From the IMG/VR virus record IMGVR_UViG_3300034061_005656: a stretch of 64,000 nt of DNA; one strand, written 5' to 3'. A model generated the notes under the pieces. The model was given only the letters and a program-made list of their open reading frames with translations. It did no database searches and was not told where the DNA came from. Below are positions 1 through 64,000 of the stretch, one piece after another. A program made the translations under genes and the position numbers. The stretch comes from an uncultured virus (IMG/VR IMGVR_UViG_3300034061_005656) (lineage: Duplodnaviria; Heunggongvirae; Uroviricota; Caudoviricetes). The first letter of the stretch is position 1. Each line of letters begins with the position of its first letter.

Positions 1-127
1 ACGTCTACACGTCTACACGTCTACACGTCTACACGTCTACACGTCTACACGTCTACACGTCTACACGTCTACACGTCTACACGTCTACACGTCTACACGT
101 CTACACGTCTACACGTCTACACGTCTA
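1..127. repeat. Tandem 8-bp repeat (ACGTCTAC) x15 plus a partial copy, truncated by the window edge
   Basis: Read directly: positions 1-120 are 15 perfect ACGTCTAC units, followed by ACGTCTA. Confidence 0.97.
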
Positions 128-136
128 TGCCGGTTC

Positions 137-344
137 ATGCGGTAGGCAGCGGCGTATTTGTTAGCGGACCCATAGCGGTCATAGAACAAGACCTTCAGGT
201 TTTTTATACACGCCTAGGATAGTACCTAAACCTGTTAAACCAGCCTATGCGGTAGGTCTGGCAGGCAGGTAGCTAGAAATAGTTGTTTGAGGTCGTACGG
301 TGTAGTCGCAGTGTTGTTTGGTCGTGCGGGTAAGGGTCGTGCGG
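137..344. repeat. Dispersed short direct repeats in non-coding DNA
   Basis: ATGCGGTAGG at 137-146 and 247-256; GGTCGTRCGG at 291-300, 320-329 and 335-344. Confidence 0.7.
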
Positions 345-1048
345 TTAACACAAAACGTCTTGTCAATAACTGTCACACCTAATTCACGATTAACGACTTT
401 AACAACAATGTTTTTGCAATTTTTTTATTGTAACCTTCGTTACATTACGACTACTCTTCGATTTCGCTACTTTCATCACCTAGCGTAATTACAGACACTA
501 TTTTTTATTTTTTCGTCTACCAGGAGTAATTATTCTCCAATAACTCTATTACAACATGTCAACAATCAAATACTCATCATTATACAACATTTTTGACTTT
601 TTCTCAAAACCAGTGTCTAATCAAATTTCGCATTATAAAAACGACAACTAACACACGCCACACGCATCTCACACACAAAAATACATTTCACACGACCTGT
701 TACTTTACATCCTTTTTCTTTCATATAACTTCTCCAATTACTCATAGTCTTTACTGCGCTCACACGCCCTTACACACGCTCTCACAGCTACTCACACTTC
801 AACGCTCAATTTTGCAAACTCAGCGAAGAAAAAAAGTTGGAGACATTTCAAGAGTAGTCGAATATATACGTCTACCATCTCTTACGCCAAAACCACTTTA
901 CCTTAATGTACAACTTCTCCAGTTTGTACAAAGCCCTCTCCCTCTTCGCATTCTGCACGCTCATCTTCGTCTGCGTAGGCGCTCCGCGCCCGCGTAGAAG
1001 AAGCACCGTTCAAAGCTCATTTTTTCGCGCGTCGGTATTGAAAACGTT

Positions 1049-1057
1049 TGTTACAAT
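1049..1057 (+). promoter_or_regulatory. Extended -10 promoter element (TGT-TACAAT)
   Basis: TGn-TAnnnT just upstream of the first gene; the same pattern recurs at several gene boundaries. Confidence 0.5.
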
Positions 1058-1090
1058 AAGAAAGGATCAGCGTTGAAAGTAGGTATGTGC

Positions 1091-1433
1091 ATGTCCAAGG
1101 CTGTGTTCAATATGAATGTCGATCAAGGTATGACGTACTCGCGCCGGTTCGTATGGAAGATCAATAGCAACCCGGTGAATTTAACGTCTTACACGGCGTC
1201 GCTGATTATCGGTACTACATCAGGATACCAACGCGGCCTAACTTTGACTTCAGCCGCCAGCGGCGGTATTGTGCTTGGCACAAGTGACGGCTCAATTACT
1301 GTCACACTTACGCCCGCGCAGACTGCGAATCTTCGTGCTGGGTCACATAACTACGCGCTCGAGTTAACATCTCCAGCCGGCGTGAAAACCCGTATTCTAC
1401 GCGGAACACTAATTAACTCACCGAGGGTTCCAA

Positions 1434-1450
<17 letters not shown>
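1091..1450 (+). CDS. Small virion structural protein, probable partner of the collagen fibre
   Basis: '[43 protein letters not shown]' resembles small beta-sandwich proteins that precede phage fibre genes; ATG 1091 preferred over TTG 1073; overlaps the next gene. Confidence 0.65.
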
Positions 1451-3509
<2,059 letters not shown>

Positions 3510-3544
3510 AACAGAGCACAGGTACGCTAATATCCTTTGTACAA

Positions 3545-3553
3545 TGATACAAT
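3545..3553 (+). promoter_or_regulatory. Extended -10 (TGA-TACAAT) 6 nt before ATG 3560, probable leaderless transcript
   Basis: Spacing places the transcription start at the ATG; no Shine-Dalgarno visible. Confidence 0.55.
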
Positions 3554-3559
3554 ATAAGT

Positions 3560-4126
3560 ATGAAGCAAAGGTTACCCGAGTACGAAAGCGCGTATCTCAA
3601 CTCTTTGCCGCAGCATCTTATTCGTGACCGCGTTCGTGACCTATGCGCAGACGGCTGGTCCCTTGCAGCAATCGCAGAAGCGTTTGACCCACCTAAGTCT
3701 CGCTCCAGCATTCGCGCCTGGTCCATCTCAAAAAGCCCTCGCACCACACACACTCACCCTTCTCTACCTCCCTCTCCTTTTTCTCCCTCTTCGTCTTCAG
3801 ATAAACAAATACCTGCCCGCGAAAAAAGTAGCGTTTCTGCCCCCGCCCATGCTCCTACTCCCGCGCCCAAAGTAAAGATTCGTCGCCGAGTATATGACCC
3901 AACGCAGCCAAAGATTTCTCCTGCGCAGAAAAAGAAAATCGCCCGTCTTGCTCCTCTTGCTCGAAGACACAGAGCGCGCACCGGGGCGAACAACACATAT
4001 ACTCGAGCAAACAGAGAACTAACTGATGTTTGCAAAAGCCTTTATTATTCAGGTGCATCTGTTCGCGAGTTATCGCTTGCCGCAGGAGTAACATATCGCG
4101 CAATGGCACGAAGACTAGGAAGATAG
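3560..4126 (+). CDS. DNA-binding protein with two helix-turn-helix-like motifs
   Basis: 'GWSLAAIAEAF..KSRSSIRAW' and 'GASVRELSLAAGVTYRAMARRL', joined by a Pro/Ser-rich linker. Confidence 0.7.
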   Translation: MKQRLPEYESAYLNSLPQHLIRDRVRDLCADGWSLAAIAEAFDPPKSRSSIRAWSISKSPRTTHTHPSLPPSPFSPSSSSDKQIPAREKSSVSAPAHAPTPAPKVKIRRRVYDPTQPKISPAQKKKIARLAPLARRHRARTGANNTYTRANRELTDVCKSLYYSGASVRELSLAAGVTYRAMARRLGR

Positions 4127-4128
4127 CA

Positions 4129-4515
4129 ATGAAAATACTTTATGATGTATACCCCGCGAAAGCGCTGGTAACTCCACCAAAAAGGGACTTCGATACATAC
4201 GAGTTTTCAACAATGCATCTTACAACAGAGATCCGTGACTCGAGACGCGTAAATGACGTACGAGTTGTCATCACAGAAGAAACCGTAATGATAGCCGCCG
4301 AGTCATCATCCGGGCCCGTTTTGATCTTTCAAGAAAAGTACAACTCAGAAGATATAGTTTTAAGTAAGAATAAAAAAGACATTTCCCGTATTCGCACGCT
4401 CAGCGGGAAATCCATAGTTTTCTCACACGATGAAGCCAGCTGCGGCTGCGGAGGGCGACTTCGTGGGTGGAATCCATACCGTATCGTGCACTCAACAAAG
4501 GACCCAACAGAATGA
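4129..4515 (+). CDS. Hypothetical phage protein with C-terminal CGCG motif
   Basis: ATG 4129 directly follows the previous stop; 'SCGCGGRLRGWNP'. Confidence 0.65.
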   Translation: MKILYDVYPAKALVTPPKRDFDTYEFSTMHLTTEIRDSRRVNDVRVVITEETVMIAAESSSGPVLIFQEKYNSEDIVLSKNKKDISRIRTLSGKSIVFSHDEASCGCGGRLRGWNPYRIVHSTKDPTE

Positions 4516-4799
4516 CAATTAACGTTATTGACTACTTTATTCTCGCGCTTGCTACGTACCGTTTGACTAGGCTTGTCACAACTGACACCGTCTTTGAACG
4601 TGCGCGAGAAGCGGTCTGGAAGAAGTTTCCGCCACATAAAGGCGGAATTGGCTACTTAATCACCTGCAACTGGTGCGCAAGCATTTGGGTGGCATCATTG
4701 GTTTTTAGTATGTATAAAATAAGTACCGAGCCAGTAATCTTCGTGAGCACAATCTTGTCGCTCTCGGCGTTTGCTGGATTCCTTAGCCGCGCTGGGTAA
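4512..4799 (+). CDS. DUF1360-like small membrane protein
   Basis: 'LATYRLTRLVTTDTVFERAR...GYLITCNWCASIW' pattern; ATGA overlap with the previous gene. Confidence 0.75.
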   Translation: MTINVIDYFILALATYRLTRLVTTDTVFERAREAVWKKFPPHKGGIGYLITCNWCASIWVASLVFSMYKISTEPVIFVSTILSLSAFAGFLSRAG

Positions 4800-4864
4800 T
4801 TACTAATGAATAGTACAATTAGTAAGTTGCTCAGTTCCGTTATCAAAGACACTAGGAGAATGTA

Positions 4865-6628
4865 GTGGGCGTATTCCGCCGAGAACAAGTACCACCGACA
4901 CGGAGAACGGCTACACCGCCGTCGCGTGTTGTACAGCAGGTTTTGCCTGCTGGATTCACATTTGCGGAATCAGCGCCATTTTCTGCTCCTCGTGCTTTGA
5001 CCGCGGCGGCAGCTCAGGTTCGCATGAACGACAAGGGCGAAGCTGAGTATTTTAAGAATCGTAGACAGTCAACTTCCTCTGCATGGCAGGGAGAAGCTTG
5101 GGAGTACTACGATGCGATTGGCGAAGTTAAGTATGCGTTTAACCTCGTAGCTTCTATAGTTTCGCGTATTCGTTTATATGCAGCAGTTATTGATAACCCG
5201 GCTGAAACCCCCGTGCCTGTGCGTAATGCAAGCAACATTGATGCACGGCTTGGAGCGGCCGCAGAAAGGGCTCTATCACGTCTTGATTCTGCCTATGGCG
5301 GTCAGGCTGGTTTATTACGAGATGCCGCTCTAAACCTCTCAGTAACAGGTGAGTGTTATCTAGTGCAGATGCCAGCCCGTATTGGTTCTGGTATCCCAGA
5401 ATCATGGGACGTTCGCTCTGTAGACGAAGTTCAAATTGACAGCAAAAACAAATACGGCATTGTTGCTCGAAGAGACTACCTGCCCGGGCAAAACGCCGGA
5501 GCATCAAGCAGTAGCAAAGTTAACAAAGGTATTATTCCTCTACCAGACAACGCTTTTGTTGGTCGTATCTGGCGTGCTCATCCAAGATTTTCTGACGAAG
5601 CGGATTCGTCCCTGCGCGGTCTTTTAGATCTTTGCGCAGAACTTCTTTTGCTAAACCGCACATTCCGTGCAACGGCGCGTTCCCGTCTGAACGCTGGCGC
5701 GCTCTATCTTCCTGATGGTCTTAGCGTTGCGGCGTCTCCAGATCCGAACTATCCGTACGATGATGAAACAGATCTTGACCCCGGGTTTACACCAGAGGAA
5801 GCTGCAGATGAGTTCGAGGACGCGCTCATTGATGCGATGACAACTCCAATTCGCGATGAAGACTCTGCTAGTGCTGTTGTTCCTTTGATTATTCGCGGAC
5901 CTGCTGAGCTTGGTGACAAAATCAAGCAGTTCAAATTTGAGCGTTCATTTGACCCGGCACTTGCTGCTCGGTCTGATCGTGTGCTTGAAAGAATTTTGCA
6001 AGGTTTGGATGTCCCAAAAGATGTTGTTACTGGTCTTGCGAATGTTAAATACAGCAATGCAATGCAAATCGACGAGTCACTATACAAGTCGCACATTGAG
6101 CCATTAATGCTGCTTATTGCAGACGCGCTTACAATTGTGTACTTGCGTCCGTATCTCATTGCAAACGGTTTTCCCGAGGCTGAAGTTGATCGTGTCGTTA
6201 TTTGGTACGATCCGTCAGCAGTTGCTACTCGCAATGACAAAGCTGCAGACGCTGAGTCTGGCTTTCAGAAAATGGCAGTTAGCTTTGACACGTGGCGACG
6301 AATTCACGGATTTAGCGACGCTGATGCGCCAAGCCCAGAAGAAGTTGCACTTCGTATGATTATTGAAAAAGGCGCAATTACTCCAGAACTTACAGAAGCA
6401 GTCATTGGTGCAATTGCTCCAGACCTTATGGCGTCTACAAGAAACGCACAACAAGCAAATAGCGTAGCGCCAATGCCCCCAGAACTTCAGCAAATGCTTC
6501 AAGGCGGTCCTCCTGGAATGCCGCCGATGGCACAACCTGCTGGAGAATCAGAACCTGCCTCTGCGCCAACTGGATTGCTTGAGCCAGCAACAGAAGAAAC
6601 AGCGCCACCAGCGCCGACCGAACAGTAA
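4865..6628 (+). CDS. Portal protein (actinophage cluster-B-like)
   Basis: 587 aa, GGAG RBS; 'AWEYYDAIGEVKY..SRIRLY', 'RIWRAHPRFSDEADS', 'LQGLDVPKDVVTG'; sits at the start of the head module. Confidence 0.85.
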   Translation: MGVFRREQVPPTRRTATPPSRVVQQVLPAGFTFAESAPFSAPRALTAAAAQVRMNDKGEAEYFKNRRQSTSSAWQGEAWEYYDAIGEVKYAFNLVASIVSRIRLYAAVIDNPAETPVPVRNASNIDARLGAAAERALSRLDSAYGGQAGLLRDAALNLSVTGECYLVQMPARIGSGIPESWDVRSVDEVQIDSKNKYGIVARRDYLPGQNAGASSSSKVNKGIIPLPDNAFVGRIWRAHPRFSDEADSSLRGLLDLCAELLLLNRTFRATARSRLNAGALYLPDGLSVAASPDPNYPYDDETDLDPGFTPEEAADEFEDALIDAMTTPIRDEDSASAVVPLIIRGPAELGDKIKQFKFERSFDPALAARSDRVLERILQGLDVPKDVVTGLANVKYSNAMQIDESLYKSHIEPLMLLIADALTIVYLRPYLIANGFPEAEVDRVVIWYDPSAVATRNDKAADAESGFQKMAVSFDTWRRIHGFSDADAPSPEEVALRMIIEKGAITPELTEAVIGAIAPDLMASTRNAQQANSVAPMPPELQQMLQGGPPGMPPMAQPAGESEPASAPTGLLEPATEETAPPAPTEQ

Positions 6629-6637
6629 GGATAACTT

Positions 6638-7135
6638 ATGTACAAAGAAGAAATAAACCCAATCGGATACGGTGTTGGTGACCCAGCTGTCGCTGAATCG
6701 CTTGCAGAGTGTCTCGGCAACGCAGTAGTTCTTGCTTTTAAAGCTCAAGGACATCACTGGAATGTTATGGGCCCAGACTTTACTCAATACCACGAGTTCT
6801 TTGGCGAAATTTACAGTGATGTGTACGGATCAATTGACCCACTTGCAGAAAATCTTCGCAAGCTCAGTGCTCTTGCTCCATACCGTTTGGCAGAATTTGC
6901 CGCGTTGACAAGTATTGAAGACATGGAATGCGGTTGTAATCCAATGAGCATGTGCCACGATCTTTTTGCTGCAAACGAAATAATGCTTGACTGCCTTAAA
7001 GAAAGTTTTGCAGCAGCCGATGCGGCAAACCAACAAGGCATTGCTGATTTTATTGCAGGGCGAATTGATATGCATCATAAGTGGGCATGGATGCTTCGCG
7101 CGCATCTTACCCCCGTCGACTCAATGTTTCATTAA
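6638..7135 (+). CDS. dps: Dps / ferritin-like protein
   Basis: 'HHWNVMGPDFTQYHEFFGEIY', 'IDPLAENLRKL' and 'HKWAWMLRA' Dps signature segments. Confidence 0.9.
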   Translation: MYKEEINPIGYGVGDPAVAESLAECLGNAVVLAFKAQGHHWNVMGPDFTQYHEFFGEIYSDVYGSIDPLAENLRKLSALAPYRLAEFAALTSIEDMECGCNPMSMCHDLFAANEIMLDCLKESFAAADAANQQGIADFIAGRIDMHHKWAWMLRAHLTPVDSMFH

Positions 7136-7162
7136 TTAAATTTTAGGTTTTAGGTAGGCATT

Positions 7163-8206
7163 ATGTTAAAGAAAACGCGAGCGCAAAGAGAAGTAGAGAC
7201 TATGCTTGCTTCTGCCATTGTTCCTGAAGAACAAGAGCTTGCCGATGCCTTAGTTGCTATTGCAAAAAAGTACGGCAAGTTTAACGATGATGATACCGGC
7301 GTTTGGGTTGGCTACGAGCCACCCGAACAAAATGAAAATAAAGATATTGGCGTTAAATGCGAAAACTGCATTCTTTACGCCGGCGGGACTATTTGCAAAA
7401 TTATTTATGATGAAGTTGAACCAGAAGGTTATTGCCGTTTTGCTTTAATCCCTGACGGCATTGTTACTTCTGCAATTAAAGTAAAAAGAAAAGAAGAAGC
7501 TGCAAAGCCTGTCGAAGCTCAAGAAGAAGTTCAGCGCCAACCAGATGCAGTTGCTGCCGCGGCTTCTCGTAGAGCTCCGAAAAAAGATCGCATCTACGGC
7601 TCAAAGAAAAACAAACCAGGTTCTGCCGCCGGCGGAAAAAAGATTGTTTTTTCAAAAAAAGTAGAAACAGCGCTCAAAAATAAAGTTAAAGAGCATAATG
7701 AAAAAGCACCGGCTGGCCGTAAAGCAACTTTAGGTCAGCTAAAGGCTGTGTATCGTCGCGGCTCTGGCGCGTTTTCAAGCTCGCACCGTCCCGGCAAAAC
7801 TCGTGACCAATGGGCAATGGCTCGCGTTAATGCGTACCTCAAGCTTCTTAAGTCCGGACGACCAACAAATCCAAACTATAAGCAAGACAATGATCTTCTT
7901 CCAAAAGCACATCCAAAGTCAACAAACTCAGCAGAGTCAATGACAGCGTCCGCTCTGGCAGATAGTGAACTAATCATCGCGCTGAAAGAAGAGAACGATT
8001 ACCAATCGCCCGAACACGCAATCGTAGCGTTTGCAGAATACAGCGGTCTTGGCTATGAAACAGTTCCGGCTTTCCGTGCCGCATGGATGCGTGGCGTAGA
8101 CAACCGAGAAGATCCTTTTGAGCGTGCAAAATCTCTTGCAATAAATCTCTATAAAAACGACAAAGATACTGATCTTCTTCCTCGTAAAAAGGCGTCAGAC
8201 GCGTGA
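7163..8206 (+). CDS. Multi-module head-associated protein (HiPIP-like 4-Cys domain plus basic 'DLLPxxHP' domain)
   Basis: 'KCENCILY....CKII..EVEPEGYCRF'; 'LKAVYRRGSGAF...QWAMARVNAYL...DNDLLPKAHP'. Confidence 0.7.
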   Translation: MLKKTRAQREVETMLASAIVPEEQELADALVAIAKKYGKFNDDDTGVWVGYEPPEQNENKDIGVKCENCILYAGGTICKIIYDEVEPEGYCRFALIPDGIVTSAIKVKRKEEAAKPVEAQEEVQRQPDAVAAAASRRAPKKDRIYGSKKNKPGSAAGGKKIVFSKKVETALKNKVKEHNEKAPAGRKATLGQLKAVYRRGSGAFSSSHRPGKTRDQWAMARVNAYLKLLKSGRPTNPNYKQDNDLLPKAHPKSTNSAESMTASALADSELIIALKEENDYQSPEHAIVAFAEYSGLGYETVPAFRAAWMRGVDNREDPFERAKSLAINLYKNDKDTDLLPRKKASDA

Positions 8207-8454
8207 AAGAAAAACTAATAGCAATACGCGGAAATGACAAACTTTTTTACACGCACGACACGTCAAATGAAAGCTTTACCAAAAGAATGGGTTATATTTC
8301 TAAAAGTAACTCGAAGGCAAAACTAGAGGTTGATGTTGACATCGCGCTTTCTCATGGGTACTGGGAGCCAGCGCCAGAAGTAGAAAGAAAAGCCGAAGGC
8401 AAGTCTACCGCAGTAGCTAACTCACGTAAATTTGTTGAAAAAGCAGAAAGCTAA
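8203..8454 (+). CDS. Hypothetical protein (83 aa)
   Basis: GTGA overlap with the upstream stop; fills the gap in the operon. Confidence 0.65.
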   Translation: MKEKLIAIRGNDKLFYTHDTSNESFTKRMGYISKSNSKAKLEVDVDIALSHGYWEPAPEVERKAEGKSTAVANSRKFVEKAES

Positions 8455-8460
8455 ACGGAC

Positions 8461-9009
8461 ATGAAGAAAAAGAAAATTACGAGAAAAACGTTTACAAAGC
8501 AGCATACTCAGCAACTTCGTTCTGAAATTCTTGCTTTACTAGAGCGGTCAAATCTTTACCTACAGGCAGAGCGCCGTGTACCGTTTGCTACCGCAATTGA
8601 AGTAGCAAACCGCGACTTGCGTAAAACACGTGATAGCGAGCCAAGCGCACGTATTTTTTCTGCAATTAAAGCAGTATCTTCGTACATGTCATTAGCGTCT
8701 CGCAATAAAGAGTCAACGATGGCGCTGAGCAACGCAGATCTTTTGCCTGTCGGTCACCCCAACTCTGCTCGCCCGCACGCGATGACAGCATCTGCACTAC
8801 GTCACGCTCAAGCGCAGTGGACAGCCGCCGATCCTTTAGTTGACCCATCTGCGCGTGAACTTGTCATTCGCGCCCACACGGCAACGCCTGGTTCAACTGA
8901 GCGCGCTCATGCGTTTGCTCGTTTGTCCGCCCTTGGCCCTAGTGCCGCGCCTTTAACAGCATCTGTTGACCCGATTCAATACGAAGACGATAACTACCCA
9001 AAAGAGTAG
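8461..9009 (+). CDS. 182-aa head-associated protein; short product of a predicted -1 frameshift gene
   Basis: 'NADLLPVGHP' is paralogous to the 347-aa protein motif; the ORF ends at the slippery site TAC CCA AAA GAG TAG. Confidence 0.75.
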   Translation: MKKKKITRKTFTKQHTQQLRSEILALLERSNLYLQAERRVPFATAIEVANRDLRKTRDSEPSARIFSAIKAVSSYMSLASRNKESTMALSNADLLPVGHPNSARPHAMTASALRHAQAQWTAADPLVDPSARELVIRAHTATPGSTERAHAFARLSALGPSAAPLTASVDPIQYEDDNYPKE

Positions 9010-9026
9010 CGGCTCGCAAGGGCCGC
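8997..9026 (+). promoter_or_regulatory. Predicted -1 programmed ribosomal frameshift signal
   Basis: In-frame X XXY YYZ heptamer C CCA AAA (8997-9003), 5-nt spacer, hairpin GCGGCTC-GCAA-GGGCCGC (9009-9026); the -1 frame is open into the 1591-aa ORF. Confidence 0.8.
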
Positions 9027-9074
9027 GTCCTTCGTCCACACATAGCTTCAGGCAATAGCCGCGCAGAAAAATCG

Positions 9075-12000
9075 TTGCGCGCTCGCATGCAGCGCCGCGA
9101 TCGTCTCGGACGATTTGCAGAAATGGGTGGAGGATTTTCTTTTAACTTTAAACTTTCTTCCGGTGGCCGCGTTTCAGCAGCCGGGAGAGTTGTTGGGCAG
9201 TCTGGTGAAGACTTAATTGAAGTTGAAATGCGTGGCGTTGCAGGAGTGCCTGATGGTATTTATTCTGCGCCATCACAAAAAGGCACTGCTGCAAAAGCTA
9301 TTCTTAATCTTGAAGGTACCAACGTAAAAACTGGAAATATTAAAAAAAGTATTGCAAAAGAAGACGAAATTGATATCAGTACTGTACAAGTAGCAGCCCA
9401 ACCCAGCGGGTGGACTCCGAGAAATACTGCGGACGGTGAACCTAAGGAATGGTCTTCTGAAGACGGTTTAGTTGTTCGCCAATTTGCTGACTCGTATGTA
9501 GCGTATGACACCGATAGCGCAGGCAATCCTGCAAATGAAATTGTTCGTGGCGAGTCGTGGGCGGACATTCAAAAAGCAACTGCTGATTACGAAAAAAGAG
9601 ATACACCGGCACCAGCTGCTAGCCAAGACACCAACGCTCGCAGTTCTGACAGGGCAACGTCTACGCAACTTCAGCCGACAGACAGTCTTAAAGAAGCAAA
9701 AGCTACTGGTCGTCCACTGTCTATTTTGCGTCCAGGAACAATGCCTAAAAGAACGCAAGCGGCTTATGATTCTATTGTCCAGAGCACAGACGGCGGGTAT
9801 AAGAAAGCCCGTGAGTTACTACAAAAACATAAAGAGCTTTTTGACAGAGTAAAAGAAAAAGAGGCCAGTAAAGGCACGTATACTTCTGAAGAAAATGCAA
9901 TTCTTAATGAATTCAATGACTCGCTAATTGTTACTGAGTCTCAGTGGAACGAGTTAAGTGAGGCCATAAAAGAAGACTACACGGCTGCCAAGGATGGCGA
10001 AGAGTCAGCGTTTACAGAACAAGAAGTGGCAGATATTGTTGAAGCTATCACACGACCATTAGACTACCGACACAAATTGGTGGTAAATAACGCTCGTGCA
10101 ATTAAAGACGGCGGACAAGATATTTATAGCGATGAACTAAGACTTCAAAACTCTGCAGAAGTACTTGAAAAAGCAGATATTGCTATTGCTTTTCCTCTGG
10201 AGGTTCTTGAAAAACTAATAACTGATGGAAGATTTAAGACACAGTTTGAAACAAACACTTCTGGCGGTACACTGTACACTCAAGGGAGAATGCAAGGTGA
10301 TATAGCTCAGTTTGGCTATCATCCGCGCAATGCGCCAGAAACACGTCCAGTCTACGGCTACCTGACTAAAGGTGGAGTTATAGACGATGAAAACTTTGAT
10401 GCAGTTCAAATGTACGGAGAGTTGCAATTTGTTCTTAAAAAAGATGCGCATTCACGTGCAACATACACGACACAGAACAGTCTTGGCTCCGGCTTAGTGC
10501 CGTCACCAATGGGTGTACCCAGCAAGGACGCGTCTGGAGCAGTCGGAAACCCAATGGCAATTTACGCAGAAGCACAAGTACACGGTGGAGTTAGTCTTAG
10601 TGACGTTGACTATGTCGTAGTTAATGTTGGGGAACGGCAACCATGGGCGACACATAAAGTTTCAGAAGAACAATTTGAGTCAATTAGTAAAATGCTTGAA
10701 AGTGTTGGCATACGTGTAGTCCCAGTTAGAGACGGCGAAGTTGTTAATACATGGGATGGCGGTAAGATTGTGTCAGGGCCCAAGACGCAGTCTGCAGAAA
10801 AAGAAAAAACAGCAAAAAGTTCTAAAGAAATACTTGATGAAGCTTCTGCTCTTGGAATTAAATGGCAAGGCAAGACTGTTGGAACATCAAAAGAAGAAAT
10901 TGACCGGCAAATAAATTCATCTGTAAAAACATTAAGAAAGAGTAAAGAGTTAGGACTAACTGATATTCCGGAACTTTCTGACAATATAAAGAAAATATTT
11001 AATGACTACGCTGACGGAAAAATAAGTCTAAAAGGAATGCGCGAAGCAATTCTCTTTACTGACCCCAAAGATGAAGGGTTAAGGCAGTGGGCGTTTGGAA
11101 ATCGGCAGCTCCCAATCGGTTGGAGAGTTGCTGCAGCAAAAGAAATTGCTTTGTCACAAAATGATACAGAGCTTGTAAAAAAAATTGACGATTTCATTAA
11201 GTTTATGGGAGACATAGACAATGCTTCCGATGAAAAACTTGAAGAACTTATTAGAAAAGCAAGCGTTGATTTTGGTAAAAACATGGGAAGCCCTATTATT
11301 CAGACTCCGGATGTGAAAAGAATAATCAGGGGAGCTGGTGGAGTGACAGTCCACGATAGCGACGAAAGAAAGTTAGACAATCTTTCTGGAACAACGTCGA
11401 TGGGCGACAGTATTACGATTACTGCTCGTAGAAAAGTGGAGACAATGTATGGCCTACCATTCACCGGGGAAAACACACCTGAAGATAAAGCAATAACAGC
11501 AATGAGGCCTATTTCTGGCCACTCTCTTCCAAAAGACTCTTATCTTGCAAGAGAGAAGAGAATGAAAAAAATATATGGTGAAGACTTTGTAACCATGTAT
11601 GACTTCCCCATCGGTTCCGACGTTGCAGATTTGTCACAAACAGCAAAATACGGCAGAAGCCATATCGTACTGAGTGACGCGGTAAACGAAAGAACAAAGG
11701 TAGTCAATGGCGACGCGGTAACAAGATTCGGTTCATCTGGCGCAGCTGTTGCCGACTTGGAATCAATCGATGAAGCAGGAATTGCATATGCAGACCCAAT
11801 TGGAATGCTCTTTTCGTCGATGACAGGCGATTCGGGTGCCTCCATAGCTGGGCCTCTTGACCCGTCATTTAAGTATAACGACAAATATAACGAAACGGCG
11901 ACCCTCGGAACATTTGACCCGAGCGAAGTGAGGGCAGTGTACATTGCAGACATTGGTCAAACAAGAAGAGAAATAGGCGATGTTCCGCAGGGAATGAATC

Positions 12001-13850
12001 CAGATTTTTATGGGAATCTAAGCGTAATTTTTGACTTTGCAAGAACACGAGACGAAATTCTTGATTCAAGAGGGACAGAGCTTGTTGCGCAAATAGGTGA
12101 ACCTCGTGGAGCAAACGGACAAATGGGTGCTCTTGAATATCTGCACCCAGAAAATGTAGAACTCTTTAATTCATCTATGACTTCAGCATGGCTCGACAGG
12201 TACGACGAAATATTTGGAGATATACCACGCGAAGTGTTAATACCAAAAGACGAGCCAGAGACAACCCCGTACGAGGCGTACCTAAGAGCAAAAATTACTC
12301 AATTTGATAAAAGTGGAAAAGGAACACTCAAAGAAAACGCTGGAACATTTGGCGAAACAAGAGATGGAAAAGAATTTGGCCTAGATGTAATCAAAGAAGA
12401 GCTTGACCGTGCCATTAGTGCCAGAAAGAATCGGACAAAGGGTGAAGAGAAATTTTCTTCAGATGGTTCTTTGTCACCAGAACCTGAGCCAGCTCAGAGT
12501 GCCGATAGACTCCCAAACAATTCAGTGAGTCTTGAAAAAGAAGCTTCCATGAGTTTTGTACCTAGTGATTACGAGTTAGAAAAAGCTAAAGCAGAACTAG
12601 AAAACCCGGTCAATGCCGCTATTGGGCAAGTGTGGAATATTGGCGGTAAAAAAATACACTTTGGTATGGAAAAAGATCGCAACGTAGTAAAGTACGGCGA
12701 AGACATGGATGACGTAGAAATAGTGCCTATTAACCCGTATAAAATCGCAGGCGTAGAAATGGGCAGTAAAGAAGGAAAAGAGCTCGCGCTTAAGTGGGCG
12801 TACGCTAGATCAGCATTAAGCAGCAATGACGGCACAGGCTATAAATCTACAAGTGAAGTTGACGCGCTTTTGTACGCTGGTGCTCGCGGAGACGAAGCGT
12901 CTTTGGCGCGACTCGAAGAACTGGCTGAAATTGGTAAAGAAAAAGTAGAAAAAATACGAAGTGAAAGACAGGCTGCACTCAAGGACATTGAACCGAAAAG
13001 TGAAACCAATCTTAAGGAGCAAATAGCCAAGGGTTTAGTATCAGAAAAAGATCAAAAGGCAGCAGAACGTATTTTAGGTGGCTCTATTGATGATTTGTAT
13101 GTGGTTCATCAAACTGAGTACGCGTTCCCTATTGACGATGAAGGCAACATTGCACTTAAGCCAGCGTCTGCGTACCCAACAACTCTTGAAGACGGTACAG
13201 AAATATTTGTACCTCGTCACACAATTCATACAGCTCTCAATCACGTTGTTGACCCTATTAAAGAGCGAGGCTGGCCTCCTAACAGTCACATAGCTATTAT
13301 TCCACTTCGCGCCTTATTAGAAGCAAATCCAGGCTCGATCGATAACATTCTTGCAGAAGATACATTTTTTACACCTGAAGCTGGTGGAGTACTAAAATTC
13401 CCTGCCGGGTCGTACAAAACAATAAGTAATGCTACAGATATTGTCTCTGCAAGAGAGCAAGTTTCGGAAGCGATCCGCGAACTTGCAAGACTTGGCTCCT
13501 ACGGCGCACAGGGAGATGAAATAAAGCCAATTATTTTTGAAGAAGGAATTATGGAAATTAGCAATACCGACGCACGCAGGGCGGCATTTAACGCTTTATT
13601 ACAAAGAATTTCAGTCGATTTAGGAATAACAAATCAAATTCACATGGGGACAAATTCGTCTCTTCTTGACAGAGCTGGAGACCAAGATGCGCAGGTGTCT
13701 CAAAATATTGAAAGGTTTTTTACACCAGATTTTCTTTCCAATTTGAGCATAAATCAGATCATGAGACTAACTGTCGGTCGCGACCGCTCGCTATACAGTG
13801 CAGAAACACAAGAGACCAGAGCCGCTCAACAGCAGCAATCTGTTACATAG
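9075..13850 (+). CDS. Giant putative virion-packaged effector 1 (N-terminal RDxxGRF module plus DUF3626-like domains); frame open from 8994
   Basis: N-terminal ~190 aa align by eye with the 4643-aa protein; 'GRFKTQFET..SGG..RPVYGYL..YGE...LK..RATYT..YAEAQVHGGVSL' and a degenerate second copy. Confidence 0.75.
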   Translation: MRARMQRRDRLGRFAEMGGGFSFNFKLSSGGRVSAAGRVVGQSGEDLIEVEMRGVAGVPDGIYSAPSQKGTAAKAILNLEGTNVKTGNIKKSIAKEDEIDISTVQVAAQPSGWTPRNTADGEPKEWSSEDGLVVRQFADSYVAYDTDSAGNPANEIVRGESWADIQKATADYEKRDTPAPAASQDTNARSSDRATSTQLQPTDSLKEAKATGRPLSILRPGTMPKRTQAAYDSIVQSTDGGYKKARELLQKHKELFDRVKEKEASKGTYTSEENAILNEFNDSLIVTESQWNELSEAIKEDYTAAKDGEESAFTEQEVADIVEAITRPLDYRHKLVVNNARAIKDGGQDIYSDELRLQNSAEVLEKADIAIAFPLEVLEKLITDGRFKTQFETNTSGGTLYTQGRMQGDIAQFGYHPRNAPETRPVYGYLTKGGVIDDENFDAVQMYGELQFVLKKDAHSRATYTTQNSLGSGLVPSPMGVPSKDASGAVGNPMAIYAEAQVHGGVSLSDVDYVVVNVGERQPWATHKVSEEQFESISKMLESVGIRVVPVRDGEVVNTWDGGKIVSGPKTQSAEKEKTAKSSKEILDEASALGIKWQGKTVGTSKEEIDRQINSSVKTLRKSKELGLTDIPELSDNIKKIFNDYADGKISLKGMREAILFTDPKDEGLRQWAFGNRQLPIGWRVAAAKEIALSQNDTELVKKIDDFIKFMGDIDNASDEKLEELIRKASVDFGKNMGSPIIQTPDVKRIIRGAGGVTVHDSDERKLDNLSGTTSMGDSITITARRKVETMYGLPFTGENTPEDKAITAMRPISGHSLPKDSYLAREKRMKKIYGEDFVTMYDFPIGSDVADLSQTAKYGRSHIVLSDAVNERTKVVNGDAVTRFGSSGAAVADLESIDEAGIAYADPIGMLFSSMTGDSGASIAGPLDPSFKYNDKYNETATLGTFDPSEVRAVYIADIGQTRREIGDVPQGMNPDFYGNLSVIFDFARTRDEILDSRGTELVAQIGEPRGANGQMGALEYLHPENVELFNSSMTSAWLDRYDEIFGDIPREVLIPKDEPETTPYEAYLRAKITQFDKSGKGTLKENAGTFGETRDGKEFGLDVIKEELDRAISARKNRTKGEEKFSSDGSLSPEPEPAQSADRLPNNSVSLEKEASMSFVPSDYELEKAKAELENPVNAAIGQVWNIGGKKIHFGMEKDRNVVKYGEDMDDVEIVPINPYKIAGVEMGSKEGKELALKWAYARSALSSNDGTGYKSTSEVDALLYAGARGDEASLARLEELAEIGKEKVEKIRSERQAALKDIEPKSETNLKEQIAKGLVSEKDQKAAERILGGSIDDLYVVHQTEYAFPIDDEGNIALKPASAYPTTLEDGTEIFVPRHTIHTALNHVVDPIKERGWPPNSHIAIIPLRALLEANPGSIDNILAEDTFFTPEAGGVLKFPAGSYKTISNATDIVSAREQVSEAIRELARLGSYGAQGDEIKPIIFEEGIMEISNTDARRAAFNALLQRISVDLGITNQIHMGTNSSLLDRAGDQDAQVSQNIERFFTPDFLSNLSINQIMRLTVGRDRSLYSAETQETRAAQQQQSVT

Positions 13851-13960
13851 CCAGTTTTTGCTGAAAAGCAGCAAAGTAGTAATGTTAACCCGCCCAGAAC
13901 CTAGTAATATAAACAACAGCCGCCCTTGACTACTAAGCGCAGAAAGTACGAGCTTATCAA

Positions 13961-16900
13961 GTGAACGAAGAAAACAACGATTTCGACCCAATTATTGCTG
14001 CGTTAGGCTTTGGCCTCGGTGGTAACTCGAAGGCCGCGCGATCAATGCGCGCGAAACTTCAGCGTCGTGACCGCAGAGGTCGATTTGCCTTTCAGGGCGG
14101 CGGATTCATGTTCAATATCCGCTTTCCGGATGGAGTTCGCAAGCTGTCTGGTCGTGTTGTAGGCGCATCTGGAACTGAAGATGTTGAAATTGAAGTAAAA
14201 GGTAATGACCGTATTCCAGACGGTATCTACGCACTGCCATCAAATAAAGGCGATTCTGTAGCCGCTATTCTTCCCGAGGACGCTCTAAAGGATCTTCCAG
14301 ATGCTGACGTTCGCGCGTCCGAGCGTCTTGCCATTAACGCGGCAGATCTTAAGCGAATGGAGCAGCCTACAGGCTGGACAAAGCAGGTAACTCCTGAGGG
14401 CGAGCCAGAAATCTGGACTTCAGAAGACGGATACTTTGCTAAAAAAGACGGCGATACTTTTACACTTCACCGTGCAGATCTTAGTGACAACTCAATTGGC
14501 GAAGAAGTCGCTCGTGGGAACTCCTGGGCAGACGTACAAAAAGCCGCCCTCGATGACCAAGATGACTATGAAAAAGTTCTTGAGGCAGCGAATACTGCCG
14601 AAAAACCTAGCGCGCCGGGAGCCTCCGCTGCAGATTCTCAAAAAAGAACAAAAGAAAGACTCGAAGCCGCGCGTAAAGCTGGCATTGATTACGGCTCGTT
14701 GACAGACGATGAAATCGCCAAAATCGCGCAGGCGGAATCTGATGAACGATACGCCGGTGGAGTTTGGAAAACTGTCCCGGCTGCAATCCCTAAAGGCGGA
14801 TACAGGACTTCAAAAGGCAACTGGAAAGAGTACGATGAGCCAGATGGCCCACCGACTAGGAAAGAAATTACTGGTGAACAAGCAAAACAAATTCGTCAGC
14901 AGTTTACAGACGCAAGGAAAGAAACTCTTTCTCAGCTACGTGATGCAGTAAATGCCGGAGAAATCGAAAATCTTTCAGATGTTCGTGACATTGCCGAAGG
15001 TCTTAACGTAGCTGGCCAAGCTAATGCCGCTCGTGTAGCAAAGCAAAAGCTTCGGTTTAGCTATAATGGAAAAGATCGCGAAATTACGCCTACAGAAACG
15101 TATTTTAATCCTAAGACCAAAAAAGATAATATTGTTGGTCTTGATGAAAATGGTGAAAAACGTACTTTTACATCGGATAAAATTTTTCCTCCAAATAAAA
15201 AGTCAGAGCAGCCTACTAAAAAAGCCGCCAAAGCGCCAGAGGCACTTGCTCTTGACCCAAACGAAAATCTGGTGCAGCAAATCACAGATGCGGTAGCCGA
15301 TGGCTTAAACGTTCGATTTAATTACAGTGGAAAAGAGCGAAACGTTACCCCGCTTCGCGTGTGGCGTAACCCTAAAACTGAAAAAACAAACCTTACCGCT
15401 AGAGAAGCTGACGGCGCAGAAAAAAACTTTACTCTTGACAAAATCGAGCCACCAACCGGCGCCCCAGACGAGCCACCAACCGGCGGTCCCGGCGAGCCAC
15501 CAACCGGCGGCCCAGACGGAGGCGATTCTCTTGGTTTTGACGACACAGAAGCACTCGTAGATGACATCTATGCTCGCGATTTACTTGGTCTAGAGAATAG
15601 CACTGCAAAGCGCAACTCACTGATGAAGCGTCTTTCCAACGTAATGGCAGACGAAGACCGTGGTATTGGTTTTGACGATTTTGAGCAAGCACTCAATGAA
15701 ATGTACAGCAACGACGAAATCTCTCTGCAAGAACGCAACAATGCTATGACGTATGTTTCGGAGAACATAAGCGATTACGCAGAAGGCGACTTCGGCCCAG
15801 GCGAGCCACCAACCGGCGGCCCAACTGCACCAACCGGTGGCCCAGGAGACTCTCCACAATTCTATAGCACTGACTTTAGTCAAGAGGCTACCTACAACGG
15901 AGAGCCAGTCACTCTTGAGTGGACAAATGATGACCCAGAGTTTGGAATTAGAATAGTAGACTCTGACGGAGAACTAATTGACACTCAGTCGTCTGAAGAC
16001 TATGACTCTCCTCGTGAGTTTGCCGAGTTTATTAGAAGCGAGTTTGGTCAAGAAGTCTACGATACCATTGTTGTAGACGAAGGCACAGGTGCCCCCGCCG
16101 AGCCAGCCGAACCACCAACAGGCGCCCCATCTCGCGATAGTAACATTGATGAGCTGTTTTCTGAATTTGTAAAAGATGATGACCTTTTCAATCTTGAAAG
16201 GTTTTTAGAAGATAGTGTTGATACCTCTGAACAAAACTTTAGAGAGTACTTAAACGACAATGGAATTGACGACGACGTAAGAAACGAAGATGACAAGGCT
16301 AGAGTAGACGATGCAAGAAGAGATTTCTTTGCAGAACTTTATTCTGAAAACTCAGATCGTCTGCGTGAAAAGTTTGCCGAGTACATTAAAAACCGAGACC
16401 CAGAGCTGTACGACGAGCGCATCGGCGAGCCACCAACCGGCGGCCCATCAGCACCAACAGAAGGCCCAGGCGAGCCACCAGAGCAGCACATTATTTCTCT
16501 TAAGGTAGGGACTGCAAAACTTGACAAAGAAGGGTTTGTTCAAACTGGCGTAAGTAAAACGCCTGTTGAAGGCGGGCCTTACGAGTCAACTGGCAATATT
16601 GCTGCTGACATTAGAAAAGAAGCACAGTATGTTATTGACGGCAAAATAAAAGGTGCTAATCCAGATAATGACAATCAATATACTCAGTTTGAAAGATTAA
16701 GCGCTGTCATTGAATTTGAGCGCGAGCGAGGAAATCTGACGGCAGATGACGCGTCATGGCTTCAGTCGTACAATAATGCAGTTTTCCAGTATAGAAACAC
16801 TGCGATGTCTAAAGAAGAATTAAACAATGCAGTTTATTCAATTAATCAGCTAACAGAGCTTCTTGACAAAAAACTGTCTAATTTGCAAAATCCGGCTGCA

Positions 16901-19900
16901 GAAATTGGCCGCAAAGATTCTAAAATATTCTCTGCTCTTACTCAGCTAGGAAGACTGGCTAACGTAGACTTTAGAGATAGAAAAAAAGTTGTAGAAATAA
17001 TTAAAAATATTCTTGATGAAGAAATAAGCAGTGGAAACATAAGCCAACAAGATAAAAATAGTGTCTTACCTGCGCTAGATAATTTAGCAGATCCGATGAC
17101 TTCTGACTCTTCTGTTGAAGGAATTGTTTCAGCGCTTATCGGTGAAGTTAAGTCATGGTACGAAGAGCCAAAAAACTGGACGGGCTTTCCAAATCCGGAC
17201 AAAGTAATACTTGACTCATGGGTAAATAATTTTTCTCCTGACAAGCGTGTAAAAATTAACTACGACGGAGAGCCACTTATCTTTGAGCCAGAGCGTGTAG
17301 TACCTTCTAAGTTTGACGGAGTTACACTAGTCGTCGGAAAAGACATGACAGGCCAGGAGCTGATTCTCCGCTCCGATAGAATAAATACAACAGATAATGC
17401 ATCAGAAGGCGAGCCACCGACAGGCGGCCCAACTCCACCCGCAAATCCTTTTGCAAATCTTCGCGAAACCGACCCCGGTAAGTTTGAGTCGTTTAAAGAT
17501 ATCTACGACGATGCGTCAGACCGCGAAATTGAAGTTCGTATGGCGCTTGACGAACTCTATAACGTACCCTTTGGTAGAGACTACGAAGACCCTGCTACAG
17601 GCGAGCGCATTAGCTCTGGTCAAATTGCAGATTTAATTAAAAAGTACGATACTGAACTTCAAGACATTCGCGCTGGCAGAGTAGCGCCAGAATCAGAGCC
17701 AACAGACGGTTTAACTAATATTGATCCAGCAAAAGAAATGTTTGACGACATGTTTGAAGCGCCGGACGGTGCGTACAAGCCAAACATTTTCGATGTGTAT
17801 GAGCCAAAAGGTCGTCAAGAAGACAATAGCCTTGAGTACACAGACGATCCGTCAGTTCTTTCTAACAGATTCAGCCCGTCTGAACTTATTTTCGCGCTTA
17901 AAGAAGCTGTAGTCCCAGTCAATGGAGAAGAAGCCAGCGGATTTGGATCTCTTAATTTTGGTGACGGCAATGAGCTTGTCCCAGCTGAAGCGCTTTATGA
18001 AGCACTAGACTTAACAGGTGCCAGTGGCCGTAAAACTCTTTCTGCAATTTATGACGAAGAACTTGGCCCAGACGCCGACTCGCCTAATATGCAAAGATAC
18101 GAAATCGACATGGCTGATATGCGCATGCTCGACGATGCAGATCTTCAACCTCTCGATAAGACAATTTTGTCTGACGAAGAAGCCATTGAGTTAAACAGAA
18201 GACTAAGTCTTCCAAGTAATGCTCAAATTCTTCTTGACGAAATGAATGATTACGTTGAAACAAATCCTAAAATTCAAGAGCTTGCAGATTTTTTAAGTCA
18301 GTTTGAAGAATTTGATGACTATGACCCAGATGCTCTTACAAAAGCTCTAGAAAAGTATTTACCATTTGCGTTCAGCAGCGATAGAGAAGAGCAAGACACA
18401 TTTAAAGCTCTTTGGGGAATGCTCATGTCGCTTGACGGTAGCTCAAGCGAAAAATACGATCAAGACTCTCTCTTTAGAGGACCTTTAATGAGAGCGTTTG
18501 AAGACAGATTTGGTAGTTCGTGGGAGCTTGAGTACGATTCATTCCTCGACGAAATCGGTGAGTTTAACGAGTTTGTACAAGGTAAAAATAGAATTGTTAA
18601 CGGAGACGACGATCTCGACTCGGGCTCTGTCGGAGCTAATTTTTTACGTTTAATGAAAGCGTCTTCTAAAATAAATGAAGTACGGCTTCAGCGTTCATTT
18701 GGAGTTTCAATAACCAACCCGGCGTTGGTTAGCAGATACACTACCCCTGGAAGCATTTTTTCGCTAGATCCTCGCCCGTTTTCAACAGCAAATTTTGCGG
18801 ACGAAGATTTGTTTCAGGCGTTTTCTCCAACAAAATCTACAGAACATCGCGTAGTTTTAGTCGCCGCTCCTGGAGAAGTACAAAGTACTTCAGCAGTCGG
18901 TATTTCATGGTTTACAGGCGAAAAAGAGCACATCGGTTTCGGTGAGTTTGAAGTAGTATCAGTCGATCGTAAGCCCGCTTCTCGGTTGCGTGCTGGTGCG
19001 CCCGATGACCTTATTGTCACAATTAAAAAAGCAGACACAAGCGTTGAAGATCTTGCAGCAGAAGACGCCGCTGGCGCGCCTCAAGCAGCGCAAGATGTGC
19101 CAGCACGTGAAATCAAAGATGTTTCAAACTGGACGCGCACAGGCGACCAAACCGGCGGCTCAAACTCTGGCGCATTCTACGAAGACGAAAATGGCCAAGG
19201 CTATTACGTTAAAGTAGCTAAGTCACAGTCTCATGCTGAAAACGAAACACTTGCATCAGCGTTTTATGACGCGCTAGGCGTATCGTCTGCTGAAGTAAGC
19301 GTAGGCGATAGAAATGGCAGTCCGCGAGTTGTTTCAAAGTTAATTCCTAATTCAGTTGGGGATCTCGAATCTCGAGTGGATTCAGGCGATGAAGAGTATC
19401 TTGACAAGCTTCGCAAGGATTTTATTGTCGATGCTTGGCTGGCAAACTATGACGTAACAGGCACCGGATTTGACAACGTCATGTCTGATGGAGACGGGAA
19501 CCCAATTCGTATTGACCCAGGCGGCGCGCTTATGTGGCGCGCACAAGGTTTACCGAAATCTACACTTGGTATGTTTACGGAAGAAAGCGATTACGTACCA
19601 GAAATTGACTCGCTTCGAGACAGCGACATAAACTACTACGCGTGGTCCGTGTTTGGTTCGCTTACTGATGATGATATACGCGCCCAGGCAGAGCGCCTGC
19701 GAGACAGCATGTCTCCAGAGCGAATTAACGCAATTGTTGACAGCATTGTTACTGACCCAGCAGAAGCAGCGTTTATTAAAGAGCGCTTGCGAAATCGTCG
19801 TCAGGGCATTCTTGATCGCTTTGGTCTTGAAGAGCGTCAAGCACTTACAGAACCAGTGTCAATCGAAGACAGCATGGGATATGCTGCACAAGATCTTGAG

Positions 19901-22900
19901 CCTGGCGACGTTACAGTTGGCGACTCGTTTACTGTTGAAAGAGTATTCCGCGACGAAGACACGCCGAAAGGCAAGGTCAGCATTGAAGGCTACTTCCCAG
20001 GTCACCAGACTCAAAGAAAAGAGTGGAACGAAGGCACAATAATTGACGCAATGCGCGGCGGATCTACTCCGCCTAAAGGCGACCGTGAGCCATTGCATCG
20101 ACCTAAGAGGCCAGGATACACTCCAACTGCTCCGTCATTTAGCGGTGGAATTGCAGATGAGCTTGAGGCCGCACAGTCGTGGGGAGAAATTCGTGACATT
20201 CTTGCAGATAAAGACGTTGTCTTTTTTGACTATGAAACAACAGGTCTTGGTGCTGGATCACAGAATCGCCCAGTCCAACTTGGTGCGGTTAAAGTGCGCA
20301 ATGGGGAAGTCATTGAACGTTTCAATGTTTTTATTGATCCCAACGAAGAGCTGAGTGAATGGTCACGCCTGAATCTTAGAGACGCAGACGGTAATCCTCT
20401 CACCGATGAATACCTTTCACAGCAGGTCGGCATGGGCGAAGCTCATTCACTGTTTGTTGATTGGATGGGAGAAAACCCAATTATTGGCGCGCACAACTTG
20501 CCGTTTGACCGAGAAATTCTTGAGCGAATTACAGGTGAAGAAAATATTGATTTTTCACCAGATGGCTACATAGATACTTTGCGTCTTACTCGTGACTTGG
20601 TCAAGAAAAAGACAAAGAAAAACCCAGACGGTCCAGAAGGTCATAAACTTCCACAGTTGCTAAATCACTACGGTCTTGAAATTGAAGGCTGGCACGCAGC
20701 AGACGTTGACGCAGAAAGTGCTGCTAATTTGTTACGAGCCGTTCTCGATGATGCAGCCGGTCGCCCTGACGTTGATCCAAAAACATTTGATTTTAAGACG
20801 CAGCAGCGTGACTACAACGACGCGATGAGTCGTCACAATGAGAATGTAGAAAAGTACAAAGACGAACTTGCCGAGTACGAAGCAAAGAAAGCTGTTGCTG
20901 CCGCATGGAATTGCGGCGGTGGCGGTGGCGGTTTAACTGCCGCGGCTACAGAAGATGGCAATAGTGATTGTAACGTTCCGTCAATCGATGACATGATTGA
21001 CAACGCAAGTGTTAAGCCTGGTGAATTGTCTGACCCAGAGTCAATTACATCTGGCGATACCGCCAAGGGAGACAGTCCATACGATGAAGATGTCACTGAC
21101 ATTATAGAAATCGAGGATTTGTACCCAATAGACGGAGAAGCATACGCTCCGACTGCGCAGCAACAAGCAGTTATCAATTCAGTTTTGTCCAATGAAGGAT
21201 CAGATACTGTAGTTCGTGCAGCTGCTGGAGCTGGAAAAACAAGCACGCTTGTTGCTCTTGCAAAGCGCTTCCAAAAATACAAGCCAGATAAAAAAATTAT
21301 TTACATCGCGTTTAACCGCTCTGTTGCAGACGAAGCGCGTGCAAAAATGCCGTCAAACGTTGAAGTACGAACTGCAGACTCTATTTCATACAACTGGGTA
21401 AAGATAAACTTCCCAGAGTTAATAAAGAAAAAAGGCAATCCAGATCGTCTTGCTGCACCAACAGATATTGCAAAGCATCTTGATGTTCCTTCTGTAGGCC
21501 AAGGCGATGACAGAATTTCAGCAGTCAAAATGGTTAAAGAACTGCGACAAGCGGTATACCAATATACAATTAGCGCAGATAAAGAACTTGGACCTCAGCA
21601 TTTTGAAGAAACTGAACTGACTCCGGATCAAGTGACACCAGAAGTAGTCGAAGCAGCTCAGCGCTGGTGGGCAGACATTTTAGATCCAAAAGGCAAAATG
21701 CCATTTGACTTTAACCACATGAAAAAAATGTGGGCATTGTCAGAGCCTGACTTGTCAGACGAAAGCTCTGGATTAAAAACTGGTGCCGATCTTGTTTTTG
21801 TTGACGAATTTCAAGATACGAACGATGTTCTTGGGACCGTACTTGTCAACCAGCCAAACACTCAAAACGTTTACGTTGGAGATGAAAACCAGGCAATTTA
21901 CCAATTTATGGGCGCCAAAGACTGGCTACAAAAAGTCGTCGTAGAATTTGATCTCCCACTTACTCAGTCGTTCCGCTTCGGCCCAGTAATTGCTCGACAA
22001 GGCAACCGATTCCTACGATTTAAAGAACGCTATCTTGGGTCAAAGAAAACGTTTAGTGTTGAAGGCGCCGGTCCAACAGAAGGCGAGCTCATACGGCCGA
22101 ACACAATGGAAGACGCTGACGCTGTTTTAGTTCGTTCAAACGCCGGAGCGTTTAGAGAAGTTCGTGAAGAACTAATGAACGGTAGAACTGTCGGTGTTAC
22201 AAAAGGCTTCAAGAAAGATCTTGATGATTTTATCGCTGCAGTCGACTGGTTACAAGGCGATCCGGCAACACGCGGCAAGCGCCCAGCAAGAATGCCTGAA
22301 GATCTTCGTCAATTTAATTCTTGGCAAAAAGTAGTCGATGAATCTAAAGATGAAGAAAATGAGTTTAGTCGTAAGCTAGAAATTCTTATTAATGACGTCG
22401 AAGAGCTAGGAATCGAAGAGCTCAAGAATTTGGCAAAGCAGGTTAAGGTAGTCACTGGCGCAGGCGACAAAAAAGACGTCGAATCTGTGCCTTCTCTTCC
22501 AGAAGACTTGTCAGTCGGAATTGAAGAAGCCGATGGAATTGGCAAAGGAATTGGCTTTAAGATTGTAAAAGATGGCATTATCATTACAGGCAAAACATTT
22601 GATGTAAAAGATAAAATCAAATCTTCAAACTCCGGAGTCAAGTGGGATAAGGCGCGTGGTGGATGGTTTATTCCGTCTAGCGCAGACGATGCTAGCCGCA
22701 GACAGCGACTTCAAAACGTTCAAAATGCTGTGTTTTCAGAGTCTGAAAAGCAAGGCGGTAAAGTAGACGTTGTTATTTCAACAGTTCACCAGGCCAAAGG
22801 TCTTGAATGGCCTAAGGTGCGAATGGGCAAAGACTTCTTTGGTCCGCGTAAGCGCAAAGGAATGGAAGACGCTCAGCCTGGAGATCCAAATGCTTGGATT

Positions 22901-25900
22901 ATGCCAAACGAGTCGGAAATTCATCTTGCGTACGTAGCAGTTACCCGAGCAATGGAGCAAGTTGACACTGGCTCACTTAGCTGGCTTGACGACTGGGTTG
23001 CAGACGAAGATCCAGAAGTCAACCCGGACATAAACGCTCCTGAAGCTCCTGAAGCTCCTGAAGCTCCTGAAGTTGTTGAGATTCCTGAAGTTGCTGATTT
23101 GCAAGAAACTGATGTACCAGAAGCGCCAGACACAGTAGCTGAGCCTGTGCAACCTACTGGCATTAAGTATGCAGCGCCAGGCATGGCTCCTTCTAAAGAT
23201 CAAATTCAAAAAGATCTTGATGACACTTTTGATGAAGTCTTTAACTTTATTGAGCAGCTGATAGACCCAGAAACAACGCTTCTTGCAAAGGCCACTACAA
23301 AATCTGGAATTAGAAAAACTAAAGATAAGCTTCAAGACCTTAGAGATAACCTTAATTCTGGAAAAATCACAAATAACGAAGCTGCACAAGAGTTGGCAAG
23401 TATTGTTGACAACCTCCCCGGCGGTGTTGGAAACGAAACTGTAGAAATTGGCGTTCTTGAAGATCTTTTGTCTGATGTTTCACGAATTTTTGACGGTACT
23501 TTTTATCAGCGCCCAACTGGCCCAGATCTTCCGCCTATTGAAAGTACTCGCGGGTACTCAAAGAACGGTGTATTCTTAGTGCCTGGAATGCGCGTACGTG
23601 ATAAGTGGGGATACGCCGGAACTATTGATCGCTACAAAAAAGATGACTGGGTTAACGTTTATGTTGTTCGAGACATTGGAATTCCAGCAAAGCCAGAAAA
23701 TTACCAACAGTCAAAAAACACTGAGCAATTGACTACGATTCCAGAAGGCGGCGATAATCGTTCATGGGCATACGTTGCTGGAATGCCGCTCAATAAGCTT
23801 CCAGACAACTGGCGTGAACTTGCGACTCCTGGAGAAATTGCAGACATTGAAGCTGCAATGGCAAAAGCCAGCGGCAAAGGCGCAAAGCCTTCAGTAAAGG
23901 ACATCCCACCTGGAGACGATGACGGCGGCGACGGCGGTGGTGGCGGCGGCGGAGTTAGCCCGGCGCCTAGCGACGATGACGGCGGCAACTCCCCAAAAGC
24001 TGAAGCCCCGGAGGGGGCACCCGAGGTCCCTGAAGAGCCACAGCAAGATTTTGTCACAGTTCCGGCTGAGTTAGTTGGCGCTGACACTGTAGAAATTGTA
24101 GATCTTGCTGATAAGTTTTCTGATGTAGAGCCATTAACTGCGCCAGAGCATAAAGCACTTGTAAAAGAACTAACTAAGTCAGCAAAAGAAGACGGCGTAA
24201 TGTCCAGAGTTAAAAACGGTTACACTGCTCTTAAAAGGTACAGATTTGTAGGATCTTCTGCTTTAAACGCACTACTAAGAAAAGAGCCTCGGGACTACGT
24301 AGCAAGTATCCAAGCGTCTCACAAAAAGACGCTCGAAGAAAGAAAGCAATCTGGCTACGTTATTCCTGATGATTACGTAGAAATGCTGAATTCAAAACAA
24401 TCAACAAGTTTAGAAGAAGCAACTGCTACTCAGCAAGTACTAGACGATCTTTTTGACGAAGCGCCAAGCCTTGGTAGGTCAATGATTTTGTTTAGAGGAG
24501 TAACAAGTAGCTTTGGGTCAGAACTAGAAAAGTATGAAGTAGGAGAACAGTTTACAGATTTTGGGTACGGGTCAACTTCAACTTCTAAGAAAAAAGCAAA
24601 AGATTTTATAGCACCATACGCATCTCAAGAAGACCAAAAAGACGGGGTGATTATAGAAATTCTTATTGACGAAAACACTAGAGCCATTTCGCCTATGGCG
24701 CTCATTAACTCAGAGTTAGACAACGGGAACGACGTCGAGCAAGAGATTCTTATTGATCGTGGCACTACTTATCAAGTGGTAAGCAAGACGCCAGCAACTC
24801 CAACGCAGCCAAGAACAATACGAGTTGCTGTCGTCAGTCAAGACAGAAGTTTATCGCCAGTTACCGAGGCTCCTGAAGAAGAATCGCCTATTGCTGTAGT
24901 CGAAGAGTCAAGTGTTGATGCCGCGGGGATCAAGCCTGAGTGGCAAACCATGCCTGCAAACGCTTCTGCTGAAGACATAGCAAACAGTCTGAGCGACTAC
25001 TACGCAAAAAATAAGTTTTCGGTAAAAAAAGATGATCTTACAGACGAAGAAGTAGAAGCTGCTCAGCAACTTCTTGAGTATACTCAAGATGACTACATGC
25101 TTGTCAACAGAGAATTGCGTGCCTCTTCAAAATCTAACTTAGAAGATGTAGATTCAGACGCGCTGGAAATAGTTAATGCAATTGACAGTTTAATGGACAC
25201 TGCGCCTACCCTTCCGCAGGATCTTGTACTTTACAGAGGTGTTCATAGCTCGTATTCAAATAACACCATAAGGCCTCTTAATGTTGGAGATTTATTTACA
25301 GATAAAGGATATGTTTCAACATCTTTTAATTCAGAAGTAGCTGAAGATTTTTCTAGCTACGGGTCTGATCTGCCTGACGAGTCTATGGGAAGTGAAATTG
25401 TTCTTGAAATTGTCGCACCGGAAGGCACAAGAGGCATTTTTGTCCCTGGATACTTTGAAGACGATCCAAAAAACGAGCAAGAAATAATTCTTGATAGAGG
25501 CACAACCTTTAGAGTTATTTCTAAGGTAGAAGACAGCAGAGGCATTCTGCAAAAAATTAGAGTAGCCGTAGTTGACCAAGAAAGAGCTGGCTACAGAGAG
25601 CCTGATAGCAATGAAAGATTTGATTTTTCTGAAGTTACGCCAGCAGGTCGGCCAACTCCAATTATAGAAAATCCAAAAACGCTAAGTGAATCATCATTTG
25701 AAAATATAGATTCTCTTATGGCATCAGTAGATAGTGTCGTAAATAGAACAACAACTGCTAAAAATACAGTAGCGGCAGTCGACGGACCAGACATTGAAGA
25801 TATGGAAGTAAAAGTATCAGCATTAGTTGATTCTGTAACTCAAGAAAGATTTTTACGACTTAGATTTAAGCTTACCTCATGGGCTGGAGTTGCGCAAAGG

Positions 25901-27892
25901 AAAAAAGCAAGTAAAAAAGACTCACCGTGGGGAATAGAAAACGAAATTAAAATTCCTACAACAACTTTATTGCCAAATGGAGACATTAGGGTAGACAAAG
26001 AAAAATCTTCGCTGTTGACTTACGATGAATCGTACGCAAAAACGTACAGTAGAGACTTGCCGATAGACGCTGGCGTTGCTAAAATACAGTTATTACAAGG
26101 CAGGCCTAGAGAAACTCTTGGCGTAGAAAAAAATGACTACGCTACTCCTACTGCACTTCATCACTTAGTGACAATTGACTTGCCAATTGATGCAACTGAA
26201 AGTGACATTAAGCGCGCAATTGAAGCCGCAGGAGTTCGAGAGGCGCGTGCGGCCGCACCGGAAGATTTACGTATTTTAGCTGAAAATAAGCTACTTAGCA
26301 TATTTTTGAATCAAACAGATCCTTCTAAAAACATGACGGATCAGCTAAGAAGAGACAATGCGCTCGAAAAAATTAAAGCAAAATGGGGAGTATCTGCTGA
26401 AGATGTTGAAATTGCCACTGACGATCTTGGATTTTTAACTTTTAAACTTCCAGAGTCTGTTGCAGAAGCATACACAGAAGAAGCAGGACTTTTTGCATTA
26501 CAACATCAACTAGCGCCAGGCCGCATTGCATTTAGCATATACCAAGAAGACCCCAGCATTGGTTATGATTCTCCTGAACTTCGTAAGCTAACTGCTGACT
26601 ATATAGTAAATCTCATAACAGGTACAGGCTTGGTGTCGACGACGAATAGATTTTTGTCAGGAATCAACATTTCCGGTATGTCGTCTCAGGAAGACATCGG
26701 GACTGGCGGCGCCGACTACGTATTTACTTCTCCAGTTCGTTCTCCTGCCACTGCAGATCCATCATACGGGGACGCCATGTCAGTACTCTTTGATCCAAAA
26801 AAGGTTTTTCAACGCGCTGATTTTTACGCAAATCCTAGAGACGAGTACGGGCGACGCTACGAGGCAAGCAGCAGCCTTGAAGCTATTCAAGATGGTGGTT
26901 CAAACGCAGAAGTAATGAGTAAGCACGGTTTAGGACCTAAAGACTTAATGGGCATGATAGTCGGACCAGACTATTACAGCTACATTATGGACTCGCTAAA
27001 AGAAAAAAATATCACAGAAATTAACGGAATTCCAATCGAACAATTTGTCTCTGCGACTTACTACAACCCGCCATCTCCCGGCCTTGTTGATTCAGCGGGA
27101 CTGCCGACACAGTTTGGGCAGGCAACTACTCAGTTAATACAGTCAATAAGCGCTGCTGATGGCGCTTTTTACACTGCAGACTATGATAGCACGGATAACG
27201 CTGGGATATTGGGAGAGTTCAATAGAATAGCCGGTACAAAATTAGCTAAGGCAACACTTCCTTTTGATGAAGAAGATGCGCAAATAGTAGGTTTTTTGAC
27301 AGATAAAGAAGGCGGTCTCATTATTAGAGACGCTAAAACAAACAACTTATATATTCAAAAGTCATACGCCCCTATGAGCAGCAGCCCTCAGTTTTTCGCG
27401 CTGGGCCCGACAGCTGCAGACGACGCGGCGCTTAAGCTAATACAAGGGTACAACGCCGGAGCTACGATTGACACTGCTATATTTGAAAACATGCCAGTCG
27501 AGGCTGTGCCGCTTACGTCACCTACAGGCGATATGACTAATGACAGCGATATCAGATATATGAAAACAAAGCTAGAAAGCTTTTCTGCTGGAGACTCTGA
27601 TAAAGACGAGTATGTTGATAAAATTGCTAATTATATTGTCGCATCAATGCTTTTAGCAGAGCCTCATCATTGGCCGTTTTTAGGAGATTACTTTTCTGCA
27701 GTGAGTGACCTTTTTGAGGCTTTTCCAGAAGTGAAAAAAAGAGTACAAATAGTAACTGCACCGACACTTACATGGTCATATTTTGCTGGAATGCCGCTCG
27801 ATGAGTTGCCAAGTAATTGGAGAGAAATTGCGACTCCTGGAGAAATTGCAGACATTGAAGCTGCAATGGCAAAGGCAGCAGGCACAAAGTAA
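13961..27892 (+). CDS. Giant 4643-aa multi-enzyme protein: RDxxGRF module, 3 WYL-like, ART-like, HipA/PI3K-like kinase, DEDDh exonuclease, SF1 (UvrD-like) helicase, 2 VIP2-like ADP-ribosyltransferases, unknown C-terminal domain
   Basis: Exonuclease FDYETTG/GAHNLPFD/HAADVD; helicase AAAGAGKT/DEFQD/VGDENQAIY/STVHQAKGLEW/YVAVTRA; ART L(F/Y)RGV..STS..EQEI(L/I) twice; kinase YYVK..ENE..DAWLANYD..RIDPG. Confidence 0.88.
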   Translation: MNEENNDFDPIIAALGFGLGGNSKAARSMRAKLQRRDRRGRFAFQGGGFMFNIRFPDGVRKLSGRVVGASGTEDVEIEVKGNDRIPDGIYALPSNKGDSVAAILPEDALKDLPDADVRASERLAINAADLKRMEQPTGWTKQVTPEGEPEIWTSEDGYFAKKDGDTFTLHRADLSDNSIGEEVARGNSWADVQKAALDDQDDYEKVLEAANTAEKPSAPGASAADSQKRTKERLEAARKAGIDYGSLTDDEIAKIAQAESDERYAGGVWKTVPAAIPKGGYRTSKGNWKEYDEPDGPPTRKEITGEQAKQIRQQFTDARKETLSQLRDAVNAGEIENLSDVRDIAEGLNVAGQANAARVAKQKLRFSYNGKDREITPTETYFNPKTKKDNIVGLDENGEKRTFTSDKIFPPNKKSEQPTKKAAKAPEALALDPNENLVQQITDAVADGLNVRFNYSGKERNVTPLRVWRNPKTEKTNLTAREADGAEKNFTLDKIEPPTGAPDEPPTGGPGEPPTGGPDGGDSLGFDDTEALVDDIYARDLLGLENSTAKRNSLMKRLSNVMADEDRGIGFDDFEQALNEMYSNDEISLQERNNAMTYVSENISDYAEGDFGPGEPPTGGPTAPTGGPGDSPQFYSTDFSQEATYNGEPVTLEWTNDDPEFGIRIVDSDGELIDTQSSEDYDSPREFAEFIRSEFGQEVYDTIVVDEGTGAPAEPAEPPTGAPSRDSNIDELFSEFVKDDDLFNLERFLEDSVDTSEQNFREYLNDNGIDDDVRNEDDKARVDDARRDFFAELYSENSDRLREKFAEYIKNRDPELYDERIGEPPTGGPSAPTEGPGEPPEQHIISLKVGTAKLDKEGFVQTGVSKTPVEGGPYESTGNIAADIRKEAQYVIDGKIKGANPDNDNQYTQFERLSAVIEFERERGNLTADDASWLQSYNNAVFQYRNTAMSKEELNNAVYSINQLTELLDKKLSNLQNPAAEIGRKDSKIFSALTQLGRLANVDFRDRKKVVEIIKNILDEEISSGNISQQDKNSVLPALDNLADPMTSDSSVEGIVSALIGEVKSWYEEPKNWTGFPNPDKVILDSWVNNFSPDKRVKINYDGEPLIFEPERVVPSKFDGVTLVVGKDMTGQELILRSDRINTTDNASEGEPPTGGPTPPANPFANLRETDPGKFESFKDIYDDASDREIEVRMALDELYNVPFGRDYEDPATGERISSGQIADLIKKYDTELQDIRAGRVAPESEPTDGLTNIDPAKEMFDDMFEAPDGAYKPNIFDVYEPKGRQEDNSLEYTDDPSVLSNRFSPSELIFALKEAVVPVNGEEASGFGSLNFGDGNELVPAEALYEALDLTGASGRKTLSAIYDEELGPDADSPNMQRYEIDMADMRMLDDADLQPLDKTILSDEEAIELNRRLSLPSNAQILLDEMNDYVETNPKIQELADFLSQFEEFDDYDPDALTKALEKYLPFAFSSDREEQDTFKALWGMLMSLDGSSSEKYDQDSLFRGPLMRAFEDRFGSSWELEYDSFLDEIGEFNEFVQGKNRIVNGDDDLDSGSVGANFLRLMKASSKINEVRLQRSFGVSITNPALVSRYTTPGSIFSLDPRPFSTANFADEDLFQAFSPTKSTEHRVVLVAAPGEVQSTSAVGISWFTGEKEHIGFGEFEVVSVDRKPASRLRAGAPDDLIVTIKKADTSVEDLAAEDAAGAPQAAQDVPAREIKDVSNWTRTGDQTGGSNSGAFYEDENGQGYYVKVAKSQSHAENETLASAFYDALGVSSAEVSVGDRNGSPRVVSKLIPNSVGDLESRVDSGDEEYLDKLRKDFIVDAWLANYDVTGTGFDNVMSDGDGNPIRIDPGGALMWRAQGLPKSTLGMFTEESDYVPEIDSLRDSDINYYAWSVFGSLTDDDIRAQAERLRDSMSPERINAIVDSIVTDPAEAAFIKERLRNRRQGILDRFGLEERQALTEPVSIEDSMGYAAQDLEPGDVTVGDSFTVERVFRDEDTPKGKVSIEGYFPGHQTQRKEWNEGTIIDAMRGGSTPPKGDREPLHRPKRPGYTPTAPSFSGGIADELEAAQSWGEIRDILADKDVVFFDYETTGLGAGSQNRPVQLGAVKVRNGEVIERFNVFIDPNEELSEWSRLNLRDADGNPLTDEYLSQQVGMGEAHSLFVDWMGENPIIGAHNLPFDREILERITGEENIDFSPDGYIDTLRLTRDLVKKKTKKNPDGPEGHKLPQLLNHYGLEIEGWHAADVDAESAANLLRAVLDDAAGRPDVDPKTFDFKTQQRDYNDAMSRHNENVEKYKDELAEYEAKKAVAAAWNCGGGGGGLTAAATEDGNSDCNVPSIDDMIDNASVKPGELSDPESITSGDTAKGDSPYDEDVTDIIEIEDLYPIDGEAYAPTAQQQAVINSVLSNEGSDTVVRAAAGAGKTSTLVALAKRFQKYKPDKKIIYIAFNRSVADEARAKMPSNVEVRTADSISYNWVKINFPELIKKKGNPDRLAAPTDIAKHLDVPSVGQGDDRISAVKMVKELRQAVYQYTISADKELGPQHFEETELTPDQVTPEVVEAAQRWWADILDPKGKMPFDFNHMKKMWALSEPDLSDESSGLKTGADLVFVDEFQDTNDVLGTVLVNQPNTQNVYVGDENQAIYQFMGAKDWLQKVVVEFDLPLTQSFRFGPVIARQGNRFLRFKERYLGSKKTFSVEGAGPTEGELIRPNTMEDADAVLVRSNAGAFREVREELMNGRTVGVTKGFKKDLDDFIAAVDWLQGDPATRGKRPARMPEDLRQFNSWQKVVDESKDEENEFSRKLEILINDVEELGIEELKNLAKQVKVVTGAGDKKDVESVPSLPEDLSVGIEEADGIGKGIGFKIVKDGIIITGKTFDVKDKIKSSNSGVKWDKARGGWFIPSSADDASRRQRLQNVQNAVFSESEKQGGKVDVVISTVHQAKGLEWPKVRMGKDFFGPRKRKGMEDAQPGDPNAWIMPNESEIHLAYVAVTRAMEQVDTGSLSWLDDWVADEDPEVNPDINAPEAPEAPEAPEVVEIPEVADLQETDVPEAPDTVAEPVQPTGIKYAAPGMAPSKDQIQKDLDDTFDEVFNFIEQLIDPETTLLAKATTKSGIRKTKDKLQDLRDNLNSGKITNNEAAQELASIVDNLPGGVGNETVEIGVLEDLLSDVSRIFDGTFYQRPTGPDLPPIESTRGYSKNGVFLVPGMRVRDKWGYAGTIDRYKKDDWVNVYVVRDIGIPAKPENYQQSKNTEQLTTIPEGGDNRSWAYVAGMPLNKLPDNWRELATPGEIADIEAAMAKASGKGAKPSVKDIPPGDDDGGDGGGGGGGVSPAPSDDDGGNSPKAEAPEGAPEVPEEPQQDFVTVPAELVGADTVEIVDLADKFSDVEPLTAPEHKALVKELTKSAKEDGVMSRVKNGYTALKRYRFVGSSALNALLRKEPRDYVASIQASHKKTLEERKQSGYVIPDDYVEMLNSKQSTSLEEATATQQVLDDLFDEAPSLGRSMILFRGVTSSFGSELEKYEVGEQFTDFGYGSTSTSKKKAKDFIAPYASQEDQKDGVIIEILIDENTRAISPMALINSELDNGNDVEQEILIDRGTTYQVVSKTPATPTQPRTIRVAVVSQDRSLSPVTEAPEEESPIAVVEESSVDAAGIKPEWQTMPANASAEDIANSLSDYYAKNKFSVKKDDLTDEEVEAAQQLLEYTQDDYMLVNRELRASSKSNLEDVDSDALEIVNAIDSLMDTAPTLPQDLVLYRGVHSSYSNNTIRPLNVGDLFTDKGYVSTSFNSEVAEDFSSYGSDLPDESMGSEIVLEIVAPEGTRGIFVPGYFEDDPKNEQEIILDRGTTFRVISKVEDSRGILQKIRVAVVDQERAGYREPDSNERFDFSEVTPAGRPTPIIENPKTLSESSFENIDSLMASVDSVVNRTTTAKNTVAAVDGPDIEDMEVKVSALVDSVTQERFLRLRFKLTSWAGVAQRKKASKKDSPWGIENEIKIPTTTLLPNGDIRVDKEKSSLLTYDESYAKTYSRDLPIDAGVAKIQLLQGRPRETLGVEKNDYATPTALHHLVTIDLPIDATESDIKRAIEAAGVREARAAAPEDLRILAENKLLSIFLNQTDPSKNMTDQLRRDNALEKIKAKWGVSAEDVEIATDDLGFLTFKLPESVAEAYTEEAGLFALQHQLAPGRIAFSIYQEDPSIGYDSPELRKLTADYIVNLITGTGLVSTTNRFLSGINISGMSSQEDIGTGGADYVFTSPVRSPATADPSYGDAMSVLFDPKKVFQRADFYANPRDEYGRRYEASSSLEAIQDGGSNAEVMSKHGLGPKDLMGMIVGPDYYSYIMDSLKEKNITEINGIPIEQFVSATYYNPPSPGLVDSAGLPTQFGQATTQLIQSISAADGAFYTADYDSTDNAGILGEFNRIAGTKLAKATLPFDEEDAQIVGFLTDKEGGLIIRDAKTNNLYIQKSYAPMSSSPQFFALGPTAADDAALKLIQGYNAGATIDTAIFENMPVEAVPLTSPTGDMTNDSDIRYMKTKLESFSAGDSDKDEYVDKIANYIVASMLLAEPHHWPFLGDYFSAVSDLFEAFPEVKKRVQIVTAPTLTWSYFAGMPLDELPSNWREIATPGEIADIEAAMAKAAGTK
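15446..17430 (+). repeat. Dispersed GAGCCACCAACCGGC-type (EPPTG) linker repeats within the giant ORF
   Basis: Copies at about 15446, 15470, 15494, 15803, 16109, 16427 and 17411. Confidence 0.85.
23820..23865 (+). repeat. 46-bp direct repeat, copy 1 (within a ~40-codon duplicated segment)
   Basis: TTGCGACTCCTGGAGAAATTGCAGACATTGAAGCTGCAATGGCAAA, identical to 27828-27873. Confidence 0.92.
23992..24018 (+). promoter_or_regulatory. Second predicted -1 frameshift signal (would truncate the giant protein)
   Basis: In-frame C CCA AAA (23992-23998), 6-nt spacer, hairpin GCCCC-GGAG-GGGGC; the -1 frame reads CCC AAA AGC TGA. Confidence 0.6.
27828..27873 (+). repeat. 46-bp direct repeat, copy 2 (C-terminus of the giant ORF)
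   Basis: Identical to 23820-23865. Confidence 0.92.
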
Positions 27893-27905
27893 GGCTACTA
27901 TAAAA

Positions 27906-28265
27906 ATGAAAAAAAGAAAACTAAAGTTCAATTCAGAAATAAAGCCATTTAGCAGTGATTCGTATATCAACGAACCTTCTGTTATTGAAGGAAAAAATAA
28001 CTATCGTCGCTTGGTATTTAACATCCGTTCTCAGCGCGGGAGAAACGAATCTGGGGAAGTTATAGAAGTCTTAACTGCTGAGTCAGATAGCCGCGTTTTT
28101 AGGTACAATCTTGATAAAAACTACCCAGCGGTCGATTTTAATGAAAAATCAGGCACAGCTGAATTTACCTCCAATGGTGCACAGTATAAAATAAGAGCAT
28201 TACAAGAAGATGACAAATCGTGGATCATCAACTTTAGTCTCCCCGAAGAAACAGAAAATAGCTAG
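27906..28265 (+). CDS. Hypothetical protein (~119 aa) directly after the giant effector
   Basis: ATG 27906 (MKKRKLKF) avoids overlap with the upstream gene; no family recognised. Confidence 0.65.
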   Translation: MKKRKLKFNSEIKPFSSDSYINEPSVIEGKNNYRRLVFNIRSQRGRNESGEVIEVLTAESDSRVFRYNLDKNYPAVDFNEKSGTAEFTSNGAQYKIRALQEDDKSWIINFSLPEETENS

Positions 28266-28273
28266 GATTCACT

Positions 28274-28984
28274 ATGGCAGATGACACAAAAATAGAAGCC
28301 AAAAAATGGCCAACTTCGTTAAAAGAAGAAGACGAGCTTTACGCTATAGTCGATTCAACTAATAGCGAAGTCAAGTATTTGGTTTACGTTAGTTCTGACA
28401 AAAACGCTACTCTTGTACGAGACAATGCTTCTTGGGTTAGAGTTTTTGAAGTATTTACGGAAGAAATCGATGACCCAGATCTATATAATGAAAATGTAGA
28501 AATTGATTTCATTGACTACTATGACAATCTCGCGCTTGCCGGGTCTAAAGTCCCTGTAAATAGGGCTGAAAGCGGTCTCACTGCCGCTGTAAGTGACTGT
28601 CCACCGCCTACGCAGGATATTGGCCTTAATCTTAAAAACCGCAAAAATGCCATTGATACCGCAATGTATGGGCCACTTAACCCAGCAGAGCCAAACACAG
28701 AGTACTGGCAAAAAATTGCTGACGAATGGTCTGTAGATCTTGAAACAGCAAAAAAGCAACGCTGCGGCAATTGCGCAGTATTCGTAATTACTTCTCAAAT
28801 GAAAGACTGCATTAAGCAAGGTCTTGAGATACCTGGCGGAGTGGCCTACAACTTTGACAACTGGGATAAGATTGACGAAGCTGGCGAACTCGGGTATTGT
28901 GAAGCATTTGACTTTAAATGTGCTTCAGCTCGCACATGTAGAGCATGGGTCGGTGGTGGCCCCGTCAAAGATGATATAAAATAA
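28274..28984 (+). CDS. Two-domain head-associated protein with Cys-rich C-terminal domain
   Basis: 'GLTAAV' linker, then 'CPPPTQDIGLNLKNR..YGPLNP..RCGNCAVF..GYC..FDFKCASARTCRAW'. Confidence 0.75.
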   Translation: MADDTKIEAKKWPTSLKEEDELYAIVDSTNSEVKYLVYVSSDKNATLVRDNASWVRVFEVFTEEIDDPDLYNENVEIDFIDYYDNLALAGSKVPVNRAESGLTAAVSDCPPPTQDIGLNLKNRKNAIDTAMYGPLNPAEPNTEYWQKIADEWSVDLETAKKQRCGNCAVFVITSQMKDCIKQGLEIPGGVAYNFDNWDKIDEAGELGYCEAFDFKCASARTCRAWVGGGPVKDDIK

Positions 28985-29002
28985 GTTTGAGGTATTGAGC
29001 AG

Positions 29003-32000
29003 ATGATTAAGTTCTTTGGAGAATCTCCTCGGTATATTCTGTTTACCGATGGCGCTAACGGTGTCATCATTGACAAGTATACCAATATGGTAGATGAGGT
29101 AGGAAGTCTCGGTCTTTTGGCATCTGCTCTTCCATGGAAAAAAGTAGACTGTAAGATCGATCAAGCGCATTATGACCTGGCCGCAGGCGCGCTCGCAGAT
29201 TTAGAAGTCAAGGTTATAACTGCGTCTGGCAGAATGTATACGATACCCAAAGGCGTTCAAGCAGAAGCAAAGAAAGCTTTGGAATGGCGTAAAGAGCACA
29301 AGCGTGGTGGAACTCCAGTGGGCGTAAACACCGCCCGCACTCTTGCCAATGGCGGTCAAATCGGTATTGAAAAAGTTCGTCATATTGCTAAGTACTTTCC
29401 TCGTCATGAAATTGACAAAAAAGCAAAAGGCTACGAGCCAGGCGAAGACGGCTTTCCATCACGAGGGAGAATCGCATGGGCTCTTTGGGGTGGCGATGCT
29501 GGATGGCGTTGGGCCGAAGCAATCGTTGAACGTGAAAATAAAAAAGTTGTTCGCGCCGACGGGTACATTATTGAGCACGACGGGAGCTCATTTGAAGACT
29601 ACGAAGCTCCTTCAATGTACGATGCAGACGTTGACTTTTTTTCGGACGAAAACTCAGTTTTTATTGCGCGAACTCACGATGACGGTTCAGGAATAGACCG
29701 TTTATACACGATTGACGAAGACGGTGGATCGCTTGTTTGGGACGACGGCCAGTGGGACGATCTTTCTTTAGGCGACAATGTAGACATTTACAGCATTGAT
29801 CGTGCGCTTGATTCTGAAGTTGAAGACAACACAGAATATTCTCACATCGTAATTGACACGGCATCAGCACTTATTGCGTCCGCGTATCTTCAAACTTTAC
29901 CGTTTACGCCAGTTTCAATTGACAATATTAACGAAGAAGAAGCAGCTCTTATCGCCTCTGCGCTTGATGATATTGACTGGACAATTATTGATACAATTAC
30001 TGCGGCCGGAGAAGAAGGTCTTGAAGGCGATTCAACGCCAGGCGAGTACACGCCGGAAGAACGCTCACAAAGAGCACGCTCACAGGTACGCGACAAGTCA
30101 GGCAAGTTTGCAGCAAAAGGTTCTCGAGTAGTAGTTGGCGGAGATTCTTCGCAACGCGGGAATATTACAAAAATCAACGCCGCGAGTCAAAGTGTAACTG
30201 TTCAACTTGATAGTGGAGAGTCCGTTGACGTTCCAGCAAATCAAACTGAAAAAGAAGAAGCGTTTACGCCGCAGACAACTCAAGCACCGCCTGTCCAAGA
30301 AAGACTAGACGTTTCTGGAATTCTTGGTCAACCACGTCAGCCTATAAACAATCCAAAGGCTGTCATTCCGAACGCGCTGCCCGCTCTTACTTCTGATCAA
30401 CTTGGTCAAATGCTCGCTGATTTCCCTGCCTGGGTAAAAAGCCAACGCGATTTTGCAGAAAAAAATAGGTACACGCCTCCTAGCAAAGAGCAAATAAACA
30501 AGCAAATACAAGATCGTCGCAAGCAGACAGAAAAGGCTTTTGGAGAAAAGCTTATTACTACAGATCTTAAGCAGCACCCGCTTTTTAAGAACTTGTTTAA
30601 GAAAAATCCAAAGTACAATTTATACTACGACTATAAATTTACAGCATCAGGCGCAGTAGTAAGCGCACTAGAAACCGCAAAGCCTGTAACACCACAAACG
30701 TCAGATGTTCAGCCTCTTTACATGGCAATCGTGTCTCCAGAAGATCCGTCTGCAGTTTTTGATCTTATTGCGGTTGTACCCGCAAGCGAAACTTCGACAA
30801 GCCCAGCTACTTTCAAACGTGAAGACGCTAAATGGGTGCCGGACGCTCAGATTCTTGCAGACTTGATGTCCCCAACACCTCCGCCTGTTGTGCCGCTTGA
30901 CGGAAACAACTTGGTTGATGTTTTAGAGCAAGTTGACAAAACGTCCGCTCCCGCTGCTGCAGCCGATTCTGAGCCTGCAGAGCCACTTGCAGCCGCTGGC
31001 GGAGCTGATCGCAATCGTGGAAACGCAGAAAAATTGCGCAGGTACTGGACAATCGGTAAAGGTGCTATAAAAATTCGCTGGAACACTCCAGGAGACTGGA
31101 CACGTTGCTACCGTCAGCTTTCAAAATACATGGGACCACGAGCAAAAGGATATTGCTCTCTTCGTCATAAAGAAATGACAGGCGTGTGGCCCGGAAGCAA
31201 GTACAACGTTGGCAAAAAGAAAAGAAACGTACGTGCTAGCGGACTTTTGGAAATTAACGTCCCAAGTGAAGAGCAAGTACTAAACGCTTTGCATCTTCAG
31301 GCGCGCATTAATGACGCTCGAGAGCGAGTGCTTCTTGCTGGCGGAGCGGTAGCTACCGAAGGCGCTAAATTTACGATTCCTCTTGTAATTCCAGAAGACA
31401 TTGAGTCCGGCGATGGAAGAAAATTCCGCAAGGGTTCAATAGAAGTACGTGATTTACCGCTTCCTCTGTTGTGGCAAGTTAAAACTGCTGATGGCCACGA
31501 CGGCTCGTTTGTAGTTGGAAGAATTGACCGCATGGAGCGAACAGAAAACGGTATCGGAAATGCTTACGGAGTATTCGACGTAAGCGCGTACGGCCGTGAA
31601 GCAGAGCGAATGGTTCGTGATGGATTTATTCGTGGAGTTTCTGCGGATCTTGACAAGTTCGAAGCCAGTGAAGGCGAAAGCGAAGACGACGTCGAGGCTG
31701 CGAAAAAAGACGATAAAAAGAAAAAAATTGGCGGAGGCAAGATTGACATCGATCGTGCCCGCGTCATGGCAGTTACAATTGTACCCAAGCCTGCATTTCA
31801 AGAATGCAGAATCTATTTAGAAAACACAGATGCAGGCGCAAGCCAGGAGGAAGACATGTTAAATGTCCCAGACGGAATTTATGTAGAAGACATGGAAGGC
31901 GCAGAAGCGCAGTCAATTGTCGCATGTGGAATGGTTGCTGGAGCTATCCCAGACGTACCGCCTGCCGAGTGGTTGCAAAATCCAAAATTGACTGGACCTA

Positions 32001-33097
32001 CGCCTCTTACAATTGGCGATGACGGCCGAGTGTTTGGTCACATCGCAGCGTGGCATGTTAACCACATTGGAATGACTGCTGGCACAAAGCCACCACGCAG
32101 TAAAAGCAAGTACGCGTACTTCCACACTGGAGTGCTACGCGCCGATGACAGTAAAGACTACCCAGTTGGCCAGCTAACACTTGCCGGCGGTCATGCGTCT
32201 CTTGAAGCAAGCGCGCTCGATGCAGCACGTCACTACGACGATACAGGATCCGCAATTGCTGATGTGCACGCTGGAGAAGATGCGTACGGCATTTGGGTTG
32301 CAGGTGCTCTTCGTTCATCTGCTACACCAGAGCAAATTCGTGCATTGCGCGCATCTGCTCCTTCCGGCGACTGGCGCCCAGTTAATGGCGCGCTTGAGCT
32401 TGTAGCCGTTTGCCAAGTAAACGTTCCAGGATTCCCAATCGCTCGTGCTCGAGTAGCATCTGGCCAAGTGTACGCGCTTGTTGCCGCTGGTGCTCAAGTT
32501 TTAGCAAAAATGAAATCAGATCCTTTAACCGAGCTTGCTCAGCGAGTTGAAACTCTTGAAGCAAAGAAAGGCCACGAGCTTTCTACCAAAGCTGAAGCAG
32601 CAAGGCAAAAAGTTGCAGCAGTAAAAACTGAACAGCAGGCTACTCTTTCTACCAAAGCTGCTGAGCTTTCCATGCGTGTTCGCGGACCAAAAATTGAAGA
32701 ACAAAAAGAAGAAGTAGATGCTAGCGTCGCTCCTGATGAACTTCAAGCTCGTATCGCATCTGCGGCTGCTGAAGCACAATTGGCAAGCATCTCTATGCGC
32801 GCTCGCAAGCGCCTTGCAAAAGAAGGCAAGGCACTTCCCGACGGCTCGTACCCAATTCGTAACGCAAGTGACTTGCGCAACGCGATTCAATCGTACGGTA
32901 GGTCAAAGCCTGGCGATCGTGCAAAGGTTCGTCGTCATGTTGTAAAGCGTGCCCGTGCTCTTGGCAAGACAGAGATGATTCCAGAAAATTGGAAAACAGC
33001 GTCAATGATTGCCGAAGATATTGCAGATATTCGCGCACAGGTGGCATCTGCTAAAGCCGCTTTAGACGCAAATATTACTGAAATTACAGAAAGTTAG
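29003..33097 (+). CDS. Capsid maturation protease polyprotein (1364 aa, about 8 modules)
   Basis: HK97-type protease-like segment 'LPLLWQ..GHDG..VVGRID..RGVSADLD..VTIVPKPAF'; second segment 'GRVFGHIAAW..GGHA..PSGDWR..VNVPGFP'; accessory 'WALWGGDAG', 'LRRYW..KIRW.TPGDWTRC' and 'DGSYPIRN' modules; lies before the capsid gene. Confidence 0.8.
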   Translation: MIKFFGESPRYILFTDGANGVIIDKYTNMVDEVGSLGLLASALPWKKVDCKIDQAHYDLAAGALADLEVKVITASGRMYTIPKGVQAEAKKALEWRKEHKRGGTPVGVNTARTLANGGQIGIEKVRHIAKYFPRHEIDKKAKGYEPGEDGFPSRGRIAWALWGGDAGWRWAEAIVERENKKVVRADGYIIEHDGSSFEDYEAPSMYDADVDFFSDENSVFIARTHDDGSGIDRLYTIDEDGGSLVWDDGQWDDLSLGDNVDIYSIDRALDSEVEDNTEYSHIVIDTASALIASAYLQTLPFTPVSIDNINEEEAALIASALDDIDWTIIDTITAAGEEGLEGDSTPGEYTPEERSQRARSQVRDKSGKFAAKGSRVVVGGDSSQRGNITKINAASQSVTVQLDSGESVDVPANQTEKEEAFTPQTTQAPPVQERLDVSGILGQPRQPINNPKAVIPNALPALTSDQLGQMLADFPAWVKSQRDFAEKNRYTPPSKEQINKQIQDRRKQTEKAFGEKLITTDLKQHPLFKNLFKKNPKYNLYYDYKFTASGAVVSALETAKPVTPQTSDVQPLYMAIVSPEDPSAVFDLIAVVPASETSTSPATFKREDAKWVPDAQILADLMSPTPPPVVPLDGNNLVDVLEQVDKTSAPAAAADSEPAEPLAAAGGADRNRGNAEKLRRYWTIGKGAIKIRWNTPGDWTRCYRQLSKYMGPRAKGYCSLRHKEMTGVWPGSKYNVGKKKRNVRASGLLEINVPSEEQVLNALHLQARINDARERVLLAGGAVATEGAKFTIPLVIPEDIESGDGRKFRKGSIEVRDLPLPLLWQVKTADGHDGSFVVGRIDRMERTENGIGNAYGVFDVSAYGREAERMVRDGFIRGVSADLDKFEASEGESEDDVEAAKKDDKKKKIGGGKIDIDRARVMAVTIVPKPAFQECRIYLENTDAGASQEEDMLNVPDGIYVEDMEGAEAQSIVACGMVAGAIPDVPPAEWLQNPKLTGPTPLTIGDDGRVFGHIAAWHVNHIGMTAGTKPPRSKSKYAYFHTGVLRADDSKDYPVGQLTLAGGHASLEASALDAARHYDDTGSAIADVHAGEDAYGIWVAGALRSSATPEQIRALRASAPSGDWRPVNGALELVAVCQVNVPGFPIARARVASGQVYALVAAGAQVLAKMKSDPLTELAQRVETLEAKKGHELSTKAEAARQKVAAVKTEQQATLSTKAAELSMRVRGPKIEEQKEEVDASVAPDELQARIASAAAEAQLASISMRARKRLAKEGKALPDGSYPIRNASDLRNAIQSYGRSKPGDRAKVRRHVVKRARALGKTEMIPENWKTASMIAEDIADIRAQVASAKAALDANITEITES

Positions 33098-33105
33098 AAG
33101 CAGTT

Positions 33106-33633
33106 GTGGCACGTCCAAAAGGCACGTACGTCTCAGGTGTAAATCAGCCTCGAGACATGAAAGGCAAGTTCAGAACAGTTCTTGCCCGCATTAAACAAGA
33201 TCTTGGCAATGCAGGCCTTCAAAACGTTATTGAAAAAGTAGAAGAAACTGAAGGTCTAAATAACGCCGGCAACTACAGTGCTGCTGTTGCAGCCGCCGCT
33301 GACCTTTTGAGCGTTATTGATCGTATAGACTCGGGCGGCCTAAACCCAGATGCCCTTGAAAATATTAGGTCTTCAACCGCTGCTCTTGGGCAATTGATTG
33401 CTAACCTGCCTTTACCGTTCGGAGATCAAACAGACAAGCTCAGATATACTGACTTGCCGCCAGTGCTTAAAAACATGATCGATGACATGATGGATCGTGT
33501 AGAGCAAAAAATCGGCAAAGAAGACGCCGATGCTGCTACAGAAAATCTTAGAAAATTCAAGTCTGGTTCTAGCGTAATGTCGCAATCAGACGTATCTTCT
33601 GAGATGAACGTTATGCTAAGGCTACTTACATAA
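33106..33633 (+). CDS. Helical head-associated protein with N-terminal QPRDxxGKF motif
   Basis: 'NQPRDMKGKFR'. Confidence 0.7.
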   Translation: MARPKGTYVSGVNQPRDMKGKFRTVLARIKQDLGNAGLQNVIEKVEETEGLNNAGNYSAAVAAAADLLSVIDRIDSGGLNPDALENIRSSTAALGQLIANLPLPFGDQTDKLRYTDLPPVLKNMIDDMMDRVEQKIGKEDADAATENLRKFKSGSSVMSQSDVSSEMNVMLRLLT

Positions 33634-33636
33634 TTG

Positions 33637-33645
33637 TGATAATAT
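33637..33645 (+). promoter_or_regulatory. Extended -10 (TGA-TAATAT) for the capsid transcript
   Basis: TGn-TAnnnT right after the previous stop, about 110 nt upstream of the capsid start. Confidence 0.55.
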
Positions 33646-33756
33646 AAAAGATAGGCAAGTGCCTCCACACTGAGTGTGTTTGGAGTCCCTTTCCTTGGAC
33701 AGAAACCCGATGTAGACCTATAGGTGGTCTACCCTGACTGGCCCGGAGGAGGGACA

Positions 33757-35664
33757 GTGGACCGTATCAAGCAAATGCTCGACACGATTACAGAGCTGAC
33801 CGACGAACAAATCGTCGAGCTTCAGACTGAAATCGTTACCGAGTTCGAAACGGTAGAGGGCGCAGAGCCAACCACAGAAACAGTTGATGCCATGACAACT
33901 CTTGCAGACATGCTTGACAAAGTCCGTGACGAAGCAAAGCGTCGTGAAGCACAAGCACAAGAGCTTGCTACACGCGCTGCAGAAGCCACAGACCGAGTCA
34001 AAGCTGCCGCAATGGATGAGCCCATGGAAGAGATGCCAGATGCCGAAGAAGCACCTGAAGCACCTGAAGCCGAAGAGGCCGAAGATGCAGAAGAAGCCGA
34101 TGAGGACAAAGAAATGGCATACAAGAAAAAGGAAGACAAGGCAATGACCGAAGCTTCCGCTGTGACTGAGGAAGTATCTGAGCTTTCTACTGAACCAGAA
34201 GCTGCAACAGAAGATGTTGTAGTCGAAGAAAACACCGCAGAAGCTGCGACAGACCCAGAAGAAGCAGAAGATGCTTCAGCTGACGTTCCTGCCGAAGCAG
34301 AAGCAAGCACACAAGAAATTACAACCGCTTCAGAAATGGAGCAGGAAGGTCAGGAGGCAACAACAATGACTGCCGCCGCACATGAAGAGGGTCAGAACGT
34401 AGACGTTCAGGCTCCCGCTGACCGCCGTCCAGTTCAAGTCACGGAAGCTGCACCAGTGGTCATCACTGCTGGCGCTGATATCCCTGGCTACACTGCAGGT
34501 GGCCAAATGACAGATTCAATCGACATTGCTGAAGCTATGGTTTCACGCTTGCACGGTCTTCGCCGTGTAAAGGGTGGCGACGGCGAGCAGCACATCGTTG
34601 CATCTATCACCACACAATACCCAGAGTCACGCGTTCTTACACAGGACACAGAGTCTAACGTCGCCAAGATCAAGGCAGTTGCTTCTCCAGAAGCACTTGT
34701 CGCTTCTGGTGGTCATAGCACTCCGTTCGAAGTTAAGTACGACATTTTCGGATTTGGCACAAATGATCGCCCAGTCCGTGATGCGTTCCCACGCTTCGCA
34801 GCTGACCGTGGCGGTATCCGTTACATCATTCCACCAGTACTGAGCAGCTACGGCGATGCAGTCGGCGTGTGGACAAATGCAACAGACACCAGCCCAGGCA
34901 CAGACGTTAAGTCAAGCCTTACCATTACTGCTGCTACAGAGACCACAGTTGCTACTGACGCTGTGACCTTGCAACTTCAGTTCGGTAACTTGATGACACG
35001 CGCTTACCCAGAGTTGGTTGCACGTCATAACGAGCTTGCTCTTATCCAGCACGCACGTGAAGCTGAGCAGTACCTTATCGGCAAGTTGAGCGATGCTTCT
35101 ACAGCAGTTACATCGACAAGCCTTATCGGTTTTGCTCGTGACTTCCTCGTTCAGGTTGGCCGCGCAGCTGCTGCATACCGTAGCCGTCATCGTCTTGACC
35201 CTGCAATGCAGCTCAAGGCAATTGCTCCATCATGGGTAAAGGACGCAATGCGTGCTGACCTCGTTTTGGCAATGCCTGGAGACGGTACATTGAGTGTCGC
35301 TGATGGAGAAATCGAGGGCTACCTCGCAGCTCGTGGAGTAAGCATCACATTCTCGCCTGACATGACAGTGTTCGGCGCGCAGAGTGGCGGCGCAATGCTC
35401 GAGTTCCCAGACTCATTTGATTGGTACTTGTTCGCAGAAGGAACATTCTTGTTCCTTGACGGCGGAACTTTGGACCTTGGAATCATCCGTGACTCAACCC
35501 TCGTAGGAACCAACGATTACAAGATGTTCGTTGAAACCTTCGAAGGTATTGCAAAGGTCGGCGTTGAGTCGATCAAGGTTACATCCACCATTTCGGTTAA
35601 CGGCGTGGCAGCAGCCCTCCGTGACACAACCGGTGGTGCGACAGCCGCTGCAATCGAGTACTGA
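33757..35664 (+). CDS. Major capsid (hexamer) protein with N-terminal scaffold-like acidic region
   Basis: Strong RBS GGAGGAGG before GTG 33757; acidic coiled-coil N-terminus; 'ALVASGG..RPVRDAFPRFAADRGGI..FLFLDGGTLDLGIIRDSTL..NDY..F.ETFEG'. Confidence 0.88.
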   Translation: MDRIKQMLDTITELTDEQIVELQTEIVTEFETVEGAEPTTETVDAMTTLADMLDKVRDEAKRREAQAQELATRAAEATDRVKAAAMDEPMEEMPDAEEAPEAPEAEEAEDAEEADEDKEMAYKKKEDKAMTEASAVTEEVSELSTEPEAATEDVVVEENTAEAATDPEEAEDASADVPAEAEASTQEITTASEMEQEGQEATTMTAAAHEEGQNVDVQAPADRRPVQVTEAAPVVITAGADIPGYTAGGQMTDSIDIAEAMVSRLHGLRRVKGGDGEQHIVASITTQYPESRVLTQDTESNVAKIKAVASPEALVASGGHSTPFEVKYDIFGFGTNDRPVRDAFPRFAADRGGIRYIIPPVLSSYGDAVGVWTNATDTSPGTDVKSSLTITAATETTVATDAVTLQLQFGNLMTRAYPELVARHNELALIQHAREAEQYLIGKLSDASTAVTSTSLIGFARDFLVQVGRAAAAYRSRHRLDPAMQLKAIAPSWVKDAMRADLVLAMPGDGTLSVADGEIEGYLAARGVSITFSPDMTVFGAQSGGAMLEFPDSFDWYLFAEGTFLFLDGGTLDLGIIRDSTLVGTNDYKMFVETFEGIAKVGVESIKVTSTISVNGVAAALRDTTGGATAAAIEY

Positions 35665-35689
35665 TCCAGTTAGTCAGATATACCTGAGG

Positions 35690-35727
35690 AATCCCCTCGG
35701 GCTGTCAATTCGGCAGCTCGGGGGGAT
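35690..35727 (+). terminator. GC-rich stem-loop after the capsid gene (terminator or mRNA-stabilising hairpin)
   Basis: ATCCCC.CGGGCTG...CAGCTCG-GGGGAT inverted repeat; no U-tract. Confidence 0.55.
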
Positions 35728-35763
35728 AACTCGGTCAGTCAATAAGAATTAAGGATTTACAAA

Positions 35764-36639
35764 ATGGCTTTTCCAAGAAACGGCGTAGTTGAAGCACCAA
35801 AGATTACCCCAGCTGATTACGGGCTTTTCGCCGTTGCCAAGCCAGAGGACTCTTCCAACGAAGATCGTTGGATTCGTGGTTTTGCTCAGGAATGGCAAAC
35901 AAGTCTTTACTCAGCAAAACTGTGGGACTCCACAGACACAACGTCAGATGCAGTAGCGTCTGATGCAACACCGACGTACTACACCGAGATTGACCCGTTT
36001 TTTATTGAAACAGAAGAAGTCATCTCTACATTTGGTTTTCTTGGCCTTGACAGAATCGAAAGAATCAAGGCCCAACTTGAAGGCGTAACGCAAAAAGCAG
36101 TTGAACAAGAGCTATGGGAAGGCGCGATTCGTCAAGGCGAAACGCATGACAACCTTGCTCTTTCGAGCGCAGCCGCAACTGTTCTTAATAGCGGAACTGC
36201 ACTCAATGCAGTACGCGCCTTAGCGCTACTCGATTATACAATTGGCGCAACTTCTCCCTGTGGCGAGCAAGGTGTTATTCACATGACACGAGACATTGCC
36301 GCTTTGCTGTCAAGCAGCTATATGCTTTTTCATTCGGAAGATGGTCGTCTTGAGACAGTATCTGGAACGCCAATTGTCATTGGCTCTGGCTACTCTGGAG
36401 TTGGCCCAACGGGAGCAACCGGAGCCACCGCTTCTGCTATAAATAAATGGATGTATGCTACAGGCACTGTCAAGACATACATTGGCAAGATTGACGTCGT
36501 AAACGACAATCTTTCTCAAGCATATGATGTATCTGGAAACCAAAACGACATGCGGCTGAAAGCGATTCGCCCAGCGGCAGTTTATTTCGACACGACGGTA
36601 CACCTGGCTGTTAGAGTAGATCTATCAGCCGCAATCTAG
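35764..36639 (+). CDS. Probable major capsid pentamer (vertex) protein
   Basis: 291 aa between capsid and major tail genes, as in Rosebush-type heads; 'VEQELWEG', 'GVIHM', 'GTPIVIGSGY'. Confidence 0.6.
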   Translation: MAFPRNGVVEAPKITPADYGLFAVAKPEDSSNEDRWIRGFAQEWQTSLYSAKLWDSTDTTSDAVASDATPTYYTEIDPFFIETEEVISTFGFLGLDRIERIKAQLEGVTQKAVEQELWEGAIRQGETHDNLALSSAAATVLNSGTALNAVRALALLDYTIGATSPCGEQGVIHMTRDIAALLSSSYMLFHSEDGRLETVSGTPIVIGSGYSGVGPTGATGATASAINKWMYATGTVKTYIGKIDVVNDNLSQAYDVSGNQNDMRLKAIRPAAVYFDTTVHLAVRVDLSAAI

Positions 36640-36666
36640 TTAACAACTCAAGGAGAAAAAACTAAA

Positions 36667-37716
36667 ATGGCAACTCAAGACTATGCCGCGAGTATTCAGG
36701 GAGTGTCAATTCGCGTGACGCGTCTTGATGCGGCCGGCAACTTACTCAATAGCCCAGGAGACAGCTACACGACATCTGCGTTTATGCGTCTGTCTTTTAC
36801 GCCTGAATACGAAGAAGGCGATGAAATCGTAGAAAAGTCCGCAAACGGAATTATCTGCGTTTCATACAAAGCCCCAGATACTCTGAAAAGAGTAACAATG
36901 GAAGTTGCAATCTGTGAACCAGATCCCGAGCTTTCGCAATTGATGTCCGGCGGTCTTTTGCTTCGCAAAAACCTTGGAACATTCGCTGCGCCAGATCGCA
37001 AGAGCATCGGTTGGGCAGCTCCAGCAGTTGGCGACGACCCAGCAGGAAACGGTGTTGCAATTGAGGTTTGGTCGTTCGCTGTTAAGGACGGCAAGCGCGC
37101 TGCAACTCTTCCATACTTCCACTGGGTGTTCCCATTCTGTCGCTTGCGCCAGTCTGGTGACCGCGTGATTGAAAACGGTATGATGGCAAGCACATTTGAA
37201 GGCTACGCTCTTGGAAACGCTACATTTGGTAATGGCCTTGATGATCGCTGGGAGTTCCCAGTTGCTACAGAGCGTCCGTACTCCTATGCACGTGGTTCAT
37301 GGGCGCCGACTGGCCTCAAGGGTTTTTACGAGTGGCACGGAGACCTTACTGCGTCAATTACCAACAGTGCTCGTACAGGCAGCATTGCGACGATCACTAC
37401 AGCTGCAGCGCACGGTTTCCGTGTAGGAGACAGCGTGACAGTATCTGGAACAAATGGTAATCCAGCTCTTGAAGGCACTTGGACAATCGCCACTGTGCCA
37501 ACAACAACAACGTTCACGTACACCACAACAACAAGCGGAACAATTACATCCGCTGCTGACACTGGTACAGCACTTGTTGAAGTTGGGTACTGGGCAGTTA
37601 CAGACTTCTTGTCGCAGGGTTCAACAACTGAGTATAACACTCCAGGTAATGCGAACTACAATGCAGATGAGTCAATTGACTTCATCATTGCATCGGCAGA
37701 GGATCCCACTTCCTAA
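36667..37716 (+). CDS. Major tail (tube) protein with an inserted beta-barrel domain
   Basis: 'IRVTRLDAAG..YEEGDEIVEKSANG..C.PDPEL..YFHWVFP'; GGAG RBS. Confidence 0.8.
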   Translation: MATQDYAASIQGVSIRVTRLDAAGNLLNSPGDSYTTSAFMRLSFTPEYEEGDEIVEKSANGIICVSYKAPDTLKRVTMEVAICEPDPELSQLMSGGLLLRKNLGTFAAPDRKSIGWAAPAVGDDPAGNGVAIEVWSFAVKDGKRAATLPYFHWVFPFCRLRQSGDRVIENGMMASTFEGYALGNATFGNGLDDRWEFPVATERPYSYARGSWAPTGLKGFYEWHGDLTASITNSARTGSIATITTAAAHGFRVGDSVTVSGTNGNPALEGTWTIATVPTTTTFTYTTTTSGTITSAADTGTALVEVGYWAVTDFLSQGSTTEYNTPGNANYNADESIDFIIASAEDPTS

Positions 37717-37737
37717 TTAACAACTAATCAGTCGGTC

Positions 37738-37778
37738 GGCGGCGCGTCTTTGGTATAAAATTACTTAGACGCGTCGCC
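37738..37778 (+). terminator. Inverted repeat after the major tail gene
   Basis: GGCGGCGCGTCT-(17-nt loop)-AGACGCGTCGCC. Confidence 0.55.
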
Positions 37779-37807
37779 TCCGCATTTGCGACGAGATACG
37801 AGGACAA

Positions 37808-39172
37808 ATGTCAAACCTGTGGATTACGCCTGAAGAACTTGGTGTCTATGCTGACACAGAGTTTGCATATGAAGCTGCTAAATCTGCTTCGTATCTTATG
37901 TGGTCACTTTCCGGAAGAAAGTATAGTGGAACTACCACGGTCACAGAGCGTTACGTCTGTGCGACACTGTCGTATCGTTACGGCCCATCGGTACGAAACA
38001 ACAAGGCCGAGCTAATTCTCGGTGATGTGTACAATATTCCATATACAGATATGGACTCGTACACAGCAGTAACAACTGACGGCCTGTCTCCACAATCTCG
38101 CCTTCGCCTTCGCGGTCGCCCTGTTCAAAAGATTCATACAATTCGCAACAGGACGGGCGTTGTAATTGACCCAAGCAGCTACTACTTAGTAGACCACTCT
38201 ACAATTCAAGCAGTGTCTGGTTCACGATGGACTCCGTGCGACATTGAAGTAACGTACACCTACGGCACTGAACCACCAGCTATGGGCAGGCTTGCCGCAA
38301 GAACATTAGCCTTTGAGTTCTGTAAATTGTGGAACAATGACGATGACTGTATGCTCCCTCAGCGCGTAACATCAGTATCTCGACAAGGCGTTTCTTACAC
38401 AATTCTTGACAGTCAAGAATTTATTGACGATCTACGCACTGGACTGTACGTCGTTGACATGTTTCTAAAGTCTGTAAACCCAGACAAGGCACGAGCCAAA
38501 GCACGAGTCTTTACGCCCGATGTCCCACGCGGTAGAAGATACACTCCTAAAGGTAAGAAACTCGCAGCAAGTGCTCTTGATCTAAATATCACAGCAGGTA
38601 GCACTGGAACTGTTAATGTTTCGCTAAGCTCTATTAACGCTATGTTTTTGGCAGAAGAGCTCGGCTGGTCTCCATACATTATTATACGAAGCTACGGTGA
38701 AAGTGCTTCAATAACATTGGACGACGTAGTTACATTGTCTGATCCGACTCCGGCAACAATCAACTTGACTGCCGTTCGTCGTGATGACGACATTGCAAGT
38801 TTAACGACATCAGCTGCACATGGACTTGTACCTGGCGCAGTAATTACTGTTAGCGGAATTGACGGAAGTTTTAACGGCACTCATACAGTTCTAAATACGC
38901 TAACTCCAACTACATTTACTTATGAAAATGAAGGAGTTGACATTGCTTCTACAGTAATTTCTGCAACTGCCACGGCCACCGCTGATAACCGTATGACTAT
39001 TACTGTTGAGTACAATGACATGCTAAAAACAGTTGGTAAAGTTGATCCAGGGACATACGACCTGTACGCGCAAAGAGACTCTGGATCAGAAATTGAAACA
39101 GTCTACATTGCGTCTGGCAATGTTTCAACTATTCTTGCTTCTTCAATTATTAGCGCGTACACGTTAGGCTAG
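37808..39172 (+). CDS. Head-to-tail adaptor with C-terminal extension
   Basis: 'ASYLMWSLSGRKYSG', 'VTYTYG..PP..GRLAA..LA.E', 'C.LPQRVTSVSRQGVS'. Confidence 0.75.
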   Translation: MSNLWITPEELGVYADTEFAYEAAKSASYLMWSLSGRKYSGTTTVTERYVCATLSYRYGPSVRNNKAELILGDVYNIPYTDMDSYTAVTTDGLSPQSRLRLRGRPVQKIHTIRNRTGVVIDPSSYYLVDHSTIQAVSGSRWTPCDIEVTYTYGTEPPAMGRLAARTLAFEFCKLWNNDDDCMLPQRVTSVSRQGVSYTILDSQEFIDDLRTGLYVVDMFLKSVNPDKARAKARVFTPDVPRGRRYTPKGKKLAASALDLNITAGSTGTVNVSLSSINAMFLAEELGWSPYIIIRSYGESASITLDDVVTLSDPTPATINLTAVRRDDDIASLTTSAAHGLVPGAVITVSGIDGSFNGTHTVLNTLTPTTFTYENEGVDIASTVISATATATADNRMTITVEYNDMLKTVGKVDPGTYDLYAQRDSGSEIETVYIASGNVSTILASSIISAYTLG

Positions 39173-39174
39173 CA

Positions 39175-39678
39175 ATGGGAATTGTAGATATTAGCAACGT
39201 TTCCGATAATGTCACAAATATTGTTGACTTTATGAACGAAGTTCTTCAAAGAATTGTTGACACGTTTGGGAGCAACAACGTGCCGTTACCAGCTCGGCAA
39301 TATTGGACAGTAGGGCAAACTGCCATAGACTGTGAACAACTTGTCGTAACGCTTATTCAAATTTATTTAGGGCCGCCTGGAGATCAAGCGTCATCTCCGC
39401 AGCGATGTAACATGCCAAGAACCGCAGTTATGACTGTCACTCTTGCACGAGAAATCCCCGTAGTCGGGCAAAATGGACGACCGCCATCTGCTGAAAAAAT
39501 TCAGCAGGCCGCGTACATTTCAGCAATTGATGCGTACACAATGATGCAATCAATGAATTTGTTTGATGTTTGGGAAGAAGGTGGGTTTGGTCCTGGAGTT
39601 ATTGCCACCGCAGACATTCCCGAACCTCAAGGTGGATTTCAACTTGTCAACCTTCAACTAACGATGGCGATTCCGTAA
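39175..39678 (+). CDS. Neck / tail completion protein
   Basis: Position and size; 'AIDCEQLVV', 'PQGG'. Confidence 0.55.
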   Translation: MGIVDISNVSDNVTNIVDFMNEVLQRIVDTFGSNNVPLPARQYWTVGQTAIDCEQLVVTLIQIYLGPPGDQASSPQRCNMPRTAVMTVTLAREIPVVGQNGRPPSAEKIQQAAYISAIDAYTMMQSMNLFDVWEEGGFGPGVIATADIPEPQGGFQLVNLQLTMAIP

Positions 39679-40079
39679 TGGCTGATATTACAATGTCAAA
39701 GGTTATTTTTTATAAGCCTCAAATGGACATGATGCTAAAACAACCGCAAGGGGAAGTTGGCCGGTATCTGCACGTACGAGGTAGAGCAATTCAGGCCGCG
39801 GCGCGCGCACAAGTAGGCGTAAGAACTGGAGCCTTGCGAGCTTCTATTATGATTTCACAGGAGCGAGCAATTGGCGGACAAAAAATGAAAGTTGGATCTA
39901 GTCTGCCGTACGCTCTTATGCATCACGAAGGTACACGCCCTCGAGTTATTAACGCGCGGCCAGGCGGAATGTTAAGATTTACTAGAGGAGCTCGCGTAGT
40001 GTATACGCGGCAAGTTATGCACCCAGGGACAAGGCCAAATAAATTTCTTTCAGATAATTTGTATTTGGCGCTGGTATAG
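39678..40079 (+). CDS. HK97 gp10-like neck protein
   Basis: 'VRTGALRASI..YALMHHEGT..HPGTRPNKFL'; TAATG overlap gives start 39678. Confidence 0.75.
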   Translation: MADITMSKVIFYKPQMDMMLKQPQGEVGRYLHVRGRAIQAAARAQVGVRTGALRASIMISQERAIGGQKMKVGSSLPYALMHHEGTRPRVINARPGGMLRFTRGARVVYTRQVMHPGTRPNKFLSDNLYLALV

Positions 40080-40146
40080 GCTTTTTTCTTAGTAAAATAA
40101 AGATGTTGTCAAAAGACAATAATAGCAAAGACATGGAGAAAAAATT

Positions 40147-40497
40147 ATGTCAAGATTCAAAGACTTTGGCGAAGGAGCTGCAGGAGAAACTGAGCCTGTA
40201 ACTTTTAAGCTGCACGGCGAAGAATTTACTTGCCAGGCCAATGTACCTGGAAAAGTTCTTTTAGACTTAGTAGCAAAAGGCGCAGAAGATGACTCCGGTG
40301 CTGCAGGCGCAGTCATGGTTAACACTTTTTTTAAGGCTGTTCTTTTGCCTGAAAGCTACGATCGCTTTGACGAGCTTGCAACAAACCCAGAAAAAATTGT
40401 TACTGTAGAAACTATTGGTCAAATTGTTGAATGGCTAATGGAGCAGTACGCTGACCGCCCTACGGAACGGCCAGAACTTTCGCCAGATGGGCGATAG
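40147..40497 (+). CDS. Tail assembly chaperone (G-like)
   Basis: 116 aa, two genes before the tape measure; ends 'YADRPTERP'. Confidence 0.75.
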   Translation: MSRFKDFGEGAAGETEPVTFKLHGEEFTCQANVPGKVLLDLVAKGAEDDSGAAGAVMVNTFFKAVLLPESYDRFDELATNPEKIVTVETIGQIVEWLMEQYADRPTERPELSPDGR

Positions 40498-40529
40498 ATC
40501 TCTGGCCGTATGTTAACGGCAAAGCTTTA

Positions 40530-40892
40530 ATGTCCGGGATTCGTCTCGAAAAATTAAGCATGGCAGATATGCTTGATGTAATTCATTACATTTTTGAGTC
40601 TGATTCTTTATCAATTTCTTCTTCTGAGCACGCTGACGCAAAAGACGCTGTCAGATCGACAATATATGAAGAGCTTTACAACCGATCATACGACTATGGT
40701 TCAAAAAAGAAAAGTAATGACTTTTCAAATATTGATGCCCCGTTTGGAGATTTTGAGGATGACTTGCCGGTGCCTGTTGACCCATTTGAAAGATCTGGCA
40801 ATGTGCCGCCTAAGCCGTTTGTGCCTGCTACTCAAATGGACGAAAACTCTCCATTGCCATTTGGCGGCGCACTTGACGCGCCACTCAGGTAG
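40530..40892 (+). CDS. Tail assembly chaperone extension (T-like), probably reached by -1 frameshift; frame open from 40455
   Basis: The -1 frame overlaps the previous ORF from CGC CCT ACG and reads ..ARWAIDLWPYVNGKALMSG.. Confidence 0.7.
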   Translation: MSGIRLEKLSMADMLDVIHYIFESDSLSISSSEHADAKDAVRSTIYEELYNRSYDYGSKKKSNDFSNIDAPFGDFEDDLPVPVDPFERSGNVPPKPFVPATQMDENSPLPFGGALDAPLR

Positions 40893-40946
40893 TTTGAGTT
40901 GAGATAAGATATTGACTGACGCAGCAGAAGGAGGTGACAACTTACC

Positions 40947-43900
40947 ATGACAATCGTAGGTGAAGCTCATATCATTGTGCGCGCCATTACAACCGGCGTT
41001 GGTCCAAGCATTCAAAATGCGTTTAGACAAGCAAACGCGACTGCGGGTAGATCTGGCTCGCAAATGGGTCGGTCTTTTACTCAAGGATTTAGCAGATCCA
41101 GTAGCAAGCAATTTTCTAAATTTAGACAAGAAGCCATCGCTTCTGCTGATGCTTTTGCGTCATTAGTAAGAAGAGGTTATGCTCTAGGGCCAGCAATTGC
41201 AGTGGCTGCTGGTGGGCTTGCATCTCTTGTTTCTGGCCTTGTTGCGTTCGGTGCTCAACTAGGCGCTGCACTGCCGTCTCTTATTGTGTTTCCCAGCGCG
41301 CTTACGGCTTTAGCTCAAGCGGCAATTACTGCCAAACTTGCGCTGGGCGGAGTGTTTAAGGCAGTCGGAGAACTTGGTAGAGCAAAAGCTCCTGCAGTCG
41401 ATCAAATGCCTGCAAAACTTCGCGCGTTTGAAAACGCTCAACGGAGGGTAAAAGACGCACAAGAAGCGCTAAACAGAGCGTACCGCGCAGCTGAAGAACG
41501 ATTACAGCAGCTTGGATTTGACTCAGAAGACGCTGCTCTTGCGCAGCAGCGCGCTGCAATGGATCTTGAAGACGCGCGAAAAACTTTACAACGAGTCCAA
41601 GACCTGCCGCCAAACTCAAGAGCTCGCCAAGAAGCCGAGCTTGCATTTAAAGAAGCTGATCTTAATTACCGTCGAGCAATTGACAGAAGTTCTGATCTTG
41701 TCGAAGAACAAAACAGAGTCAGTGAAAACGGTACTCTTACTGCTGAGCAGCAAGTTGAGCAGTCTGACGAAGTTCTCGGTGCTCAACGTGAGCTACGCGA
41801 TTCACTTGTTGGACTTGCTGAAGCGCAGAAAGATCTTAAAAAAGCTCAGTCAGGCGGCGGACAGCTTACTGAATTTAATAAACTGTCAAAAGAAGCACAA
41901 GAGTTTGCAAAATATTTATCGTCACTTTCGCCCGAAATACAGAAGCTAAAAGACGCCGCTGGCAAAAAAATGTTTGCGCCTCTTGAAGACGCTATACAAA
42001 ACTTAGTAGACAATTTTTTCCCAAGACTAATCCCGCTGCTGGAAGATACTGGCGAAGCATTCGGCAATACGATGCTCGAGTTTTCTAAAATTGTTACTGA
42101 AGAAAATAATCTAAAAAACTTTGAAACAGTCGGCCGAACAAACATTGACACAATTGGAAAATTAGGTCTAGTCACTGGGAATCTGTACAGCGCCTTTCTT
42201 TCACTGCTCGCAGCGGCAGATCCGCTAGTTCGTAGATTTACAGATTGGCTCGTAACTCTTACAGGTACATGGAAAGAATCTTCAGAAGCAGCAAATCAAA
42301 CTGGTAAGCTCACAGAAAGATTCGAGTATGCCGGAGATGTGGCTGCGCAGCTTGGCAGAACGTTTAGAAATATTTGGGAAGGGCTAAAAAATATTGGTAA
42401 AGCGGCTGCAGGGCCAGGCAGCGGCGGCGAAATGCTTGTTAATGCGTTTGAAAAAGCCACTGAAAGGTTTAAAGAATTTACTGGAGAATTAGAAAAAAGC
42501 GGAAAGCTTGAAGAATACTTTAAAGGCGTTGCAGAAAACGTAATTGCAATCGGAGGTGCCGTTAGCACGCTTGCTCTTGAGTTTCTAAAACTTGGCGATG
42601 ATGAAGCAGTTGGAAAAACAGCAAAACTACTCCCCGGCATATTTGAAGCAATTGGTGGCGCTCTTGCTAGGTTAATGGAAGCCGCGCCAGCAATGGGCGA
42701 GTTTGGCGGAAAGCTTGTTGATTTTTTAGCGATATTTGCAGAAAGCGAATCTATCAATAACTTTTTTAGAGCTCTTAGCTTTGCCATGGACGTTTTACTT
42801 GCTATTTTTAGCAATCCAGTAATTCAAAAAATTACACTTTTTGTAGGAGCTCAGCTAGCGTTTGTTAAAGCCGCACAGCTCATGTTTATAATCGGTAACC
42901 GCGTTTTTCTAATTCTTTCCGGCTATGTAATGAAGCTAGTTACAGCGTTTAAGTTTTTATCCAGTAGCGTAAGTGCTATTGCGTATATTTTTGGCGTAGC
43001 TACTTTTAAAGTTTGGCTTATTATTGCTGCAGTTGCTGCAGTAGTTGCAATATTTGTAATCATGTATAACAAGAGTGAAACTTTACGTAAAGCCCTAAAA
43101 GATCTTGTTGAAAAGGTTATGGGAGCTCTTAAAGACGGCTGGGACCGAATTAATGAAGCAATTAAAGAAGCTATGCCAAGTGTTGACGGCGTCAACGGGC
43201 TGTTTCAAAGAATAGGCGATACCTTAAAAACTGTTGGAGACTTTATAGGTACGTTTATTGTGCCTCTTTTTAGCGTAATTCTTGTCGGCGCAATTGGAAT
43301 GATAGTTGACAGAATTGTTGGATTTATTAAAATTGTCGGCGGCATTATTGACATCTTTAAAGCGGTTTGGCAATTTCTTCAGGGAATTTGGGCGTTAATT
43401 ACTGGCGATACAGATAAAGCTGTTGAAAAGTTTAAGGGTGCTTTTGGTAGTCTTGTGTCGGGAATCGGAAGAATATTTGGCGGCATTTTTGACATTGTTA
43501 CAGCACCTTTTAGAATGGCATTTAATCTCATAGCAAAAATGTGGAACAATACAGTTGGAAAATTGTCGTTTAAGTTCCCAGGCTGGGTTCCAGGTTTAGC
43601 TGGTAAAGGTTTTGATGTACCCGATATCCCACTTTGGGGCGGCGGCGGCGGCGGTTCAGCGCCGAGAGGCGACGGATTTACTGCATTAAATATTCCTCAG
43701 TTTGCTTTAGGCGGAACAGTAATGCCACGACGAGGCGGAACGCTTGGTCTTATCGCTGAAGCAGGTCGTCCAGAGCGAGTTGAACCTCTCGACCCAGACG
43801 GTCTTTCGCGTCGTGATAAAGCAATTATTTCAATGTTGTCTGGTGGCGCTGCAGGCGGCTCAACTATTAACGTCTATCCATCGCCTGGCATGAACGAAGT

Positions 43901-43961
43901 TGAACTCGCCGCGCTTGTAAATCGTCAACTCTCATTTGCCATGAAAAAGGGAGCGGCGTAG
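40947..43961 (+). CDS. Tape measure protein
   Basis: 1004 aa, Ala/Gly/Leu-rich helical protein with periodic W/F; follows the chaperones; GGAGGTG RBS. Confidence 0.88.
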   Translation: MTIVGEAHIIVRAITTGVGPSIQNAFRQANATAGRSGSQMGRSFTQGFSRSSSKQFSKFRQEAIASADAFASLVRRGYALGPAIAVAAGGLASLVSGLVAFGAQLGAALPSLIVFPSALTALAQAAITAKLALGGVFKAVGELGRAKAPAVDQMPAKLRAFENAQRRVKDAQEALNRAYRAAEERLQQLGFDSEDAALAQQRAAMDLEDARKTLQRVQDLPPNSRARQEAELAFKEADLNYRRAIDRSSDLVEEQNRVSENGTLTAEQQVEQSDEVLGAQRELRDSLVGLAEAQKDLKKAQSGGGQLTEFNKLSKEAQEFAKYLSSLSPEIQKLKDAAGKKMFAPLEDAIQNLVDNFFPRLIPLLEDTGEAFGNTMLEFSKIVTEENNLKNFETVGRTNIDTIGKLGLVTGNLYSAFLSLLAAADPLVRRFTDWLVTLTGTWKESSEAANQTGKLTERFEYAGDVAAQLGRTFRNIWEGLKNIGKAAAGPGSGGEMLVNAFEKATERFKEFTGELEKSGKLEEYFKGVAENVIAIGGAVSTLALEFLKLGDDEAVGKTAKLLPGIFEAIGGALARLMEAAPAMGEFGGKLVDFLAIFAESESINNFFRALSFAMDVLLAIFSNPVIQKITLFVGAQLAFVKAAQLMFIIGNRVFLILSGYVMKLVTAFKFLSSSVSAIAYIFGVATFKVWLIIAAVAAVVAIFVIMYNKSETLRKALKDLVEKVMGALKDGWDRINEAIKEAMPSVDGVNGLFQRIGDTLKTVGDFIGTFIVPLFSVILVGAIGMIVDRIVGFIKIVGGIIDIFKAVWQFLQGIWALITGDTDKAVEKFKGAFGSLVSGIGRIFGGIFDIVTAPFRMAFNLIAKMWNNTVGKLSFKFPGWVPGLAGKGFDVPDIPLWGGGGGGSAPRGDGFTALNIPQFALGGTVMPRRGGTLGLIAEAGRPERVEPLDPDGLSRRDKAIISMLSGGAAGGSTINVYPSPGMNEVELAALVNRQLSFAMKKGAA

Positions 43962-43998
43962 TTTATGATTAAGATACAAAAAAATCTAGGAGAACCTA

Positions 43999-45162
43999 AT
44001 GGCTTATTTAATTGACGGAACCACTGAGCTTCCAGAAAACGGTGAAACAGGTTGGGGCACCATTCTCAACGCAGCAATCAACTCTATTGACAACCGCTTC
44101 GTGTGGGTATCAAGCGAAGCTGTTGCAAAGAAAGTTGCAGCAAGCGGTATTACTGGTACCACACTTGCTTCAAACGTTGTAACCTCGTCATTAACTACGG
44201 TCGGAACTTTAGGTTCTCTCGCCGTATCTGGAAACGTTACAATCGGCGGCGACTTTACAGTCAACGGCACAACCACAACAATTAACACCGCGACACTCAA
44301 CGTCTCTGACAACGTCATCGTACTTAACAATGACGTTACCGGCAGCCCAACTGAAAACGCAGGCATTGAAGTTGAGCGTGGCACTTCAACCAATGTCCTG
44401 ATCCGCTGGAATGAAACCACTGACGTGTGGGAACTTACAACCGACGGAGCAGCGTATTCTGCAATTGCTACAGTATCTGGCTCAGAGTCGCTAACAAACA
44501 AAAAACTTGGAAGCTTAACAACTAACGGGCTAGTTACAACATCTTCCGGAGATGGCACGCTTAGCGTTACTGCTATGGGCGCAAACGTTGCAACGTTTTT
44601 AGGTACTCCTTCTTCCGCAAACCTTGCATCTGCAGTGTCAGACGAAACCGGTTCCGGAGCTCTTGTGTTTGGCACCAGCCCCGCAATTACTACGTCGTTA
44701 ACTACGCCAAGTTCTTCGTTTGATTTGATTAACGCAACGGCAACGACTGTGAACTTTGCCGGCGCTGCGACTGCTCTCACAGTCGGAGCAACAACTGGAA
44801 CCACGACTGTGCGAAACGCACTCACAGTAACTGGCGCAACAGTTCTTGGGCCTGCTGTAATCACTCAGCAATCGTCTGCTTACACACTGGCACTCACAGA
44901 CGCTGGTGACATCGTCGAGATGACGAATGCAACTGATGTCAACGTTACAGTTCCGCCAGAAGCGTCTGTAAACTTCCCAGTCGGTACTCAGATTGTAGTA
45001 GCCCGAAACGGCGCAGGAAAAATTCAATTTGTAGCAGGCGCCGGAGTGACGCTACGTTCTGATGCTTCTAAGCAATTTATTTCAACTCAATACTCAGCCG
45101 CTACTCTAGTTAAGCGTGGCGCAGATGAGTGGTACATCTTTGGGAACCTGGCTGCATCATGA
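43999..45162 (+). CDS. Minor tail / fibre protein
   Basis: Thr/Ser-rich beta repeats 'GDFTVNGTTTTIN', 'DETGSGALVFGTSP'; C-terminal 'YTLALTDAG..FPVGTQI..QYSAATLVK..W...G.L'. Confidence 0.75.
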   Translation: MAYLIDGTTELPENGETGWGTILNAAINSIDNRFVWVSSEAVAKKVAASGITGTTLASNVVTSSLTTVGTLGSLAVSGNVTIGGDFTVNGTTTTINTATLNVSDNVIVLNNDVTGSPTENAGIEVERGTSTNVLIRWNETTDVWELTTDGAAYSAIATVSGSESLTNKKLGSLTTNGLVTTSSGDGTLSVTAMGANVATFLGTPSSANLASAVSDETGSGALVFGTSPAITTSLTTPSSSFDLINATATTVNFAGAATALTVGATTGTTTVRNALTVTGATVLGPAVITQQSSAYTLALTDAGDIVEMTNATDVNVTVPPEASVNFPVGTQIVVARNGAGKIQFVAGAGVTLRSDASKQFISTQYSAATLVKRGADEWYIFGNLAAS

Positions 45163-48143
45163 GAACTAGCTTTGTTGGTGTTGCAGCAAGCAGCGGCGGC
45201 GGCCCAGGTGCGCCGGGCGCTACTCGCAACGTAGTAGCTACAGCTTCTTCTGAGGGAGCAGACGTTGCGTGGGACACGCCAATAAGCAATGGTGGTAGCG
45301 CAATTACTGACTATGAGTTGCAGTCTATCCTAAACGTCACAGACGGTGCACTTGACACTGTATTTGAAACAAACACAGGCACAGGATTTAACGGAGATGT
45401 AAAGTCAATAGCAATCCAGTCAGATGGCAAAATTGTTTGTGGAGGGAATTTTTCAACTTTTAACGGAACTACAGTTAACCGCATTGCGCGCCTTAACTCA
45501 GACGGCACACTTGATACTGCCTTTGCGACAAACATAGGCACAGGATCGCCTATGCTTATAGTTTCAGTAGCAATCCAGTCAGATGGCAAAATTGTTTGCG
45601 GAGGAAACCTCACTTCTTTTAACGGGACTACAGTTAACTACATTGTACGCCTCAACTCTGATGGCACACGTGACACTACTTTTACCACGAATACCGGCAC
45701 AGCATTTAACGACACTGTAAGCTCAATAGCAATTCAGTCAGATGGCAAAATTATCTGCGGAGGGTCATTTACTTCTTTTAACGGTACAACCGTCAACCGT
45801 ATTGTTCGCCTCAACTCTGATGGCACAAGAGATATAGCATTTACGACAAACACCGGTACAGCGTTTAATGGCAGTGTACAAACCGTATCAATCCAGTCAG
45901 ACGGCAAAATAGTTTGCGGAGGATTTTTTAGTTCTTTTAACTCCACGGGATCGAATAGCATTGCACGTCTTAACTCAGACGGCACACTTGATACTGCCTT
46001 TGCGACAAACATAGGCGGCGTATTTAATAATTTGGTATATTCAATAGCATTTCAATCAGACGGTAAAATTGTCGTCGGCGGGTGGTTTGACAGTATACTT
46101 GCAAAGCGCATTGCACGCCTTAACACAGACGGCACACGGGACACGACATTTGCAACGAACGTGGGTACGTCATTTAATAGTAACGTAACGTCAATAGCAA
46201 TTCAGTCAAATGATAAGATTGTTTGCGTAGGGGACTTCACTTCTTTTAACGGAACCACCACTAACTACGTTACACGTCTCAATGCAAATGGTACATTAGA
46301 TACTACTTTTGCGGAAAATGCAGGCGCAGAGGCTAATGACTCAGTAAATTCACTAGCAATTCAGTCAGACGGCAGAATTGTTTTTGGCGGGCTGTTCACC
46401 GCCTTTGCAAGCGTACTAAATGTTAACCGAATTGCAAGAATAAACGGCACCTCACTGTGGTCAACAGCCGTGTCAACTGCTGCAACAGCCGGCGCGCTTG
46501 ATACAGAATTTGACACTAACACAGGCACCGGGTTTGATGGCAACGTAGACTCAATAGCAATTCAGTCAGATGGCAAAATTATCTGCGGAGGGTCATTTAC
46601 TAGTTTTAACGGAACTACCGTTAATAGCATTGTTCGCCTTAATTCCGATGATACAAGAGACACGACCTTTACAACAAATGTTGGTACAGGGTTTGATTAC
46701 ACCGTACAAGTCATAGCAATCCAGTCAGATGGCAAAATTGTTTGTGGAGGAGGGTTTAACACCTTTAACGGCGCAACAGTTAACAGCATCGTACGCCTCA
46801 ACTCTGATGGCACACGTGACACTACTTTTACCACGAATACCGGCACTGGGTTTAGTGGTCAATTTGGTGACGAAGTATTTTCACTAGCAATCCAATCAGA
46901 CGGTAAAATTCTCTGCGGAGGCCAGTTTATTTCTTTTAACGGGACTACAGTTAACTACATTGTACGCCTCAACTCTGATGGCACACGTGACACTACTTTT
47001 ACCACGAATACCGGCACTGGGTTCAATAACTCTGTAAAGTCACTAGCAATCCAATCAGACGGTAAAATTCTCTGCGGAGGCCAGTTTATTTCTTTTAACG
47101 GGACTACAGTTAACAGCATTGTACGCCTCAACTCTGATGGCACACGTGACACTACTTTTACCACGAATACCGGCACTGGGTTTAGTGGTGGCCTTGGTGC
47201 CAGCGTAAACTCAATAGCAATTCAGTCAGATGGCAAAATTGTTTGTGGAGGATCATTTACTTCTTTTAACGGAACTACCGCTAACGATATTGTACGTTTA
47301 AACCCCAATGGAACGTTAGACATAACCTTTATAACAAATATTGGCACAGGGGTTAATGGTATTGTGAGTACAATAGCAATCCAGTCAGACGGCAAAATAG
47401 TTTGCGGAGGTTTTTTCTCTGCCTTTAACGGTGTAACAATTTACAATATTGTACGCCTAAACGCCGATGGCACAAGAAATACTACCTTTACAACAAACAC
47501 AGGCACTGGGTTTAGTGCCAGCGTAAACTCGATAGTAGTCCAGTCAGATGGCAAAATAGTTTGCGGAGGGAGCTTTACCATTTTTAATCCTACAACAACA
47601 GATGGTAAAATATTTTCTAATGGTACGACAGTTAATTGCATTGCGCGTCTCAAGAGCGGTCTCGAATCAATCTACACTTTTGCAGGTTTAATTGGCGGGA
47701 CGGGTTACTTATTTAGAGCAAGGGCAGTTAACGCTATCGGAAATGGTCCTTACTCGCAAACAACGTCTGCTATTGCCGCCATAGCGCCAATAGCGCCTTC
47801 TGTTGCAATTACTTCTTGCTTTAAAGAAGCTATTATTACTGGAGGAGGAGGTTCGCAGTACTTTGTTTACGCGCTTGGGACTTTAAATCCTAACGGTGCT
47901 TCTACAACAGTGGTTTTGGAATATCGTGTATTTGGCGCGCCGACATGGAGCACTGGTACTGTGTTTTCGAGCGGGTATGACCCGCTTGGCGGCCCTTTTA
48001 CTGGGACTTTACAGCTTGAAATTGCCGGTAGCTCGGGCGATATAGGCGGAAGTTCTTATTCAGCAGACAACTACGAAGCACGTTTTGTAGCAACAAACGC
48101 GTACGGAACATCAACCTCATCTATCCTGAATACGGGCATATAA
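45159..48143 (+). CDS. Receptor-binding or decoration protein: FN3 domain with two 7-repeat delta-60-type beta-propellers
   Basis: 14 copies of 'IQSDGKIxCGGxFxxFNGxxxNxIxRLNxDGTxDxxF' in two blocks of 7; ATGA overlap gives start 45159. Confidence 0.85.
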   Translation: MRTSFVGVAASSGGGPGAPGATRNVVATASSEGADVAWDTPISNGGSAITDYELQSILNVTDGALDTVFETNTGTGFNGDVKSIAIQSDGKIVCGGNFSTFNGTTVNRIARLNSDGTLDTAFATNIGTGSPMLIVSVAIQSDGKIVCGGNLTSFNGTTVNYIVRLNSDGTRDTTFTTNTGTAFNDTVSSIAIQSDGKIICGGSFTSFNGTTVNRIVRLNSDGTRDIAFTTNTGTAFNGSVQTVSIQSDGKIVCGGFFSSFNSTGSNSIARLNSDGTLDTAFATNIGGVFNNLVYSIAFQSDGKIVVGGWFDSILAKRIARLNTDGTRDTTFATNVGTSFNSNVTSIAIQSNDKIVCVGDFTSFNGTTTNYVTRLNANGTLDTTFAENAGAEANDSVNSLAIQSDGRIVFGGLFTAFASVLNVNRIARINGTSLWSTAVSTAATAGALDTEFDTNTGTGFDGNVDSIAIQSDGKIICGGSFTSFNGTTVNSIVRLNSDDTRDTTFTTNVGTGFDYTVQVIAIQSDGKIVCGGGFNTFNGATVNSIVRLNSDGTRDTTFTTNTGTGFSGQFGDEVFSLAIQSDGKILCGGQFISFNGTTVNYIVRLNSDGTRDTTFTTNTGTGFNNSVKSLAIQSDGKILCGGQFISFNGTTVNSIVRLNSDGTRDTTFTTNTGTGFSGGLGASVNSIAIQSDGKIVCGGSFTSFNGTTANDIVRLNPNGTLDITFITNIGTGVNGIVSTIAIQSDGKIVCGGFFSAFNGVTIYNIVRLNADGTRNTTFTTNTGTGFSASVNSIVVQSDGKIVCGGSFTIFNPTTTDGKIFSNGTTVNCIARLKSGLESIYTFAGLIGGTGYLFRARAVNAIGNGPYSQTTSAIAAIAPIAPSVAITSCFKEAIITGGGGSQYFVYALGTLNPNGASTTVVLEYRVFGAPTWSTGTVFSSGYDPLGGPFTGTLQLEIAGSSGDIGGSSYSADNYEARFVATNAYGTSTSSILNTGI

Positions 48144-48145
48144 CA

Positions 48146-49351
48146 ATGTTTTACACACCAACTACATTTTACGGTGCAGGCGAGTACGGTGAAGGCGCGT
48201 ACAATGACGGACCAAGCCAAGGCCTTGAGACAACCGCTGTTGATAGAACGCTAATCCCACTTCCGCCGCCGATATTTACCGGCATGAAGTTGCAGTCAGA
48301 TGTTATTCTTGGCAACTTAATTTTTAACCGTATTGATGAAAATAATGTTATTTGGGTGTGCACAGATATTGAAGGCTGGTGGGTGCACCCAGATCCGGAC
48401 ATTCCAGATGTGACACGCGGTTGGCGTGACGGCTCATACGATGCTCGAGGAAGATGGCAGGCTCGTCAAATAACTTTTACAGGTTCTATTCTTTCACCAG
48501 ACCCAAGTCTTTCACCAGCCGCGCGCAATACACTTATTGAAGCAACAAGTTTAGTGTACGAAGGCGCATGGCTGAAAACTGTTGAAAATCCTACCCGAGC
48601 ATCATATGTTCGTCTTAGCGGTCGCCCAAACATTGCAAGCACAACAGCGCGCGGACGAATTGATTTTTCAATTGGCCTGCGCGCAGCTGACCCAATTAAG
48701 TACTCGTGGAATGACGCAGATCCGGATGGCTACAATCTTGTGACTATTCCATGCAAAAACGTAGCAACTTCCCAGGACGGACAAGAATCAATTACTAACT
48801 TAGGTAATATTTCTGTTCCCGTATTTTTGGAAGTTACTGGTCCGACTGTAGGAGATACTACTGTAATCAATGAAACTACTGGTGAAGTTTTAACAATTAC
48901 AGGCGATCTTCGTACCTCTGAAGTTTTGACCGTAACAAATAAAGAGCTAACTTCTAATGAAGCAATTCTTACGGTATCTTCAGTCGGCAATCTTGTGGAA
49001 GGCGACGCAGTCACTGTTGCTGGTGTAGATTCTACGTTTAACGGTTTGCATGTGCTAACAGACGTAAACGTTGCTACAAATAAAATTCGCTATGCTCTTA
49101 TGGCAGGCAACGTTGTGTCTGGAGCAAGCTCGGGTACAGTAACTCGAGATGCTGACTATTTGGAAATTGACACGTACGAGCGCGAGGTTGGTCTTAACGG
49201 ATCAACGTTTGGCGCAAGAACATACGTTGATACACTTACTGACTGGATTACTCTTCAACCTGGTGCAAACGTAATTAAGTTTATCGATGAAGGCGCAGTT
49301 AACGGAACTTCTTCTCTAAAAGTGTACTACAGATCTGGGTGGATCGGTTAG
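48146..49351 (+). CDS. Distal-tail (Dit-like) minor tail protein
   Basis: 'W..TDIEGWW..P..R.W.DG....GRW.AR.ITF.G', 'LRAADPIKY', 'WITLQPGAN', 'YRSGW'. Confidence 0.7.
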   Translation: MFYTPTTFYGAGEYGEGAYNDGPSQGLETTAVDRTLIPLPPPIFTGMKLQSDVILGNLIFNRIDENNVIWVCTDIEGWWVHPDPDIPDVTRGWRDGSYDARGRWQARQITFTGSILSPDPSLSPAARNTLIEATSLVYEGAWLKTVENPTRASYVRLSGRPNIASTTARGRIDFSIGLRAADPIKYSWNDADPDGYNLVTIPCKNVATSQDGQESITNLGNISVPVFLEVTGPTVGDTTVINETTGEVLTITGDLRTSEVLTVTNKELTSNEAILTVSSVGNLVEGDAVTVAGVDSTFNGLHVLTDVNVATNKIRYALMAGNVVSGASSGTVTRDADYLEIDTYEREVGLNGSTFGARTYVDTLTDWITLQPGANVIKFIDEGAVNGTSSLKVYYRSGWIG

Positions 49352-49385
49352 TATACTAGTAACATAGTGACGCGGAGAAGTTGAG

Positions 49386-51365
49386 ATGCCAGTATTTGAT
49401 CCATTAGTAGCAGAATATCGTTACTTCGTTGCTGACCTTTTGTCAAACGAAGTTATTGCAGAACTTCCGCTAAAAGGCGTAAGCTACGAGCGTGCAATTA
49501 AAAGTGCCGGTAGCTTTAGCGCAAGTATGCCTATCATCGACTCGACGTCTGCATACAACATGTACGAGTTTACAATGCCTGGAAGGACCGCTCTCTACGT
49601 CGTACGCAACAATGAATGCGTTTGGGGTGGAATCATATGGTCTCGCTCTTACTCCGCCGCAGACCGTCAATTGAGTATTAGTGGCTCTGAGTTTACAAGC
49701 TACTTTTACCACCGCAATATCTGGAAAACGTACAGCCATCAGTTTGAAGCATCAATTGTAGCTTCCGGCGGAACTGCCGCTGTTACATTGATAAATGCGT
49801 CATATCCGTTTGTAGCAGGCATGCCCTTGCGTATTGATTTTGTTGGATCTTTATCCACTTACGATGGCGCAAGAACTGTACTTGCCAGCCCGACTCCAAC
49901 TTCTACAACGTTTTCAGCTACCATTACTGGCTTACCAAACGCAACGTACACCGGAGTTACTGTTACTGTTCGCATTGACAGCTATGACTATGTACGCCGT
50001 CTTATTGACACAGTTCTTAATGATTTTGCAGACATATCATTTCCAAACAACGAAATTGAACCCGGGTTGCAAAATAGGTACAGTATCACCAATAAAGTAC
50101 TGACAAGCAACGTTGCCACGCTTACTACGTCTATAGCTCATGATGTAATTGTTGGGCAAGTTGTAGACATTGAAAACGTAGACAATACTTTCAATGGCTC
50201 ATACGAAGTTTCAGCAGTTACTAGTAATACTGTTTCGTACCAAAAAACTTCAACAAATGTTACGTCAACGGCAGTTTCGTCTGTCGCAAGAACAGTCACA
50301 AACCGACAATTTACTGCACCGACTAGTACTGCCACTTTAACTACTTCTGCGTCTCACGGTTTTACGGTAGGAAACATTGTTGATATTTCTGGCGTCGATG
50401 ATCCGTCATTTGGAGCAACCGTGTTTAACGGTAGATTTGTCATTGCAAGCGTACCAGCAGCAAATCAATTTACATATTTTTCGTATTTTGCAAGTAACAT
50501 TGACGCCGGCGCCACAAGCGGCACGGCTACTGTTGCACCGTTACTGTGGTCTAATACGTTTGGACCATTTAGCGGTAACTCAGACTTTGGTCTTGACTAT
50601 TCAACGTCAGACTACAGCGGTGTTAATCTTTCAAACGTAATTTCACGTGGATTTGAACTTAAGTCAGTTGGTGAAGAACTTGATACATACTCAGACTCAA
50701 TTGACGGCTTTGAATATCGTATTGATTGCTCGTATGACACCGTTACGTCGTCGTTTAAGCGTACATTTGTTTTAATTCCCATTAACTTCCCAAATCCACC
50801 GCCGGCTGGAGAAGCATCACCAATTACTCGTTTTGGCGCACAGAATCTTGTTTTTGAGTTTCCAGGAAATATTAGCACGGTAAGTATTGACGAATCAGCA
50901 GAAGACGCAGCTACAAGATTTTTTGTTGTTGGTAGTGATTCAGCACTTGGCGGAGATGCAAGTCAGCCTTACGCAGTTGCAAGCGCAAAGGATCTTCTTA
51001 ATGACGGCTGGCCGCTTCTTGACGGTGAAACTTCTAAAAATGATTTAATAGATGAAGCGGCGCTGTACGACTACGCTAGTAGATACATTTCCGAGTTTCG
51101 ACCACCTGTATCCGACGTAAAAGTAAGTGTTAATGGGTCGCTGGCTCCACAGGTTGGGACGTACAGCCCTGGCGATTGGTGTTGCTTAATTATTGATGAT
51201 TACTTTATTCAGCAACGTCTTTTAAGCAGACTAGAGCCAAGATCTGATCTTCTTGTTCGCAAGATTGAGTCATTCAAGGTTTCTGTCCCAGACAATCCAT
51301 CGTTTCCTGAGCAGGTTGAATTAGGCCTGATCACTGAGTGGGAGGTAGACAAAGTTGGCGAGTAA
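49386..51365 (+). CDS. Minor tail / baseplate hub-like protein with inserted beta-barrel domains
   Basis: 'IAELP..GVSY....GSFS', 'LYVVRN...WGGIIW', 'FEFPGNI', 'GWPLL', 'G.Y.PGD'. Confidence 0.7.
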   Translation: MPVFDPLVAEYRYFVADLLSNEVIAELPLKGVSYERAIKSAGSFSASMPIIDSTSAYNMYEFTMPGRTALYVVRNNECVWGGIIWSRSYSAADRQLSISGSEFTSYFYHRNIWKTYSHQFEASIVASGGTAAVTLINASYPFVAGMPLRIDFVGSLSTYDGARTVLASPTPTSTTFSATITGLPNATYTGVTVTVRIDSYDYVRRLIDTVLNDFADISFPNNEIEPGLQNRYSITNKVLTSNVATLTTSIAHDVIVGQVVDIENVDNTFNGSYEVSAVTSNTVSYQKTSTNVTSTAVSSVARTVTNRQFTAPTSTATLTTSASHGFTVGNIVDISGVDDPSFGATVFNGRFVIASVPAANQFTYFSYFASNIDAGATSGTATVAPLLWSNTFGPFSGNSDFGLDYSTSDYSGVNLSNVISRGFELKSVGEELDTYSDSIDGFEYRIDCSYDTVTSSFKRTFVLIPINFPNPPPAGEASPITRFGAQNLVFEFPGNISTVSIDESAEDAATRFFVVGSDSALGGDASQPYAVASAKDLLNDGWPLLDGETSKNDLIDEAALYDYASRYISEFRPPVSDVKVSVNGSLAPQVGTYSPGDWCCLIIDDYFIQQRLLSRLEPRSDLLVRKIESFKVSVPDNPSFPEQVELGLITEWEVDKVGE

Positions 51366-52578
51366 TTTAAGACGAAGTAAGCGAACTGTTGGGCGAAGAA
51401 TTTTAGATCTTCAAACAAAAGTTTCTGGACTTCAAAAAAGAGTAGGCCCTGTTTCAATTGGAGAAAATGCAGTATCTACTGCAAGCCTTCAGCCTGGCGC
51501 GGTTGGCGGCTGGGTAGTTGACGCAAATTCTATTTACACAGGCACTAAGACTGCCACTGGGTCGTTTGCACCAACTGGCTCAATTACTATCGGTTCTGAC
51601 GGACATATTACAGCAAACAAGTTTCGCATCGACGCAAACGGAGATGCCTTTTTCACAGGAGCAATAAGCGGTGGAACAATTGATATCGGCGGTTCTGATT
51701 CTTCTTCTTTTCATGTCGATGCTGATGGAAAAATGTGGCTTGGCTCTGGCACCACAAGCTTTAATACTGCGACTTTTAGCGTAACAGCCGAAGGCACGCT
51801 CAAAGCTACTTCTGGGAAAATCGGGGCGTTTACTATTTCAGAAGAAGTCGGCTCAGTTGGAGCATTGCGAACGGTGTTCGACGATCCGGTAGCACCGGTG
51901 GTGCAACTGAGCAGTGTCGGTTTGTTTTTTCAAAACGGAAACGATGCCACCTACGATCGACTTTTAGAAATAGATTCCTATGGAATTTCAACTACTGGCC
52001 CTGGTGTCTATAGATTTGGTGTAGACAGCGCTACAGGTGGTGCGTTAATTGAAGGAGGAGTTTCTATTGGCTATGAGTCTGATTTTGCGTTTGTAAGTGG
52101 TGCTGGCGCTGGCGATTCCGAGTTTATAGGAGGCGCAGTGTACATTGCTCGATCTACAAATGACATTCTTATGCAGTTAAAAAGACCGTACAATGCCGGA
52201 GGAGACTTTGTAAGATTTAGAAATGGAACTAGTAATTCAGAAGTTGGTCGCATTGAATTTACTTCAACTACGAACATAGCATATCAAACGTCTTCTGATG
52301 CCAGACTAAAAGAAAATGTGCAACAAATATCAAACGCTACAGAAACAATAAAAAGTATTCAACCAGTAAATTACAATTTTATATCTGAGCCTGAAACGCG
52401 TTTTGATGGGTTTATTGCTCAAGATCTGTACGAAGTGTATCCTCAAGCAGTTAGTGTTGGCGGTGAAGACCCTAAAGAAAAACCATGGGCAGTAAACTAC
52501 TCTGGAGTAACTCCGCTACTTACTGCTGCCATTAAAGAAATTATTGAAAGATTAGAAAACTTAGAATCAAGCATGTAA
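51355..52578 (+). CDS. Tail fibre/spike with C-terminal intramolecular chaperone (peptidase S74) domain
   Basis: 'TSSDARLKENV..GFIAQDL..VYPQAV..VNY...TPLL..AIKE'. Confidence 0.85.
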   Translation: MASNLRRSKRTVGRRILDLQTKVSGLQKRVGPVSIGENAVSTASLQPGAVGGWVVDANSIYTGTKTATGSFAPTGSITIGSDGHITANKFRIDANGDAFFTGAISGGTIDIGGSDSSSFHVDADGKMWLGSGTTSFNTATFSVTAEGTLKATSGKIGAFTISEEVGSVGALRTVFDDPVAPVVQLSSVGLFFQNGNDATYDRLLEIDSYGISTTGPGVYRFGVDSATGGALIEGGVSIGYESDFAFVSGAGAGDSEFIGGAVYIARSTNDILMQLKRPYNAGGDFVRFRNGTSNSEVGRIEFTSTTNIAYQTSSDARLKENVQQISNATETIKSIQPVNYNFISEPETRFDGFIAQDLYEVYPQAVSVGGEDPKEKPWAVNYSGVTPLLTAAIKEIIERLENLESSM

Positions 52579-52597
52579 CACTTATTAGAGTGATACG

Positions 52598-52606
52598 TGA
52601 TAAAAT
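52598..52606 (+). promoter_or_regulatory. Extended -10 (TGA-TAAAAT)
   Basis: At the boundary between structural and non-structural genes. Confidence 0.55.
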
Positions 52607-52638
52607 TTCACCAAATGTAATCATAGAGAGACACTTAC

Positions 52639-53112
52639 ATGATCGAAGTAAAAGACGGGGCAAGAACCCTACAATTCAATGGAAAGCTGCTTGGCAAGTC
52701 GTCATCGTACCGCCGCGGCTCTAATCGTTGGATTGAGTTTGAGCTATACAAAACAGAGAACGGGTCATACGTTCTTTCGCGCGTAGGTATTTCTATTATT
52801 TACCACGCAGGAGCTTGCGGCCTTGTAAAAAGATACGGCTTACAAGAAGTAGTAACAGAAAGTGTCTCGTCTACGGAGGTAATTCCTTGTGACGAGTGCC
52901 GACCTTCGCTTTTGGCAGAAGTAATCTTTCCAGAAAAGAATCGCTACTGGGCGCAAGTAAGCGAAGACCCAAACGCGGTTCTTGAAGCTCTTTACAAGTA
53001 TGACAATGGAGGAGCAAAGTACCTGACCCATGTGGCTCAGCGTTTGCTCGAAGAAGCATCTGAAAACGATAAAGGTATTGAGTCAGTTTACAGAATTGAA
53101 ATGATCCCCTGA
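52639..53112 (+). CDS. Hypothetical protein with His/Cys metal-binding motif
   Basis: 'YH...C' and 'PCDECRP'. Confidence 0.7.
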   Translation: MIEVKDGARTLQFNGKLLGKSSSYRRGSNRWIEFELYKTENGSYVLSRVGISIIYHAGACGLVKRYGLQEVVTESVSSTEVIPCDECRPSLLAEVIFPEKNRYWAQVSEDPNAVLEALYKYDNGGAKYLTHVAQRLLEEASENDKGIESVYRIEMIP

Positions 53113-53118
53113 TATAAT
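53110..53118 (+). promoter_or_regulatory. Extended -10 (TGA-TATAAT)
   Basis: Perfect TATAAT preceded by TG, upstream of the nucleotide-metabolism operon. Confidence 0.65.
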
Positions 53119-53152
53119 CGGTTCACATACCAGCACAAAGGACGAATAGACA

Positions 53153-54151
53153 GTGTTTATCGCAATTGAAGGTTCCGACGGGTCAGGCAAAAGCTCGCTT
53201 ATTGAAGCCATTAAGACAGAAGTTTACAGGCAGCGACCAAATGCAGAATTTATTACTATGCATCATAAAGGCCGGCCGCCCGAAGAAACGCGCGAGTGCT
53301 TGCTTAACGAGTATGTGCTCAGCCTTGAATCATGCAACTTGCAGAATGAAATTCACTTGGCAGATCGCTGGCACTGGGGCGAAAGAACCTACGCGCCAAT
53401 TAAACGTCCTCACACAAACAAAGACGGTTACGGGCTTTTAGGGATTGCCGGTTGGCGTTGGGTTGAGCTGTTTATGCAGTCTCGCGGTATGGCTCAGTTC
53501 TTGTTGTATCAGAATCTTGAAACAATCAAAACGCGCGTAAGTTCGCGTGGTGATGATTTTGTAGATGTCTCAGAGCTTGAAACAATCTACAAAGCGTACA
53601 CCGAAACGTCTAAAGTCGCAGTTATTGCTGAAACGTTGCTCCCTGGAGATGCGTCACTTGATGAGCTCCCAGCCTTTGCTTCTCATATTATTGACGTTGC
53701 AAGTGCCATTTCCAAGCGTGCATCTTTCTTGCAGAAGTTTCCGCAGTATATTGGGCCAATAAAACCAAAAGTATTGCTTATTGGCTCAGAGCAAGAAGAA
53801 ACAAACACCGTTCTTCCTTTTGTTCCTACAACCAATAGTGACGGTGATTTTCTTTTATCGTCTCTCCCAGCAGATCTATGGAAGCATGTTGGAATTGTAA
53901 ATGCTCAAAAAATCTCACCTTCTGACTTGTCTGAGCTTCACAAGGCATTGGGTAACCCGCCGATCGCCGCGCTCGGAAAAATTGCCGTACGAGCAATTCT
54001 TAAAAGTACTATTTACGTAGATGACTACGTTACTATCCCTCACCCGCAAGCAGTGCAGGATTACGCCGATGTGTACAAAAAACAATACGGCGAAGTAATT
54101 CAAGACATTAGTAATAATATTGAGCCCTCAAGTAAATGGAGACTTTCATGA
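53153..54151 (+). CDS. Thymidylate/dNMP kinase fused to a UDG-superfamily-like C-terminal domain
   Basis: 'FIAIEGSDGSGKSS', 'DRWHWGERTY', 'RGDDF'; C-terminal 'YIGP..PKVLLIG..PF.P..AALG..A..PHPQ'. Confidence 0.75.
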   Translation: MFIAIEGSDGSGKSSLIEAIKTEVYRQRPNAEFITMHHKGRPPEETRECLLNEYVLSLESCNLQNEIHLADRWHWGERTYAPIKRPHTNKDGYGLLGIAGWRWVELFMQSRGMAQFLLYQNLETIKTRVSSRGDDFVDVSELETIYKAYTETSKVAVIAETLLPGDASLDELPAFASHIIDVASAISKRASFLQKFPQYIGPIKPKVLLIGSEQEETNTVLPFVPTTNSDGDFLLSSLPADLWKHVGIVNAQKISPSDLSELHKALGNPPIAALGKIAVRAILKSTIYVDDYVTIPHPQAVQDYADVYKKQYGEVIQDISNNIEPSSKWRLS

Positions 54152-54993
54152 TTGAAATTGTAGATGGCGTAAACGGATATGTTGATCTTGTTCAGCACGT
54201 TTTGCGCAATGGAAAAGAAACTGCCCCTCGTGGAATGAAAACACGAGAAATTGAAGACGCTGTAATTAGCATTAGCGACGTCTATCACACACTTCCTCTC
54301 AAGATTGGTCGCGGCACCGTACCGGGAATTGGTGCAGTAGAAGCATGTCAGCTACTGTCTGGCACAAGTTTTCCAAAAACTGTAATTGCGATTGGCCCAC
54401 AGTTCAAGAATTACACAGAAGATAACGGAATATTTCACGGAGCGTACGGTCTTCGCACAAAAGGCCAGTACGATGCAGTTCTTGACAAGCTTAAGAATGA
54501 CTCAGACTCACGCCAAGCAGTAGTTACAATCTGGAATCCAGAGTATGACAATCAGCCCAGCAAGCGTGACTATCCATGTACCGTTCTTCATCAGTTCCGT
54601 ATTCGTAATAACCGTCTTAATATGAGCGTGTATATGCGATCAAACGATGTATGGCTTGGCGCCGCATACGATTTCTTTCAATTTACTCAGGTACAGATTG
54701 CACTAGCGTCTGTTCTTGGTATTGAGCCGGGCAAGTACGCTCATCATGTTGGCTCACTTCATATTTATGAACAACATTACGGGCCCGCTGAAGATCTTAA
54801 AAAGACATCCAAACTTGTTGACGTCCCAAGCATTATAGGTTCAACGTGGAATGACATTGAAGCATCAGCGTTAAAGGCTTTGAATGCTGTAGAAAACGAT
54901 ACGATTATTCCTCAATTAACTGCGGCTGAAAAGTGGCATGCAGAGGCAATGATTAAAGCCGTTGAAAACAACAAAGCAAAGGCGCCCCAGTGA
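54136..54993 (+). CDS. Thymidylate-synthase-family enzyme, possibly dCMP-directed (hydroxy)methylase
   Basis: 'GAYG.R', 'DSRQAV', 'DYPCT', 'MRSNDVWLGAAYD', 'GSLHIYE'; the true start may be ATG 54148. Confidence 0.85.
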   Translation: METFMIEIVDGVNGYVDLVQHVLRNGKETAPRGMKTREIEDAVISISDVYHTLPLKIGRGTVPGIGAVEACQLLSGTSFPKTVIAIGPQFKNYTEDNGIFHGAYGLRTKGQYDAVLDKLKNDSDSRQAVVTIWNPEYDNQPSKRDYPCTVLHQFRIRNNRLNMSVYMRSNDVWLGAAYDFFQFTQVQIALASVLGIEPGKYAHHVGSLHIYEQHYGPAEDLKKTSKLVDVPSIIGSTWNDIEASALKALNAVENDTIIPQLTAAEKWHAEAMIKAVENNKAKAPQ

Positions 54994-55178
54994 GCGAAAA
55001 TTTTTCATTTGAACAGCAATCTCCTCTCAAGGCCGCGGCTGTTTCTATGCACGAGCTGTACACAACTTTAAAAGAAGCAGGGTTTTCACGTAGGGACTCG
55101 ATTGAGCTTGTTGCCAAAATCATTACCGGCAGCATTTCAGACGCAATGATACACCAAAATGACGAAGAAGAAGAATGA
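54990..55178 (+). CDS. Small hypothetical protein
   Basis: 'AVSMHELYTTLKEAGFSRRDSIELV'; overlaps both neighbours by 4 nt. Confidence 0.7.
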   Translation: MSENFSFEQQSPLKAAAVSMHELYTTLKEAGFSRRDSIELVAKIITGSISDAMIHQNDEEEE

Positions 55179-55657
55179 CAGATAACAGACCAACATGGCA
55201 TGAAACTTGGCTAACAGTAGCAGACACAATTGCAAAAAGATCTCGGTGTTCTCGAGCACAAATGGGTGCTGTAATTGTTTCAAAAGACAATCACGTTATT
55301 TCTACTGGGTATAACGGCCCTGCAGCGACATGGCCTGAGTCAGGCGCATGTATCAATTGGTGCGAACGTGCGCAAGGCATAACACCACTTGGAAAAGAAT
55401 ACTCAGGCTGCCCAGCAATTCACGCCGAAGCAAACGCGCTTTTGTACGTGGATCGCTCTCAAAGTATCGGCAGCACTATCTATATAGTTAGTCCTCCGTG
55501 CGACGCATGTGCAAAACTAATCTCTAACTCTGGAGTGTCACGAGTTGTATGCAGAATTAGCGCAGCGGATTCTCACCGCGAGCCTGACAAGGTGATAGAA
55601 TACTTACGTAAGTGCGGCATAGAAGTACTTATTATCGAGGATAAAAATGACAACTAA
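55175..55657 (+). CDS. dCMP deaminase family protein
   Basis: 'RPTW', 'STGYNG', 'HAEANAL', 'PCDAC'. Confidence 0.9.
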   Translation: MTDNRPTWHETWLTVADTIAKRSRCSRAQMGAVIVSKDNHVISTGYNGPAATWPESGACINWCERAQGITPLGKEYSGCPAIHAEANALLYVDRSQSIGSTIYIVSPPCDACAKLISNSGVSRVVCRISAADSHREPDKVIEYLRKCGIEVLIIEDKNDN

Positions 55658-57470
55658 TGATCTTTCAAGCGTTCAATTGCATCTTGTTGACAATGCACAA
55701 AAAGCTACTGAGTTTCTTGCGTGGCTAAGCGAGCGGCGTCCGCATAACGCAATAGCTGTTGACATTGAAACTGGAGAACTCCCAGGCAAGCCTCGCGATC
55801 ATGCGTTCTCTCCATGGCATGGGCAAATGCGTCTTGTGCAAGTTGGAGACGGCATGCAAGGTTGGTCCATTCCGTGGCAAGAATGGTCAGGTGTTTTTTA
55901 CGAAGCAATGGACAAGTTTGACGGTCCAATTATTTGCCACAACATTGCGTTTGAAGCTCGCTGGTTCGCAGTTCAGTCTCGCTGGGAAATGCCTTGGCAC
56001 CGCGCGCACGACACAATGATTATGGCGCACATTATTGATCCGCTTGGGTCTGGTGCACTTAAACGTCTTGCCGCATTAAATATTGACAGCCGTGCTGTTG
56101 CACTTCAGGACACTCTTGATGTCGAGTTTGCAAAGAACGGTTGGACTTGGGGCACTGTGCCAATTAACTTTCAACCGTATTGGTCATACGGCGCGCTTGA
56201 TACCGTGCTTACAACGCGCCTATGGGAAATGTTTTATGAGAAGTGTGGGCCCGAGGGTCCTTACCACAAGCCATACGAACTTGAAATGGCAACACGCAAA
56301 ATTGTCACCCGCATGGAAATCAATGGCGCTCGAGTTGACCTTGATTACTCTAAGAAAAAATTCGACGAGCTGAATAACTACGCCGAGTCAGTCAAGTCTT
56401 GGGCAAAGCAAACGTATAACGGAACGTCAATTACAAGTAACCAGCAACTAGTTCGCTTGTTTGAAAGTCTTGGTGCTGTTATTACTGAGTTTACACCGAC
56501 AGGGCAGAAGTCTTGTACTAAAGATCAGCTCAAGAAGCTCGCTATTGATGACAACAAAGAAGTCGCCAATCTTGCTGACACTGTTCTCAAGCAGCGTAAG
56601 GCAGACAAACTTGCCAATACGTATTTTTCTAACTTCTTAAACGAGTCTATTGACGGTGTTGTTCACCCGTCAGTGCGTACGCTCGGTGCGCGAACATCTC
56701 GTATGTCTATTACTAACCCGGCGCTACAGACTTTGCCTAAAGGCGACGATGTTGTGCGTCGCGCGTTTATTCCAAAAGACGAAAATCATATAATTGTGAC
56801 TTCAGACTTGGACCAGGTAGAGTTTAGAATGTTTGCTAGCCTTTCACAAGATGACAATCTTATTAACATGTTTCATATTGCAGACTCGACAGGGTCTGAC
56901 CCGTTTACCGAAATCGGACGAGACGTATACAACGATCCTTCAATGACTAAATCTGACAAGCGTCGTAATCTGATTAAAAGCATGGTGTACGGCAGACTGT
57001 ATGGCGCAGGCGTAGCAAAGCAAGCGCTAACCGCCGGCGTTCATGAAGCACAAATGAAACAAACTTCAGATGCGTTTGACGGCAGGTTTCCTGGAATGTC
57101 GCATTTCCAAAGACAAATTGAAGATATTGGAATGCGAAGATTTAAGACTGAAGGCCAGGGATATGTCTACACATGGACAGGTCGGAGAATTCCATGCGAT
57201 GACAATCGAGTTTATACGCTGGTTAACTACCTAATTCAGGGTGGAGCAGCTGAAGTGTTCAAGAGTAATCTTGTAAAACTTGACCAGGCAGATCTTACGG
57301 AATTACTTATTGTGCCCGTACATGACGAAATTGTTCTTAACGCTCCTCGCAAGGACGCAGAAGAAATCATGCGAATTGTAAAAGACTGCATGACAACAAC
57401 AGAAGGTTGGGCCGTGCCGCTTACAGCGGGCATTGACGGACCAATGGAAACATGGGGAGATAAGTACTGA
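55647..57470 (+). CDS. polA: Family A DNA polymerase with 3'-5' exonuclease
   Basis: 'VDIETG', 'HNIAFE', 'RMSITNPALQTLP', motif A 'DLDQVEFR', motif B 'KSMVYGRLYG', motif C 'VHDEI'. Confidence 0.93.
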   Translation: MTTNDLSSVQLHLVDNAQKATEFLAWLSERRPHNAIAVDIETGELPGKPRDHAFSPWHGQMRLVQVGDGMQGWSIPWQEWSGVFYEAMDKFDGPIICHNIAFEARWFAVQSRWEMPWHRAHDTMIMAHIIDPLGSGALKRLAALNIDSRAVALQDTLDVEFAKNGWTWGTVPINFQPYWSYGALDTVLTTRLWEMFYEKCGPEGPYHKPYELEMATRKIVTRMEINGARVDLDYSKKKFDELNNYAESVKSWAKQTYNGTSITSNQQLVRLFESLGAVITEFTPTGQKSCTKDQLKKLAIDDNKEVANLADTVLKQRKADKLANTYFSNFLNESIDGVVHPSVRTLGARTSRMSITNPALQTLPKGDDVVRRAFIPKDENHIIVTSDLDQVEFRMFASLSQDDNLINMFHIADSTGSDPFTEIGRDVYNDPSMTKSDKRRNLIKSMVYGRLYGAGVAKQALTAGVHEAQMKQTSDAFDGRFPGMSHFQRQIEDIGMRRFKTEGQGYVYTWTGRRIPCDDNRVYTLVNYLIQGGAAEVFKSNLVKLDQADLTELLIVPVHDEIVLNAPRKDAEEIMRIVKDCMTTTEGWAVPLTAGIDGPMETWGDKY

Positions 57471-57471
57471 C

Positions 57472-57939
57472 ATGAAGCGTATGATTTTAGCAGTTGATCC
57501 GGGTAAGGCAAGCGGTATCTGCTGTTTTACTTGGGAGTCAGGCCAAGAGCCAAAACTAGAGTGGTCTGGCGAGTACCAACCCAATGAATACGTTCAGCCA
57601 ATCCGAGAAGCTATTGGTCAAGCGTTTTTAGGCGGGTACCACCTTGATGTTGTTTGCGAGCGGTTTACGATTAACGCGCAGACAGTTCGAAACTCGCAGG
57701 CGCCATACTCGCTAGAACAAATTGGCGTTCTCAAGCAAGCGATGCGAGATGCAGGTATAGATGAAAATCTTCTTAAGTTTCAAAGCCCGGCAGACGCCAA
57801 AAGAATGTTTACAAACGAAGCAATTAAGAAGCTTGAGTACTGGCACAAAGGCGGTGCTGGTCATGCGTTAGACGCAATCCGCCACGGTTTGCTGTACCTA
57901 GCAAAAAATGGATGGACGCCTTTAAGGCTCCTTCAATAA
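57472..57939 (+). CDS. RuvC-like Holliday junction resolvase
   Basis: 'ILAVDPGKASG', 'VVCERF', 'HALDAIRH'; ATG 57472 follows the polymerase stop. Confidence 0.75.
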   Translation: MKRMILAVDPGKASGICCFTWESGQEPKLEWSGEYQPNEYVQPIREAIGQAFLGGYHLDVVCERFTINAQTVRNSQAPYSLEQIGVLKQAMRDAGIDENLLKFQSPADAKRMFTNEAIKKLEYWHKGGAGHALDAIRHGLLYLAKNGWTPLRLLQ

Positions 57940-57997
57940 AACTTCTAAAAGATACTAAGAAAAATTTTCTATAGAGTGCAGATTTCTGCTTAGTATA

Positions 57998-58006
57998 TGA
58001 TATAGT
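57998..58006 (+). promoter_or_regulatory. Extended -10 (TGA-TATAGT)
   Basis: In the AT-rich intergenic region before the helicase. Confidence 0.5.
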
Positions 58007-58036
58007 GACATATAACGAAATGACAAGAGGTAGAAA

Positions 58037-59830
58037 GTGCCCGTAAACGTAGAGCTCATTGAGACAGGTGAGTATATCCGCATTGACACAGAATGGCGTT
58101 ATAAAGAACTGTGCAAAAGCATACCAGGCGCATCTTGGAATGCAAAAGACCAGGCGTGGAAATTACCAGTTAGCTGGGTTTCATGCTTAGCCTTGAGATC
58201 CGTATTCAAGGATGATCTTATTATTGGCCCACGTCTTTCCGAATGGGCAACTAATGAATTGAATACTCGTGTTGCGCCAGCTAATGCTCTTCGTGACTTG
58301 GACATCTACGAAGGCGACGAAGATTTATTTCCTCACCAGCGCGCCGGTGTTGCTTTTCTTGCCACTGCTCGTCGTGCTCTTCTTGCTGATGAGCCAGGTC
58401 TTGGTAAAACGGCACAAACTATCCGCGCGATTAAGAAGCTATCTGAAACAGAAGAGGTTTTCCCTGCTCTTATTGTTTGCCCAAACACTTTAAAGAAAAA
58501 CTGGGAACGTGAATTTGGCATGTGGTGGCCTGATGTGCGAGTTCAAGTTATTAAAGGCTCGGCTGGCCAACGCCGCAAGCAGTTTGAAACTGAGGCTGAT
58601 ATTTATGTCATTAACTGGGAATCTTTGCGTGGTCACTCAAAGCTTGCCTCATACGGATCTATCGCGTTGGCGCGTTGCGTTGATTGCGGCGGACATGACG
58701 AGAGTGTCACTCAGAACCGCTGTGAAGTTCACAAACGGGAATTAAACGAATTTGATTTCAAAGCGGTTGTGGCGGACGAGATTCACCGCTCAAAGGATCC
58801 TAAGTCCAAACAGACCAGGGCGCTATGGGCGGCTACTGGAAATGCTGATATTCGTTTCGCGCTTACAGGTACTCCGATTGCAAACAACGTTCTTGATCTG
58901 TGGTCAATCCTTCACTGGTTGTCGCCAAACGAGTGGCCAAGCAAGACACGCTGGATTGATCGCATGATTGACACAATGCTTAATGCGTTTGGCGGCATGA
59001 TGGTTATCGGTGTAAAGCCTCACATGAACGATGAGTTTTACGCTACAATCAATCCTAGAATGCGTAGAATGCTCAAGGCTCGAGTACTACCGTGGCTTCC
59101 GCCAGTGCTCAAGGAGCGCCGCGATGTTGAAATGTCGACCAAGCAGAAAAAAGCGTACAAGCAAATGCTCGAAGTAATGATTGCTGAGCTTGAGGACGGC
59201 GGTGCAGTCGTTGCGCCAAGCGCTTTGACTCAGACAACTCGCCTTTTACAGTTTGCTAGTTCATACGCAGAAATCTCAATTGATGAAATTTCAGGCGAAA
59301 TGCGCACAGTTCTTACCGAGCCATCTTGTAAAGTTGATGCGCTTATGGATGACATCAAGAATGGCGACTTTGGCGATGACTCAGTTGCTGTCTGTGCAGT
59401 ATCGCGACAGCTTATTGAGCTCTTGAGTAGAGCGCTAACAGACGCAAAGATTCCTCATGGCTTAATCACCGGCGCGCAAGACGAAGACGAGCGCCAAAAA
59501 GCCGTTGATGATTTTCAATCAGGCAAAATCAAATGGATTCTATTTACTGCACAAGCGGGCGGTGTCGGTATTACTTTGACTGCCGCACGTCGCCTTGTAA
59601 TGCTTCAACGTCCCTGGTCACTTGTTGACTACAAGCAAGCACTTGACCGAGTTCACCGCATTGGCAGCGAAATTCACGACAGCATCGTGATTATGGACTA
59701 CGTTACAGAAGGCACGATTGAAGAACGCGTTATAGACGTTCTTGACACCAAGGCCGATAACTTTGAAAACATAGTAAAAGACAAGCATCAGCTTTTGAAG
59801 ATGCTCCAAGACAGTAAAGAAACATTATGA
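58037..59830 (+). CDS. SNF2-family (SF2) helicase
   Basis: 'LADEPGLGKT', 'DEIH', 'LTGTP..N', 'GGVGITLTAA', 'QALDRVHRIG'. Confidence 0.92.
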   Translation: MPVNVELIETGEYIRIDTEWRYKELCKSIPGASWNAKDQAWKLPVSWVSCLALRSVFKDDLIIGPRLSEWATNELNTRVAPANALRDLDIYEGDEDLFPHQRAGVAFLATARRALLADEPGLGKTAQTIRAIKKLSETEEVFPALIVCPNTLKKNWEREFGMWWPDVRVQVIKGSAGQRRKQFETEADIYVINWESLRGHSKLASYGSIALARCVDCGGHDESVTQNRCEVHKRELNEFDFKAVVADEIHRSKDPKSKQTRALWAATGNADIRFALTGTPIANNVLDLWSILHWLSPNEWPSKTRWIDRMIDTMLNAFGGMMVIGVKPHMNDEFYATINPRMRRMLKARVLPWLPPVLKERRDVEMSTKQKKAYKQMLEVMIAELEDGGAVVAPSALTQTTRLLQFASSYAEISIDEISGEMRTVLTEPSCKVDALMDDIKNGDFGDDSVAVCAVSRQLIELLSRALTDAKIPHGLITGAQDEDERQKAVDDFQSGKIKWILFTAQAGGVGITLTAARRLVMLQRPWSLVDYKQALDRVHRIGSEIHDSIVIMDYVTEGTIEERVIDVLDTKADNFENIVKDKHQLLKMLQDSKETL

Positions 59831-60786
59831 CAGACATCACTCCAGTAGAAATTTCTCCGCGCGGGCCGGTCAAAATTTCTAACTCAGAAATTCAGACTTT
59901 TAAAGACTGCCGGCGCAAGTGGTGGCTAAGCTACTACCGTAGACTTCAACCAAACACTCAAAATTTTACAGGCGCGCTTGCACTTGGTTCTCGTATTCAC
60001 GAAGCTCTTGATATGTACTACTCAAAAGGTATCCCGTTGCTCGATGCTCACGCAGAACTTGTTACAAAAGATAAGCATGCTCTTCTAGAGCAATTCCGTG
60101 ACACGATGGATCTTGATAGTGAAGCTGAACTCGGGCGTATCATGCTTGAAGGATACCTTGACTGGGTAGATGAAAACGGTATTGACGCAGAGCTTGAAAT
60201 GATTTCTACTGAAGAAATTATTTCAATGCCAATGTTTGACGGCGAGGTCGAGCTTCAAGGTAAACTCGACATGCGCGTTCGTCGCAAGGCGGACGGAGTT
60301 CGTATGTTTCGTGACTTCAAAACTGTAGGCGGTTCATTTACTGAGTTTGCAAGTCTTGCTCACATGAACGAGCAAATTCTTACGTACATGATTCTTGAGG
60401 CGGCGCAAAACAAAGAAGGCGAGCGCAGCGAAGGTGGAATTTTCACCATGCTTAGAAAAGTAAAGCGCAGTGCTAATGCTCGTCCACCGTTTTATGAGCA
60501 AATGGAAGTGCGCCATAACCAATTTGCATTGAGATCTTTTTGGAATAGACTTCATGGCGCAGTGCGCGACATGATGGACACAAGAAAAGCGCTCGATGAA
60601 GGCGCAGATGTAAACTTCGTTGCATATCCACGACCCAGTAGAGACTGTAAGTGGAAGTGCCAATTTTTCGCTATTTGCCCACTGTTTGACGACGGTAGCG
60701 CCGCCGAACAAGCAATTAGCGAATTGTATGTGGTCGATGATCCATATGCATACTACAAAACAACAGAGATGAAAGGAAATGAATGA
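59827..60786 (+). CDS. PD-(D/E)XK (RecB/Cas4-like) exonuclease
   Basis: 'SNSEIQTFKDCRRKW', 'GKLD..RDFKT', 'C.WKCQF..IC'. Confidence 0.85.
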   Translation: MTDITPVEISPRGPVKISNSEIQTFKDCRRKWWLSYYRRLQPNTQNFTGALALGSRIHEALDMYYSKGIPLLDAHAELVTKDKHALLEQFRDTMDLDSEAELGRIMLEGYLDWVDENGIDAELEMISTEEIISMPMFDGEVELQGKLDMRVRRKADGVRMFRDFKTVGGSFTEFASLAHMNEQILTYMILEAAQNKEGERSEGGIFTMLRKVKRSANARPPFYEQMEVRHNQFALRSFWNRLHGAVRDMMDTRKALDEGADVNFVAYPRPSRDCKWKCQFFAICPLFDDGSAAEQAISELYVVDDPYAYYKTTEMKGNE

Positions 60787-61576
60787 CATGTCAGAAGTAC
60801 AGCGTTCACTTACTATCATGGTCTATGGCGAATCAAAGGTCGGTAAATCTTCCTTTGCAGTCACAGCACCATATCCACGTCTCATGCTCGACGTTGAAGG
60901 TGGACACAGGTTCCTCCCAATCAATGTCAAGTATTGGGATCCACTACGAGAAGAGCCACCTGTTGCAGATGGCACATGGGACACATGCGTTGTTAATGTC
61001 ACAGATTACGACACAGTACTCAAAGCGTACCAATGGCTTCAGCTGGGCAAGCATCAATTTAAGTCATTGATTATTGACTCTGTTTCTGAGCTTCAGGTAA
61101 AGTGTGTAGATACAATTGCCGGCAAGAATCAAATGCAAATGCAACAGTGGGGCGAATTACTTCGTCACATGGGTGCGCTGCTTCGAGATCTTCGTGACCT
61201 TACAATGCATGCAACAAATCCACTTGAGGCTGTCGTTCTTACAGCAATGGCTCGTCAAGGGCAGGACGGGCGATACCGTCCGTACCTTCAAGGACAACTT
61301 GCAATTCAAGCTCCATATTTTTATGACATCCTCGGCGCAATTAGCGTTGAAGAGTTTCCAAACCCAGACCCAACGCAGCCGCCATACAAGGCGCGCCGCA
61401 TGTACGTTGAACGGACTGCTCAATACGAAGCAGGCGAACGCGTTCAGGGTCGCTTAGGAAAGATCGTCGAGCAGCAGCACCTTGGTGTTGAAGCAATGCT
61501 CGATATCGTTTTCGGACCTCGTCCGGAGACAAAAACCAAAACAACAAAAACAGAAGGACATGGTGAACAATCATGA
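60779..61576 (+). CDS. AAA_24 / Sak4-like recombination ATPase
   Basis: 'VYGESKVGKS', 'LDVEGG', 'IIDSVSELQ'; lies between the exonuclease and SSB-like genes. Confidence 0.8.
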   Translation: MNDMSEVQRSLTIMVYGESKVGKSSFAVTAPYPRLMLDVEGGHRFLPINVKYWDPLREEPPVADGTWDTCVVNVTDYDTVLKAYQWLQLGKHQFKSLIIDSVSELQVKCVDTIAGKNQMQMQQWGELLRHMGALLRDLRDLTMHATNPLEAVVLTAMARQGQDGRYRPYLQGQLAIQAPYFYDILGAISVEEFPNPDPTQPPYKARRMYVERTAQYEAGERVQGRLGKIVEQQHLGVEAMLDIVFGPRPETKTKTTKTEGHGEQS

Positions 61577-62136
61577 GTACACTCAACTGGGGTGACCTAG
61601 TAAAAGAAGCTGGCGATGTCGGCAGCTACGATCCGTTGCCGGACGGTGACTACGACCTTAAGGTGCTTGAAGCAACTGCAAAGGTTTCACAATCAGGCAA
61701 GACAATGTTTGCTGTAAAGGCAGAGGTTCAGGTAGGCGCACACGCAAAGCGTCTTGTGTGGGACAACCTTGTTGTTTCAACTGACAACCCAACAGCGCTT
61801 GGTATTTTCTTCCGCAAGATGAATGCACTCGGTCTTGGTCGCGATTTCTTCGCTTCAAGCCCAAGCAACGCACAAATCGAGCAGGCATTGAAAGGCCGCA
61901 CATTCCGTGCACAAGTTGGTTCACGCACATGGCAAGGCCAGAAAAAGAATGAGATTAAGGCGTACTACAGTGTAGCCGCTGCATCTTCAGTCCCAACTGC
62001 ACCAGTTGCCGCAGCTGCACCAGCGCCTGCACCAGCTCCTGCTCCCGCGGCTGCTCCAGCTGCAGAAGCGCCAGCACCAGCACCAGCGCCTGCACCAGTT
62101 GCAGAAGCTGCTGCACCTCCAGCTGCTCCTTTCTGA
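61573..62136 (+). CDS. ssDNA-binding protein (DUF669-like)
   Basis: 'DPLPDGDY...SQSGKTM...VWDN...NEIK' with an Ala/Pro tail ending 'PF'. Confidence 0.7.
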   Translation: MSTLNWGDLVKEAGDVGSYDPLPDGDYDLKVLEATAKVSQSGKTMFAVKAEVQVGAHAKRLVWDNLVVSTDNPTALGIFFRKMNALGLGRDFFASSPSNAQIEQALKGRTFRAQVGSRTWQGQKKNEIKAYYSVAAASSVPTAPVAAAAPAPAPAPAPAAAPAAEAPAPAPAPAPVAEAAAPPAAPF

Positions 62137-62159
62137 TTCGATAGGAAAAGCTCTGCTTA

Positions 62160-62201
62160 ATGCGCCAGAGCTGTACCTTTCGAGGTATAGTTCTGGTGCA
62201 T
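62160..62201 (+). terminator. 19-bp hairpin with TTCG loop
   Basis: ATGCGCCAGAGCTGTACCT-TTCG-AGGTATAGTTCTGGTGCAT; the three non-Watson-Crick pairs are all G-U. Confidence 0.7.
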
Positions 62202-62226
62202 CAGCATATTCACGAAAGACAGGTTT

Positions 62227-63429
62227 ATGAAAATTTTAATGACAGGTTTTACTGCGCTTCAGATTAACACTGAACGACGCACTATTCAAAAAATTGATGT
62301 CCCAGCTTCTATTGTAAAAGCCCTCGAAGAATGTGGGCATGAAGTTGATTGGCGTCGAGTTACGCCAGGCGAAGATCTCTCAATGTACGATGTTATATGG
62401 GTCAATCTTGCGCCACTAAACTCACTCAACGGCAGACAAGGCGCAATGGGCGCGCTGTATGCTCTTAGTTCTGGAATACCTGCGGTCGGATTTTTTGACG
62501 ACTGGCAATTTAGTTCAGTGTTTAACGCATGTCGTGCGCTAAAAAATCACCCAGAGCTTCTTTACAAGTATCTTCTTAGTGGCCCGCGAGGCGATGAAGC
62601 AGCGACGTACTACACTCTTCATGAGGCGCAAGCCGCAATTGAGCGTGTTCGTGCCAGCAACCCAGATGACGCAAACAAGTGCGCAGTAGGCCGATACTTT
62701 TTTAATGACACAGACGAAAACATTAAGCAATACGAAAATCAACTTGTTGCTACGGCTGAGTCAATGCTAGGCGAGCGCTGGTCGCACGGTTTAGTTCCAG
62801 CGTGCCCAATGTACTCATTTGGCGATCGTTCTTTAGTTCGTAAGCGTATGCCAAAGGAAATGTCTGGCATTGAAGCTCTAGATCCGAGCGCGACTATTTA
62901 CGATATTCTGTCAACATCAGAGCCAAAAGATCCAGGTCTAAAAGAGCGCAAGTGGGTTCTTGGTGCTTTGATGCCTCATGACACTTGGCTTGAGCGCAAG
63001 AAACCAGAATGGCCTGTTGAAATTATTGGTAGTCGTAAGCTAATCAAAAAGTTTGGCGGACAGCGTCTTGACAGTGAAGCAGACGTTCTTGCTTTCTACA
63101 ATGACTACTGGGGTATCTTGTCGCCTCCATACCCTCATGCGGGCTCTGGCTGGTGGAGAAGCCGGTTTATGTATGCCGCAAGGGTTGGTTCTATTCTTGT
63201 AACAGACAAAGGCGAAGGCAACCCATTGGGCAAGCCTTACAAGTTAACAATTAAAGAAGTTGAAGCAATGTCAGACGCTGAACTTGCTGAGGCTGCAACC
63301 GCTCAAGGGGACGCACTGCGCCCGCACATGCCAGCGTATAGTTCTTTTGTTGAGCACTGTAATCGTATTGTTCATCGCGCGCTTGCTGAAGACAAAGGTC
63401 TTAAAATTAACCCAGATGGGACTAAGTAA
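62227..63429 (+). CDS. Putative glycosyltransferase-like (GT-B-type) DNA-modification enzyme
   Basis: 'MKILMTG..ALEECGHEVDW..DLSMYDVI', 'FFDDW', 'GILSPPY..GWWRSRF'; context of nucleotide-modification genes. Confidence 0.5.
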   Translation: MKILMTGFTALQINTERRTIQKIDVPASIVKALEECGHEVDWRRVTPGEDLSMYDVIWVNLAPLNSLNGRQGAMGALYALSSGIPAVGFFDDWQFSSVFNACRALKNHPELLYKYLLSGPRGDEAATYYTLHEAQAAIERVRASNPDDANKCAVGRYFFNDTDENIKQYENQLVATAESMLGERWSHGLVPACPMYSFGDRSLVRKRMPKEMSGIEALDPSATIYDILSTSEPKDPGLKERKWVLGALMPHDTWLERKKPEWPVEIIGSRKLIKKFGGQRLDSEADVLAFYNDYWGILSPPYPHAGSGWWRSRFMYAARVGSILVTDKGEGNPLGKPYKLTIKEVEAMSDAELAEAATAQGDALRPHMPAYSSFVEHCNRIVHRALAEDKGLKINPDGTK

Positions 63430-63431
63430 AA

Positions 63432-64000
63432 GTGGCTAGAGTTTTTATAACGGGAATGACTTCTCCGCAGTCGTCTCGAAGGCTTAATGCAAAGTCCATG
63501 TCTTTTACTGGGGCAATTGTAAATATTCTTGAAAACCTCGGTCACCATGTAGAGTGGGGAAGCCCGTCAGTATCTGTGTCAAAGAAAGACTTTGACAACT
63601 ATGACATTATTATCATAGGCGTTGCTCCACCAATGAGCATTGCTTCTAACAACGCATTTAGCGCACTTAACATGGTTGACTTACTGTGGGACGACGAAAG
63701 ACTTAGGTTACTCGTTGATTCACCGTCACCTGAGTCAATTTTGGCTAATCTTCGTGCTGTAGATCGAGAAAGCTTTAGAATGTTTGCAAATTTTTATGCG
63801 CAAAGGAAACAATACGCAGAAGTAATGTCAAACCCTAAAGTACAGGAAAAAATAATTTCAGCAACCCGCAAGCTATTCGCTAAGACATGGCCAACTACGT
63901 TGTACCCAACTACACCGTGGTCTGACATGTCGTCTGTTTCAACAAAACTACCAAAAGGCGCTCAGTCATCGCTAGCAAGTCTTTGCATTGATTCTTACTA
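63432..64000 (+). CDS. Partial paralogue of the preceding GT-like gene (runs off the window)
   Basis: My translation from GTG 63432: MARVFITGMTSPQSS..ILENLGHHVEW..FDNYDIIIIGVAP.., which parallels the N-terminus of 62227-63429. Confidence 0.7.
   Translation, partial: MARVFITGMTSPQSSRRLNAKSMSFTGAIVNILENLGHHVEWGSPSVSVSKKDFDNYDIIIIGVAPPMSIASNNAFSALNMVDLLWDDERLRLLVDSPSPESILANLRAVDRESFRMFANFYAQRKQYAEVMSNPKVQEKIISATRKLFAKTWPTTLYPTTPWSDMSSVSTKLPKGAQSSLASLCIDSY

What the first reader, a model, noticed from the sequence alone, without database searches (positions are those of the whole stretch)
8461..33633. Candidate virion-loaded, protease-processed, frameshift-tuned multi-effector system in the head module
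Seen: about 25 kb between portal and capsid carries two giant paralogous proteins with a shared N-terminal module and different enzymatic cargo, a shared RDxxG(R/K)F motif in four proteins, a shared LTAA-like motif at domain borders, and two matching slippery-site plus hairpin signals. Established: head-module proteins with a conserved N-terminus and variable toxin C-termini occur in phages (MuF polymorphic toxins), and T4 Alt is a capsid-packaged, protease-processed ADP-ribosyltransferase injected with the DNA. Inference: this is an analogous system with no MuF domain that I can recognise. A targeting motif would load polyproteins into the prohead, the maturation protease would cut them, and frameshifting would set cargo stoichiometry.
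Basis: partly seen in the sequence, partly recalled or inferred. Interest (0 to 1): 0.93.

Follow-up and report, generated by a model that had tools for sequence, protein, structure and literature searches.

The report
Giant cargo proteins in phage head module
An uncultured lake actinophage encodes, between its portal and capsid genes, two giant multi-enzyme proteins whose shared N-terminal tag also marks the head protease and a scaffold-like protein, which suggests a new way of loading injected effector proteins into a phage head.

Summary
The observation largely holds. The 1,591-aa and 4,643-aa proteins share only an N-terminal ~200-aa module (37% identity, E 3e-35). RDxxG(R/K)F occurs four times in the six-frame window, against 0.08 expected, and all four are in head-module proteins. 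A profile of the module finds 453 protein clusters. The top 150 match at their N-terminus, are 173-7,004 aa long, and carry mosaic cargo (exonuclease, UvrD helicase, ADP-ribosyltransferases, NUDIX and others). No MuF domain or known fold was detected. The RD motif is conserved at two further sites in the protease polyprotein of 26 of 29 related loci. A hydrophobic-T-A-A motif is a conserved island in the hypervariable linker of 12 of 12 capsid proteins, so it is a plausible protease cleavage site. The slippery site at 8997 is credible. It joins a 182-aa N-domain to the 1,591-aa protein, which is one reading frame in distant relatives, and the -1 frame evolves like coding sequence. The site at 23992 is no better than chance. 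The concept matches the "polyvalent proteins" of Iyer et al. 2017. The anchor module, the shared motif and the frameshift appear new. Packaging, cleavage and frameshifting are all inferred, not shown.

The parts
4865..6628 (+). Portal protein. A conserved L-T-A-A lies at aa 45 (nt 4997-5008).
   Evidence: phrog_776 E 2e-103. The motif is present in 6 of 6 distinct portal homologues.
8461..9009 (+). N-ext, a 182-aa helical domain. In most relatives it is the first ~170-200 aa of the giant protein. It ends PLTAS-VDP...NYPKE*.
   Evidence: In L007-L011 the homologues are fused in frame to the RD module. In 136 of 155 family proteins the RD motif lies more than 80 aa from the N-terminus. The AlphaFold2 model is helical over residues 1-170. 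No Pfam, PHROG or NCBIfam hit.
8997..9026 (+). Candidate -1 programmed frameshift signal. The heptamer C CCA AAA (8997-9003) is in phase with N-ext. A 5-nt spacer holds most of the UAG stop (9007-9009), whose last base is the first base of the stem. A 7-bp stem with a GCAA loop follows (9009-9026).
   Evidence: -14.6 kcal/mol, z -2.69; 3 differences in 53 nt here against 34 in 138 nt outside, Fisher p 0.0015, versus L006; a strain variant changes the U-G pair to U-A, and 3 further assemblies show no indels.
8994..13850 (+). Giant protein 1 (1,591 aa from TTG 9075). The -1 frame is open from 8994. The RD motif is at nt 9096-9116 and the DUF3626 (SopF-family) domain at aa 376-469 (nt 10200-10481).
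   Evidence: The -1 frame at 9003-9074 shows 6 synonymous and 4 non-synonymous codon changes versus L006.
13961..27892 (+). Giant protein 2 (4,643 aa):
- N-module, aa 20-215 (RD motif at nt 14066-14086)
- two WYL-like barrels, about aa 370-500
- eight GEPPTGGP-type linkers
- DEDDh exonuclease, aa 2087-2258 (nt 20219-20734)
- C..LTAA..C motif, aa 2325 (nt 20933-20944)
- UvrD helicase, aa 2396-3000 (nt 21146-22960)
- ART1, aa 3482-3613 (nt 24404-24799)
- ART2, aa 3681-3857 (nt 25001-25531)
- a widespread C-terminal domain, aa 3880-4370
   Evidence: Both ART domains keep R / STS / EQE.
23763..23868 (+). Internal copy of the protein's own C-terminal motif (W.Y.AGMPL..LP.NWRE.ATPGEIADIEAAMAKA). The second copy is at 27771-27876.
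   Evidence: 106-nt direct repeat, 86% identical, 4008 nt apart.
23992..24018 (+). Second CCCAAAA heptamer (in phase, aa 3345) with a 5-bp hairpin at 24005-24018. Judged probably not functional.
   Evidence: The -1 frame stops after 3 codons. The hairpin has z -0.01 to -0.09. No relatives were found to test it.
28274..28984 (+). 236-aa protein with a conserved LTAA (nt 28577-28588) just before a Cys-rich C-terminal domain.
   Evidence: The motif is [LIVM]TAA in 11 of 14 distinct homologues, VVAA in 2 and VFFA in 1.
29003..33097 (+). Head protease polyprotein (1,364 aa):
- N-terminal domain
- disordered linker with ITAA (nt 29996-30007)
- RD motif (nt 30089-30109)
- KOW/Tudor-like barrel, aa 366-419
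- protease-like region, aa 989-1215 (nt 31967-32647)
- coiled-coil tail
   Evidence: phrog_18402 'head maturation protease' E 9.7e-53. Models and fold matches. RD motif found in 26 of 29 related loci.
33106..33633 (+). 175-aa scaffold-like domain protein that begins with the RD motif (nt 33151-33171). In most relatives it is fused to the C-terminus of the protease polyprotein.
   Evidence: It is in the same ORF as the protease in 16 loci and in a separate ORF in 10.
33724..35664 (+). Major capsid protein with a ~225-aa N-terminal helical and acidic extension. A conserved M-T-A-A (nt 34366-34377) lies at the border with the HK97-like part.
   Evidence: phrog_777. [VM]TA[AST] is present in 12 of 12 distinct homologues, and T216 and A217 are invariant inside a hypervariable stretch.

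Best explanation
This is the head-assembly operon of an uncultured freshwater actinophage. Its nearest named relative is Actinomycetia phage DSL-LC01.

Anatomy. Between the portal and capsid genes lie two giant 'polyvalent' effector proteins. Each begins with the same ~190-aa module: a basic, disordered arm carrying an almost invariant QRRDRxG(R/K)F motif, followed by small beta-barrels. Each then continues with a mosaic of enzyme cassettes:
- a SopF-family DUF3626 domain in the first protein;
- a DEDDh exonuclease, a UvrD helicase and two catalytically intact ADP-ribosyltransferases in the second.
The same RDxxG(R/K/Q)F motif opens two units of the head protease polyprotein: a KOW-like barrel, and the scaffold-like C-terminal domain, which this phage encodes as a separate 175-aa protein.

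Proposed mechanism, all inferred:
1. The RD arm is a shared docking signal. It brings cargo, protease and scaffold-like units into the assembling prohead.
2. The prohead protease then cuts exposed linkers at hydrophobic-(T/V)-A-(A/V) sites. The conserved QEAP(V/M)TAA site would remove the capsid protein's N-terminal extension. PLTAS would separate the helical N-ext domain from the RD module.
3. The cargo stays in the head with the DNA and is ejected into the host at infection. There it ADP-ribosylates host proteins and acts on DNA.
4. In this phage and one 91%-identical relative, N-ext is a separate ORF. It is joined to the 1,591-aa protein by a -1 ribosomal frameshift at C CCA AAA (8997), giving much free N-ext and little fusion protein.

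Shown: the homologies, the motif conservation, the mosaicism, and the sequence features of the frameshift site.
For: Family.
- A profile of N-ext plus module finds 453 cluster representatives at E<=1e-3, of which 227 are at E<=1e-30. All of the top 150 match from residue 41 or earlier.
- Among 155 family proteins lengths run from 173 to 7,004 aa (median 2,509), and the RD motif lies within the first 260 aa in 145.

Variable cargo.
- RNase_T, UvrD, ADPrib_exo_Tox, NUDIX, KTSC, WYL, a PI3_PI4-kinase-like domain or DUF3626 occur in different combinations. Of 12 giants scanned at E<=1e-4, 3 had no Pfam hit.
- BLAST of the 4,643-aa protein against the family shows segments shared with anywhere from 0 to 147 members.
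- The 91%-identical relative L006 has a 679-codon open frame where the window has a 1,618-codon frame, between the same two ends.

RD motif.
- It occurs 4 times against 0.078 expected.
- It is invariant in the module alignment: Q34 R35 R36 D37 R38 G40 F42.
- It is found at both protease-polyprotein sites in 26 of 29 related IMG/VR loci. Of the misses at the first site, L023 and L024 hold full-length frames and L025 a frame cut off at the locus end, with no match to the pattern. The three misses at the second site are truncated loci.
- It is also present in DSL-LC01 and in Pumpernickel gp84 as RDxxGQF.
- It is kept in every lineage where the downstream unit is a separate gene, and at the extreme N-terminus of module-only proteins (P0011 starts MQRRDRKGRF). 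This argues for a function beyond separating domains.
- It lies in a disordered arm (pLDDT 32-36) in the giant-protein model.

Cleavage motif.
- The capsid-protein island is present in 12 of 12 homologues.
- It is also conserved in the 236-aa protein (11 of 14), in the protease linker (11 of 22 strict, the rest VVAA or IVAV types; pLDDT 29-36) and in the portal (6 of 6).
- The 4,643-aa protein starts where PLTAS ends in fused relatives.

Frameshift.
- Distant relatives are fused in frame.
- Conserved residues (ASGNSRAEK) are encoded upstream of the first start codon.
- Codon changes in the -1 frame are 6 synonymous to 4 non-synonymous, against 2:8 and 0:8 in the other two frames.
- The hairpin has z -2.69.
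- Local conservation is elevated, p 0.0015.
- A strain variant changes a G-U pair to A-U, and 3 further assemblies covering the site show no indels.

Context. The ART domains hit the Alt-like phrog_802 at E 2.2e-11. Iyer et al. describe phage polyvalent proteins encoded among virion genes and predicted to be packaged.
Against: - There are no virion proteomics, expression data or solved complexes for any member. Packaging, cleavage and ejection are inferred from gene position and analogy.
- A 500-kDa protein is a very large passenger for a capsid.
- The exonuclease-helicase could be an ordinary intracellular replication or repair enzyme.
- The hydrophobic-TAA motif is short. In the cargo parts of 155 family proteins it is not enriched: only 56 of the 199 scorable sites lie beyond residue 300, so the apparent excess (201 observed, 62 expected) comes mainly from conserved N-ext positions.
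- The copy inside the 4,643-aa protein sits in a conserved Cys..Cys context and may be structural.
- The frameshift rests on one independent relative (L006) plus near-identical strains. A start codon (TTG here, ATG in L006) is conserved 7 codons before the RD motif, so independent initiation is possible.
- The second slippery site has no support.
- No zincin-type HExxH peptidase motif is present, unlike many described polyvalent proteins.
Confidence: 0.5

Rival explanations
1. The RD motif is not a docking signal. It could be the recognition or cleavage site of the head protease, or a structural or nucleic-acid-binding N-terminal cap of the KOW/Tudor-like barrel that follows it.
For: - It sits at unit borders of a polyprotein.
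- In two of its three contexts it directly precedes a small barrel of KOW/Tudor type (Z 7.6, rmsd 1.9 over 56 residues; SGF29 tandem Tudor, E 8.5e-3).
- In the protease model it is ordered (pLDDT 82-85).
- The arm is very basic.
Against: - The capsid protein has no RD motif although it has a conserved linker site.
- The motif is retained where the unit is already a separate gene or starts at residue 1. That is unnecessary for a mere cleavage site.
- In the 175-aa protein it is followed by a helix, not a barrel.
Confidence: 0.2
2. The giant proteins are not virion cargo. They are intracellular enzymes for host take-over, replication or repair that merely lie in the late operon, and the N-terminal module serves oligomerisation or regulation.
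For: - There is no direct evidence of packaging.
- The UvrD and DEDDh exonuclease domains resemble cellular enzymes.
- The size (up to 7,004 aa) is awkward for a capsid.
- Promoter-like and terminator-like counts equal those of shuffles, so transcription timing is unknown.
Against: - The position between portal and protease/capsid genes is conserved in all relatives examined.
- The motif is shared with the protease and scaffold-like proteins.
- Alt-like ARTs are a known packaged class, and phage polyvalent proteins lie among virion genes.
Confidence: 0.15
3. The break at 8997-9075 is an ordinary gene split without frameshifting. N-ext and the 1,591-aa protein are made separately, the latter from TTG 9075 or ATG 9087.
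For: - A start codon is conserved at the same place (TTG in the window, ATG in L006).
- Module-only proteins without N-ext exist: the 4,643-aa protein, P0009, P0011 and P0057.
- In-phase slippery heptamers are common: 20 in the 4,643-aa ORF.
- On the minus strand the hairpin also scores as terminator-like.
- Of the 4 differences in a 99.6%-identical strain, 2 fall in the hairpin.
Against: - Family residues are encoded upstream of that start, with no ATG, GTG or TTG between 8994 and 9075.
- The substitution pattern there is biased to synonymous changes only in the -1 frame.
- The heptamer, spacer and stem are unchanged in L006 while the flanks differ at 25% of sites (34 of 138 nt).
- The strain's change in the stem keeps the pair.
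Confidence: 0.35

Closest known systems
Polyvalent proteins of phages and conjugative elements (Iyer, Burroughs, Anand, de Souza, Aravind 2017, J Bacteriol, PMC5512222; I read the abstract, passages, and sections 32 and 33)
   Same: Very large proteins that combine disparate enzymatic domains (ART, helicase, nuclease, NUDIX, kinase-like). They are encoded among phage virion genes next to a portal-terminase system, and are predicted to be packaged, injected with the DNA and cut into units.
   Different: - No zincin-like metallopeptidase motif (no HExxH).
- No MuF, DarA, methylase-SNF2 dyad or Pfam LPD domain detected.
- The family is defined instead by an undescribed N-terminal anchor (N-ext plus RD module).
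- Processing would fall to the prohead protease.
- I did not see that paper's supplementary domain lists, which are kept on an FTP site. They may hold this module among its 40 novel domains.
MuF polymorphic toxins of temperate phages (Jamet et al. 2017, BMC Biol, PMC5576092; search listing and start of abstract only)
   Same: A head-module protein next to the portal gene, with a constant N-terminus and variable C-terminal effector domains.
   Different: - No Phage_Mu_F domain by Pfam, and no MuF-named fold match.
- The cargo is a chain of up to a dozen modules, several of them widely conserved, not one terminal toxin.
- No immunity gene was seen.
T4 Alt and internal proteins with a capsid targeting sequence (passages in PMC5512222, and listings; details of the targeting sequence are recalled)
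   Same: A packaged ADP-ribosyltransferase. A short N-terminal signal shared by several internal head proteins. Processing by the prohead protease.
   Different: - A different motif (RDxxG(R/K)F rather than the T4 signal with L/I-x-E cuts).
- A siphovirus of actinobacteria with an HK97-type capsid protein that carries its own N-terminal extension.
- Cargo 5-10 times larger.
- The motif is also present in the protease itself.
Encapsulin cargo-loading peptides (recalled, no call)
   Same: A short conserved peptide on a disordered arm, shared by unrelated cargo, that docks to the inside of an HK97-fold shell.
   Different: The peptide here is N-terminal or internal rather than usually C-terminal, the sequence is unrelated, and binding to the shell is not shown.
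Programmed -1 frameshifts of phage structural genes, such as the tail assembly chaperone G/GT (annotated in GMA2; the rest recalled)
   Same: An in-phase X XXY YYZ heptamer, a short spacer and a stem-loop. A short abundant product and a long rare fusion product share an N-terminal domain.
   Different: It lies in a head-module cargo gene. It is limited to one small clade, and relatives encode the fusion in a single frame.

Membership tests
MuF polymorphic toxins | Phage_Mu_F (PF04233) domain at the N-terminus | tested here: not met
   No Pfam hit at E<=0.01 in any ORF from portal to capsid, in 13 homologues or in 12 giant relatives at E<=1e-4. No MuF-named match among the listed Foldseek PDB and BFVD rows (best 49-50 of each search) for the two models. 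The fold result alone would be inconclusive.
MuF polymorphic toxins | Constant N-terminus with variable C-terminal effector, encoded next to the portal gene | tested here: met
   synteny.
MuF polymorphic toxins | Cognate immunity gene downstream of the toxin | not tested
   The small ORFs 27906-28265 and 28274-28984 have no family hit. The second is conserved in relatives whose cargo differs, which argues against an immunity role.
Polyvalent proteins (Iyer et al. 2017) | Two or more domains of disparate biochemical activity in one polypeptide | tested here: met
   DEDDh exonuclease, UvrD helicase and two ART domains in one 4,643-aa ORF.
Polyvalent proteins (Iyer et al. 2017) | Encoded among virion (late) genes of a phage with a portal-terminase system | tested here: met
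Polyvalent proteins (Iyer et al. 2017) | Zincin-like metallopeptidase for self-processing (common, not universal) | tested here: not met
   No HExxH or HxxEH in the three large proteins, and no peptidase Pfam hit.
Polyvalent proteins (Iyer et al. 2017) | Delivered into the host together with the DNA | not testable with these tools
   Needs virion proteomics or infection experiments.
T4 Alt-type packaged ADP-ribosyltransferase | R-S-E type ART domain related to Alt | tested here: met
   PF03496 E 4.1e-28; phrog_802 'Alt-like' E 2.2e-11. R3512/STS/EQE and R3759/STS/EQE are intact.
T4 Alt-type packaged ADP-ribosyltransferase | N-terminal targeting signal removed by the prohead protease | not testable with these tools
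   Only a candidate signal (RD arm) and candidate cut sites (TAA type) were found.
Programmed -1 ribosomal frameshift, site 8997 | In-phase X XXY YYZ heptamer, 5-9 nt spacer and stable downstream structure | tested here: met
   C CCA AAA in phase, a 5-nt spacer and a 7-bp stem at -14.6 kcal/mol, z -2.69.
Programmed -1 ribosomal frameshift, site 8997 | The -1 frame continues into a conserved protein and shows coding constraint before any start codon | tested here: met
   (6 synonymous to 4 non-synonymous; small sample of 10 codons).
Programmed -1 ribosomal frameshift, site 8997 | Signal conserved in relatives that share the split | tested here: met
   One independent relative (L006) keeps the heptamer, stop and stem. 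One strain variant keeps the pairing. A pattern scan of viral contigs found only these two contigs.
Programmed -1 ribosomal frameshift, site 8997 | Trans-frame product made | not testable with these tools
   Needs a reporter assay or mass spectrometry.
Programmed -1 ribosomal frameshift, site 23992 | Stable downstream structure and a meaningful -1 product | tested here: not met
   Hairpin z -0.01 to -0.09. The -1 frame stops after 3 codons. Conservation could not be tested because no relatives of this stretch were found.

The most novel reading that the evidence does not exclude
A previously undescribed cargo-loading system of HK97-type phage heads. A short RDxxG(R/K)F docking peptide on a disordered basic arm is shared by 0.2-0.8 MDa polyvalent effector proteins, by the prohead protease and by a scaffold-like protein. 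It directs all of them into the procapsid, like an encapsulin loading peptide or the T4 targeting sequence. A hydrophobic-TAA cleavage code then releases the units. In one clade a -1 frameshift sets the ratio of free anchor domain to anchor-cargo fusion. The His-rich, conserved N-ext domain might itself be a new autoprocessing or portal-binding domain.
Probability: 0.3. Interest if true: 0.8.

Novelty: new variant of a known kind. Interest (0 to 1): 0.62.

Why it matters
How phages choose which proteins travel inside the head and enter the host with the DNA is known in detail for very few systems (T4, P1, P22, N4). This family is large: 453 clusters at 50% identity, with proteins up to 7,004 aa. 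Its anchor module matched no family in Pfam, NCBIfam or PHROGs, and my literature searches found no description of it.

It offers three concrete and cheaply testable sequence signals:
- a candidate loading peptide;
- a candidate protease cut motif;
- a candidate frameshift.

If the RD arm is a loading signal, it would explain how half-megadalton effector chains are packaged, and it could serve to load foreign proteins into phage heads. The cargo list (ARTs, a SopF-type domain, exonuclease-helicase, NUDIX) also points to early host take-over or counter-defence activities in poorly studied freshwater actinobacteria.

Tried and rejected
- Complex prediction: capsid protein with the RD module (aa 22-110 of the 4,643-aa protein). 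The tool gave no verdict, so this is neither support nor evidence against.
- Fold searches of the N-ext plus module model. PDB had no match at E<=1e-3; the best was the SGF29 tandem Tudor at 8.5e-3. BFVD had none at E<=1e-3.
- ESM Atlas gave no usable feature hits for the 175-aa protein or for N-ext.
- PDB sequence searches of the protease fusion and of the DUF3626 region found nothing at E<=1.
- By eye I suspected a PI3/4-kinase-like domain at aa 1720-1960 of the 4,643-aa protein. Pfam at E<=0.5 and BLASTP against P0011 did not support it, so I dropped it.
- Relatives of the site-2 region: none in viral contigs or metagenome contigs.
- tblastn of the module and of N-ext against cultured phages hit only DSL-LC01 and three Microbacterium phages, so no proteomics-backed relative was found.
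- Gordonia phage GMA2 has no giant gene in its head module.
- Rfam: no family anywhere in the window.
- Promoter-like and terminator-like sites are no more frequent than in shuffles.
- No RNA holder was listed among the public runs.
- The earlier-findings index had nothing.
- The tail-chaperone region 39540-39720 has no in-phase heptamer to compare with.
- I first read the hydrophobic-TA[AS] excess in the family (201 observed, 62 expected) as general enrichment. I then rejected that, because most sites are conserved N-ext positions.
- Literature: 'RDxxG' with 'phage' found 0 papers. 'DSL-LC01' found 1 paper, and none of the 12 passages I saw (of 21 places) discusses these genes. 'Microbacterium phage' with 'Pumpernickel' found 1 unrelated paper.

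Full report
**What is there.** All genes of the region are on the + strand.
- PHROGs identifies the portal (4865-6628, E 2e-103), the major capsid protein (33724-35664, E 1.4e-87), and a head-tail adaptor and major tail protein downstream.
- The capsid protein is 81% identical to that of Actinomycetia phage DSL-LC01, a lake-water metagenome phage, and 54-56% identical to jumbo siphoviruses of Microbacterium such as Pumpernickel.
- Both relatives have the same gene order: portal, small genes, a giant ORF (3,289 aa in DSL-LC01; 2,235 aa in Pumpernickel), a small gene, a large 'capsid maturation protease' (split into three ORFs in DSL-LC01; one 1,534-aa ORF in Pumpernickel), then the capsid gene.
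- None of the 12 passages I saw from the DSL-LC01 paper (of 21 places that name the phage) discusses these genes.
- The window's own assembly is not held. A 33.8-kb IMG/VR record is identical over the parts it covers.

**The observation.**
- The 1,591-aa and 4,643-aa proteins align only at their N-termini (87/238 identical, E 3e-35).
- Pfam finds DUF3626 in the first. This is the family of the Salmonella effector SopF; that SopF is an ADP-ribosyltransferase is my recollection, not a call result.
- Pfam finds RNase_T, UvrD helicase and ADPrib_exo_Tox in the second. A second ART domain appears when the segment is scanned alone (E 3.2e-9). Both ARTs keep R, STS and EQE.
- RDxxG[RK]F occurs four times in all six frames of the 64 kb, always in these head proteins, against 0.078 expected. 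No shuffle out of 200 gave more than one.

**A large family with a constant N-terminus.**
- Relatives from metagenomes show that the usual architecture is one protein: a helical ~170-aa domain (here called N-ext), a linker that often reads PLTAS, the RD arm, beta domains, then cargo.
- A profile of N-ext plus module, run against 1.84 billion representatives, found 453 proteins at E<=1e-3, 349 at E<=1e-10 and 227 at E<=1e-30. All of the top 150 match from their first 41 residues.
- In 155 family proteins the RD motif lies within the first 260 residues in 145. Lengths run from 173 to 7,004 aa with a median of 2,509.
- Cargo differs from protein to protein: RNase_T, UvrD, ART, NUDIX, KTSC, WYL-like barrels, PI3_PI4-kinase-like, DUF3626, and 3 of 12 giants with no Pfam hit at E<=1e-4.
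- BLAST of the 4,643-aa protein against the family shows a mosaic. The N-terminus is shared with 147 members, aa 1200-1400 with 95, the helicase with 23, the ARTs with 4-7 and a C-terminal domain with 49; aa 700-1000 is shared with none. The same cassettes sit at other positions in shorter members.
- Even the 91%-identical relative L006 has a 679-codon open frame where the window's frame is 1,618 codons long, between the same two ends.
- Inside the 4,643-aa gene a 106-nt copy (86% identical) of its own 3' end lies 4,008 nt upstream. This looks like the scar of a cassette added by recombination.

**Is it MuF or another known family?**
- Pfam, NCBIfam and PHROGs give no hit for N-ext or the module.
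- An AlphaFold2 model of a natural fusion (mean pLDDT 66.6) shows a helical N-ext, a disordered RD arm (pLDDT 32-36) and beta domains.
- Foldseek finds nothing at E<=1e-3 in PDB or BFVD. The weak matches are Tudor/SH3-like barrels.
- The N-terminal part of the protease fusion (pLDDT 67.2) contains a ~110-aa domain that in BFVD is fused to prohead proteases, XkdF, portal and Dps proteins (53 matches at E<=1e-3; none of the 50 listed is named MuF).
- Directly after its RD motif that protein has a KOW/Tudor-like barrel (Z 7.6, rmsd 1.9 over 56 residues; a middling, generic score).

**The RD motif is shared by three kinds of head protein.**
- In 29 related IMG/VR loci the protease polyprotein carries QVRDxxG(K/R/Q)F near residue 365 in 26. 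Of the three misses, L023 and L024 hold full-length frames and L025 a frame cut off at the locus end, with no match to the pattern.
- It carries QPRDxxG(K/R)F(R/Q)xVLAR at the start of the scaffold-like domain in 26. The three misses there are truncated loci.
- DSL-LC01 and Pumpernickel carry both sites, with Q for K/R in the latter.
- The scaffold-like domain is in the same ORF as the protease in 16 loci and in a separate ORF in 10. The window belongs to the second group.
- The motif is kept whether or not the unit is a separate gene, and some cargo proteins begin with it directly (P0011: MQRRDRKGRF). It therefore does more than mark a cut site.
- I read it as a shared docking or loading signal. 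A protease exosite or a structural cap of the barrel cannot be excluded.

**The TAA-type motif.**
- Within the window the motif is only weakly over-represented.
- Across relatives the capsid protein shows QEAP(V/M)TA(A/S/T) as an island of invariant residues (Q207, A212, T216, A217) inside a hypervariable acidic stretch. It lies about 15 residues before the conserved APADRRP that opens the HK97-like part. It is present in 12 of 12 distinct sequences.
- The same four-residue pattern is conserved in the 236-aa protein (11 of 14), in the disordered linker about 30 residues before the protease's RD motif (11 of 22 strict, the rest VVAA or IVAV types; pLDDT 29-36), and at residue 45 of the portal (6 of 6).
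- It is also conserved at the N-ext/module junction (39 of 136 strict, 110 of 136 with a looser pattern).
- The 4,643-aa protein, which lacks N-ext, starts exactly where the junction motif ends in fused relatives.
- This fits a prohead-protease cut site, but caution is due. The family-wide excess (201 observed, 62 expected) comes mostly from conserved N-ext positions: only 56 of the 199 scorable sites lie beyond residue 300. The copy at aa 2325 also sits in a conserved Cys...Cys context.

**Frameshifting.**

*Site 1 (8997).*
- C CCA AAA is in phase at codons 179-181 of N-ext. The stop follows two codons later, and a 7-bp stem with a GCAA loop starts 5 nt after the heptamer.
- A -1 slip enters the frame of the 1,591-aa protein 27 codons before its first possible start. 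Those codons encode family residues (…IASGNSRAEKS…), and distant relatives are fused in frame there.
- Against L006 the heptamer, spacer and stem arms are unchanged and the loop has two changes. There are 3 differences in 53 nt here against 34 in 138 nt outside (p 0.0015).
- Codon changes in the -1 frame are 6 synonymous to 4 non-synonymous, against 2:8 and 0:8 in the other frames.
- Contigs of three further lake metagenomes cover the site without indels. One strain changes the U-G pair of the stem to U-A.
- Against a frameshift: only one independent relative shares the split, and a start codon is conserved 7 codons before the motif.
- I put programmed frameshifting at about 0.6.

*Site 2 (23992).*
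- It is the same heptamer, in phase, but a slip would end the protein after three codons.
- Its hairpin equals shuffles (z about 0).
- In-phase heptamers are common (20 in this ORF).
- No relatives could be found to test conservation.
- Its position just after the internal copy of the C-terminal motif is curious, but that is not evidence.
- I put it at about 0.1.

**Comparison with what is known.**
- The closest described class is the polyvalent proteins of Iyer et al. 2017. These are multi-domain proteins of phages and conjugative elements, encoded among virion genes, predicted to be packaged and injected, and often processed by a zincin-like peptidase.
- The window meets the defining features that can be tested (disparate domains in one chain; head-gene context). 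It lacks the peptidase, MuF, DarA and methylase-helicase modules.
- It is therefore a new variant. It has an undescribed anchor, a motif shared with the assembly machinery, and probably processing by the prohead protease.
- T4 Alt and its targeting sequence, and encapsulin loading peptides, are functional analogies, not relatives.

**Verdict.** It is still interesting in its particulars, and every mechanistic step remains to be shown experimentally.

Noticed in passing
window 6638-7135 and 7163-8206: A Dps/ferritin-like gene (Pfam Ferritin E 2.9e-16; phrog 'DNA binding protein') and a DUF5824 protein follow the portal gene. An ORF of matching size and position follows the portal ORF in six related loci (L005-L007, L009-L011), and in L008 a single 557-aa ORF stands in place of the two. 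A Dps-like protein in a head module might be another packaged protein.
   Followed up: partly
window 1434-3509: A 691-aa collagen-repeat protein (Pfam Collagen E 3.5e-28; tail-fibre PHROGs) lies upstream of the portal, among packaging genes rather than with the tail genes.
   Followed up: no
window 15436-17431: Eight copies of a 31-nt repeat encoding GEPPTGGP-type linkers separate modules in the first third of the 4,643-aa gene. They are possible recombination points for cassette exchange.
   Followed up: no
window 7163-7500, 28700-28984; L001 19100-19344: A Cys-rich module (…C.NC…GYC.F…) recurs at the N-terminus of the 347-aa protein, at the C-terminus of the 236-aa protein and at the end of DSL-LC01's second protease ORF, where it is annotated 'high potential iron-sulfur protein'. 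Small metal-binding modules seem to move between head-module proteins.
   Followed up: no
L006 10534-12570 versus window 8994-13850: In the 91%-identical relative, the open frame that corresponds to the window's 1,591-aa protein is 679 codons long (1,618 codons in the window) and keeps the same N- and C-terminal ends. The whole middle cargo has been lost or replaced.
   Followed up: partly
window 33082-33110: The protease fusion and the 175-aa protein are in different frames with no slippery heptamer at the junction, whereas 16 related loci encode them as one ORF. This is an independent, recurrent split of the polyprotein just upstream of an RD motif.
   Followed up: partly
window 15030-15460: Two tandem ~55-aa repeats (…YNGK.R.ITP…NPKT…F..DKI) score weakly as WYL (E 0.004). 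They recur, together with KTSC domains, in many family members. These are small barrels of unknown role in the cargo.
   Followed up: no
window 8700-8800 (N-ext aa 85-125): N-ext has a string of conserved His, Asp and Glu positions (LLPVGHP.STR.HAMTASAL.HA.A.WIAAD … PGS.ER.HAF). The model has low confidence here. This could be a metal site or an active site.
   Followed up: no
window 9009-9026, minus strand: The site-1 hairpin, read on the minus strand, is listed as terminator-like because the slippery A-run becomes a T-run. No minus-strand gene is nearby.
   Followed up: no

Follow-up and report, generated by a model that had tools for sequence, protein, structure and literature searches.

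In a window of 64,000 nucleotides, i.e. the whole stretch of viral DNA analyzed here, we found that the heptamer C CCA AAA and the hairpin behind it very probably constitute a programmed -1 ribosomal frameshift site, which would join an ORF of 182 aa to a large ORF downstream. This reading, proposed in the first-pass annotation as a fusion of the 182-aa ORF with the gene called at 1591 aa, is supported by fused orthologues, by conservation and -1-frame coding in a related locus (L004), by the lack of any indel, by a clade of standalone proteins ending in P-K and by a second junction (L038/L039). The comparisons have shown a junction that is constrained as coding sequence of the -1 frame, in an arrangement that is conserved within the clade and recurs at a paralogous junction; the occurrence of slippage, the product ratio and its purpose are inferred. 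The mechanism itself would be -1 frameshifting of the canonical kind, its gene context being new.

The 182-aa ORF has an ATG start and the 3' end TAC CCA AAA GAG TAG, in which the heptamer was confirmed to precede the stop in X XXY YYZ phase, with a 7-bp, GNRA-loop hairpin following 5 nt later (Table 1). This hairpin folds at -14.2 kcal/mol in a 29-nt context (z -2.36, with 5/200 shuffles equally stable); its z-score, like that of the L039 hairpin described below, is modest. From 8994 onwards the -1 frame lies open, as also claimed at first pass, and reads PKRVAARKGRVLRPHIASGNSRAEKSLRARMQRRDRLGRF. According to the ORF listing, its first ATG, GTG or TTG is TTG 9075, with none between 8994 and 9075. 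Over the plus-strand ORFs of the whole window, 49 of 20,635 codons carry a heptamer of the X XXY YYZ type in frame (Y = A or T), which puts the chance of finding one inside the five-codon overlap where both frames are open at about 1%. Transcriptional slippage at 8997-9003 was rejected, the A run being of four bases only. No match was obtained from Rfam for 8800-9300 at E <= 1. Motif rules of the X XXY YYZ type for -1 sites are given in the excerpts available of PMC4066793 and PMC5009743; the motifs named in those excerpts do not include C CCA AAA, whose seventh base is A, while C_CCA_AAG is named in the latter as highly shift-prone in E. coli. Judged by sequence, the window site would qualify as a -1 site, having an in-phase heptamer, a start-less open -1 frame, a predicted downstream structure and conserved signals. 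The likely tail-chaperone pair of the window (40147-40497, with the -1 frame open from 40455), which was used as an internal positive control, overlaps without a canonical heptamer and is thus uninformative on the heptamers used by the host. The overlapping ORFs 39175-39678 and 39570-40079 also lack a heptamer.

Table 1. Coordinates of the features discussed in the text.
Feature	Position	Strand	Remarks
Portal gene	4865-6628		
347-aa DUF5824-like protein, standalone in the window	7163..8206	+	DUF5824, 1e-07
0-frame ORF, 182 aa, all-alpha N-terminal 'adaptor' domain and disordered tail (residues 174-182)	8461..9009	+	AF2 model
Slippery heptamer C CCA AAA (candidate)	8997..9003	+	X XXY YYZ phase, codon boundaries 8998 and 9001; two codons 5' of the 0-frame stop
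-1-frame part of the predicted trans-frame product, 1615 aa	9003..13850	+	Gene call from TTG 9075 = 1591 aa
Spacer GAGTA, 5 nt	9004..9008	+	Takes in the start of the 0-frame stop TAG 9007-9009
Predicted stimulatory hairpin GCGGCTC-GCAA-GGGCCGC	9009..9026	+	7-bp stem, GCAA tetraloop
'QRRDR module' (conserved): GGNS.AAR..RAKLQRRDR.GRFAEMGGGF, followed by a small beta region	9051..9341	+	Begins 5' of the called TTG start
Paralogous 4643-aa cargo protein	13961..27892	+	RNase_T, UvrD helicase and ADP-ribosyltransferase domains
Major head gene	33724-35664		
Tape measure gene	40947-43961		

By comparing the window with L004, which is 83.2% identical over 8425-9596 (197 mismatches, no gap), we found that the heptamer, GAG TAG, the 5-nt spacer and every stem base are kept, while two of the four loop bases differ. 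Across the 24 junction codons (9003-9074) the ratio of synonymous to non-synonymous differences is 6/4 in the -1 frame versus 2/9 and 0/9 in the other frames, a test comprising just 10 differing codons; ATG, GTG and TTG are absent from this interval in both sequences. Further downstream (9075-9596), 53 of the differing codons are synonymous and 32 non-synonymous. An assembly indel, the caveat attached to the first-pass annotation, was seen neither in L004 nor in the contigs from three other studies (X5, X6 and X7) that cross the site. Two variants in X5 fall within the hairpin, where 9021 G>A turns a U.G pair into U-A and 9017 C>T keeps the GNRA loop. The closest record (G001) shows no difference from the window over 8461-9500, and its independence is doubtful.

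Standalone relatives of the 182-aa protein at 91, 82 and 79% identity (P0003, P0004 and P0005) end in YPKE, YPKD and DPKE, respectively, and the protein ends suggest that the latter two also possess the heptamer. Proteins of 180-182 aa that end in P-K, one residue and the stop form, together with that of the window, one clade with a support of 100/98, which adjoins one fused and one split form.

A second, independent junction of the same kind was identified in L038/L039. In this, a DUF5824-like ORF of 309 aa ends with ctC CCA AAA TAG, i.e. an identical heptamer stands behind a different N-terminal domain, and a hairpin with a 7-bp stem and a tetraloop is again found 5 nt past the heptamer (-11.9 kcal/mol, z -2.59). 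Conservation of heptamer and hairpin in homologous loci, a check suggested at first pass, is thereby found in both L004 and L039. In L039 the -1 frame offers no canonical start until the M of FAEMGGGF, 3' of the QRRDR motif, which is fully conserved. A manual count against the fused relative L046, covering the 19 codons (W to E) that precede this M, gave 9 identical codons, 9 with a synonymous difference and 1 with a non-synonymous one. Typical ends of DUF5824-like loci read ...DADLLPKK..*, and the DUF5824-like protein in the twin record of the window (L053) is 64% identical to the 309-aa ORF. Taking the window, L004 and L039 together, 21/21 pair cells of the stem are paired, with one compensatory G-C/A-U exchange; the covariation in these three sequences is not significant, the same scores being reached by 160/500 shuffles. 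The cassette of heptamer, spacer and hairpin shows 20/30 identities in register between the window and L039, and 3' of the hairpin the similarity is at chance level (1145/2000 shuffles were as good).

Of 80 module loci surveyed, 50 gave distinct junctions that could be classed, the remainder being 29 duplicates and one locus without the motif in range. At least 100 codons are open upstream in 44 of these junctions, three have their own start and three have no start. The three start-less junctions, namely those of the window's twin, L004 and L038, are also the three with the heptamer-spacer-hairpin cassette. A pattern scan for CCCAAAA 70-100 nt 5' of QRRDR codons gave 84 matches; three module-bearing loci were found among the 80 retrieved, all three in the -1 relation.

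Orthologues of the 182-aa protein form the N-terminus of large proteins, and in phage DSL-LC01 (CDS WJZ48510.1) both parts occupy one uninterrupted frame. Five out of eight viral loci are fused, two have the -1 arrangement and one ends too early to tell, while the 19 metagenome loci comprise 16 fused, two split with an own start and one ending too early. At full coverage, the best identity found for a fused protein is 62%. A blastn search of 8000-10500 against the phage collection returned no match, nor was a relative found by a profile search of genome contigs with the N-domain alignment. Of the split forms, L011/L012 has a GTG start 25 codons 5' of the GLGGNS motif (manual count) and L034/L042 a coupled stop/start, TAG-cc-GTG. 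The 4643-aa gene of the window lacks a 182-like domain and begins with a GTG of its own, 33 codons 5' of its QRRDR; L233, from the twin record, was classed as 'own start'. True split forms start 20-33 codons 5' of QRRDR and thus include the whole module. On the strength of the two-gene arrangements and the 4643-aa gene, covalent linkage is not obligatory; since relatives are either fused or two ordinary genes, tethered and free forms both appear workable.

These proper starts in L011/L012, L034/L042 and the 4643-aa gene speak for the alternative that the window likewise holds two ordinary genes, with an independent start, or re-initiation after TAG, at TTG 9075 or ATG 9087, and with an incidental heptamer and hairpin. 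We regard this as unlikely. L004 has an ATG at the position of TTG 9075, which could be read as a strengthened start, and the same column varies between L, M and A across modules. The lack of a Shine-Dalgarno sequence at the called start, put forward in the first-pass annotation, was borne out as an observation, the duplex energies being +0.2 and +0.4 kcal/mol before 9075 and 9087, respectively, against a median of -3.5 for the 43 start sites scored. As an argument it carries little weight, since several other genes of the window are equally weak, and with the patchy Shine-Dalgarno use in this phage a start without one is possible. A start at 9075 or 9087 would, however, cut the QRRDR module, which true splits include whole, and the 24 codons 5' of 9075 have a -1-frame coding pattern with no indel relative to L004. 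Furthermore, the first start in L039 falls after the conserved QRRDR, and it is exactly the three start-less junctions that share the heptamer with its 5-nt spacer and 7-bp hairpin. The scan of 8300-9400 also yielded no promoter-like site, which is weak evidence.

Initiation at a non-canonical codon of the -1 frame, e.g. ATA 9042, would yield the large protein separately, its module complete and no frameshift being needed, and would account for the coding constraint 5' of 9075 with no resort to recoding. Both the window and L004 contain this ATA, and one is also found 3' of the heptamer in L039, although it there abuts the hairpin. AUA is a very poor bacterial initiator, which counts against its use at 9042, and no Shine-Dalgarno-like sequence precedes the candidate codons. 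As such initiation would also leave the conserved heptamer, spacer and hairpin and the adjoining 0-frame stop unexplained in both lineages, we consider it very improbable.

Most relatives being fused, a change of one nucleotide, either a frame-breaking mutation or an assembly error, in a once-fused gene would give the same picture, leaving the large ORF untranslated or decaying. Against this, L004 and the contigs from three further studies have the same frame relation with no indel, the 1591-aa frame is intact and synonymous-biased downstream, and the arrangement is common to the clade down to 79% identity, so that this explanation is extremely unlikely. Equally slim are the odds that the hairpin has another role, in mRNA stability or processing or as a minus-strand terminator with TACTCTTTTG after it, and only by coincidence adjoins the heptamer: the scan does list 9026-9009 (-) as terminator-like, and the L039 hairpin also has a minus-strand T-run, but such a role leaves the start-less coding junction unaddressed. 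The minus-strand terminator reading of 9009-9026 was rejected, as the scan has 3 terminator-like sites versus 2.1 +/- 1.3 in shuffles, the long ORFs taken as genes in the window are all on the plus strand, leaving no obvious minus-strand transcript to end, and the T-run is the complement of the heptamer.

With programmed -1 frameshifting as the preferred reading, ribosomes translating the 182-aa ORF would reach C CCA AAA and meet the hairpin 5 nt downstream, where a fraction of them would slip back one base, the P-site tRNA-Pro exchanging CCA for CCC while the A-site tRNA-Lys is again paired with AAA. Slipped ribosomes would continue in the -1 frame, with AGA at 9003 as the next codon, until the stop at 13850. 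Two products are consequently predicted, i.e. a free 182-aa all-alpha domain ending in ...NYPKE, and a fusion in which the same domain would be followed by a linker of about 25 residues, the QRRDR module and a large C-terminal cargo. The fusion would measure 1796 aa (181 + 1615), close to the extended product of roughly 1,800 aa envisaged at first pass, where the 182-aa form was supposed to be abundant and the extended one minor.

The AF2 model of the 182-aa protein has a pLDDT of 87.7, falling below 50 in the tail. The ORF has no Pfam or PHROG match, and its fold gave no clear match in the PDB (Foldseek, best E 1.0), generic helical bundles in the VIA wide search (best Z 5.3), and uncharacterized phage proteins in BFVD (best E 0.06), some of which are labelled prohead protease, XkdF or DUF5824. 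In the QRRDR module, Q17, R19, D20, R21, G23 and F25 are invariant over an alignment of 27 rows; its AF2 model is of low confidence (pLDDT 58.4), which precluded a fold search. Resemblance to the N-terminus of the 4643-aa ORF does begin upstream of the called start, as noted at first pass, namely at GNS, seven codons 5' of TTG 9075. The GLGGNS.AAR stretch 5' of 9075 reads IASGNSRAEK in the lineage of the window, and its conservation is poorer than elsewhere. A complex prediction for the N-domain with the QRRDR module gave no verdict, at a score of 0.00. The 1591-aa part has no PDB sequence match, and within the call a single weak match to DUF3626 (SopF-family) was found at residues 376-469 (5.6e-08). 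This match and the gene position are what suggest the putative effector label of the large protein. The genomic context comprises the portal, a MuF-like protein of 1364 aa and the major head protein, the frameshift site lying between the portal and major head genes, and it is from gene position that packaging of the window's proteins into the virion is inferred.

In E. coli dnaX and in orfAB of IS911/IS3, a heptamer ending in a lysine codon is followed by a short spacer and a stable hairpin near the 0-frame stop, and the products share an N-terminus. The window site resembles these in its heptamer, lysine codon, short spacer, hairpin and nearby 0-frame stop, with two products sharing an N-terminus being predicted. 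It differs in having C CCA AAA instead of A AAA AAG and an unrelated gene family, and no upstream Shine-Dalgarno-like stimulator was seen in the sequence at the heptamer. Another comparison is offered by the gpG/gpGT frameshift of lambda-like tail assembly chaperones, reportedly described by Xu and co-workers in 2004. As in gpG/gpGT, which also appears in a figure legend among the excerpts of PMC5009743, a phage morphogenesis gene would here give a small and a C-terminally extended product (the rarer one in gpG/gpGT) that share an N-terminal domain, with a fixed ratio as the presumed purpose. The window site is, however, situated in the head-gene block, from portal to major head, and not directly 5' of the tape measure gene and 3' of the major tail gene, where tail-chaperone G/GT pairs lie. 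Its extension is moreover about 1,600 aa versus about 100-150, and the proteins are unrelated. In T7, the capsid gene is frameshifted to give 10A/10B. For Lactobacillus phage A2, a frameshift in the major head protein appears in the reference list of PMC10885494. Similarly to these, a -1 frameshift in the window would take place close to where a head-related gene ends and would extend a fraction of the molecules at the C-terminus. While the T7 and A2 extensions are short capsid decorations, that of the window is a large, separately evolving cargo which in relatives is fused or an independent gene. The window also differs from the split adaptor and cargo genes of e.g. L011/L012, as its downstream ORF has no canonical start 5' of the whole QRRDR module.

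Multidomain proteins of giant size whose genes lie among those for portal, MuF and capsid are also reminiscent of the T4 packaged ADP-ribosyltransferase Alt and of the polyvalent proteins, likewise multidomain, that phages package into virions (Iyer et al. 2017, PMC5512222). The 4643-aa paralogue combines, as polyvalent proteins do, several effector or enzymatic domains (exonuclease, UvrD helicase and ADP-ribosyltransferase); the 1591-aa part fits in genomic context and has the one weak DUF3626 match. Neither 'frameshift', DUF5824 nor DUF3626 occurs in PMC5512222, and the open-access literature searched yielded no account of frameshifting for phage proteins of the packaged or polyvalent type.

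As for purpose, our guess, made by analogy with gpG/gpGT in tails, is that the frameshift may set the ratio of free N-domain to N-domain-cargo for head assembly or for packaging of the giant virion protein. A more far-reaching proposal, tentative and on the whole doubtful, is that the cassette is portable and that, on two or more occasions, it arose in or was transferred to the disordered linker 5' of QRRDR, behind the 182-aa and the DUF5824-like domains, turning fused genes into dual-output ones. The free adaptor would then act in trans, e.g. on the adaptor-less 4643-aa paralogue, and the rare fusion would set the amount of giant cargo per capsid. If this holds true, this group of lake phages would show fused, split and frameshifted answers to one cargo-loading problem.

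At such junctions, gene callers place the start of the large protein on an internal TTG or ATG, and in L039 on an M past the key motif, whereby the conserved module is cut off and the link to the upstream domain hidden. The annotations of a whole freshwater phage group, which the relative DSL-LC01 suggests infects Actinomycetia, are thus probably wrong at these points. The occurrence of the same adaptor and cargo as fused, split or frameshift-joined in close relatives constitutes a natural three-way comparison, which makes the recruitment and number of giant virion proteins (1,600-4,600 aa, some with ADP-ribosyltransferase, helicase or nuclease domains) directly testable. Programmed frameshifting in phages would thereby be extended beyond tail chaperones and capsid decorations.

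The 182-aa ORF ends in TAC CCA AAA GAG TAG, which places a C CCA AAA heptamer (8997-9003) in X XXY YYZ phase, and the sequence GCGGCTC-GCAA-GGGCCGC, 5 bases 3' of it (9009-9026), is predicted to fold into a 7-bp tetraloop hairpin (-14.2 kcal/mol, z -2.36; 5 out of 200 shuffles were equally stable). The -1 frame is open from 8994, its earliest ATG, GTG or TTG being the TTG at 9075. All these details of the first-pass annotation were recovered on re-checking the sequence. Of the 20,635 codons across the window's genes, 49 hold an in-frame heptamer of this type, making one inside the five-codon overlap of the two frames an approximately 1% event by chance. The site is most likely a canonical bacterial-type -1 programmed frameshift, in which tRNA-Pro and tRNA-Lys would shift their pairing from CCA AAA to CCC AAA as the hairpin holds against unwinding, and the short product would be terminated by the nearby 0-frame stop, one codon away in the window and adjacent in the related locus L039. 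The predicted products are the free 182-aa domain and a fusion of 1796 aa, close to the earlier estimate of about 1,800 aa. The 182-aa N-domain is modeled as all-alpha (pLDDT 87.7) with its last nine residues disordered, so that the shift would fall within a linker. The rules for -1 frameshift motifs are covered in the available text of Sharma et al. 2014 (PMC4066793) and Atkins et al. 2016 (PMC5009743), the latter describing C_CCA_AAG as highly shift-prone in E. coli; no statement on C_CCA_AAA was found in those portions of the two papers. In 141-nt folds, CUACCCA (8994-9000), overlapping the heptamer, pairs with UGGGUGG about 125 nt downstream (9124-9130), within conserved E-M-G-G codons. 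Similar pairing is seen in the folds of L039 and of L004, a relative 83% identical in DNA, and may be a chance by-product of conserved coding.

The window is part of a tailed phage genome, with every long ORF counted as a gene on the plus strand. The ferritin/Dps-like gene directly 3' of the portal gene is an unusual neighbor for a head module. Upstream of the tape measure gene lies a likely tail assembly chaperone pair in -1 relation (40147-40497, with the -1 frame open from 40455; ORF 40530-40892). No canonical X XXY YYZ heptamer is present in its 14-codon overlap, and a tail chaperone frameshift, if any occurs in the window, would use a non-standard motif.

Features of the window, in nucleotide positions except where residues are stated
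Feature	Position	Strand	Remarks
Collagen-like tail fibre	1434-3509	+	
Portal	4865-6628	+	phrog_776, 2e-103
Ferritin/Dps-like protein	6638-7135	+	PF00210, 2.9e-16
DUF5824-like protein, standalone	7163-8206	+	
83-aa ORF		+	after DUF5824-like gene
182-aa ORF	8461-9009	+	after DUF5824-like gene
1591-aa ORF	called from TTG 9075	+	after DUF5824-like gene
4643-aa ORF	13961-27892	+	after DUF5824-like gene
RNase_T-like exonuclease	residues ~2087-2258		in 4643-aa ORF
UvrD-type helicase	residues ~2400-3000		in 4643-aa ORF
ADP-ribosyltransferase	residues 3681-3857		in 4643-aa ORF
MuF-like 1364-aa protein	29003-33097	+	
Major head protein	33724-35664	+	
Major tail and adaptor genes		+	
Tape measure	40947-43961	+	
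Distal tail genes, then replication genes		+	

In most relatives the 182-aa and 1591-aa ORFs correspond to a single predicted gene. Out of eight loci on viral contigs, five were fused in frame, two had the -1 arrangement (L004 and the window's twin, a near-identical record) and one ended too early, and among 19 loci on metagenome contigs 16 were fused, two (L011 and L012) were truly split and one ended too early. In the split pair, the small ORF ends in DPFAS-stop and is followed by a 40-nt spacer and then the large ORF at a GVG-type position, starting from a GTG 25 codons before GLGGNS (counted by hand). The sole match in the phage collection was Actinomycetia phage DSL-LC01 (50% identity, E 2e-40), where the 182-aa homologue forms the N-terminus of an annotated 9.9-kb CDS, WJZ48510.1, uninterrupted from the 182-like part into ...GLGGNSSMARRLRAQMQRRDRYGKFAFMGGGFSF, the counterpart of the 1591-aa ORF start. 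The available text of the DSL-LC01 paper (PMC10611076) gives Actinomycetia as the predicted host and says nothing on this gene.

The QRRDR module, GGNS.AAR..RAKLQRRDR.GRFAEMGGGF plus a small beta region, also opens the 4643-aa protein, which starts at a GTG of its own, 33 codons before its motif. In the 1591-aa ORF, similarity to this module sets in at GNS, seven codons before TTG 9075; the first-pass annotation had likewise placed the onset of similarity to the 4643-aa N-terminus upstream of the called start. The called start thus cuts into a conserved domain. Related phages can have two or more consecutive module genes (L011:306-605 and 2815-3114; single-contig pairs L032/L037 and L033/L039), with a DUF5824-like domain ahead of the first and a 182-like domain ahead of the second; the window's first position is instead held by a standalone DUF5824-like gene without the module. 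A [DN]ADLLP motif is found mid-domain in the 182-aa ORF (ADLLP, 8737-8751) and, in most DUF5824-like proteins, at the C-terminus (L044-L123; ...DADLLPKKRK-stop), and in L054-L059 the DUF5824-like protein reads on in frame into the latter half of a 182-like domain. From such sequences, a sub-domain or a recombination joint seems to be common to the two adaptor families.

L004 is 93% identical to the window on both flanks and 83.2% over 8425-9596 (197 mismatches, no gap), and retains the heptamer, the GAG TAG and all 14 stem bases, with two of four loop bases changed. In the 24 codons that separate the slip site from 9075, synonymous and non-synonymous differing codons number 6 and 4 in the -1 frame, as compared to 2 and 9 in the 0 frame and 0 and 9 in the +1 frame; the 182-aa ORF gives 53 and 16, and the stretch beyond 9075 gives 53 and 32. 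This small sample points to coding in the -1 frame only. In a large protein database, standalone relatives of 180-182 aa (91, 82 and 79% identity) end in YPKE, YPKD and DPKE, i.e. P-K, one residue and the stop are constant and the residues just before are variable, and the closest fused proteins reach at most 62% identity at full coverage in a search limited to 320-2000-aa proteins. In a tree of 22 N-domains (midpoint root for drawing only, several deep forks unresolved), the four PK-x-stop sequences group together in a single clade (ultrafast bootstrap 100, SH-aLRT 98), with the fused form L013 and then split forms as nearest neighbors. L004 lacks window positions 8187-8424 (the 83-aa ORF) and 9597-12468, about 2.9 kb inside the 1591-aa ORF, leaving a large ORF of only 679 aa, and beyond the start of the 4643-aa gene it aligns over one short piece only (16106-16435). 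The cargo part appears modular and exchangeable.

A search with the -1-frame N-terminus located a second, independent junction in L038 and L039, which are identical over the stretch examined. The upstream protein of L039 differs, being a 309-aa DUF5824-like ORF that ends in ...DADLLPK-stop (ctC CCA AAA TAG) and is homologous to the window's standalone DUF5824-like ORF (64% identity to the twin-record locus L053). Five bases 3' of the heptamer, ACGGCCU-UAGC-GGGCCGU forms a predicted 7-bp tetraloop hairpin (-11.9 kcal/mol, z -2.59; 1 of 200 shuffles equally stable). The -1 frame reads PKIATALAGRTNSHSTFAFSPDSAWRSAKAKLQRRDRYGKFAEMGGGF, with the M of FAEM, downstream of the QRRDR motif, as its earliest canonical start, and fused relatives (L036, L037, L043, L046, L049) read through as DADLLPKEYSDLAVAETITAAFPGGKGWRSAKAKLQRRDR... 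Between L039 and L046, the 19 codons from W to E comprise 9 identical, 9 synonymous and 1 non-synonymous (counted by hand), a pattern clearly indicative of translation out of reach of any ordinary start. With the three cassettes in register, 21 of 21 stem cells are paired, with one G-C/A-U exchange and two one-sided changes; covariation over the three sequences was not significant in a shuffle control (160/500). The start-less junction (L039:1426-1455; C CCA AAA, 5-nt spacer, 7-bp tetraloop hairpin) also occurs in L038, L044, L045, L165, L175, L230 and L231.

A profile of 27 QRRDR modules retrieved 80 viral loci; one lacked the motif within the expected range and 29 were duplicates, giving 50 distinct junctions. 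Of these, 44 had at least 100 codons open upstream, three had their own start and three had no start before the module, the last (the twin, L004 and L038) being the same three that bear heptamer and hairpin. By inspection, nearly all of the 44 carried a 182-like or DUF5824-like domain. The "long" frame of L210 is a false one, due to high GC content, and has a GTG immediately 3' of the upstream stop; another N-domain is present in L237. A search for CCCAAAA placed 70-100 nt before QRRDR codons gave 84 matches, and among the 80 examined three carried the module, all in -1 relation; L004 was missed because it uses an AGA codon.

The main rival, independent initiation of the large protein at 9075 or 9087, we consider improbable: L004 has an ATG at that position, Shine-Dalgarno use is patchy in the window and genuine split forms occur, but it leaves unexplained the upstream coding constraint, the start-less QRRDR motif of L039 and the recurrence of the cassette. 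Non-canonical initiation of the large protein is very unlikely. Slighter still is the chance of a mutation or assembly error at the junction, an indel having been raised earlier as a concern; no indel is present where Logan contigs from three further studies (X5, X6, X7) span the site. Five of 1,140 bases in X5 differ from the window, two of them inside the hairpin, where 9017 C>T keeps a GNRA loop and 9021 G>A turns a U.G pair into U-A. Just as remote is another role for the hairpin, which a scan marks as terminator-like on the minus strand, such sites being at chance frequency and no minus-strand gene lying nearby. The finding is real, and the proposed -1 frameshift joining the two ORFs is supported by comparison with relatives, the heptamer and stem being kept in L004 and the cassette present also at L038/L039.

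The "effector" label of the 1591-aa part is putative, based on gene position and one weak DUF3626 match. The 4643-aa ORF, a polyvalent-type giant protein with a QRRDR module in the head-gene block, has clear RNase_T, UvrD and ADP-ribosyltransferase domains. The Salmonella effector SopF is an ADP-ribosyltransferase. DUF3626 is named in a paper on SopF. The polyvalent-protein paper (PMC5512222) contains neither "frameshift" nor DUF5824 or DUF3626, and Kavagutti et al. 2019 (PMC6802176) describe freshwater phages with ADP-ribosyltransferases and, in the text available, do not mention recoding. Titles, abstracts and open-access text yielded nothing relevant on frameshifts in phage proteins that are ejected, internal or packaged.

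Adaptor and cargo parts are found fused, split and frameshifted among close relatives, and the window's second cargo, of 4643 aa, has the module without the N-domain, which suggests that the site yields both free and tethered N-domain. For phage tails, gpG and gpGT provide a free and an extended product in a set ratio (figure legend, PMC5009743), and the window's site may be likened to this. In our reading, the site would fix the ratio of free to tethered N-domain when very large virion proteins are assembled or packaged. At an L039-type junction, gene callers would place the start of the large protein 3' of the motif that is best conserved in it. Frameshifting of this kind is already known; what is new is its gene context, in which an adaptor domain is joined to a giant head-module protein, and the arrangement recurs at two paralogous junctions.

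Follow-up and report, generated by a model that had tools for sequence, protein, structure and literature searches.

The window analysed here, a 64,000-nucleotide stretch of DNA, comes from a metagenome and belongs to a lake-water phage. Its head genes are arranged in the order portal gene, giant gene, MuF/protease-like gene and capsid gene (Table 1), and a separate replication module lies beyond 53 kb. The major capsid protein is 81% identical to that of DSL-LC01, and the 1364-aa head protein partially matches Forza gp82 and Mimi gp79. The phage is a siphovirus and a relative of Actinomycetia phage DSL-LC01.

The giant gene, P0001, is bounded upstream by an in-frame stop at 13934–13936. That it encodes one polypeptide of 4643 aa, as had originally been predicted, was borne out by the ORF listing, the stop-free translation and the GTG start. 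The metagenomic origin of the sequence is what could favour an artefact, either a chimeric assembly or a frame left open by chance. Against this, a stop-free frame of 13.9 kb is impossible by chance, the closest relatives (P0152, 4517 aa, 60% identical; P0153, 4669 aa, 59% identical) match P0001 in length and domain order and have the identical Pfam set, and GC content along the gene (0.41–0.49) resembles that of its flanks. An artefact has virtually no probability left, and is refuted by the open frame, the relatives and the 78 related loci described below. Megablast found nothing matching the giant gene in the phage collection; promoter and terminator pattern counts did not exceed those of shuffled sequences, and no RNA dataset figures among the listed sequencing runs.

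Table 1. Features of the giant gene and its neighbours (positions in the window; residues refer to P0001)
Feature	Position	Strand	Residues	Basis or characteristics
Portal gene	4865..6628	+		phrog_776, 2e-103
Upstream paralogous cargo gene	8461..13850	+		N-terminal handle, DUF3626, further modules
Cargo gene, leader ORF	8461..9009	+		
Cargo gene, open frame	8994..13850	+		
Giant ORF, P0001	13961..27892	+		GTG start, 4643 aa, translates without internal stop
N-terminal handle domain	13961..14740	+	1-260	common to upstream gene and family
WYL-like units 1 and 2	15023..15457	+	355-412, 442-499	homologue units, Pfam
Variable region	15458..17230	+	~500-1090	Pro/Gly-rich linkers, short internal repeats; no homologue coverage
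WYL-like unit 3	17222..17395	+	1088-1145	hhalign to family unit profile
Conserved block A, N part	17708..18217	+	1250-1419	small alpha/beta domain and helices in AF2 model
ART-A, R-S-ExE mono-ART fold	18218..19054	+	~1420-1698	R1578, S1608/T1609, E1654, E1656
CtkA/HipA/PI4KII-like kinase	19109..19840	+	1717-1960	K1751, E1762, D1824, N1829, D1831, D1852
DEDDh 3'-5' exonuclease	20207..20863	+	2083-2301	D2090, E2092, D2183, H2245, D2250
UvrD-like SF1 helicase	21146..22960	+	2396-3000	Walker A 2423-2427, motif II 2615-2619, R2996
60-aa motif, copy 1	23696..23875	+	3246-3305	follows small conserved beta domain
ART1, VIP2/C3-like	24293..24850	+	3445-3630	R3512, S3538-T-S3540, E3593, E3595
ART2, VIP2/C3-like	24956..25588	+	3666-3876	R3759, S3786-T-S3788, E3839, E3841
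C-domain, N half	25643..26455	+	~3895-4165	
DarT-like ART fold	26456..27067	+	4166-4369	conserved H4182, R4230, Y4253, E4317
Unique tail	27161..27892	+	4401-4643	ends in 60-aa motif copy 2 (4586-4641); no homologue coverage
MuF/portal-associated/protease-like head protein	29003..33097	+		1364 aa; phrog_859, phrog_18402
Major capsid protein	33724..35664	+		phrog_777, 1.4e-87

Domain composition of the giant protein

P0001 comprises at least 10 domain units: three WYL-like units, three R-S-E ARTs, a kinase, an exonuclease, a helicase and a DarT-like ART, the last of which brings the ART-fold domains to four in all. The catalytic residues of the enzyme domains, read by position from the translation, are all present. 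Every domain that the original prediction had named held when profiles, homologue units, alignments and residues were considered. The NCBIfam scan added only exonuclease and helicase rows, and KTSC was absent from P0001, though its relatives have this domain.

The N-terminal handle links the giant protein to its upstream neighbour, residues 29–261 being 37% identical (E 1e-35) to residues 1–232 of ORF 9075–13850. The handle is present in 55 of 150 homologues. It had no protein-family match, and its best Atlas score, 0.75, is under the useful range. At the other end of the protein, the two copies of the 60-aa motif are 58% identical (E 2e-19); the motif is absent from the C-termini of the DSL-LC01, Mimi and Forza counterparts.

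The three predicted WYL-like units are supported through their relatives, while the Pfam WYL match of P0001 itself, at about residues 438–496, is below threshold (19.2 bits; cut-off 21.8). Homologues P0009 and P0017 have units that exceed this cut-off (34.3 and 27.5 bits, respectively) and share 41–59% identity with units 1 and 2. Unit 3 aligned with a profile of 96 family units over 51 columns (hhalign Prob 89.3, E 2.1e-6).

Block A follows, and its N part is conserved in 45 of 150 homologues. The R-S-ExE unit proposed next to it, here ART-A, had no Pfam match. When a profile of 29 family members was compared with the profile of the VIP2-like ART1/2 family, the two aligned and their R, S and ExE positions coincided (hhalign Prob 88.7, E 2.6e-6), which supports the assignment. 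The domain extends further than had been drawn.

For the kinase, the prediction of a HipA/PI3-4-kinase-like unit is supported by fold class and by a complete set of motif residues, though without a Pfam match (HipA_C, HipA_2 or PI3_PI4_kinase) in P0001. The domain conforms to the fold of the HipA/CtkA/PI3-4-kinase class, and alignments A1 and A2 show no variation at G1733-S-N, K1751, E1762, D1824, N1829, D1831 and D1852. The kinases of relatives score just under the Pfam cut-offs (HipA_2, 26.5 against 27; HipA_C, 23.6 against 30.5). A PDB sequence search with residues 1500–2080 gave 0 matches at E <= 10; PADLOC returned a weak PDC-M03A match for the kinase and a weak WYL match in P0135.

Profile matches are strong for the two nucleic-acid enzymes. 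The exonuclease matched Pfam RNase_T over residues 2087–2258 (E 4.8e-15; 56.9 bits against a cut-off of 24) as well as phrog_192 and NCBIfam PolC/DnaQ-type models, and with all D-E-D-D-h residues in place the DEDDh assignment was confirmed. The helicase matched UvrD-helicase (E 1.6e-14, 54.7 bits), UvrD_C (31.2 bits), the DNA helicase phrog_1967 (E 6.2e-74, over the whole domain) and FBH1 (9.3e-20). These profiles, together with motifs I, II, III, V and VI, agree with the earlier description of an SF1 helicase with intact motifs; the domain carries an insert with a weak DUF5710 match.

Searched as a whole, P0001 matched ADPrib_exo_Tox in two stretches (E 4.1e-28), and internal comparison identified ART1 and ART2 as paralogues. 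With a cut-off of 23.4 bits, ART1 scored 46.9 (2.6e-12 on a sequence tile) and ART2 scored 78, and ART2 was also aligned to Lmo0066, ExoT and Vis. Since both scores exceed the cut-off and R, S-T-S and ExE are intact, the two VIP2-like ARTs stand as predicted.

The C-terminal domain recognised by its GGADYVFT motif had been regarded as unknown, which did not hold: in the model it folds as a fourth ART, with DarT as its nearest likeness. The four residues listed for it are invariant or nearly so in alignments of 31 and 6 members, E4317 being invariant and H4182 and Y4253 nearly so. The predicted resemblance to DarT is one of fold only. There was no Pfam match for the domain on P0001 tiles or on 15 homologues that carry it, PADLOC found no DarT or ART model on the C-domain, ART-A or three homologues, profile A4 of the DarT-like domain gave 0 matches among PDB sequences, and the best Atlas score for the C-domain, 0.85, is under the useful range. 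Comparison of both C-domain halves with the ART-PolyVal and LPD38 segments of P0183 and P0184 pointed to no relation (hhalign Prob <= 1.0).

A family in the head module

Family matches comprise 4311 cluster representatives and 575 IMG/VR stretches; the family is large, mostly uncultured, very common in lake viromes and, in the literature searched, undescribed. The search for related loci succeeded with alignment A1 as query, while a single-protein query yielded no confirmed locus. In the 78 IMG/VR loci examined, gene order and strand are constant, with a portal homologue upstream in 62 and a MuF-like gene downstream in 51; a capsid gene was counted in 30, a number limited by flank length. Cultured relatives have counterparts in the same slot, namely DSL-LC01 (3289 aa), Arthrobacter phage Mimi gp77 (2709 aa, annotated 'DNA helicase'), which also comes after its portal gene, and gp78 and gp80 of the Gordonia phage Forza. 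Some relatives join the kinase directly to domains of other systems: P0029 and P0033 have it in two or three copies together with Phage_Mu_F and ADPrib_exo_Tox, P0186 has it with Phage_Mu_F, P0183 with ART-PolyVal and LPD38, and P0184 with LPD38.

Because of the position among portal, MuF/protease and capsid genes, its constancy over 78 loci and the MuF, ART-PolyVal and LPD38 fusions, the gene context fits a virion-carried effector. We therefore favour, with a probability of about two in three, the reading that the product of the giant gene is a polyvalent effector, packaged and delivered with the DNA by a freshwater siphovirus whose hosts are probably actinobacteria. The same evidence bears on whether the protein could instead be a late cytoplasmic enzyme that stays unpackaged and works in the cell that makes it, where it might act on the DNA of host or phage while packaging proceeds, or control the dying host. 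A helicase and an exonuclease would suit DNA processing near packaging genes, packaging of the giant protein is something we infer, and the kinases of Gram-negative phages (for example Dolphis gp117) sit outside any obvious head module. The strict position across 78 loci and the direct fusion of kinase and ART domains to MuF argue the other way, such fusions being known to serve head-internal delivery (PMC5576092, PMC9503650), and we regard an unpackaged enzyme as rather unlikely.

The loci also separate a conserved core from variable parts. The kinase is found in all 78, the C-domain in 65, block A in 62 and the handle in 44; the exonuclease is found in 45, the helicase in 23 and a VIP2-like ART in 16. 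The family core consists of the N-terminal handle, ART-A, kinase and DarT-like ART, with WYL units, exonuclease, helicase and VIP2-like ARTs as accessories. The placement of a helicase and nuclease in the head module had been called notable; it is not confined to this phage, given its recurrence in the family loci and the helicase of Mimi gp77. That the core is present in most members while the recognisable enzymes are accessory would also suit a structural or ejection protein, in which handle, block A, kinase fold and C-domain would build a body inside the head or, in the manner of the T7 core proteins, a conduit across the envelope, with the enzymes as passengers or decayed. Across 29–31 aligned members, however, the kinase has invariant K, D, N and D residues, ART-A an invariant R and ExE, and the C-domain an invariant E4317 with nearly invariant H4182 and Y4253, and from this conservation of catalytic-type residues the core domains can be argued to be enzymes. 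Transmembrane or channel-like features were not noticed in analyses directed at other features. We regard a mainly structural role as improbable.

Two adjacent genes share one N-terminal handle and differ in cargo. A common handle with swapped C-terminal cargo, in this pair and across the family, recalls a phage-borne polymorphic toxin, which would serve lysogens in inter-bacterial competition and not takeover by an infecting phage. The MuF toxin model (PMC5576092) lends itself to this idea, and DSL-LC01 was called lysogenic by its authors (PMC10611076). On the other hand, no integrase was seen in the 64-kb window, the Pfam scan of its 28 other ORFs revealed no immunity-like or ADP-ribosyl-hydrolase gene (no Macro, NADAR, ARH-type or DarG-like gene), and the head modules of the 78 loci examined all include the gene. 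We consider a role in competition between bacteria very improbable.

Proposed mode of action and significance

If the giant protein is a packaged effector, it would be synthesised late, alongside the head genes, as its position suggests. It may be loaded into the procapsid by means of its N-terminal handle, a conserved domain found in the upstream cargo gene too, and would probably be cleaved at the Pro/Gly-rich linkers. By analogy with T4 Alt, MuF toxins and N4 vRNAP, it would leave the capsid together with the DNA. Once inside, host proteins would be modified by the CtkA/HipA-like kinase and by the three ARTs of R-S-ExE type, while the DarT-like ART, UvrD-type helicase, DEDDh exonuclease and WYL units would act on or bind nucleic acid. 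Their joint effect may be to shut down or re-programme the host, or to blunt its defences, ahead of phage gene expression.

Several observations weigh on the other side. A polypeptide of ~500 kDa would need unfolding or processing to cross a siphovirus tail, which counts against delivery, and no protease site was identified in the giant protein. We also count against a polyvalent effector that P0001 itself is without the hub domains of polyvalent proteins and that its likeness to DarT is without sequence-level support.

A more far-reaching version of the packaged-effector reading, which we offer tentatively and hold to be doubtful, would see in the core of handle, ART-A, kinase and DarT-like ART an obligatory 'first strike' machine, delivered from the capsid, that belongs to a large freshwater-actinophage clade. 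The DarT-like domain would ADP-ribosylate DNA, and helicase and exonuclease would expose or process its single-stranded substrate. If this were true, phages would have adapted the chemistry of bacterial DarTG defence to attack the host chromosome, or to mark their own incoming DNA protectively, and a DarT-like enzyme carried by a phage would be the mirror image of a host defence toxin.

If packaged and ejected, P0001 would be among the largest and most enzyme-rich proteins delivered by any tailed phage, and the type example of a common, undescribed lake-virome family. Three of its domain families, those of the handle at the N-terminus, the CtkA/HipA-like kinase and the DarT-like ART, lie outside Pfam. 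Knowing what they target would reveal how phages take over abundant freshwater actinobacteria, and the handle-plus-cargo logic could serve the loading of foreign proteins into capsids.

Comparison with known systems

DarT is the DNA ADP-ribosyltransferase toxin of DarTG toxin-antitoxin defence systems. The P0001 domain differs from it in having no sequence-level match in Pfam, PADLOC or PDB searches, and in being part of a phage structural-module protein where DarT is a host defence toxin. The P0001 kinase is likewise distant from its namesakes, with at most 18% identity to Helicobacter CtkA and HipA-type kinases.

T4 Alt is described as a head-packaged, injected R-S-E ART (PMC5512222, PMC9503650). 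ART1 and ART2 resemble it in matching phrog_802, 'Alt-like RNA polymerase ADP-ribosyltransferase' (2.2e-11), and in keeping R, S-T-S and ExE. T4 Alt comes from a myovirus and holds one enzyme, unlike the multi-enzyme siphovirus protein P0001.

Microbacterium cluster EK phages and phage Burro also encode proteins exceeding 4400 aa, which were reported to have few informative domains (Jacobs-Sera et al. 2020, PMC7302621). Like P0001 they are encoded by actinophage genes of ~13 kb, and the Burro product was described there as virion-associated, appearing as a ~250 kDa band, and is probably processed. Tblastn searches of the phage collection with P0001 gave no match to these giant proteins.

MuF toxins combine a head-associated N-terminal module with variable toxic or enzymatic cargo that includes ARTs, and it has been proposed that they enter along with the injected DNA (Jamet et al. 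2017, PMC5576092); kinases are absent from the text of that paper. P0029 and P0033, with MuF, two or three kinases and an ART, are of this kind. P0001 differs from MuF toxins in lacking MuF, in its other, uncharacterised N-terminal handle, in its far larger size and in its many cargo domains.

The closest concept is that of polyvalent proteins, phage or conjugative-element polypeptides with 2 to 15 distinct effector or enzymatic domains, of which ARTs are the commonest protein-modifying domain according to Iyer, Burroughs, Anand, de Souza and Aravind 2017 (PMC5512222). This concept was already published, which the original prediction had missed. The literature searched describes neither the giant-protein family nor a DarT-like ART carried by virions, though related architectures may be listed by Iyer et al. 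P0001 differs in lacking the hub domains MuF, ART-PolyVal, ArdC-N, MPTase, SNF2, methylase and DdrB-ParB (Pfam), and in having a CtkA/HipA-like kinase where polyvalent proteins have a truncated S/T/Y kinase (PMC5512222). The text of that paper contains no HipA or DnaQ; it names WYL solely as a sensor associated with CRISPR, and places UvrD in no more than a few plasmids of actinomycetes. Like polyvalent proteins as described there, P0001 is huge, phage-encoded, rich in enzymatic domains and adjoins virion genes, and its kinase-sharing relatives bear ART-PolyVal, LPD38 and MuF. Because relatives fuse the kinase to precisely these domains, the giant protein is, by its sequence, best described as a compositional variant of the polyvalent effectors of Iyer et al. 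2017, putatively delivered by the virion.

Domain anatomy of the giant protein

The giant gene encodes P0001 in a frame that translates without an internal stop. A stop in the same frame lies upstream, at 13934-13936, and thus fixes the start region. GC content ranged from 0.41 to 0.49 along the gene, and the flanks were alike. Searching the whole protein against Pfam returned ADPrib_exo_Tox over two stretches (E 4.1e-28), RNase_T over aa 2087-2258 (E 4.8e-15), UvrD-helicase (1.6e-14) and UvrD_C. In PHROGs, aa 2396-3000 matched a DNA helicase family (6.2e-74); further matches were to a family of DNA polymerase exonuclease subunits (8.3e-26) and to ART families, 'Alt-like' among them. NCBIfam added only PolC/DnaQ-type and helicase rows. 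When the protein was also searched against Pfam as 300-aa tiles, two VIP2-like ARTs (ART1 and ART2) were resolved, at 46.9 and 78 bits. Catalytic residues were located on a numbered print of P0001, and none of those expected of the exonuclease, helicase, ART1 and ART2 was missing; the R, S-T-S and ExE of ART2 were in register with those of Lmo0066, ExoT and Vis in HMMER alignments. The original prediction of a DEDDh exonuclease, an intact SF1 helicase and two VIP2-like ARTs is thus borne out.

The WYL match at aa ~438-496 fell below the cut-off in the tiles (19.2 versus 21.8 bits). WYL units 1 and 2 are paralogues of each other and share 41-59% identity with units of the homologues P0009 and P0017, which score above the cut-off; unit 3 matched a profile of 96 family units with Prob 89.3 (E 2.1e-6). 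KTSC and NUDIX, though present in relatives, are absent from P0001.

A further ART (ART-A, here placed at aa ~1420-1698) and a HipA/PI3-4-kinase-like domain had also been predicted, and neither had a match in the Pfam tiles. Two regions were modelled with AlphaFold2, using 29 and 31 aligned relatives as input: aa 1250-1960 (pLDDT 86.6) and aa 3880-4400 (pLDDT 85.7, pTM 0.85), and both models are confident. Ranking after the best match to the kinase fold were CotH (13.9), PI4KIIalpha (13.1-13.5), MavQ (13.0) and HipT/HipA (11.6-12.7), and the kinase's Gly-rich loop, K1751, E1762, D1824, N1829, D1831 and D1852 were invariant in family alignments. For ART-A, the Foldseek matches include Vis (prob 1.00) and lethal factor, the latter through its VIP2-like domain; in a structure search independent of Foldseek, all four non-kinase rows among the best 50 were mono-ARTs. 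Profile-profile comparison with the ART1/ART2 family gave Prob 88.7 (E 2.6e-6, 116 columns) and aligned R1578, S1608 and E1654/E1656 with the R, S and ExE of that family. Fold upholds both assignments, and the profile comparison that of ART-A as well.

The 'GGADYVFT' domain, left unassigned by the original prediction, corresponds to aa 4166-4369. Its fold matched E. coli DarT1 (10.8), Thermosipho DarTG (10.8), Thermus DarT (9.1) and M. tuberculosis DarT (8.8), with Tpt1 and other ARTs ranking after the DarTs. DarT1 was also the top Foldseek match (E 1.9e-3, prob 1.00, TMt 0.56), and the BFVD matches were iridovirus 422L and giant-virus proteins. H4182, R4230, Y4253 and E4317 were invariant or nearly so in aligned family members, and sequence searches found no tie to DarT, ART-PolyVal or LPD38. 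As modelled, the domain is a C-terminal ART, DarT-like in predicted fold; with ART-A, ART1 and ART2, it brings the ART-fold domains of P0001 to four.

A family of giants at a conserved position

A full HMMER scan of 1.84 billion cluster representatives with aa 1500-2080 of P0001 identified 4311 proteins at E <= 1e-3, of which 2907 remained at the stricter E <= 1e-10. Among the 150 matches listed, almost all measured 1000-7000 aa. Local BLAST of P0001 against these 150 recovered the kinase region in every one (150/150, by construction of the query). Of the 150, 88 also matched over the C-terminal block (aa ~3900-4350), 55 over the N-terminal block (aa 1-200) and 45 over block A (aa 1250-1700); 27 had the exonuclease and 16 the helicase. 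None covered aa 600-1100 or the last 240 residues. A word-indexed search returned 47 giants, 2616-7986 aa in length, from contigs that reach about 150 kb. Nearest to P0001 are P0152 (4517 aa) and P0153 (4669 aa), at 60% and 59% identity, and both have its Pfam set.

Also among the 47 is a 3289-aa 'hypothetical protein' in the same slot of Actinomycetia phage DSL-LC01. The capsid proteins of DSL-LC01 and the window share 81% identity, and large phages of Microbacterium, Arthrobacter and Gordonia are more distant relatives. The DSL-LC01 protein has the leader, handle (N-terminal domain), WYL, block A, kinase and C-domain, and no exonuclease, helicase or VIP2-like ART. Following the portal gene, Mimi encodes a 2709-aa 'DNA helicase', and Forza encodes its kinase protein (gp78) and ART (gp80) as separate genes.

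A pattern scan of IMG/VR that used the kinase alignment as query found 575 stretches encoding a relative, and 78 loci were kept. Window proteins and domain pieces were searched against these by tblastn, and all hits lay in a single order on a single strand. The window is itself a siphovirus-like genome.

Features of the window and of P0001, with tblastn hits in 78 related loci (locus flanks of 10 kb limit the counts for outer genes)
Feature	Position	Loci	Remarks
Portal gene	4865-6628	62/78	first in order
Dps/ferritin-like gene	6638-7135		directly after portal gene; Pfam Ferritin 2.9e-16
ORF	7163-8206	60/78
Leader ORF	8461-9009	61/78
1591-aa ORF	9075-13850		between leader ORF and giant gene
Giant gene (P0001)	13961 (GTG)..27892, +		4643 codons, one open frame
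Handle	aa 1-260	44/78
WYL		43/78
Block A	aa 1250-1700	62/78
Kinase	aa 1717-1960	78/78
Exonuclease	D2090, E2092, D2183, H2245, D2250	45/78
Helicase	Walker A 2423-2427, motif II 2615-2619, R2996	23/78
VIP2-like ART		16/78
ART1	R3512, S3538-S3540, E3593/E3595
ART2	R3759, S3786-S3788, E3839/E3841
C-domain	aa ~3900-4400	65/78
ORF	28274-28984	47/78	236 aa
MuF/portal-associated/protease-like protein	29003-33097	51/78	1364 aa
Capsid protein, then tail genes	after MuF-like gene	30/78 (capsid)
Replication module	beyond 53 kb		normal; own polymerase, helicase, exonuclease

A Dps/ferritin-like homologue occupies the same place in 23/78 related loci. ORF 28274-28984 has no Pfam match; it shares 48% identity with a protein of DSL-LC01 that carries the annotation 'high potential iron-sulfur protein'. 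The tail-module protein at 45129-48143 has 12 DUF5122 beta-propeller repeats, fn3 and a borderline NarE ART family match (aa 403-467, 28.0 bits versus a cut-off of 27). One IMG/VR contig (L025 and L043) carries two family giants in tandem. Both have the kinase and C-domain, to which the first adds WYL, block A, exonuclease, helicase and ART, and the second adds the handle. The giant gene has thus been duplicated repeatedly in the clade.

The handle and its cargo

The upstream 1591-aa protein shares the handle with P0001 (37% identity, E 1e-35). Its remainder consists of other modules, including DUF3626 (aa 376-469, 5.6e-8), which recur inside other giants of the family (P0178, P0165, P0181, P0076; L005). 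P0001 and the 1591-aa protein are two cargo proteins of one system; DSL-LC01 likewise has two genes with the handle. A handle joined to variable cargo is the pattern of polymorphic effector systems.

Leader and handle lie in one continuous frame in 40/40 related loci, and this frame is broken in the window. The leader ORF stops two codons past the heptamer CCCAAAA (8997-9003), the -1 frame is open from 8994 to 13850, and a GC hairpin (9009-9026) with a 5-bp stem and an 8-base loop lies 3' of the heptamer. In the -1 frame, the conserved handle start precedes any ATG, GTG or TTG, the listed start being the TTG at 9075. The break is a candidate programmed -1 frameshift, or else a genuinely split gene. 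An assembly error looks unlikely: lake-water contigs from two other studies (X5, X6) span 8997-9026 without an indel, and the two nearby substitutions of X5 both fall within the 8-base loop. The stretch 8400-9600 was found in lake-water metagenomes of several studies, with at least half of the sampled words in 8 runs, in line with a freshwater phage of wide distribution.

A 60-aa motif is present in two copies in P0001, at aa 3246-3305 (23696-23875) and at the C-terminus (27716-27883), with 58% identity. It is internal in three close homologues and is not C-terminal in the DSL-LC01, Mimi and Forza counterparts. ORF 29003-33097 has a weak look-alike close to its C-terminus (aa 1326-1350, 32978-33052), with E 0.06 in a set of 22 proteins. 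The motif may be a capsid-targeting signal, a processing signal or the trace of a gene fusion.

Comparison with known delivery systems

Several homologues join family domains to those of delivery systems. P0029 and P0033 combine Phage_Mu_F, two or three kinase copies and ADPrib_exo_Tox; Phage_Mu_F is also found in P0186, ART-PolyVal with LPD38 in P0183, and LPD38 in P0184. In Gram-negative phages of ~90 kb, the kinase lies inside proteins annotated as ADP-ribosyltransferases. P0001, its motifs intact, is encoded at a conserved position and is best read as an effector of the polyvalent class that is loaded into the capsid. Loading would proceed through the handle, followed by processing and then ejection, and every target of the enzymes is likewise putative. 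A literature search found no earlier description of the family.

The polyvalent effector class was defined by Iyer et al. in 2017 (PMC5512222) and extended in 2022 (PMC9503650), T4 Alt and the MuF toxins (PMC5576092) are precedents in mechanism, and the Burro protein of > 4400 aa (PMC7302621) is a precedent in size. Compared with the class as set out there, P0001 is without a hub domain, and it differs in having R-S-E ARTs within a polyvalent protein, a predicted DarT-like ART and a CtkA/HipA-like kinase.

Follow-up and report, generated by a model that had tools for sequence, protein, structure and literature searches.

A conserved slippery cassette predicts a dnaX-like truncating −1 frameshift in a giant phage head-module protein

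Does the 4643-aa open reading frame of this uncultured tailed phage specify one protein or two? The window, by which we mean the whole 64,000-nt stretch of record IMGVR_UViG_3300034061_005656 that was analysed, carries this ORF at 13961..27892 (plus strand, like the segments of it described below), with the portal gene (4865-6628) before it, the major head protein gene (33724-35664) after it and a protease-like gene beside it in the head module. Having read the site in its relatives, we favour, with a probability of roughly 0.8, a programmed −1 frameshift of the dnaX kind, which would yield proteins of 3347 and 4643 aa from the one gene.

The zero-frame, full-length product is a polyvalent virion-module protein. 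An RNase_T exonuclease (aa 2087-2258) and a UvrD-type helicase (aa 2398-2999) precede the slippery site, and two ADPrib_exo_Tox stretches (the best at aa 3681-3857) follow it, the order that the first-pass annotation had described as a helicase before and two ADP-ribosyltransferase domains after. A conserved domain (23108..23875, aa 3051-3305), which HMMER searches against representatives place inside some 30 giant proteins encoded in public genomes and metagenomes, leads into a linker rich in Gly/Asp/Pro and GC (23876..23989, aa 3306-3343) that runs into the slippery site. The region beyond (24019..27892), translated solely without a shift, comprises two VIP2-like ADP-ribosyltransferase domains and a C-terminal module of ∼750 aa common to relatives; the last 53 aa of the long form (27731..27889) repeat aa 3252-3305 (window 23714-23875), and that upstream copy ends 38 residues before the slippery site. 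With several unrelated enzymatic domains in one chain, flanked by portal and major head protein genes, the protein has the domain make-up by which polyvalent proteins are defined, and the position of its gene suggests that it may be packaged and delivered to the host. Pieces of the giant protein gave no match in PHROGs, and neither the upstream domain nor the C-terminal module had a match in PDB sequence searches (0 for each).

The slippery heptamer C_CCA_AAA lies at 23992..23998, in frame within the ORF and of the form X_XXY_YYZ, and the G after it, at 23999, is invariant; the zero-frame codons from 23990 read TCC CCA AAA GCT GAA GCC CCG GAG GGG GCA. The −1 frame continues with AGC (23998-24000) and TGA (24001-24003), so that a −1 slip would add a serine and then stop, giving a predicted product that ends ...GGNSPKS at residue 3347. 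Six nucleotides past the heptamer stands a predicted 5-bp G:C hairpin, GCCCC-GGAG-GGGGC (24005..24018; arms 24005-24009 and 24014-24018, loop GGAG; centroid −11.6 kcal/mol), in a patch whose GC content, 0.63-0.70, exceeds the window mean of 0.46. This sequence anatomy is observed directly and agrees with the first-pass annotation as to the in-frame heptamer, the hairpin and its spacing, the unusual GC-richness and the immediate −1 stop; the short form of ∼3,350 aa proposed there holds as a truncated product, its exact length being 3347.

Judged on the window alone, the slippery site is not above chance; once the relatives are read, it is far above it. In-frame heptamers of the form X_XXY_YYZ number 25 in the giant ORF and 63 per 19,279 codons across the window, 125 of 200 dinucleotide-shuffled sequences fold as stably as the hairpin (z +0.34), and Rfam returned nothing near significance around the site (best E-values 2.4 and 7.8, far under gathering thresholds). 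All of this would suit a site that is inert in this phage, its heptamer and small hairpin being by-products of a Gly/Pro/Ala-rich linker, a reading that every comparative result below opposes and that we hold to be extremely improbable. A 5-bp hairpin is, as stimulators go, weak next to classical examples. Transcriptional slippage was also considered and was rejected, since it would need a longer run than the four A present.

For the programmed frameshift, the two tRNAs on CCA-AAA would re-pair one base back onto CCC-AAA, helped by the tetraloop hairpin downstream. Ribosomes that shift would read AGC and UGA and release the 3347-aa protein, consisting of the N-terminal region, the exonuclease, the helicase and the conserved domain, and those that do not would go on to 4643 aa, adding the two ADP-ribosyltransferase domains and the conserved C-terminal module. 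The slip itself, its frequency and efficiency, and the existence and use of both products are predictions from the sequence. Literature searches found no published description of such a signal.

The relatives of the giant protein were compared first as peptides, in a set formed by the window protein and 28 of its 32 best HMMER matches to representatives (29 proteins). Exactly one P-K-[AVG]-[EKDSN]-A-P-x-G-A, located in a linker, was present in 28 of the 29, with a median identity near the site of ∼31% among related giant proteins. The constant residues of the motif are those encoded by the heptamer and the stem arms, and its changeable residues are those encoded by the spacer and the loop. Such retention could mean that the peptide itself is functional, for example as the point where the head maturation protease cuts or as a docking motif, the nucleotides being merely its encoding; the location of the gene in the head module, beside a protease-like gene, is in line with this, and proteolytic processing has been proposed for polyvalent proteins by Iyer, Burroughs, Anand, de Souza and Aravind (2017; PMC5512222). 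Peptide constraint cannot, however, fix third codon positions, and it is there that the DNA proved to be conserved.

DNA scans that were degenerate at all third codon positions recovered, among the matches listed, at least 24 family loci that represent 12 distinct sequences; together with the window and the GenBank phage DSL-LC01 these gave a set of 14 sequences. All 14 distinct sequences, among the matches listed, read xxC CCA AAA GNT (TGA in the −1 frame) GCC CCN NNN GGG GC, with no variation in the C that precedes the proline codon, in CCA and AAA, in the T that creates the −1 stop or in the third bases of the stem (GCC, GGG). What varies freely is the third base of the spacer codon (Glu/Asp), the 4-nt loop and the next Ala codon, so the hairpin has invariant arms and a variable loop; these are the places where a frameshift signal would tolerate change. 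The first-pass annotation would have given up the frameshift had homologues varied freely at synonymous positions of the heptamer and stem; we found the opposite. Since the stem shows no variation within the family, it offers no compensatory change that would prove pairing, and the 14 sequences, being of common ancestry, are not fully independent; family members lacking the cassette may lie beyond the matches listed.

The flanks of the same genes provided the baseline. At none of 13 conserved upstream residues was a single codon kept (mean top-codon share 0.56), and conserved residues near the cassette use 2-4 codons each, against six synonymous choices that are constant in the cassette in all 14 sequences among the matches listed. 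From flank usage (CCA 0.42, AAA 0.32, GCC 0.19, GCT 0.24, GGG 0.06, third-position C 0.29), the six choices combined have a chance of ∼1e-4 per sequence; GGG is the rarest glycine codon in these genes and yet is always the one chosen. Furthermore, the −1 stop is retained as TGA, TAG or TAA across differing zero-frame residues (AE, AD, GE, GD, VE, VD, AS), lying at most 2 codons away in 12 of 12 distinct scan sequences among the matches listed, and the C before proline is kept whichever residue precedes it (L, R, S, T, F, V). It is thus an observation that distant relatives share these nucleotides where coding would allow others, and the third positions, the choice of GGG and the recurrence of the motif after HTH domains of the Cro/CI type, whose proteins are no part of the virion, leave a functional peptide as a quite improbable account of the whole. 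A positional profile of 16 sequences showed no conserved purine-rich block that could act as an upstream SD-like element, G at −11 being the sole frequent base.

Of the degenerate DNA scans, the one of metagenomes yielded at least 2 family loci among 119 matches listed, the rest being mostly chance matches; a search for related loci that took in the surrounding region gave 38 pattern matches, 0 of them confirmed. No GenBank phage matched the window by DNA similarity, and a protein-mode search found 2 weak records, one of them DSL-LC01, the one named relative, deposited as an Actinomycetia phage. The nearest record, G001, is 100% identical to the window and represents the same phage, in a 33.8-kb piece that stops short of the 23992 site. 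The alternative arrangement raised in the first-pass annotation, in which relatives encode the downstream cargo in the −1 frame, was seen in no relative examined.

The octamer of the 23992 site, CCCAAAAG, occurs again at 8997 in the same genome, as had been claimed, and is accompanied there by a different hairpin. Past this first site the −1 frame stays open for 1615 codons, and in relatives the junction at 8997 is an in-frame fusion; we count this occurrence in favour of the frameshift reading.

The nucleotide cassette extends beyond the giant proteins. It was found at 59 viral loci, 44 of which lie inside long ORFs, and in all 44 it is read in the slippery frame, with 0 in either of the other two; this constant frame relation is observed. 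The −1 stop of these 44 follows after 1 codon in 28, after 4-7 in 11 and after 14-42 in 5. Besides the giant proteins, carriers include portal-MuF, portal-kinase and PrimPol-helicase ORFs, with four Cro/CI-like HTH ORFs on metagenome contigs, and ORF-embedded copies occur in prophages of Nocardioides agariphilus, Kitasatospora mediocidica and Streptomyces prunicolor. In the portal-MuF ORFs examined, which have it at the portal-[NUDIX]-MuF junction, the −1 stop follows 4-7 codons later, often within the hairpin loop. As a control, 46 of 53 other in-ORF matches to the peptide pattern lacked the cassette, and the 7 that had it were inter-domain linkers of other phage-type genes. We put forward tentatively, at somewhat less than even odds, that the 27-nt C_CCA_AAA_G-N5-GCCCC-N4-GGGGC (peptide PKxxAPxGA) is a portable recoding cassette that has spread among unrelated phage genes and turns fused ORFs into two-isoform genes wherever it occupies an inter-domain linker, and that it further marks the joint of the giant proteins at which toxin-like cargo is exchanged and may itself act as that joint.

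Exchange could in principle be the whole explanation, the conserved element being a DNA-level joint at which cargo modules are swapped by recombination between phages, with no recoding. Collinearity of related giant proteins is indeed lost 2-66 residues past the motif in 5 of the 7 pairs compared, and occurrence in unrelated gene families is what a mobile junction would be expected to show. However, the free third base of the spacer and the loop interrupt identity and leave runs of just 5-10 bases, and a joint of this kind leaves unexplained the reading frame that is constant in 44 of 44 ORFs, the use of three different stop codons to keep the −1 stop and the constant C before proline. As a replacement for frameshifting we consider it unlikely; a cargo-swap joint may instead be an added role alongside the frameshift.

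A further possibility is that the hairpin has another job: it could terminate transcription, internally or on the antisense strand, be cut by an RNase, or make translation pause between domains. In bacterial genomes, 84 of 100 matches to the bare nucleotide pattern fell outside long ORFs, mostly in terminator-like intergenic sequence, so the bare pattern is not diagnostic beyond ORFs, and many of the non-coding matches resemble intrinsic terminators on the opposite strand. The window site does not: a search of 23500-24500 for intrinsic terminators (a GC-rich hairpin followed by a T-run) found 0 terminator-like sites on either strand, and this candidate was rejected. Moreover, the opposite-strand bases beside the stem vary within the family, with no fixed T-tract, and the heptamer, its frame and the −1 stop would all go unaccounted for, which makes such a role for the hairpin very improbable.

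If the frameshift reading is right, the giant polyvalent ORFs of a widespread, largely uncultured phage group would each encode two proteins, and it would be the ribosome, rather than a promoter or a protease, that fixes how much toxin-like ADP-ribosyltransferase cargo is made relative to the core. Head-module and replication genes would then join the few bacterial and phage genes known to use a truncating −1 frameshift. As a natural recoding element the cassette would be very compact, with an amino-acid reading that linkers tolerate; lying where core meets cargo, it would tie recoding to the modular evolution of phage effector proteins, and annotators would gain a simple 27-nt diagnostic.

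The giant protein resembles the polyvalent proteins of phages and conjugative elements (PMC5512222) in its size, in its combination of nuclease, helicase and ADP-ribosyltransferase domains and in its location among virion genes; the main text of that paper mentions neither frameshift nor recoding (0 occurrences). A site of the G/GT type was considered for the present locus and rejected, since the module is the wrong one. The tail assembly chaperone G/GT of long-tailed phages reportedly depends on a −1 frameshift. Both systems place a conserved −1 signal in a phage structural module, and the G/GT signal sets the ratio of two related products; unlike the present site, which would truncate, G/GT extends its product and immediately precedes the tape measure gene, whereas the site described here has the portal gene on one side and the major head protein gene on the other, and is ∼17 kb before the tape measure gene (40947-43961).

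The closest likeness is to dnaX, as the first-pass annotation had suggested in proposing a truncating event comparable to tau/gamma, and both the type and the comparison fit the anatomy of the site. E. coli dnaX uses a programmed −1 frameshift at A_AAA_AAG, with an upstream SD-like stimulator, and makes a full-length (tau) and a C-terminally truncated (gamma) protein. The present site shares with it an in-frame heptamer ending in lysine codon(s), a near-immediate −1 stop and, by prediction, a downstream stem-loop, by which one gene would likewise give a full-length and a C-terminally truncated protein. It differs from dnaX in that the heptamer is C_CCA_AAA, the hairpin has just 5 bp and no conserved upstream SD-like stimulator was seen; the gene, moreover, encodes a polyvalent protein of a phage head module, and its 27-nt cassette recurs in unrelated genes.

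The 4643-residue ORF occupies 13961..27892 on the + strand and lies, by gene order, within the head module: portal (4865-6628), 182-aa ORF, 1591-aa ORF, 4643-aa ORF, 1364-aa ORF (with protease-like PHROG matches) and major head protein (33724-35664), with the tape measure gene (40947-43961) far downstream of the giant ORF. Four Pfam domains were found in the 4643-aa protein: an RNase_T exonuclease (aa 2087-2258), a UvrD-type helicase (aa 2398-2999) and two stretches of the VIP2-like ADP-ribosyltransferase ADPrib_exo_Tox, the best at aa 3681-3857. This architecture and gene context agree with those of phage 'polyvalent proteins', as set out in PMC5512222. The portal gene is separated from the genes for the giant proteins by a ferritin-like gene (6638-7135), and a collagen-repeat tail-fibre-like gene (1434-3509) is found at the start of the window. 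A motif of the form GGNS..R..RA..QRRDRxGRFA..GGGF is common to the N-termini of three large head-module ORFs (9051-9170, 13961-14140 and 29990-30121) and may be a shared targeting element.

Read in the zero frame from 23990, the candidate frameshift site is TCC CCA AAA GCT GAA GCC CCG GAG GGG GCA. The slippery heptamer C_CCA_AAA (23992-23998, + strand) is followed 6 nt later by the hairpin GCCCC-GGAG-GGGGC (24005-24018, + strand), a modest predicted stem of 5 bp, and the -1 frame reads AGC TGA (23998-24003, + strand). On re-reading, the first-pass annotation had described the in-frame heptamer, 6-nt spacer, hairpin and AGC TGA correctly at every point; its GC-rich patch measured 0.63-0.70 GC against 0.46 for the window, and the octamer it had matched with that at 8997, CCCAAAAG, is present at both positions. 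The short form of ~3,350 aa that it had proposed holds as a predicted truncation after the helicase region, with the length corrected to a predicted 3347 aa and a C-terminal end of GGNSPKS.

Taken alone and in the window only, the site is unremarkable. In-frame X_XXY_YYZ heptamers number 25 in the 4643-aa ORF and 63 per 19,279 codons in the window, and the + strand has three copies of CCCAAAA (6013, 8997 and 23992), in the slippery frame each time. Of 200 dinucleotide shuffles, 125 folded at least as stably as the hairpin (centroid -11.6 kcal/mol; z +0.34), which has no family in Rfam. The CCCAAAAG copy at 6013 lies in the portal gene, in slippery register; it lacks a downstream hairpin, meets a -1 stop after 9 codons and is probably a chance occurrence.

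DNA-similarity searches returned no close relative spanning the site. A HMMER search with aa 3051-3651 against 1.84 billion representatives located the domain upstream of the site within giant proteins of 800-7000 aa, and we compared 28 of the best 32 matches, leaving out P0024, P0027, P0029 and P0031 because the ADP-ribosyltransferase part alone matched. With the protein of the window included, 28 of 29 contain exactly one P-K-[AVG]-[EKDSN]-A-P-x-G-A, placed in a low-complexity linker in every carrier, the sole exception being P0021, a 797-aa fragment. Conservation falls on residues whose codons form the heptamer (x-P-K) and both arms of the stem (A-P ... G-A), and variation on those of the spacer and loop. 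Phage DSL-LC01 (GenBank OQ999401.1), described in PMC10611076 and found here via protein similarity, carries CGC CCA AAA GGT GAA GCC CCT TCG GGG GCT within an ORF annotated as a single 3289-aa hypothetical protein.

Collinearity among the related giant proteins is lost 2-66 residues past the motif in five of seven pairs, so that the 27-nt cassette of octamer, 5-nt stretch and hairpin marks a boundary between conserved core and variable cargo, and a C-terminal module of roughly 750 aa is common to most relatives. In P0017/P0018, P0032/P0033, P0009/P0012, P0006/P0019 and P0026/P0013, collinear similarity stops, or an insertion starts, over this interval. These breaks favour a recombination joint for the exchange of cargo, which may be an additional role of the cassette but leaves the constant frame, the -1 stop and the interrupted identity unexplained. 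Alternatively, P-K-x-x-A-P-x-G-A could be kept for a function of the peptide, for instance as a protease site; constraint on a peptide, however, cannot fix third codon positions.

Public collections were scanned with patterns in which the amino acids were fixed and all third codon positions free. The pattern CCNAARGCNGARGCNCCNNNNGGNGC gave 17 loci in viral contigs and at least 119 matches in metagenomes, and the wider CCNAARGNNRANGCNCCNNNNGGNGC at least 113 stretches in viral contigs; blastx searches of the flanking sequence, run with a masked motif, decided membership of the giant-protein family. Family loci among the matches listed numbered 24, of which 12 were distinct, and all 12 read xxC CCA AAA G[C/G/T]T GAN GCC CCN NNN GGG GCN. 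Retention of the heptamer and hairpin at synonymous positions in relatives was the check named beforehand, and the cassette nucleotides are kept in 14 of 14 sequences (these 12 loci among the matches listed, the window and DSL-LC01). The residue preceding Pro differs (L, R, S, T, F), yet its codon always ends in C; also variable are the residues of the spacer, the third base of Glu/Asp, the whole 4-nt loop and the last base of the post-stem Ala codon. In the positional profile, only the octamer, the -1 stop as T-(G/A)-A and both arms of the stem are conserved; the arms are fixed, with no compensatory change seen among family sequences.

The -1 stop keeps its position despite different zero-frame residues: TGA arises alike from GCT GAR, GCT GAT, GGT GAR, GTT GAC and GTT GAG, and a nucleotide-level scan added TAG via GCT AGC in two giant-protein loci (L255, L291) and TAA via GGT AAC in the portal ORF L261. 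The viral contig L255 also has GTC CCA AAA GCT AGC twice, in tandem register ~27 nt upstream of the cassette, with the hairpin after the second copy only.

A baseline was taken from 16 family sequences, of which only the flanks were used since 14 came from the nucleotide scan. Their upstream 400 aa show pairwise identities of 20-86% (median 31%), and none of 13 nearly invariant residues uses a single codon (mean top-codon share 0.56). From flank codon usage, in which GGG makes up 6% of Gly codons and AAA 32% of Lys codons, the six synonymous choices are jointly predicted at ~1e-4 per sequence. In the control set of 53 other in-ORF matches to the peptide pattern (among the matches listed), the cassette was absent from 46, and its single features each occurred in 14-26 of the 53. 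Pure chance is excluded by the comparative data. As judged from sequence comparison, selection at the site acts on nucleotides, beyond the peptide alone, and the conservation pattern is that expected of a -1 frameshift signal: X_XXY_YYZ is in frame, the spacer is constant at 6 nt, the hairpin varies in its loop and not in its arms, and the -1 stop is protected.

The seven non-family in-ORF matches with the cassette (among the matches listed) all place it in inter-domain linkers, in one PrimPol-AAA_25 ORF, two portal ORFs and four metagenome ORFs with HTH_3. The latter (contigs L144, L158, L216 and L239) are distinct small ORFs whose C-terminal parts are unrelated, and in each a nucleotide-identical full cassette directly follows a Cro/CI-type HTH_3 domain; a -1 shift there would give an HTH-only protein. 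Scanning viral contigs for CCCAAAAG-N5-GCCCC-N4-GGGGC gave 59 loci, 44 within long ORFs (with an open frame on each side that spans 250 codons or more, or reaches the end of the locus) and 15 outside them and terminator-like in appearance. A terminator or other RNA role for the hairpin was also considered; the terminator scan found no match at the site, and the bases adjacent to the stem vary. Every one of the 44 ORF-embedded cassettes lies in the slippery frame, never in either of the others. The -1 stop is 1 codon away in 28, 4-7 codons away in 11 (commonly as a TGA in the hairpin loop) and 14-42 codons away in 5.

Pfam was run on 20 of the 30 distinct cassette ORFs, the other 10 being evident giant-protein family members. 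The layout portal-[NUDIX]-cassette-Phage_Mu_F was found in 11 of the 20, alongside Portal_Mu-cassette-NUDIX, portal-cassette-kinase-like, portal-cassette-NUDIX and Prim-Pol-cassette-AAA_25. In the MuF group (L252, L262, L270, L271, L277, L281, L283, L286, L290, L298 and L251) the cassette lies between domains, with the -1 stop 4-7 codons on and often a loop TGA; it is also between domains in L244, L254, L261 and L266 (portal-NUDIX and portal-kinase-like types) and L260 (PrimPol-AAA_25). In bacterial genomes, 84 of 100 matches to the bare nucleotide pattern fell outside any long ORF and were mostly terminator-like; contigs of Actinobaculum, Nocardioides, Kitasatospora and Streptomyces are among 10 matches with an ORF-embedded, slippery-frame cassette. 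Some ~20 Collinsella assemblies share CCCAAAAGAAGAGGCCCC-NNNN-GGGGC (L308, L316, L325, L329-L331, L336, L337, L343, L348, L365, L372, L376, L378, L380, L383, L384, L389 and L390), where the slippery-frame ORF stops 16 codons on and the -1 frame is open for ~71 codons.

At 8997-9030, the hairpin that follows C_CCA_AAA_G after 5 nt has 7 bp and the loop GCAA (z -2.3) and is different from and stronger than that at 24005-24018. The -1 frame there is open for 1615 codons and links ORF 8461..9009 to ORF 9075..13850; the 182-aa domain is fused in frame to the next part in many relatives, and similarity to the N-terminus of the 4643-aa protein starts as early as 9051, ahead of the TTG annotated as start codon. 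In appearance this is a head-module frameshift of the extending type rather than a tail chaperone G/GT site. The 4643-aa protein repeats aa 3252-3305 (23714-23875) in its final 53 aa (27731-27889) with 58-63% identity, so the same element would be near the C-terminus of both isoforms; the internal copy ends 38 residues upstream of the slippery site, and of the 29 family proteins only that of the window shows the C-terminal repeat. Terminal repeat and 8997 signal would both fit a real short form.

We found no published account of polyvalent-protein frameshifting in phages in main texts readable without subscription. The CCCAAAA frameshift literature contained no phage case among the matches listed, and the one paper found on portal, MuF and programmed frameshifting in phages concerns SPP1. 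In the text examined, neither frameshift nor recoding is mentioned anywhere in PMC5512222, and frameshift is absent from PMC6802176, which reports VIP2-like ADP-ribosyltransferases in 24 freshwater phages. The mechanism is of a known kind; a compact, sequence-conserved cassette in translated linkers appears to be new, as does its recurrence across unrelated phage genes. In the proposed programmed -1 frameshift (probability roughly 0.8), slipping at C_CCA_AAA would yield a short isoform without both ADP-ribosyltransferase domains and without the roughly 750-aa C-terminal module, and translation without a slip would yield the full-length isoform. The tau and gamma products of dnaX are likewise full-length and short isoforms from one gene, the same outcome as that proposed for the 4643-aa ORF.
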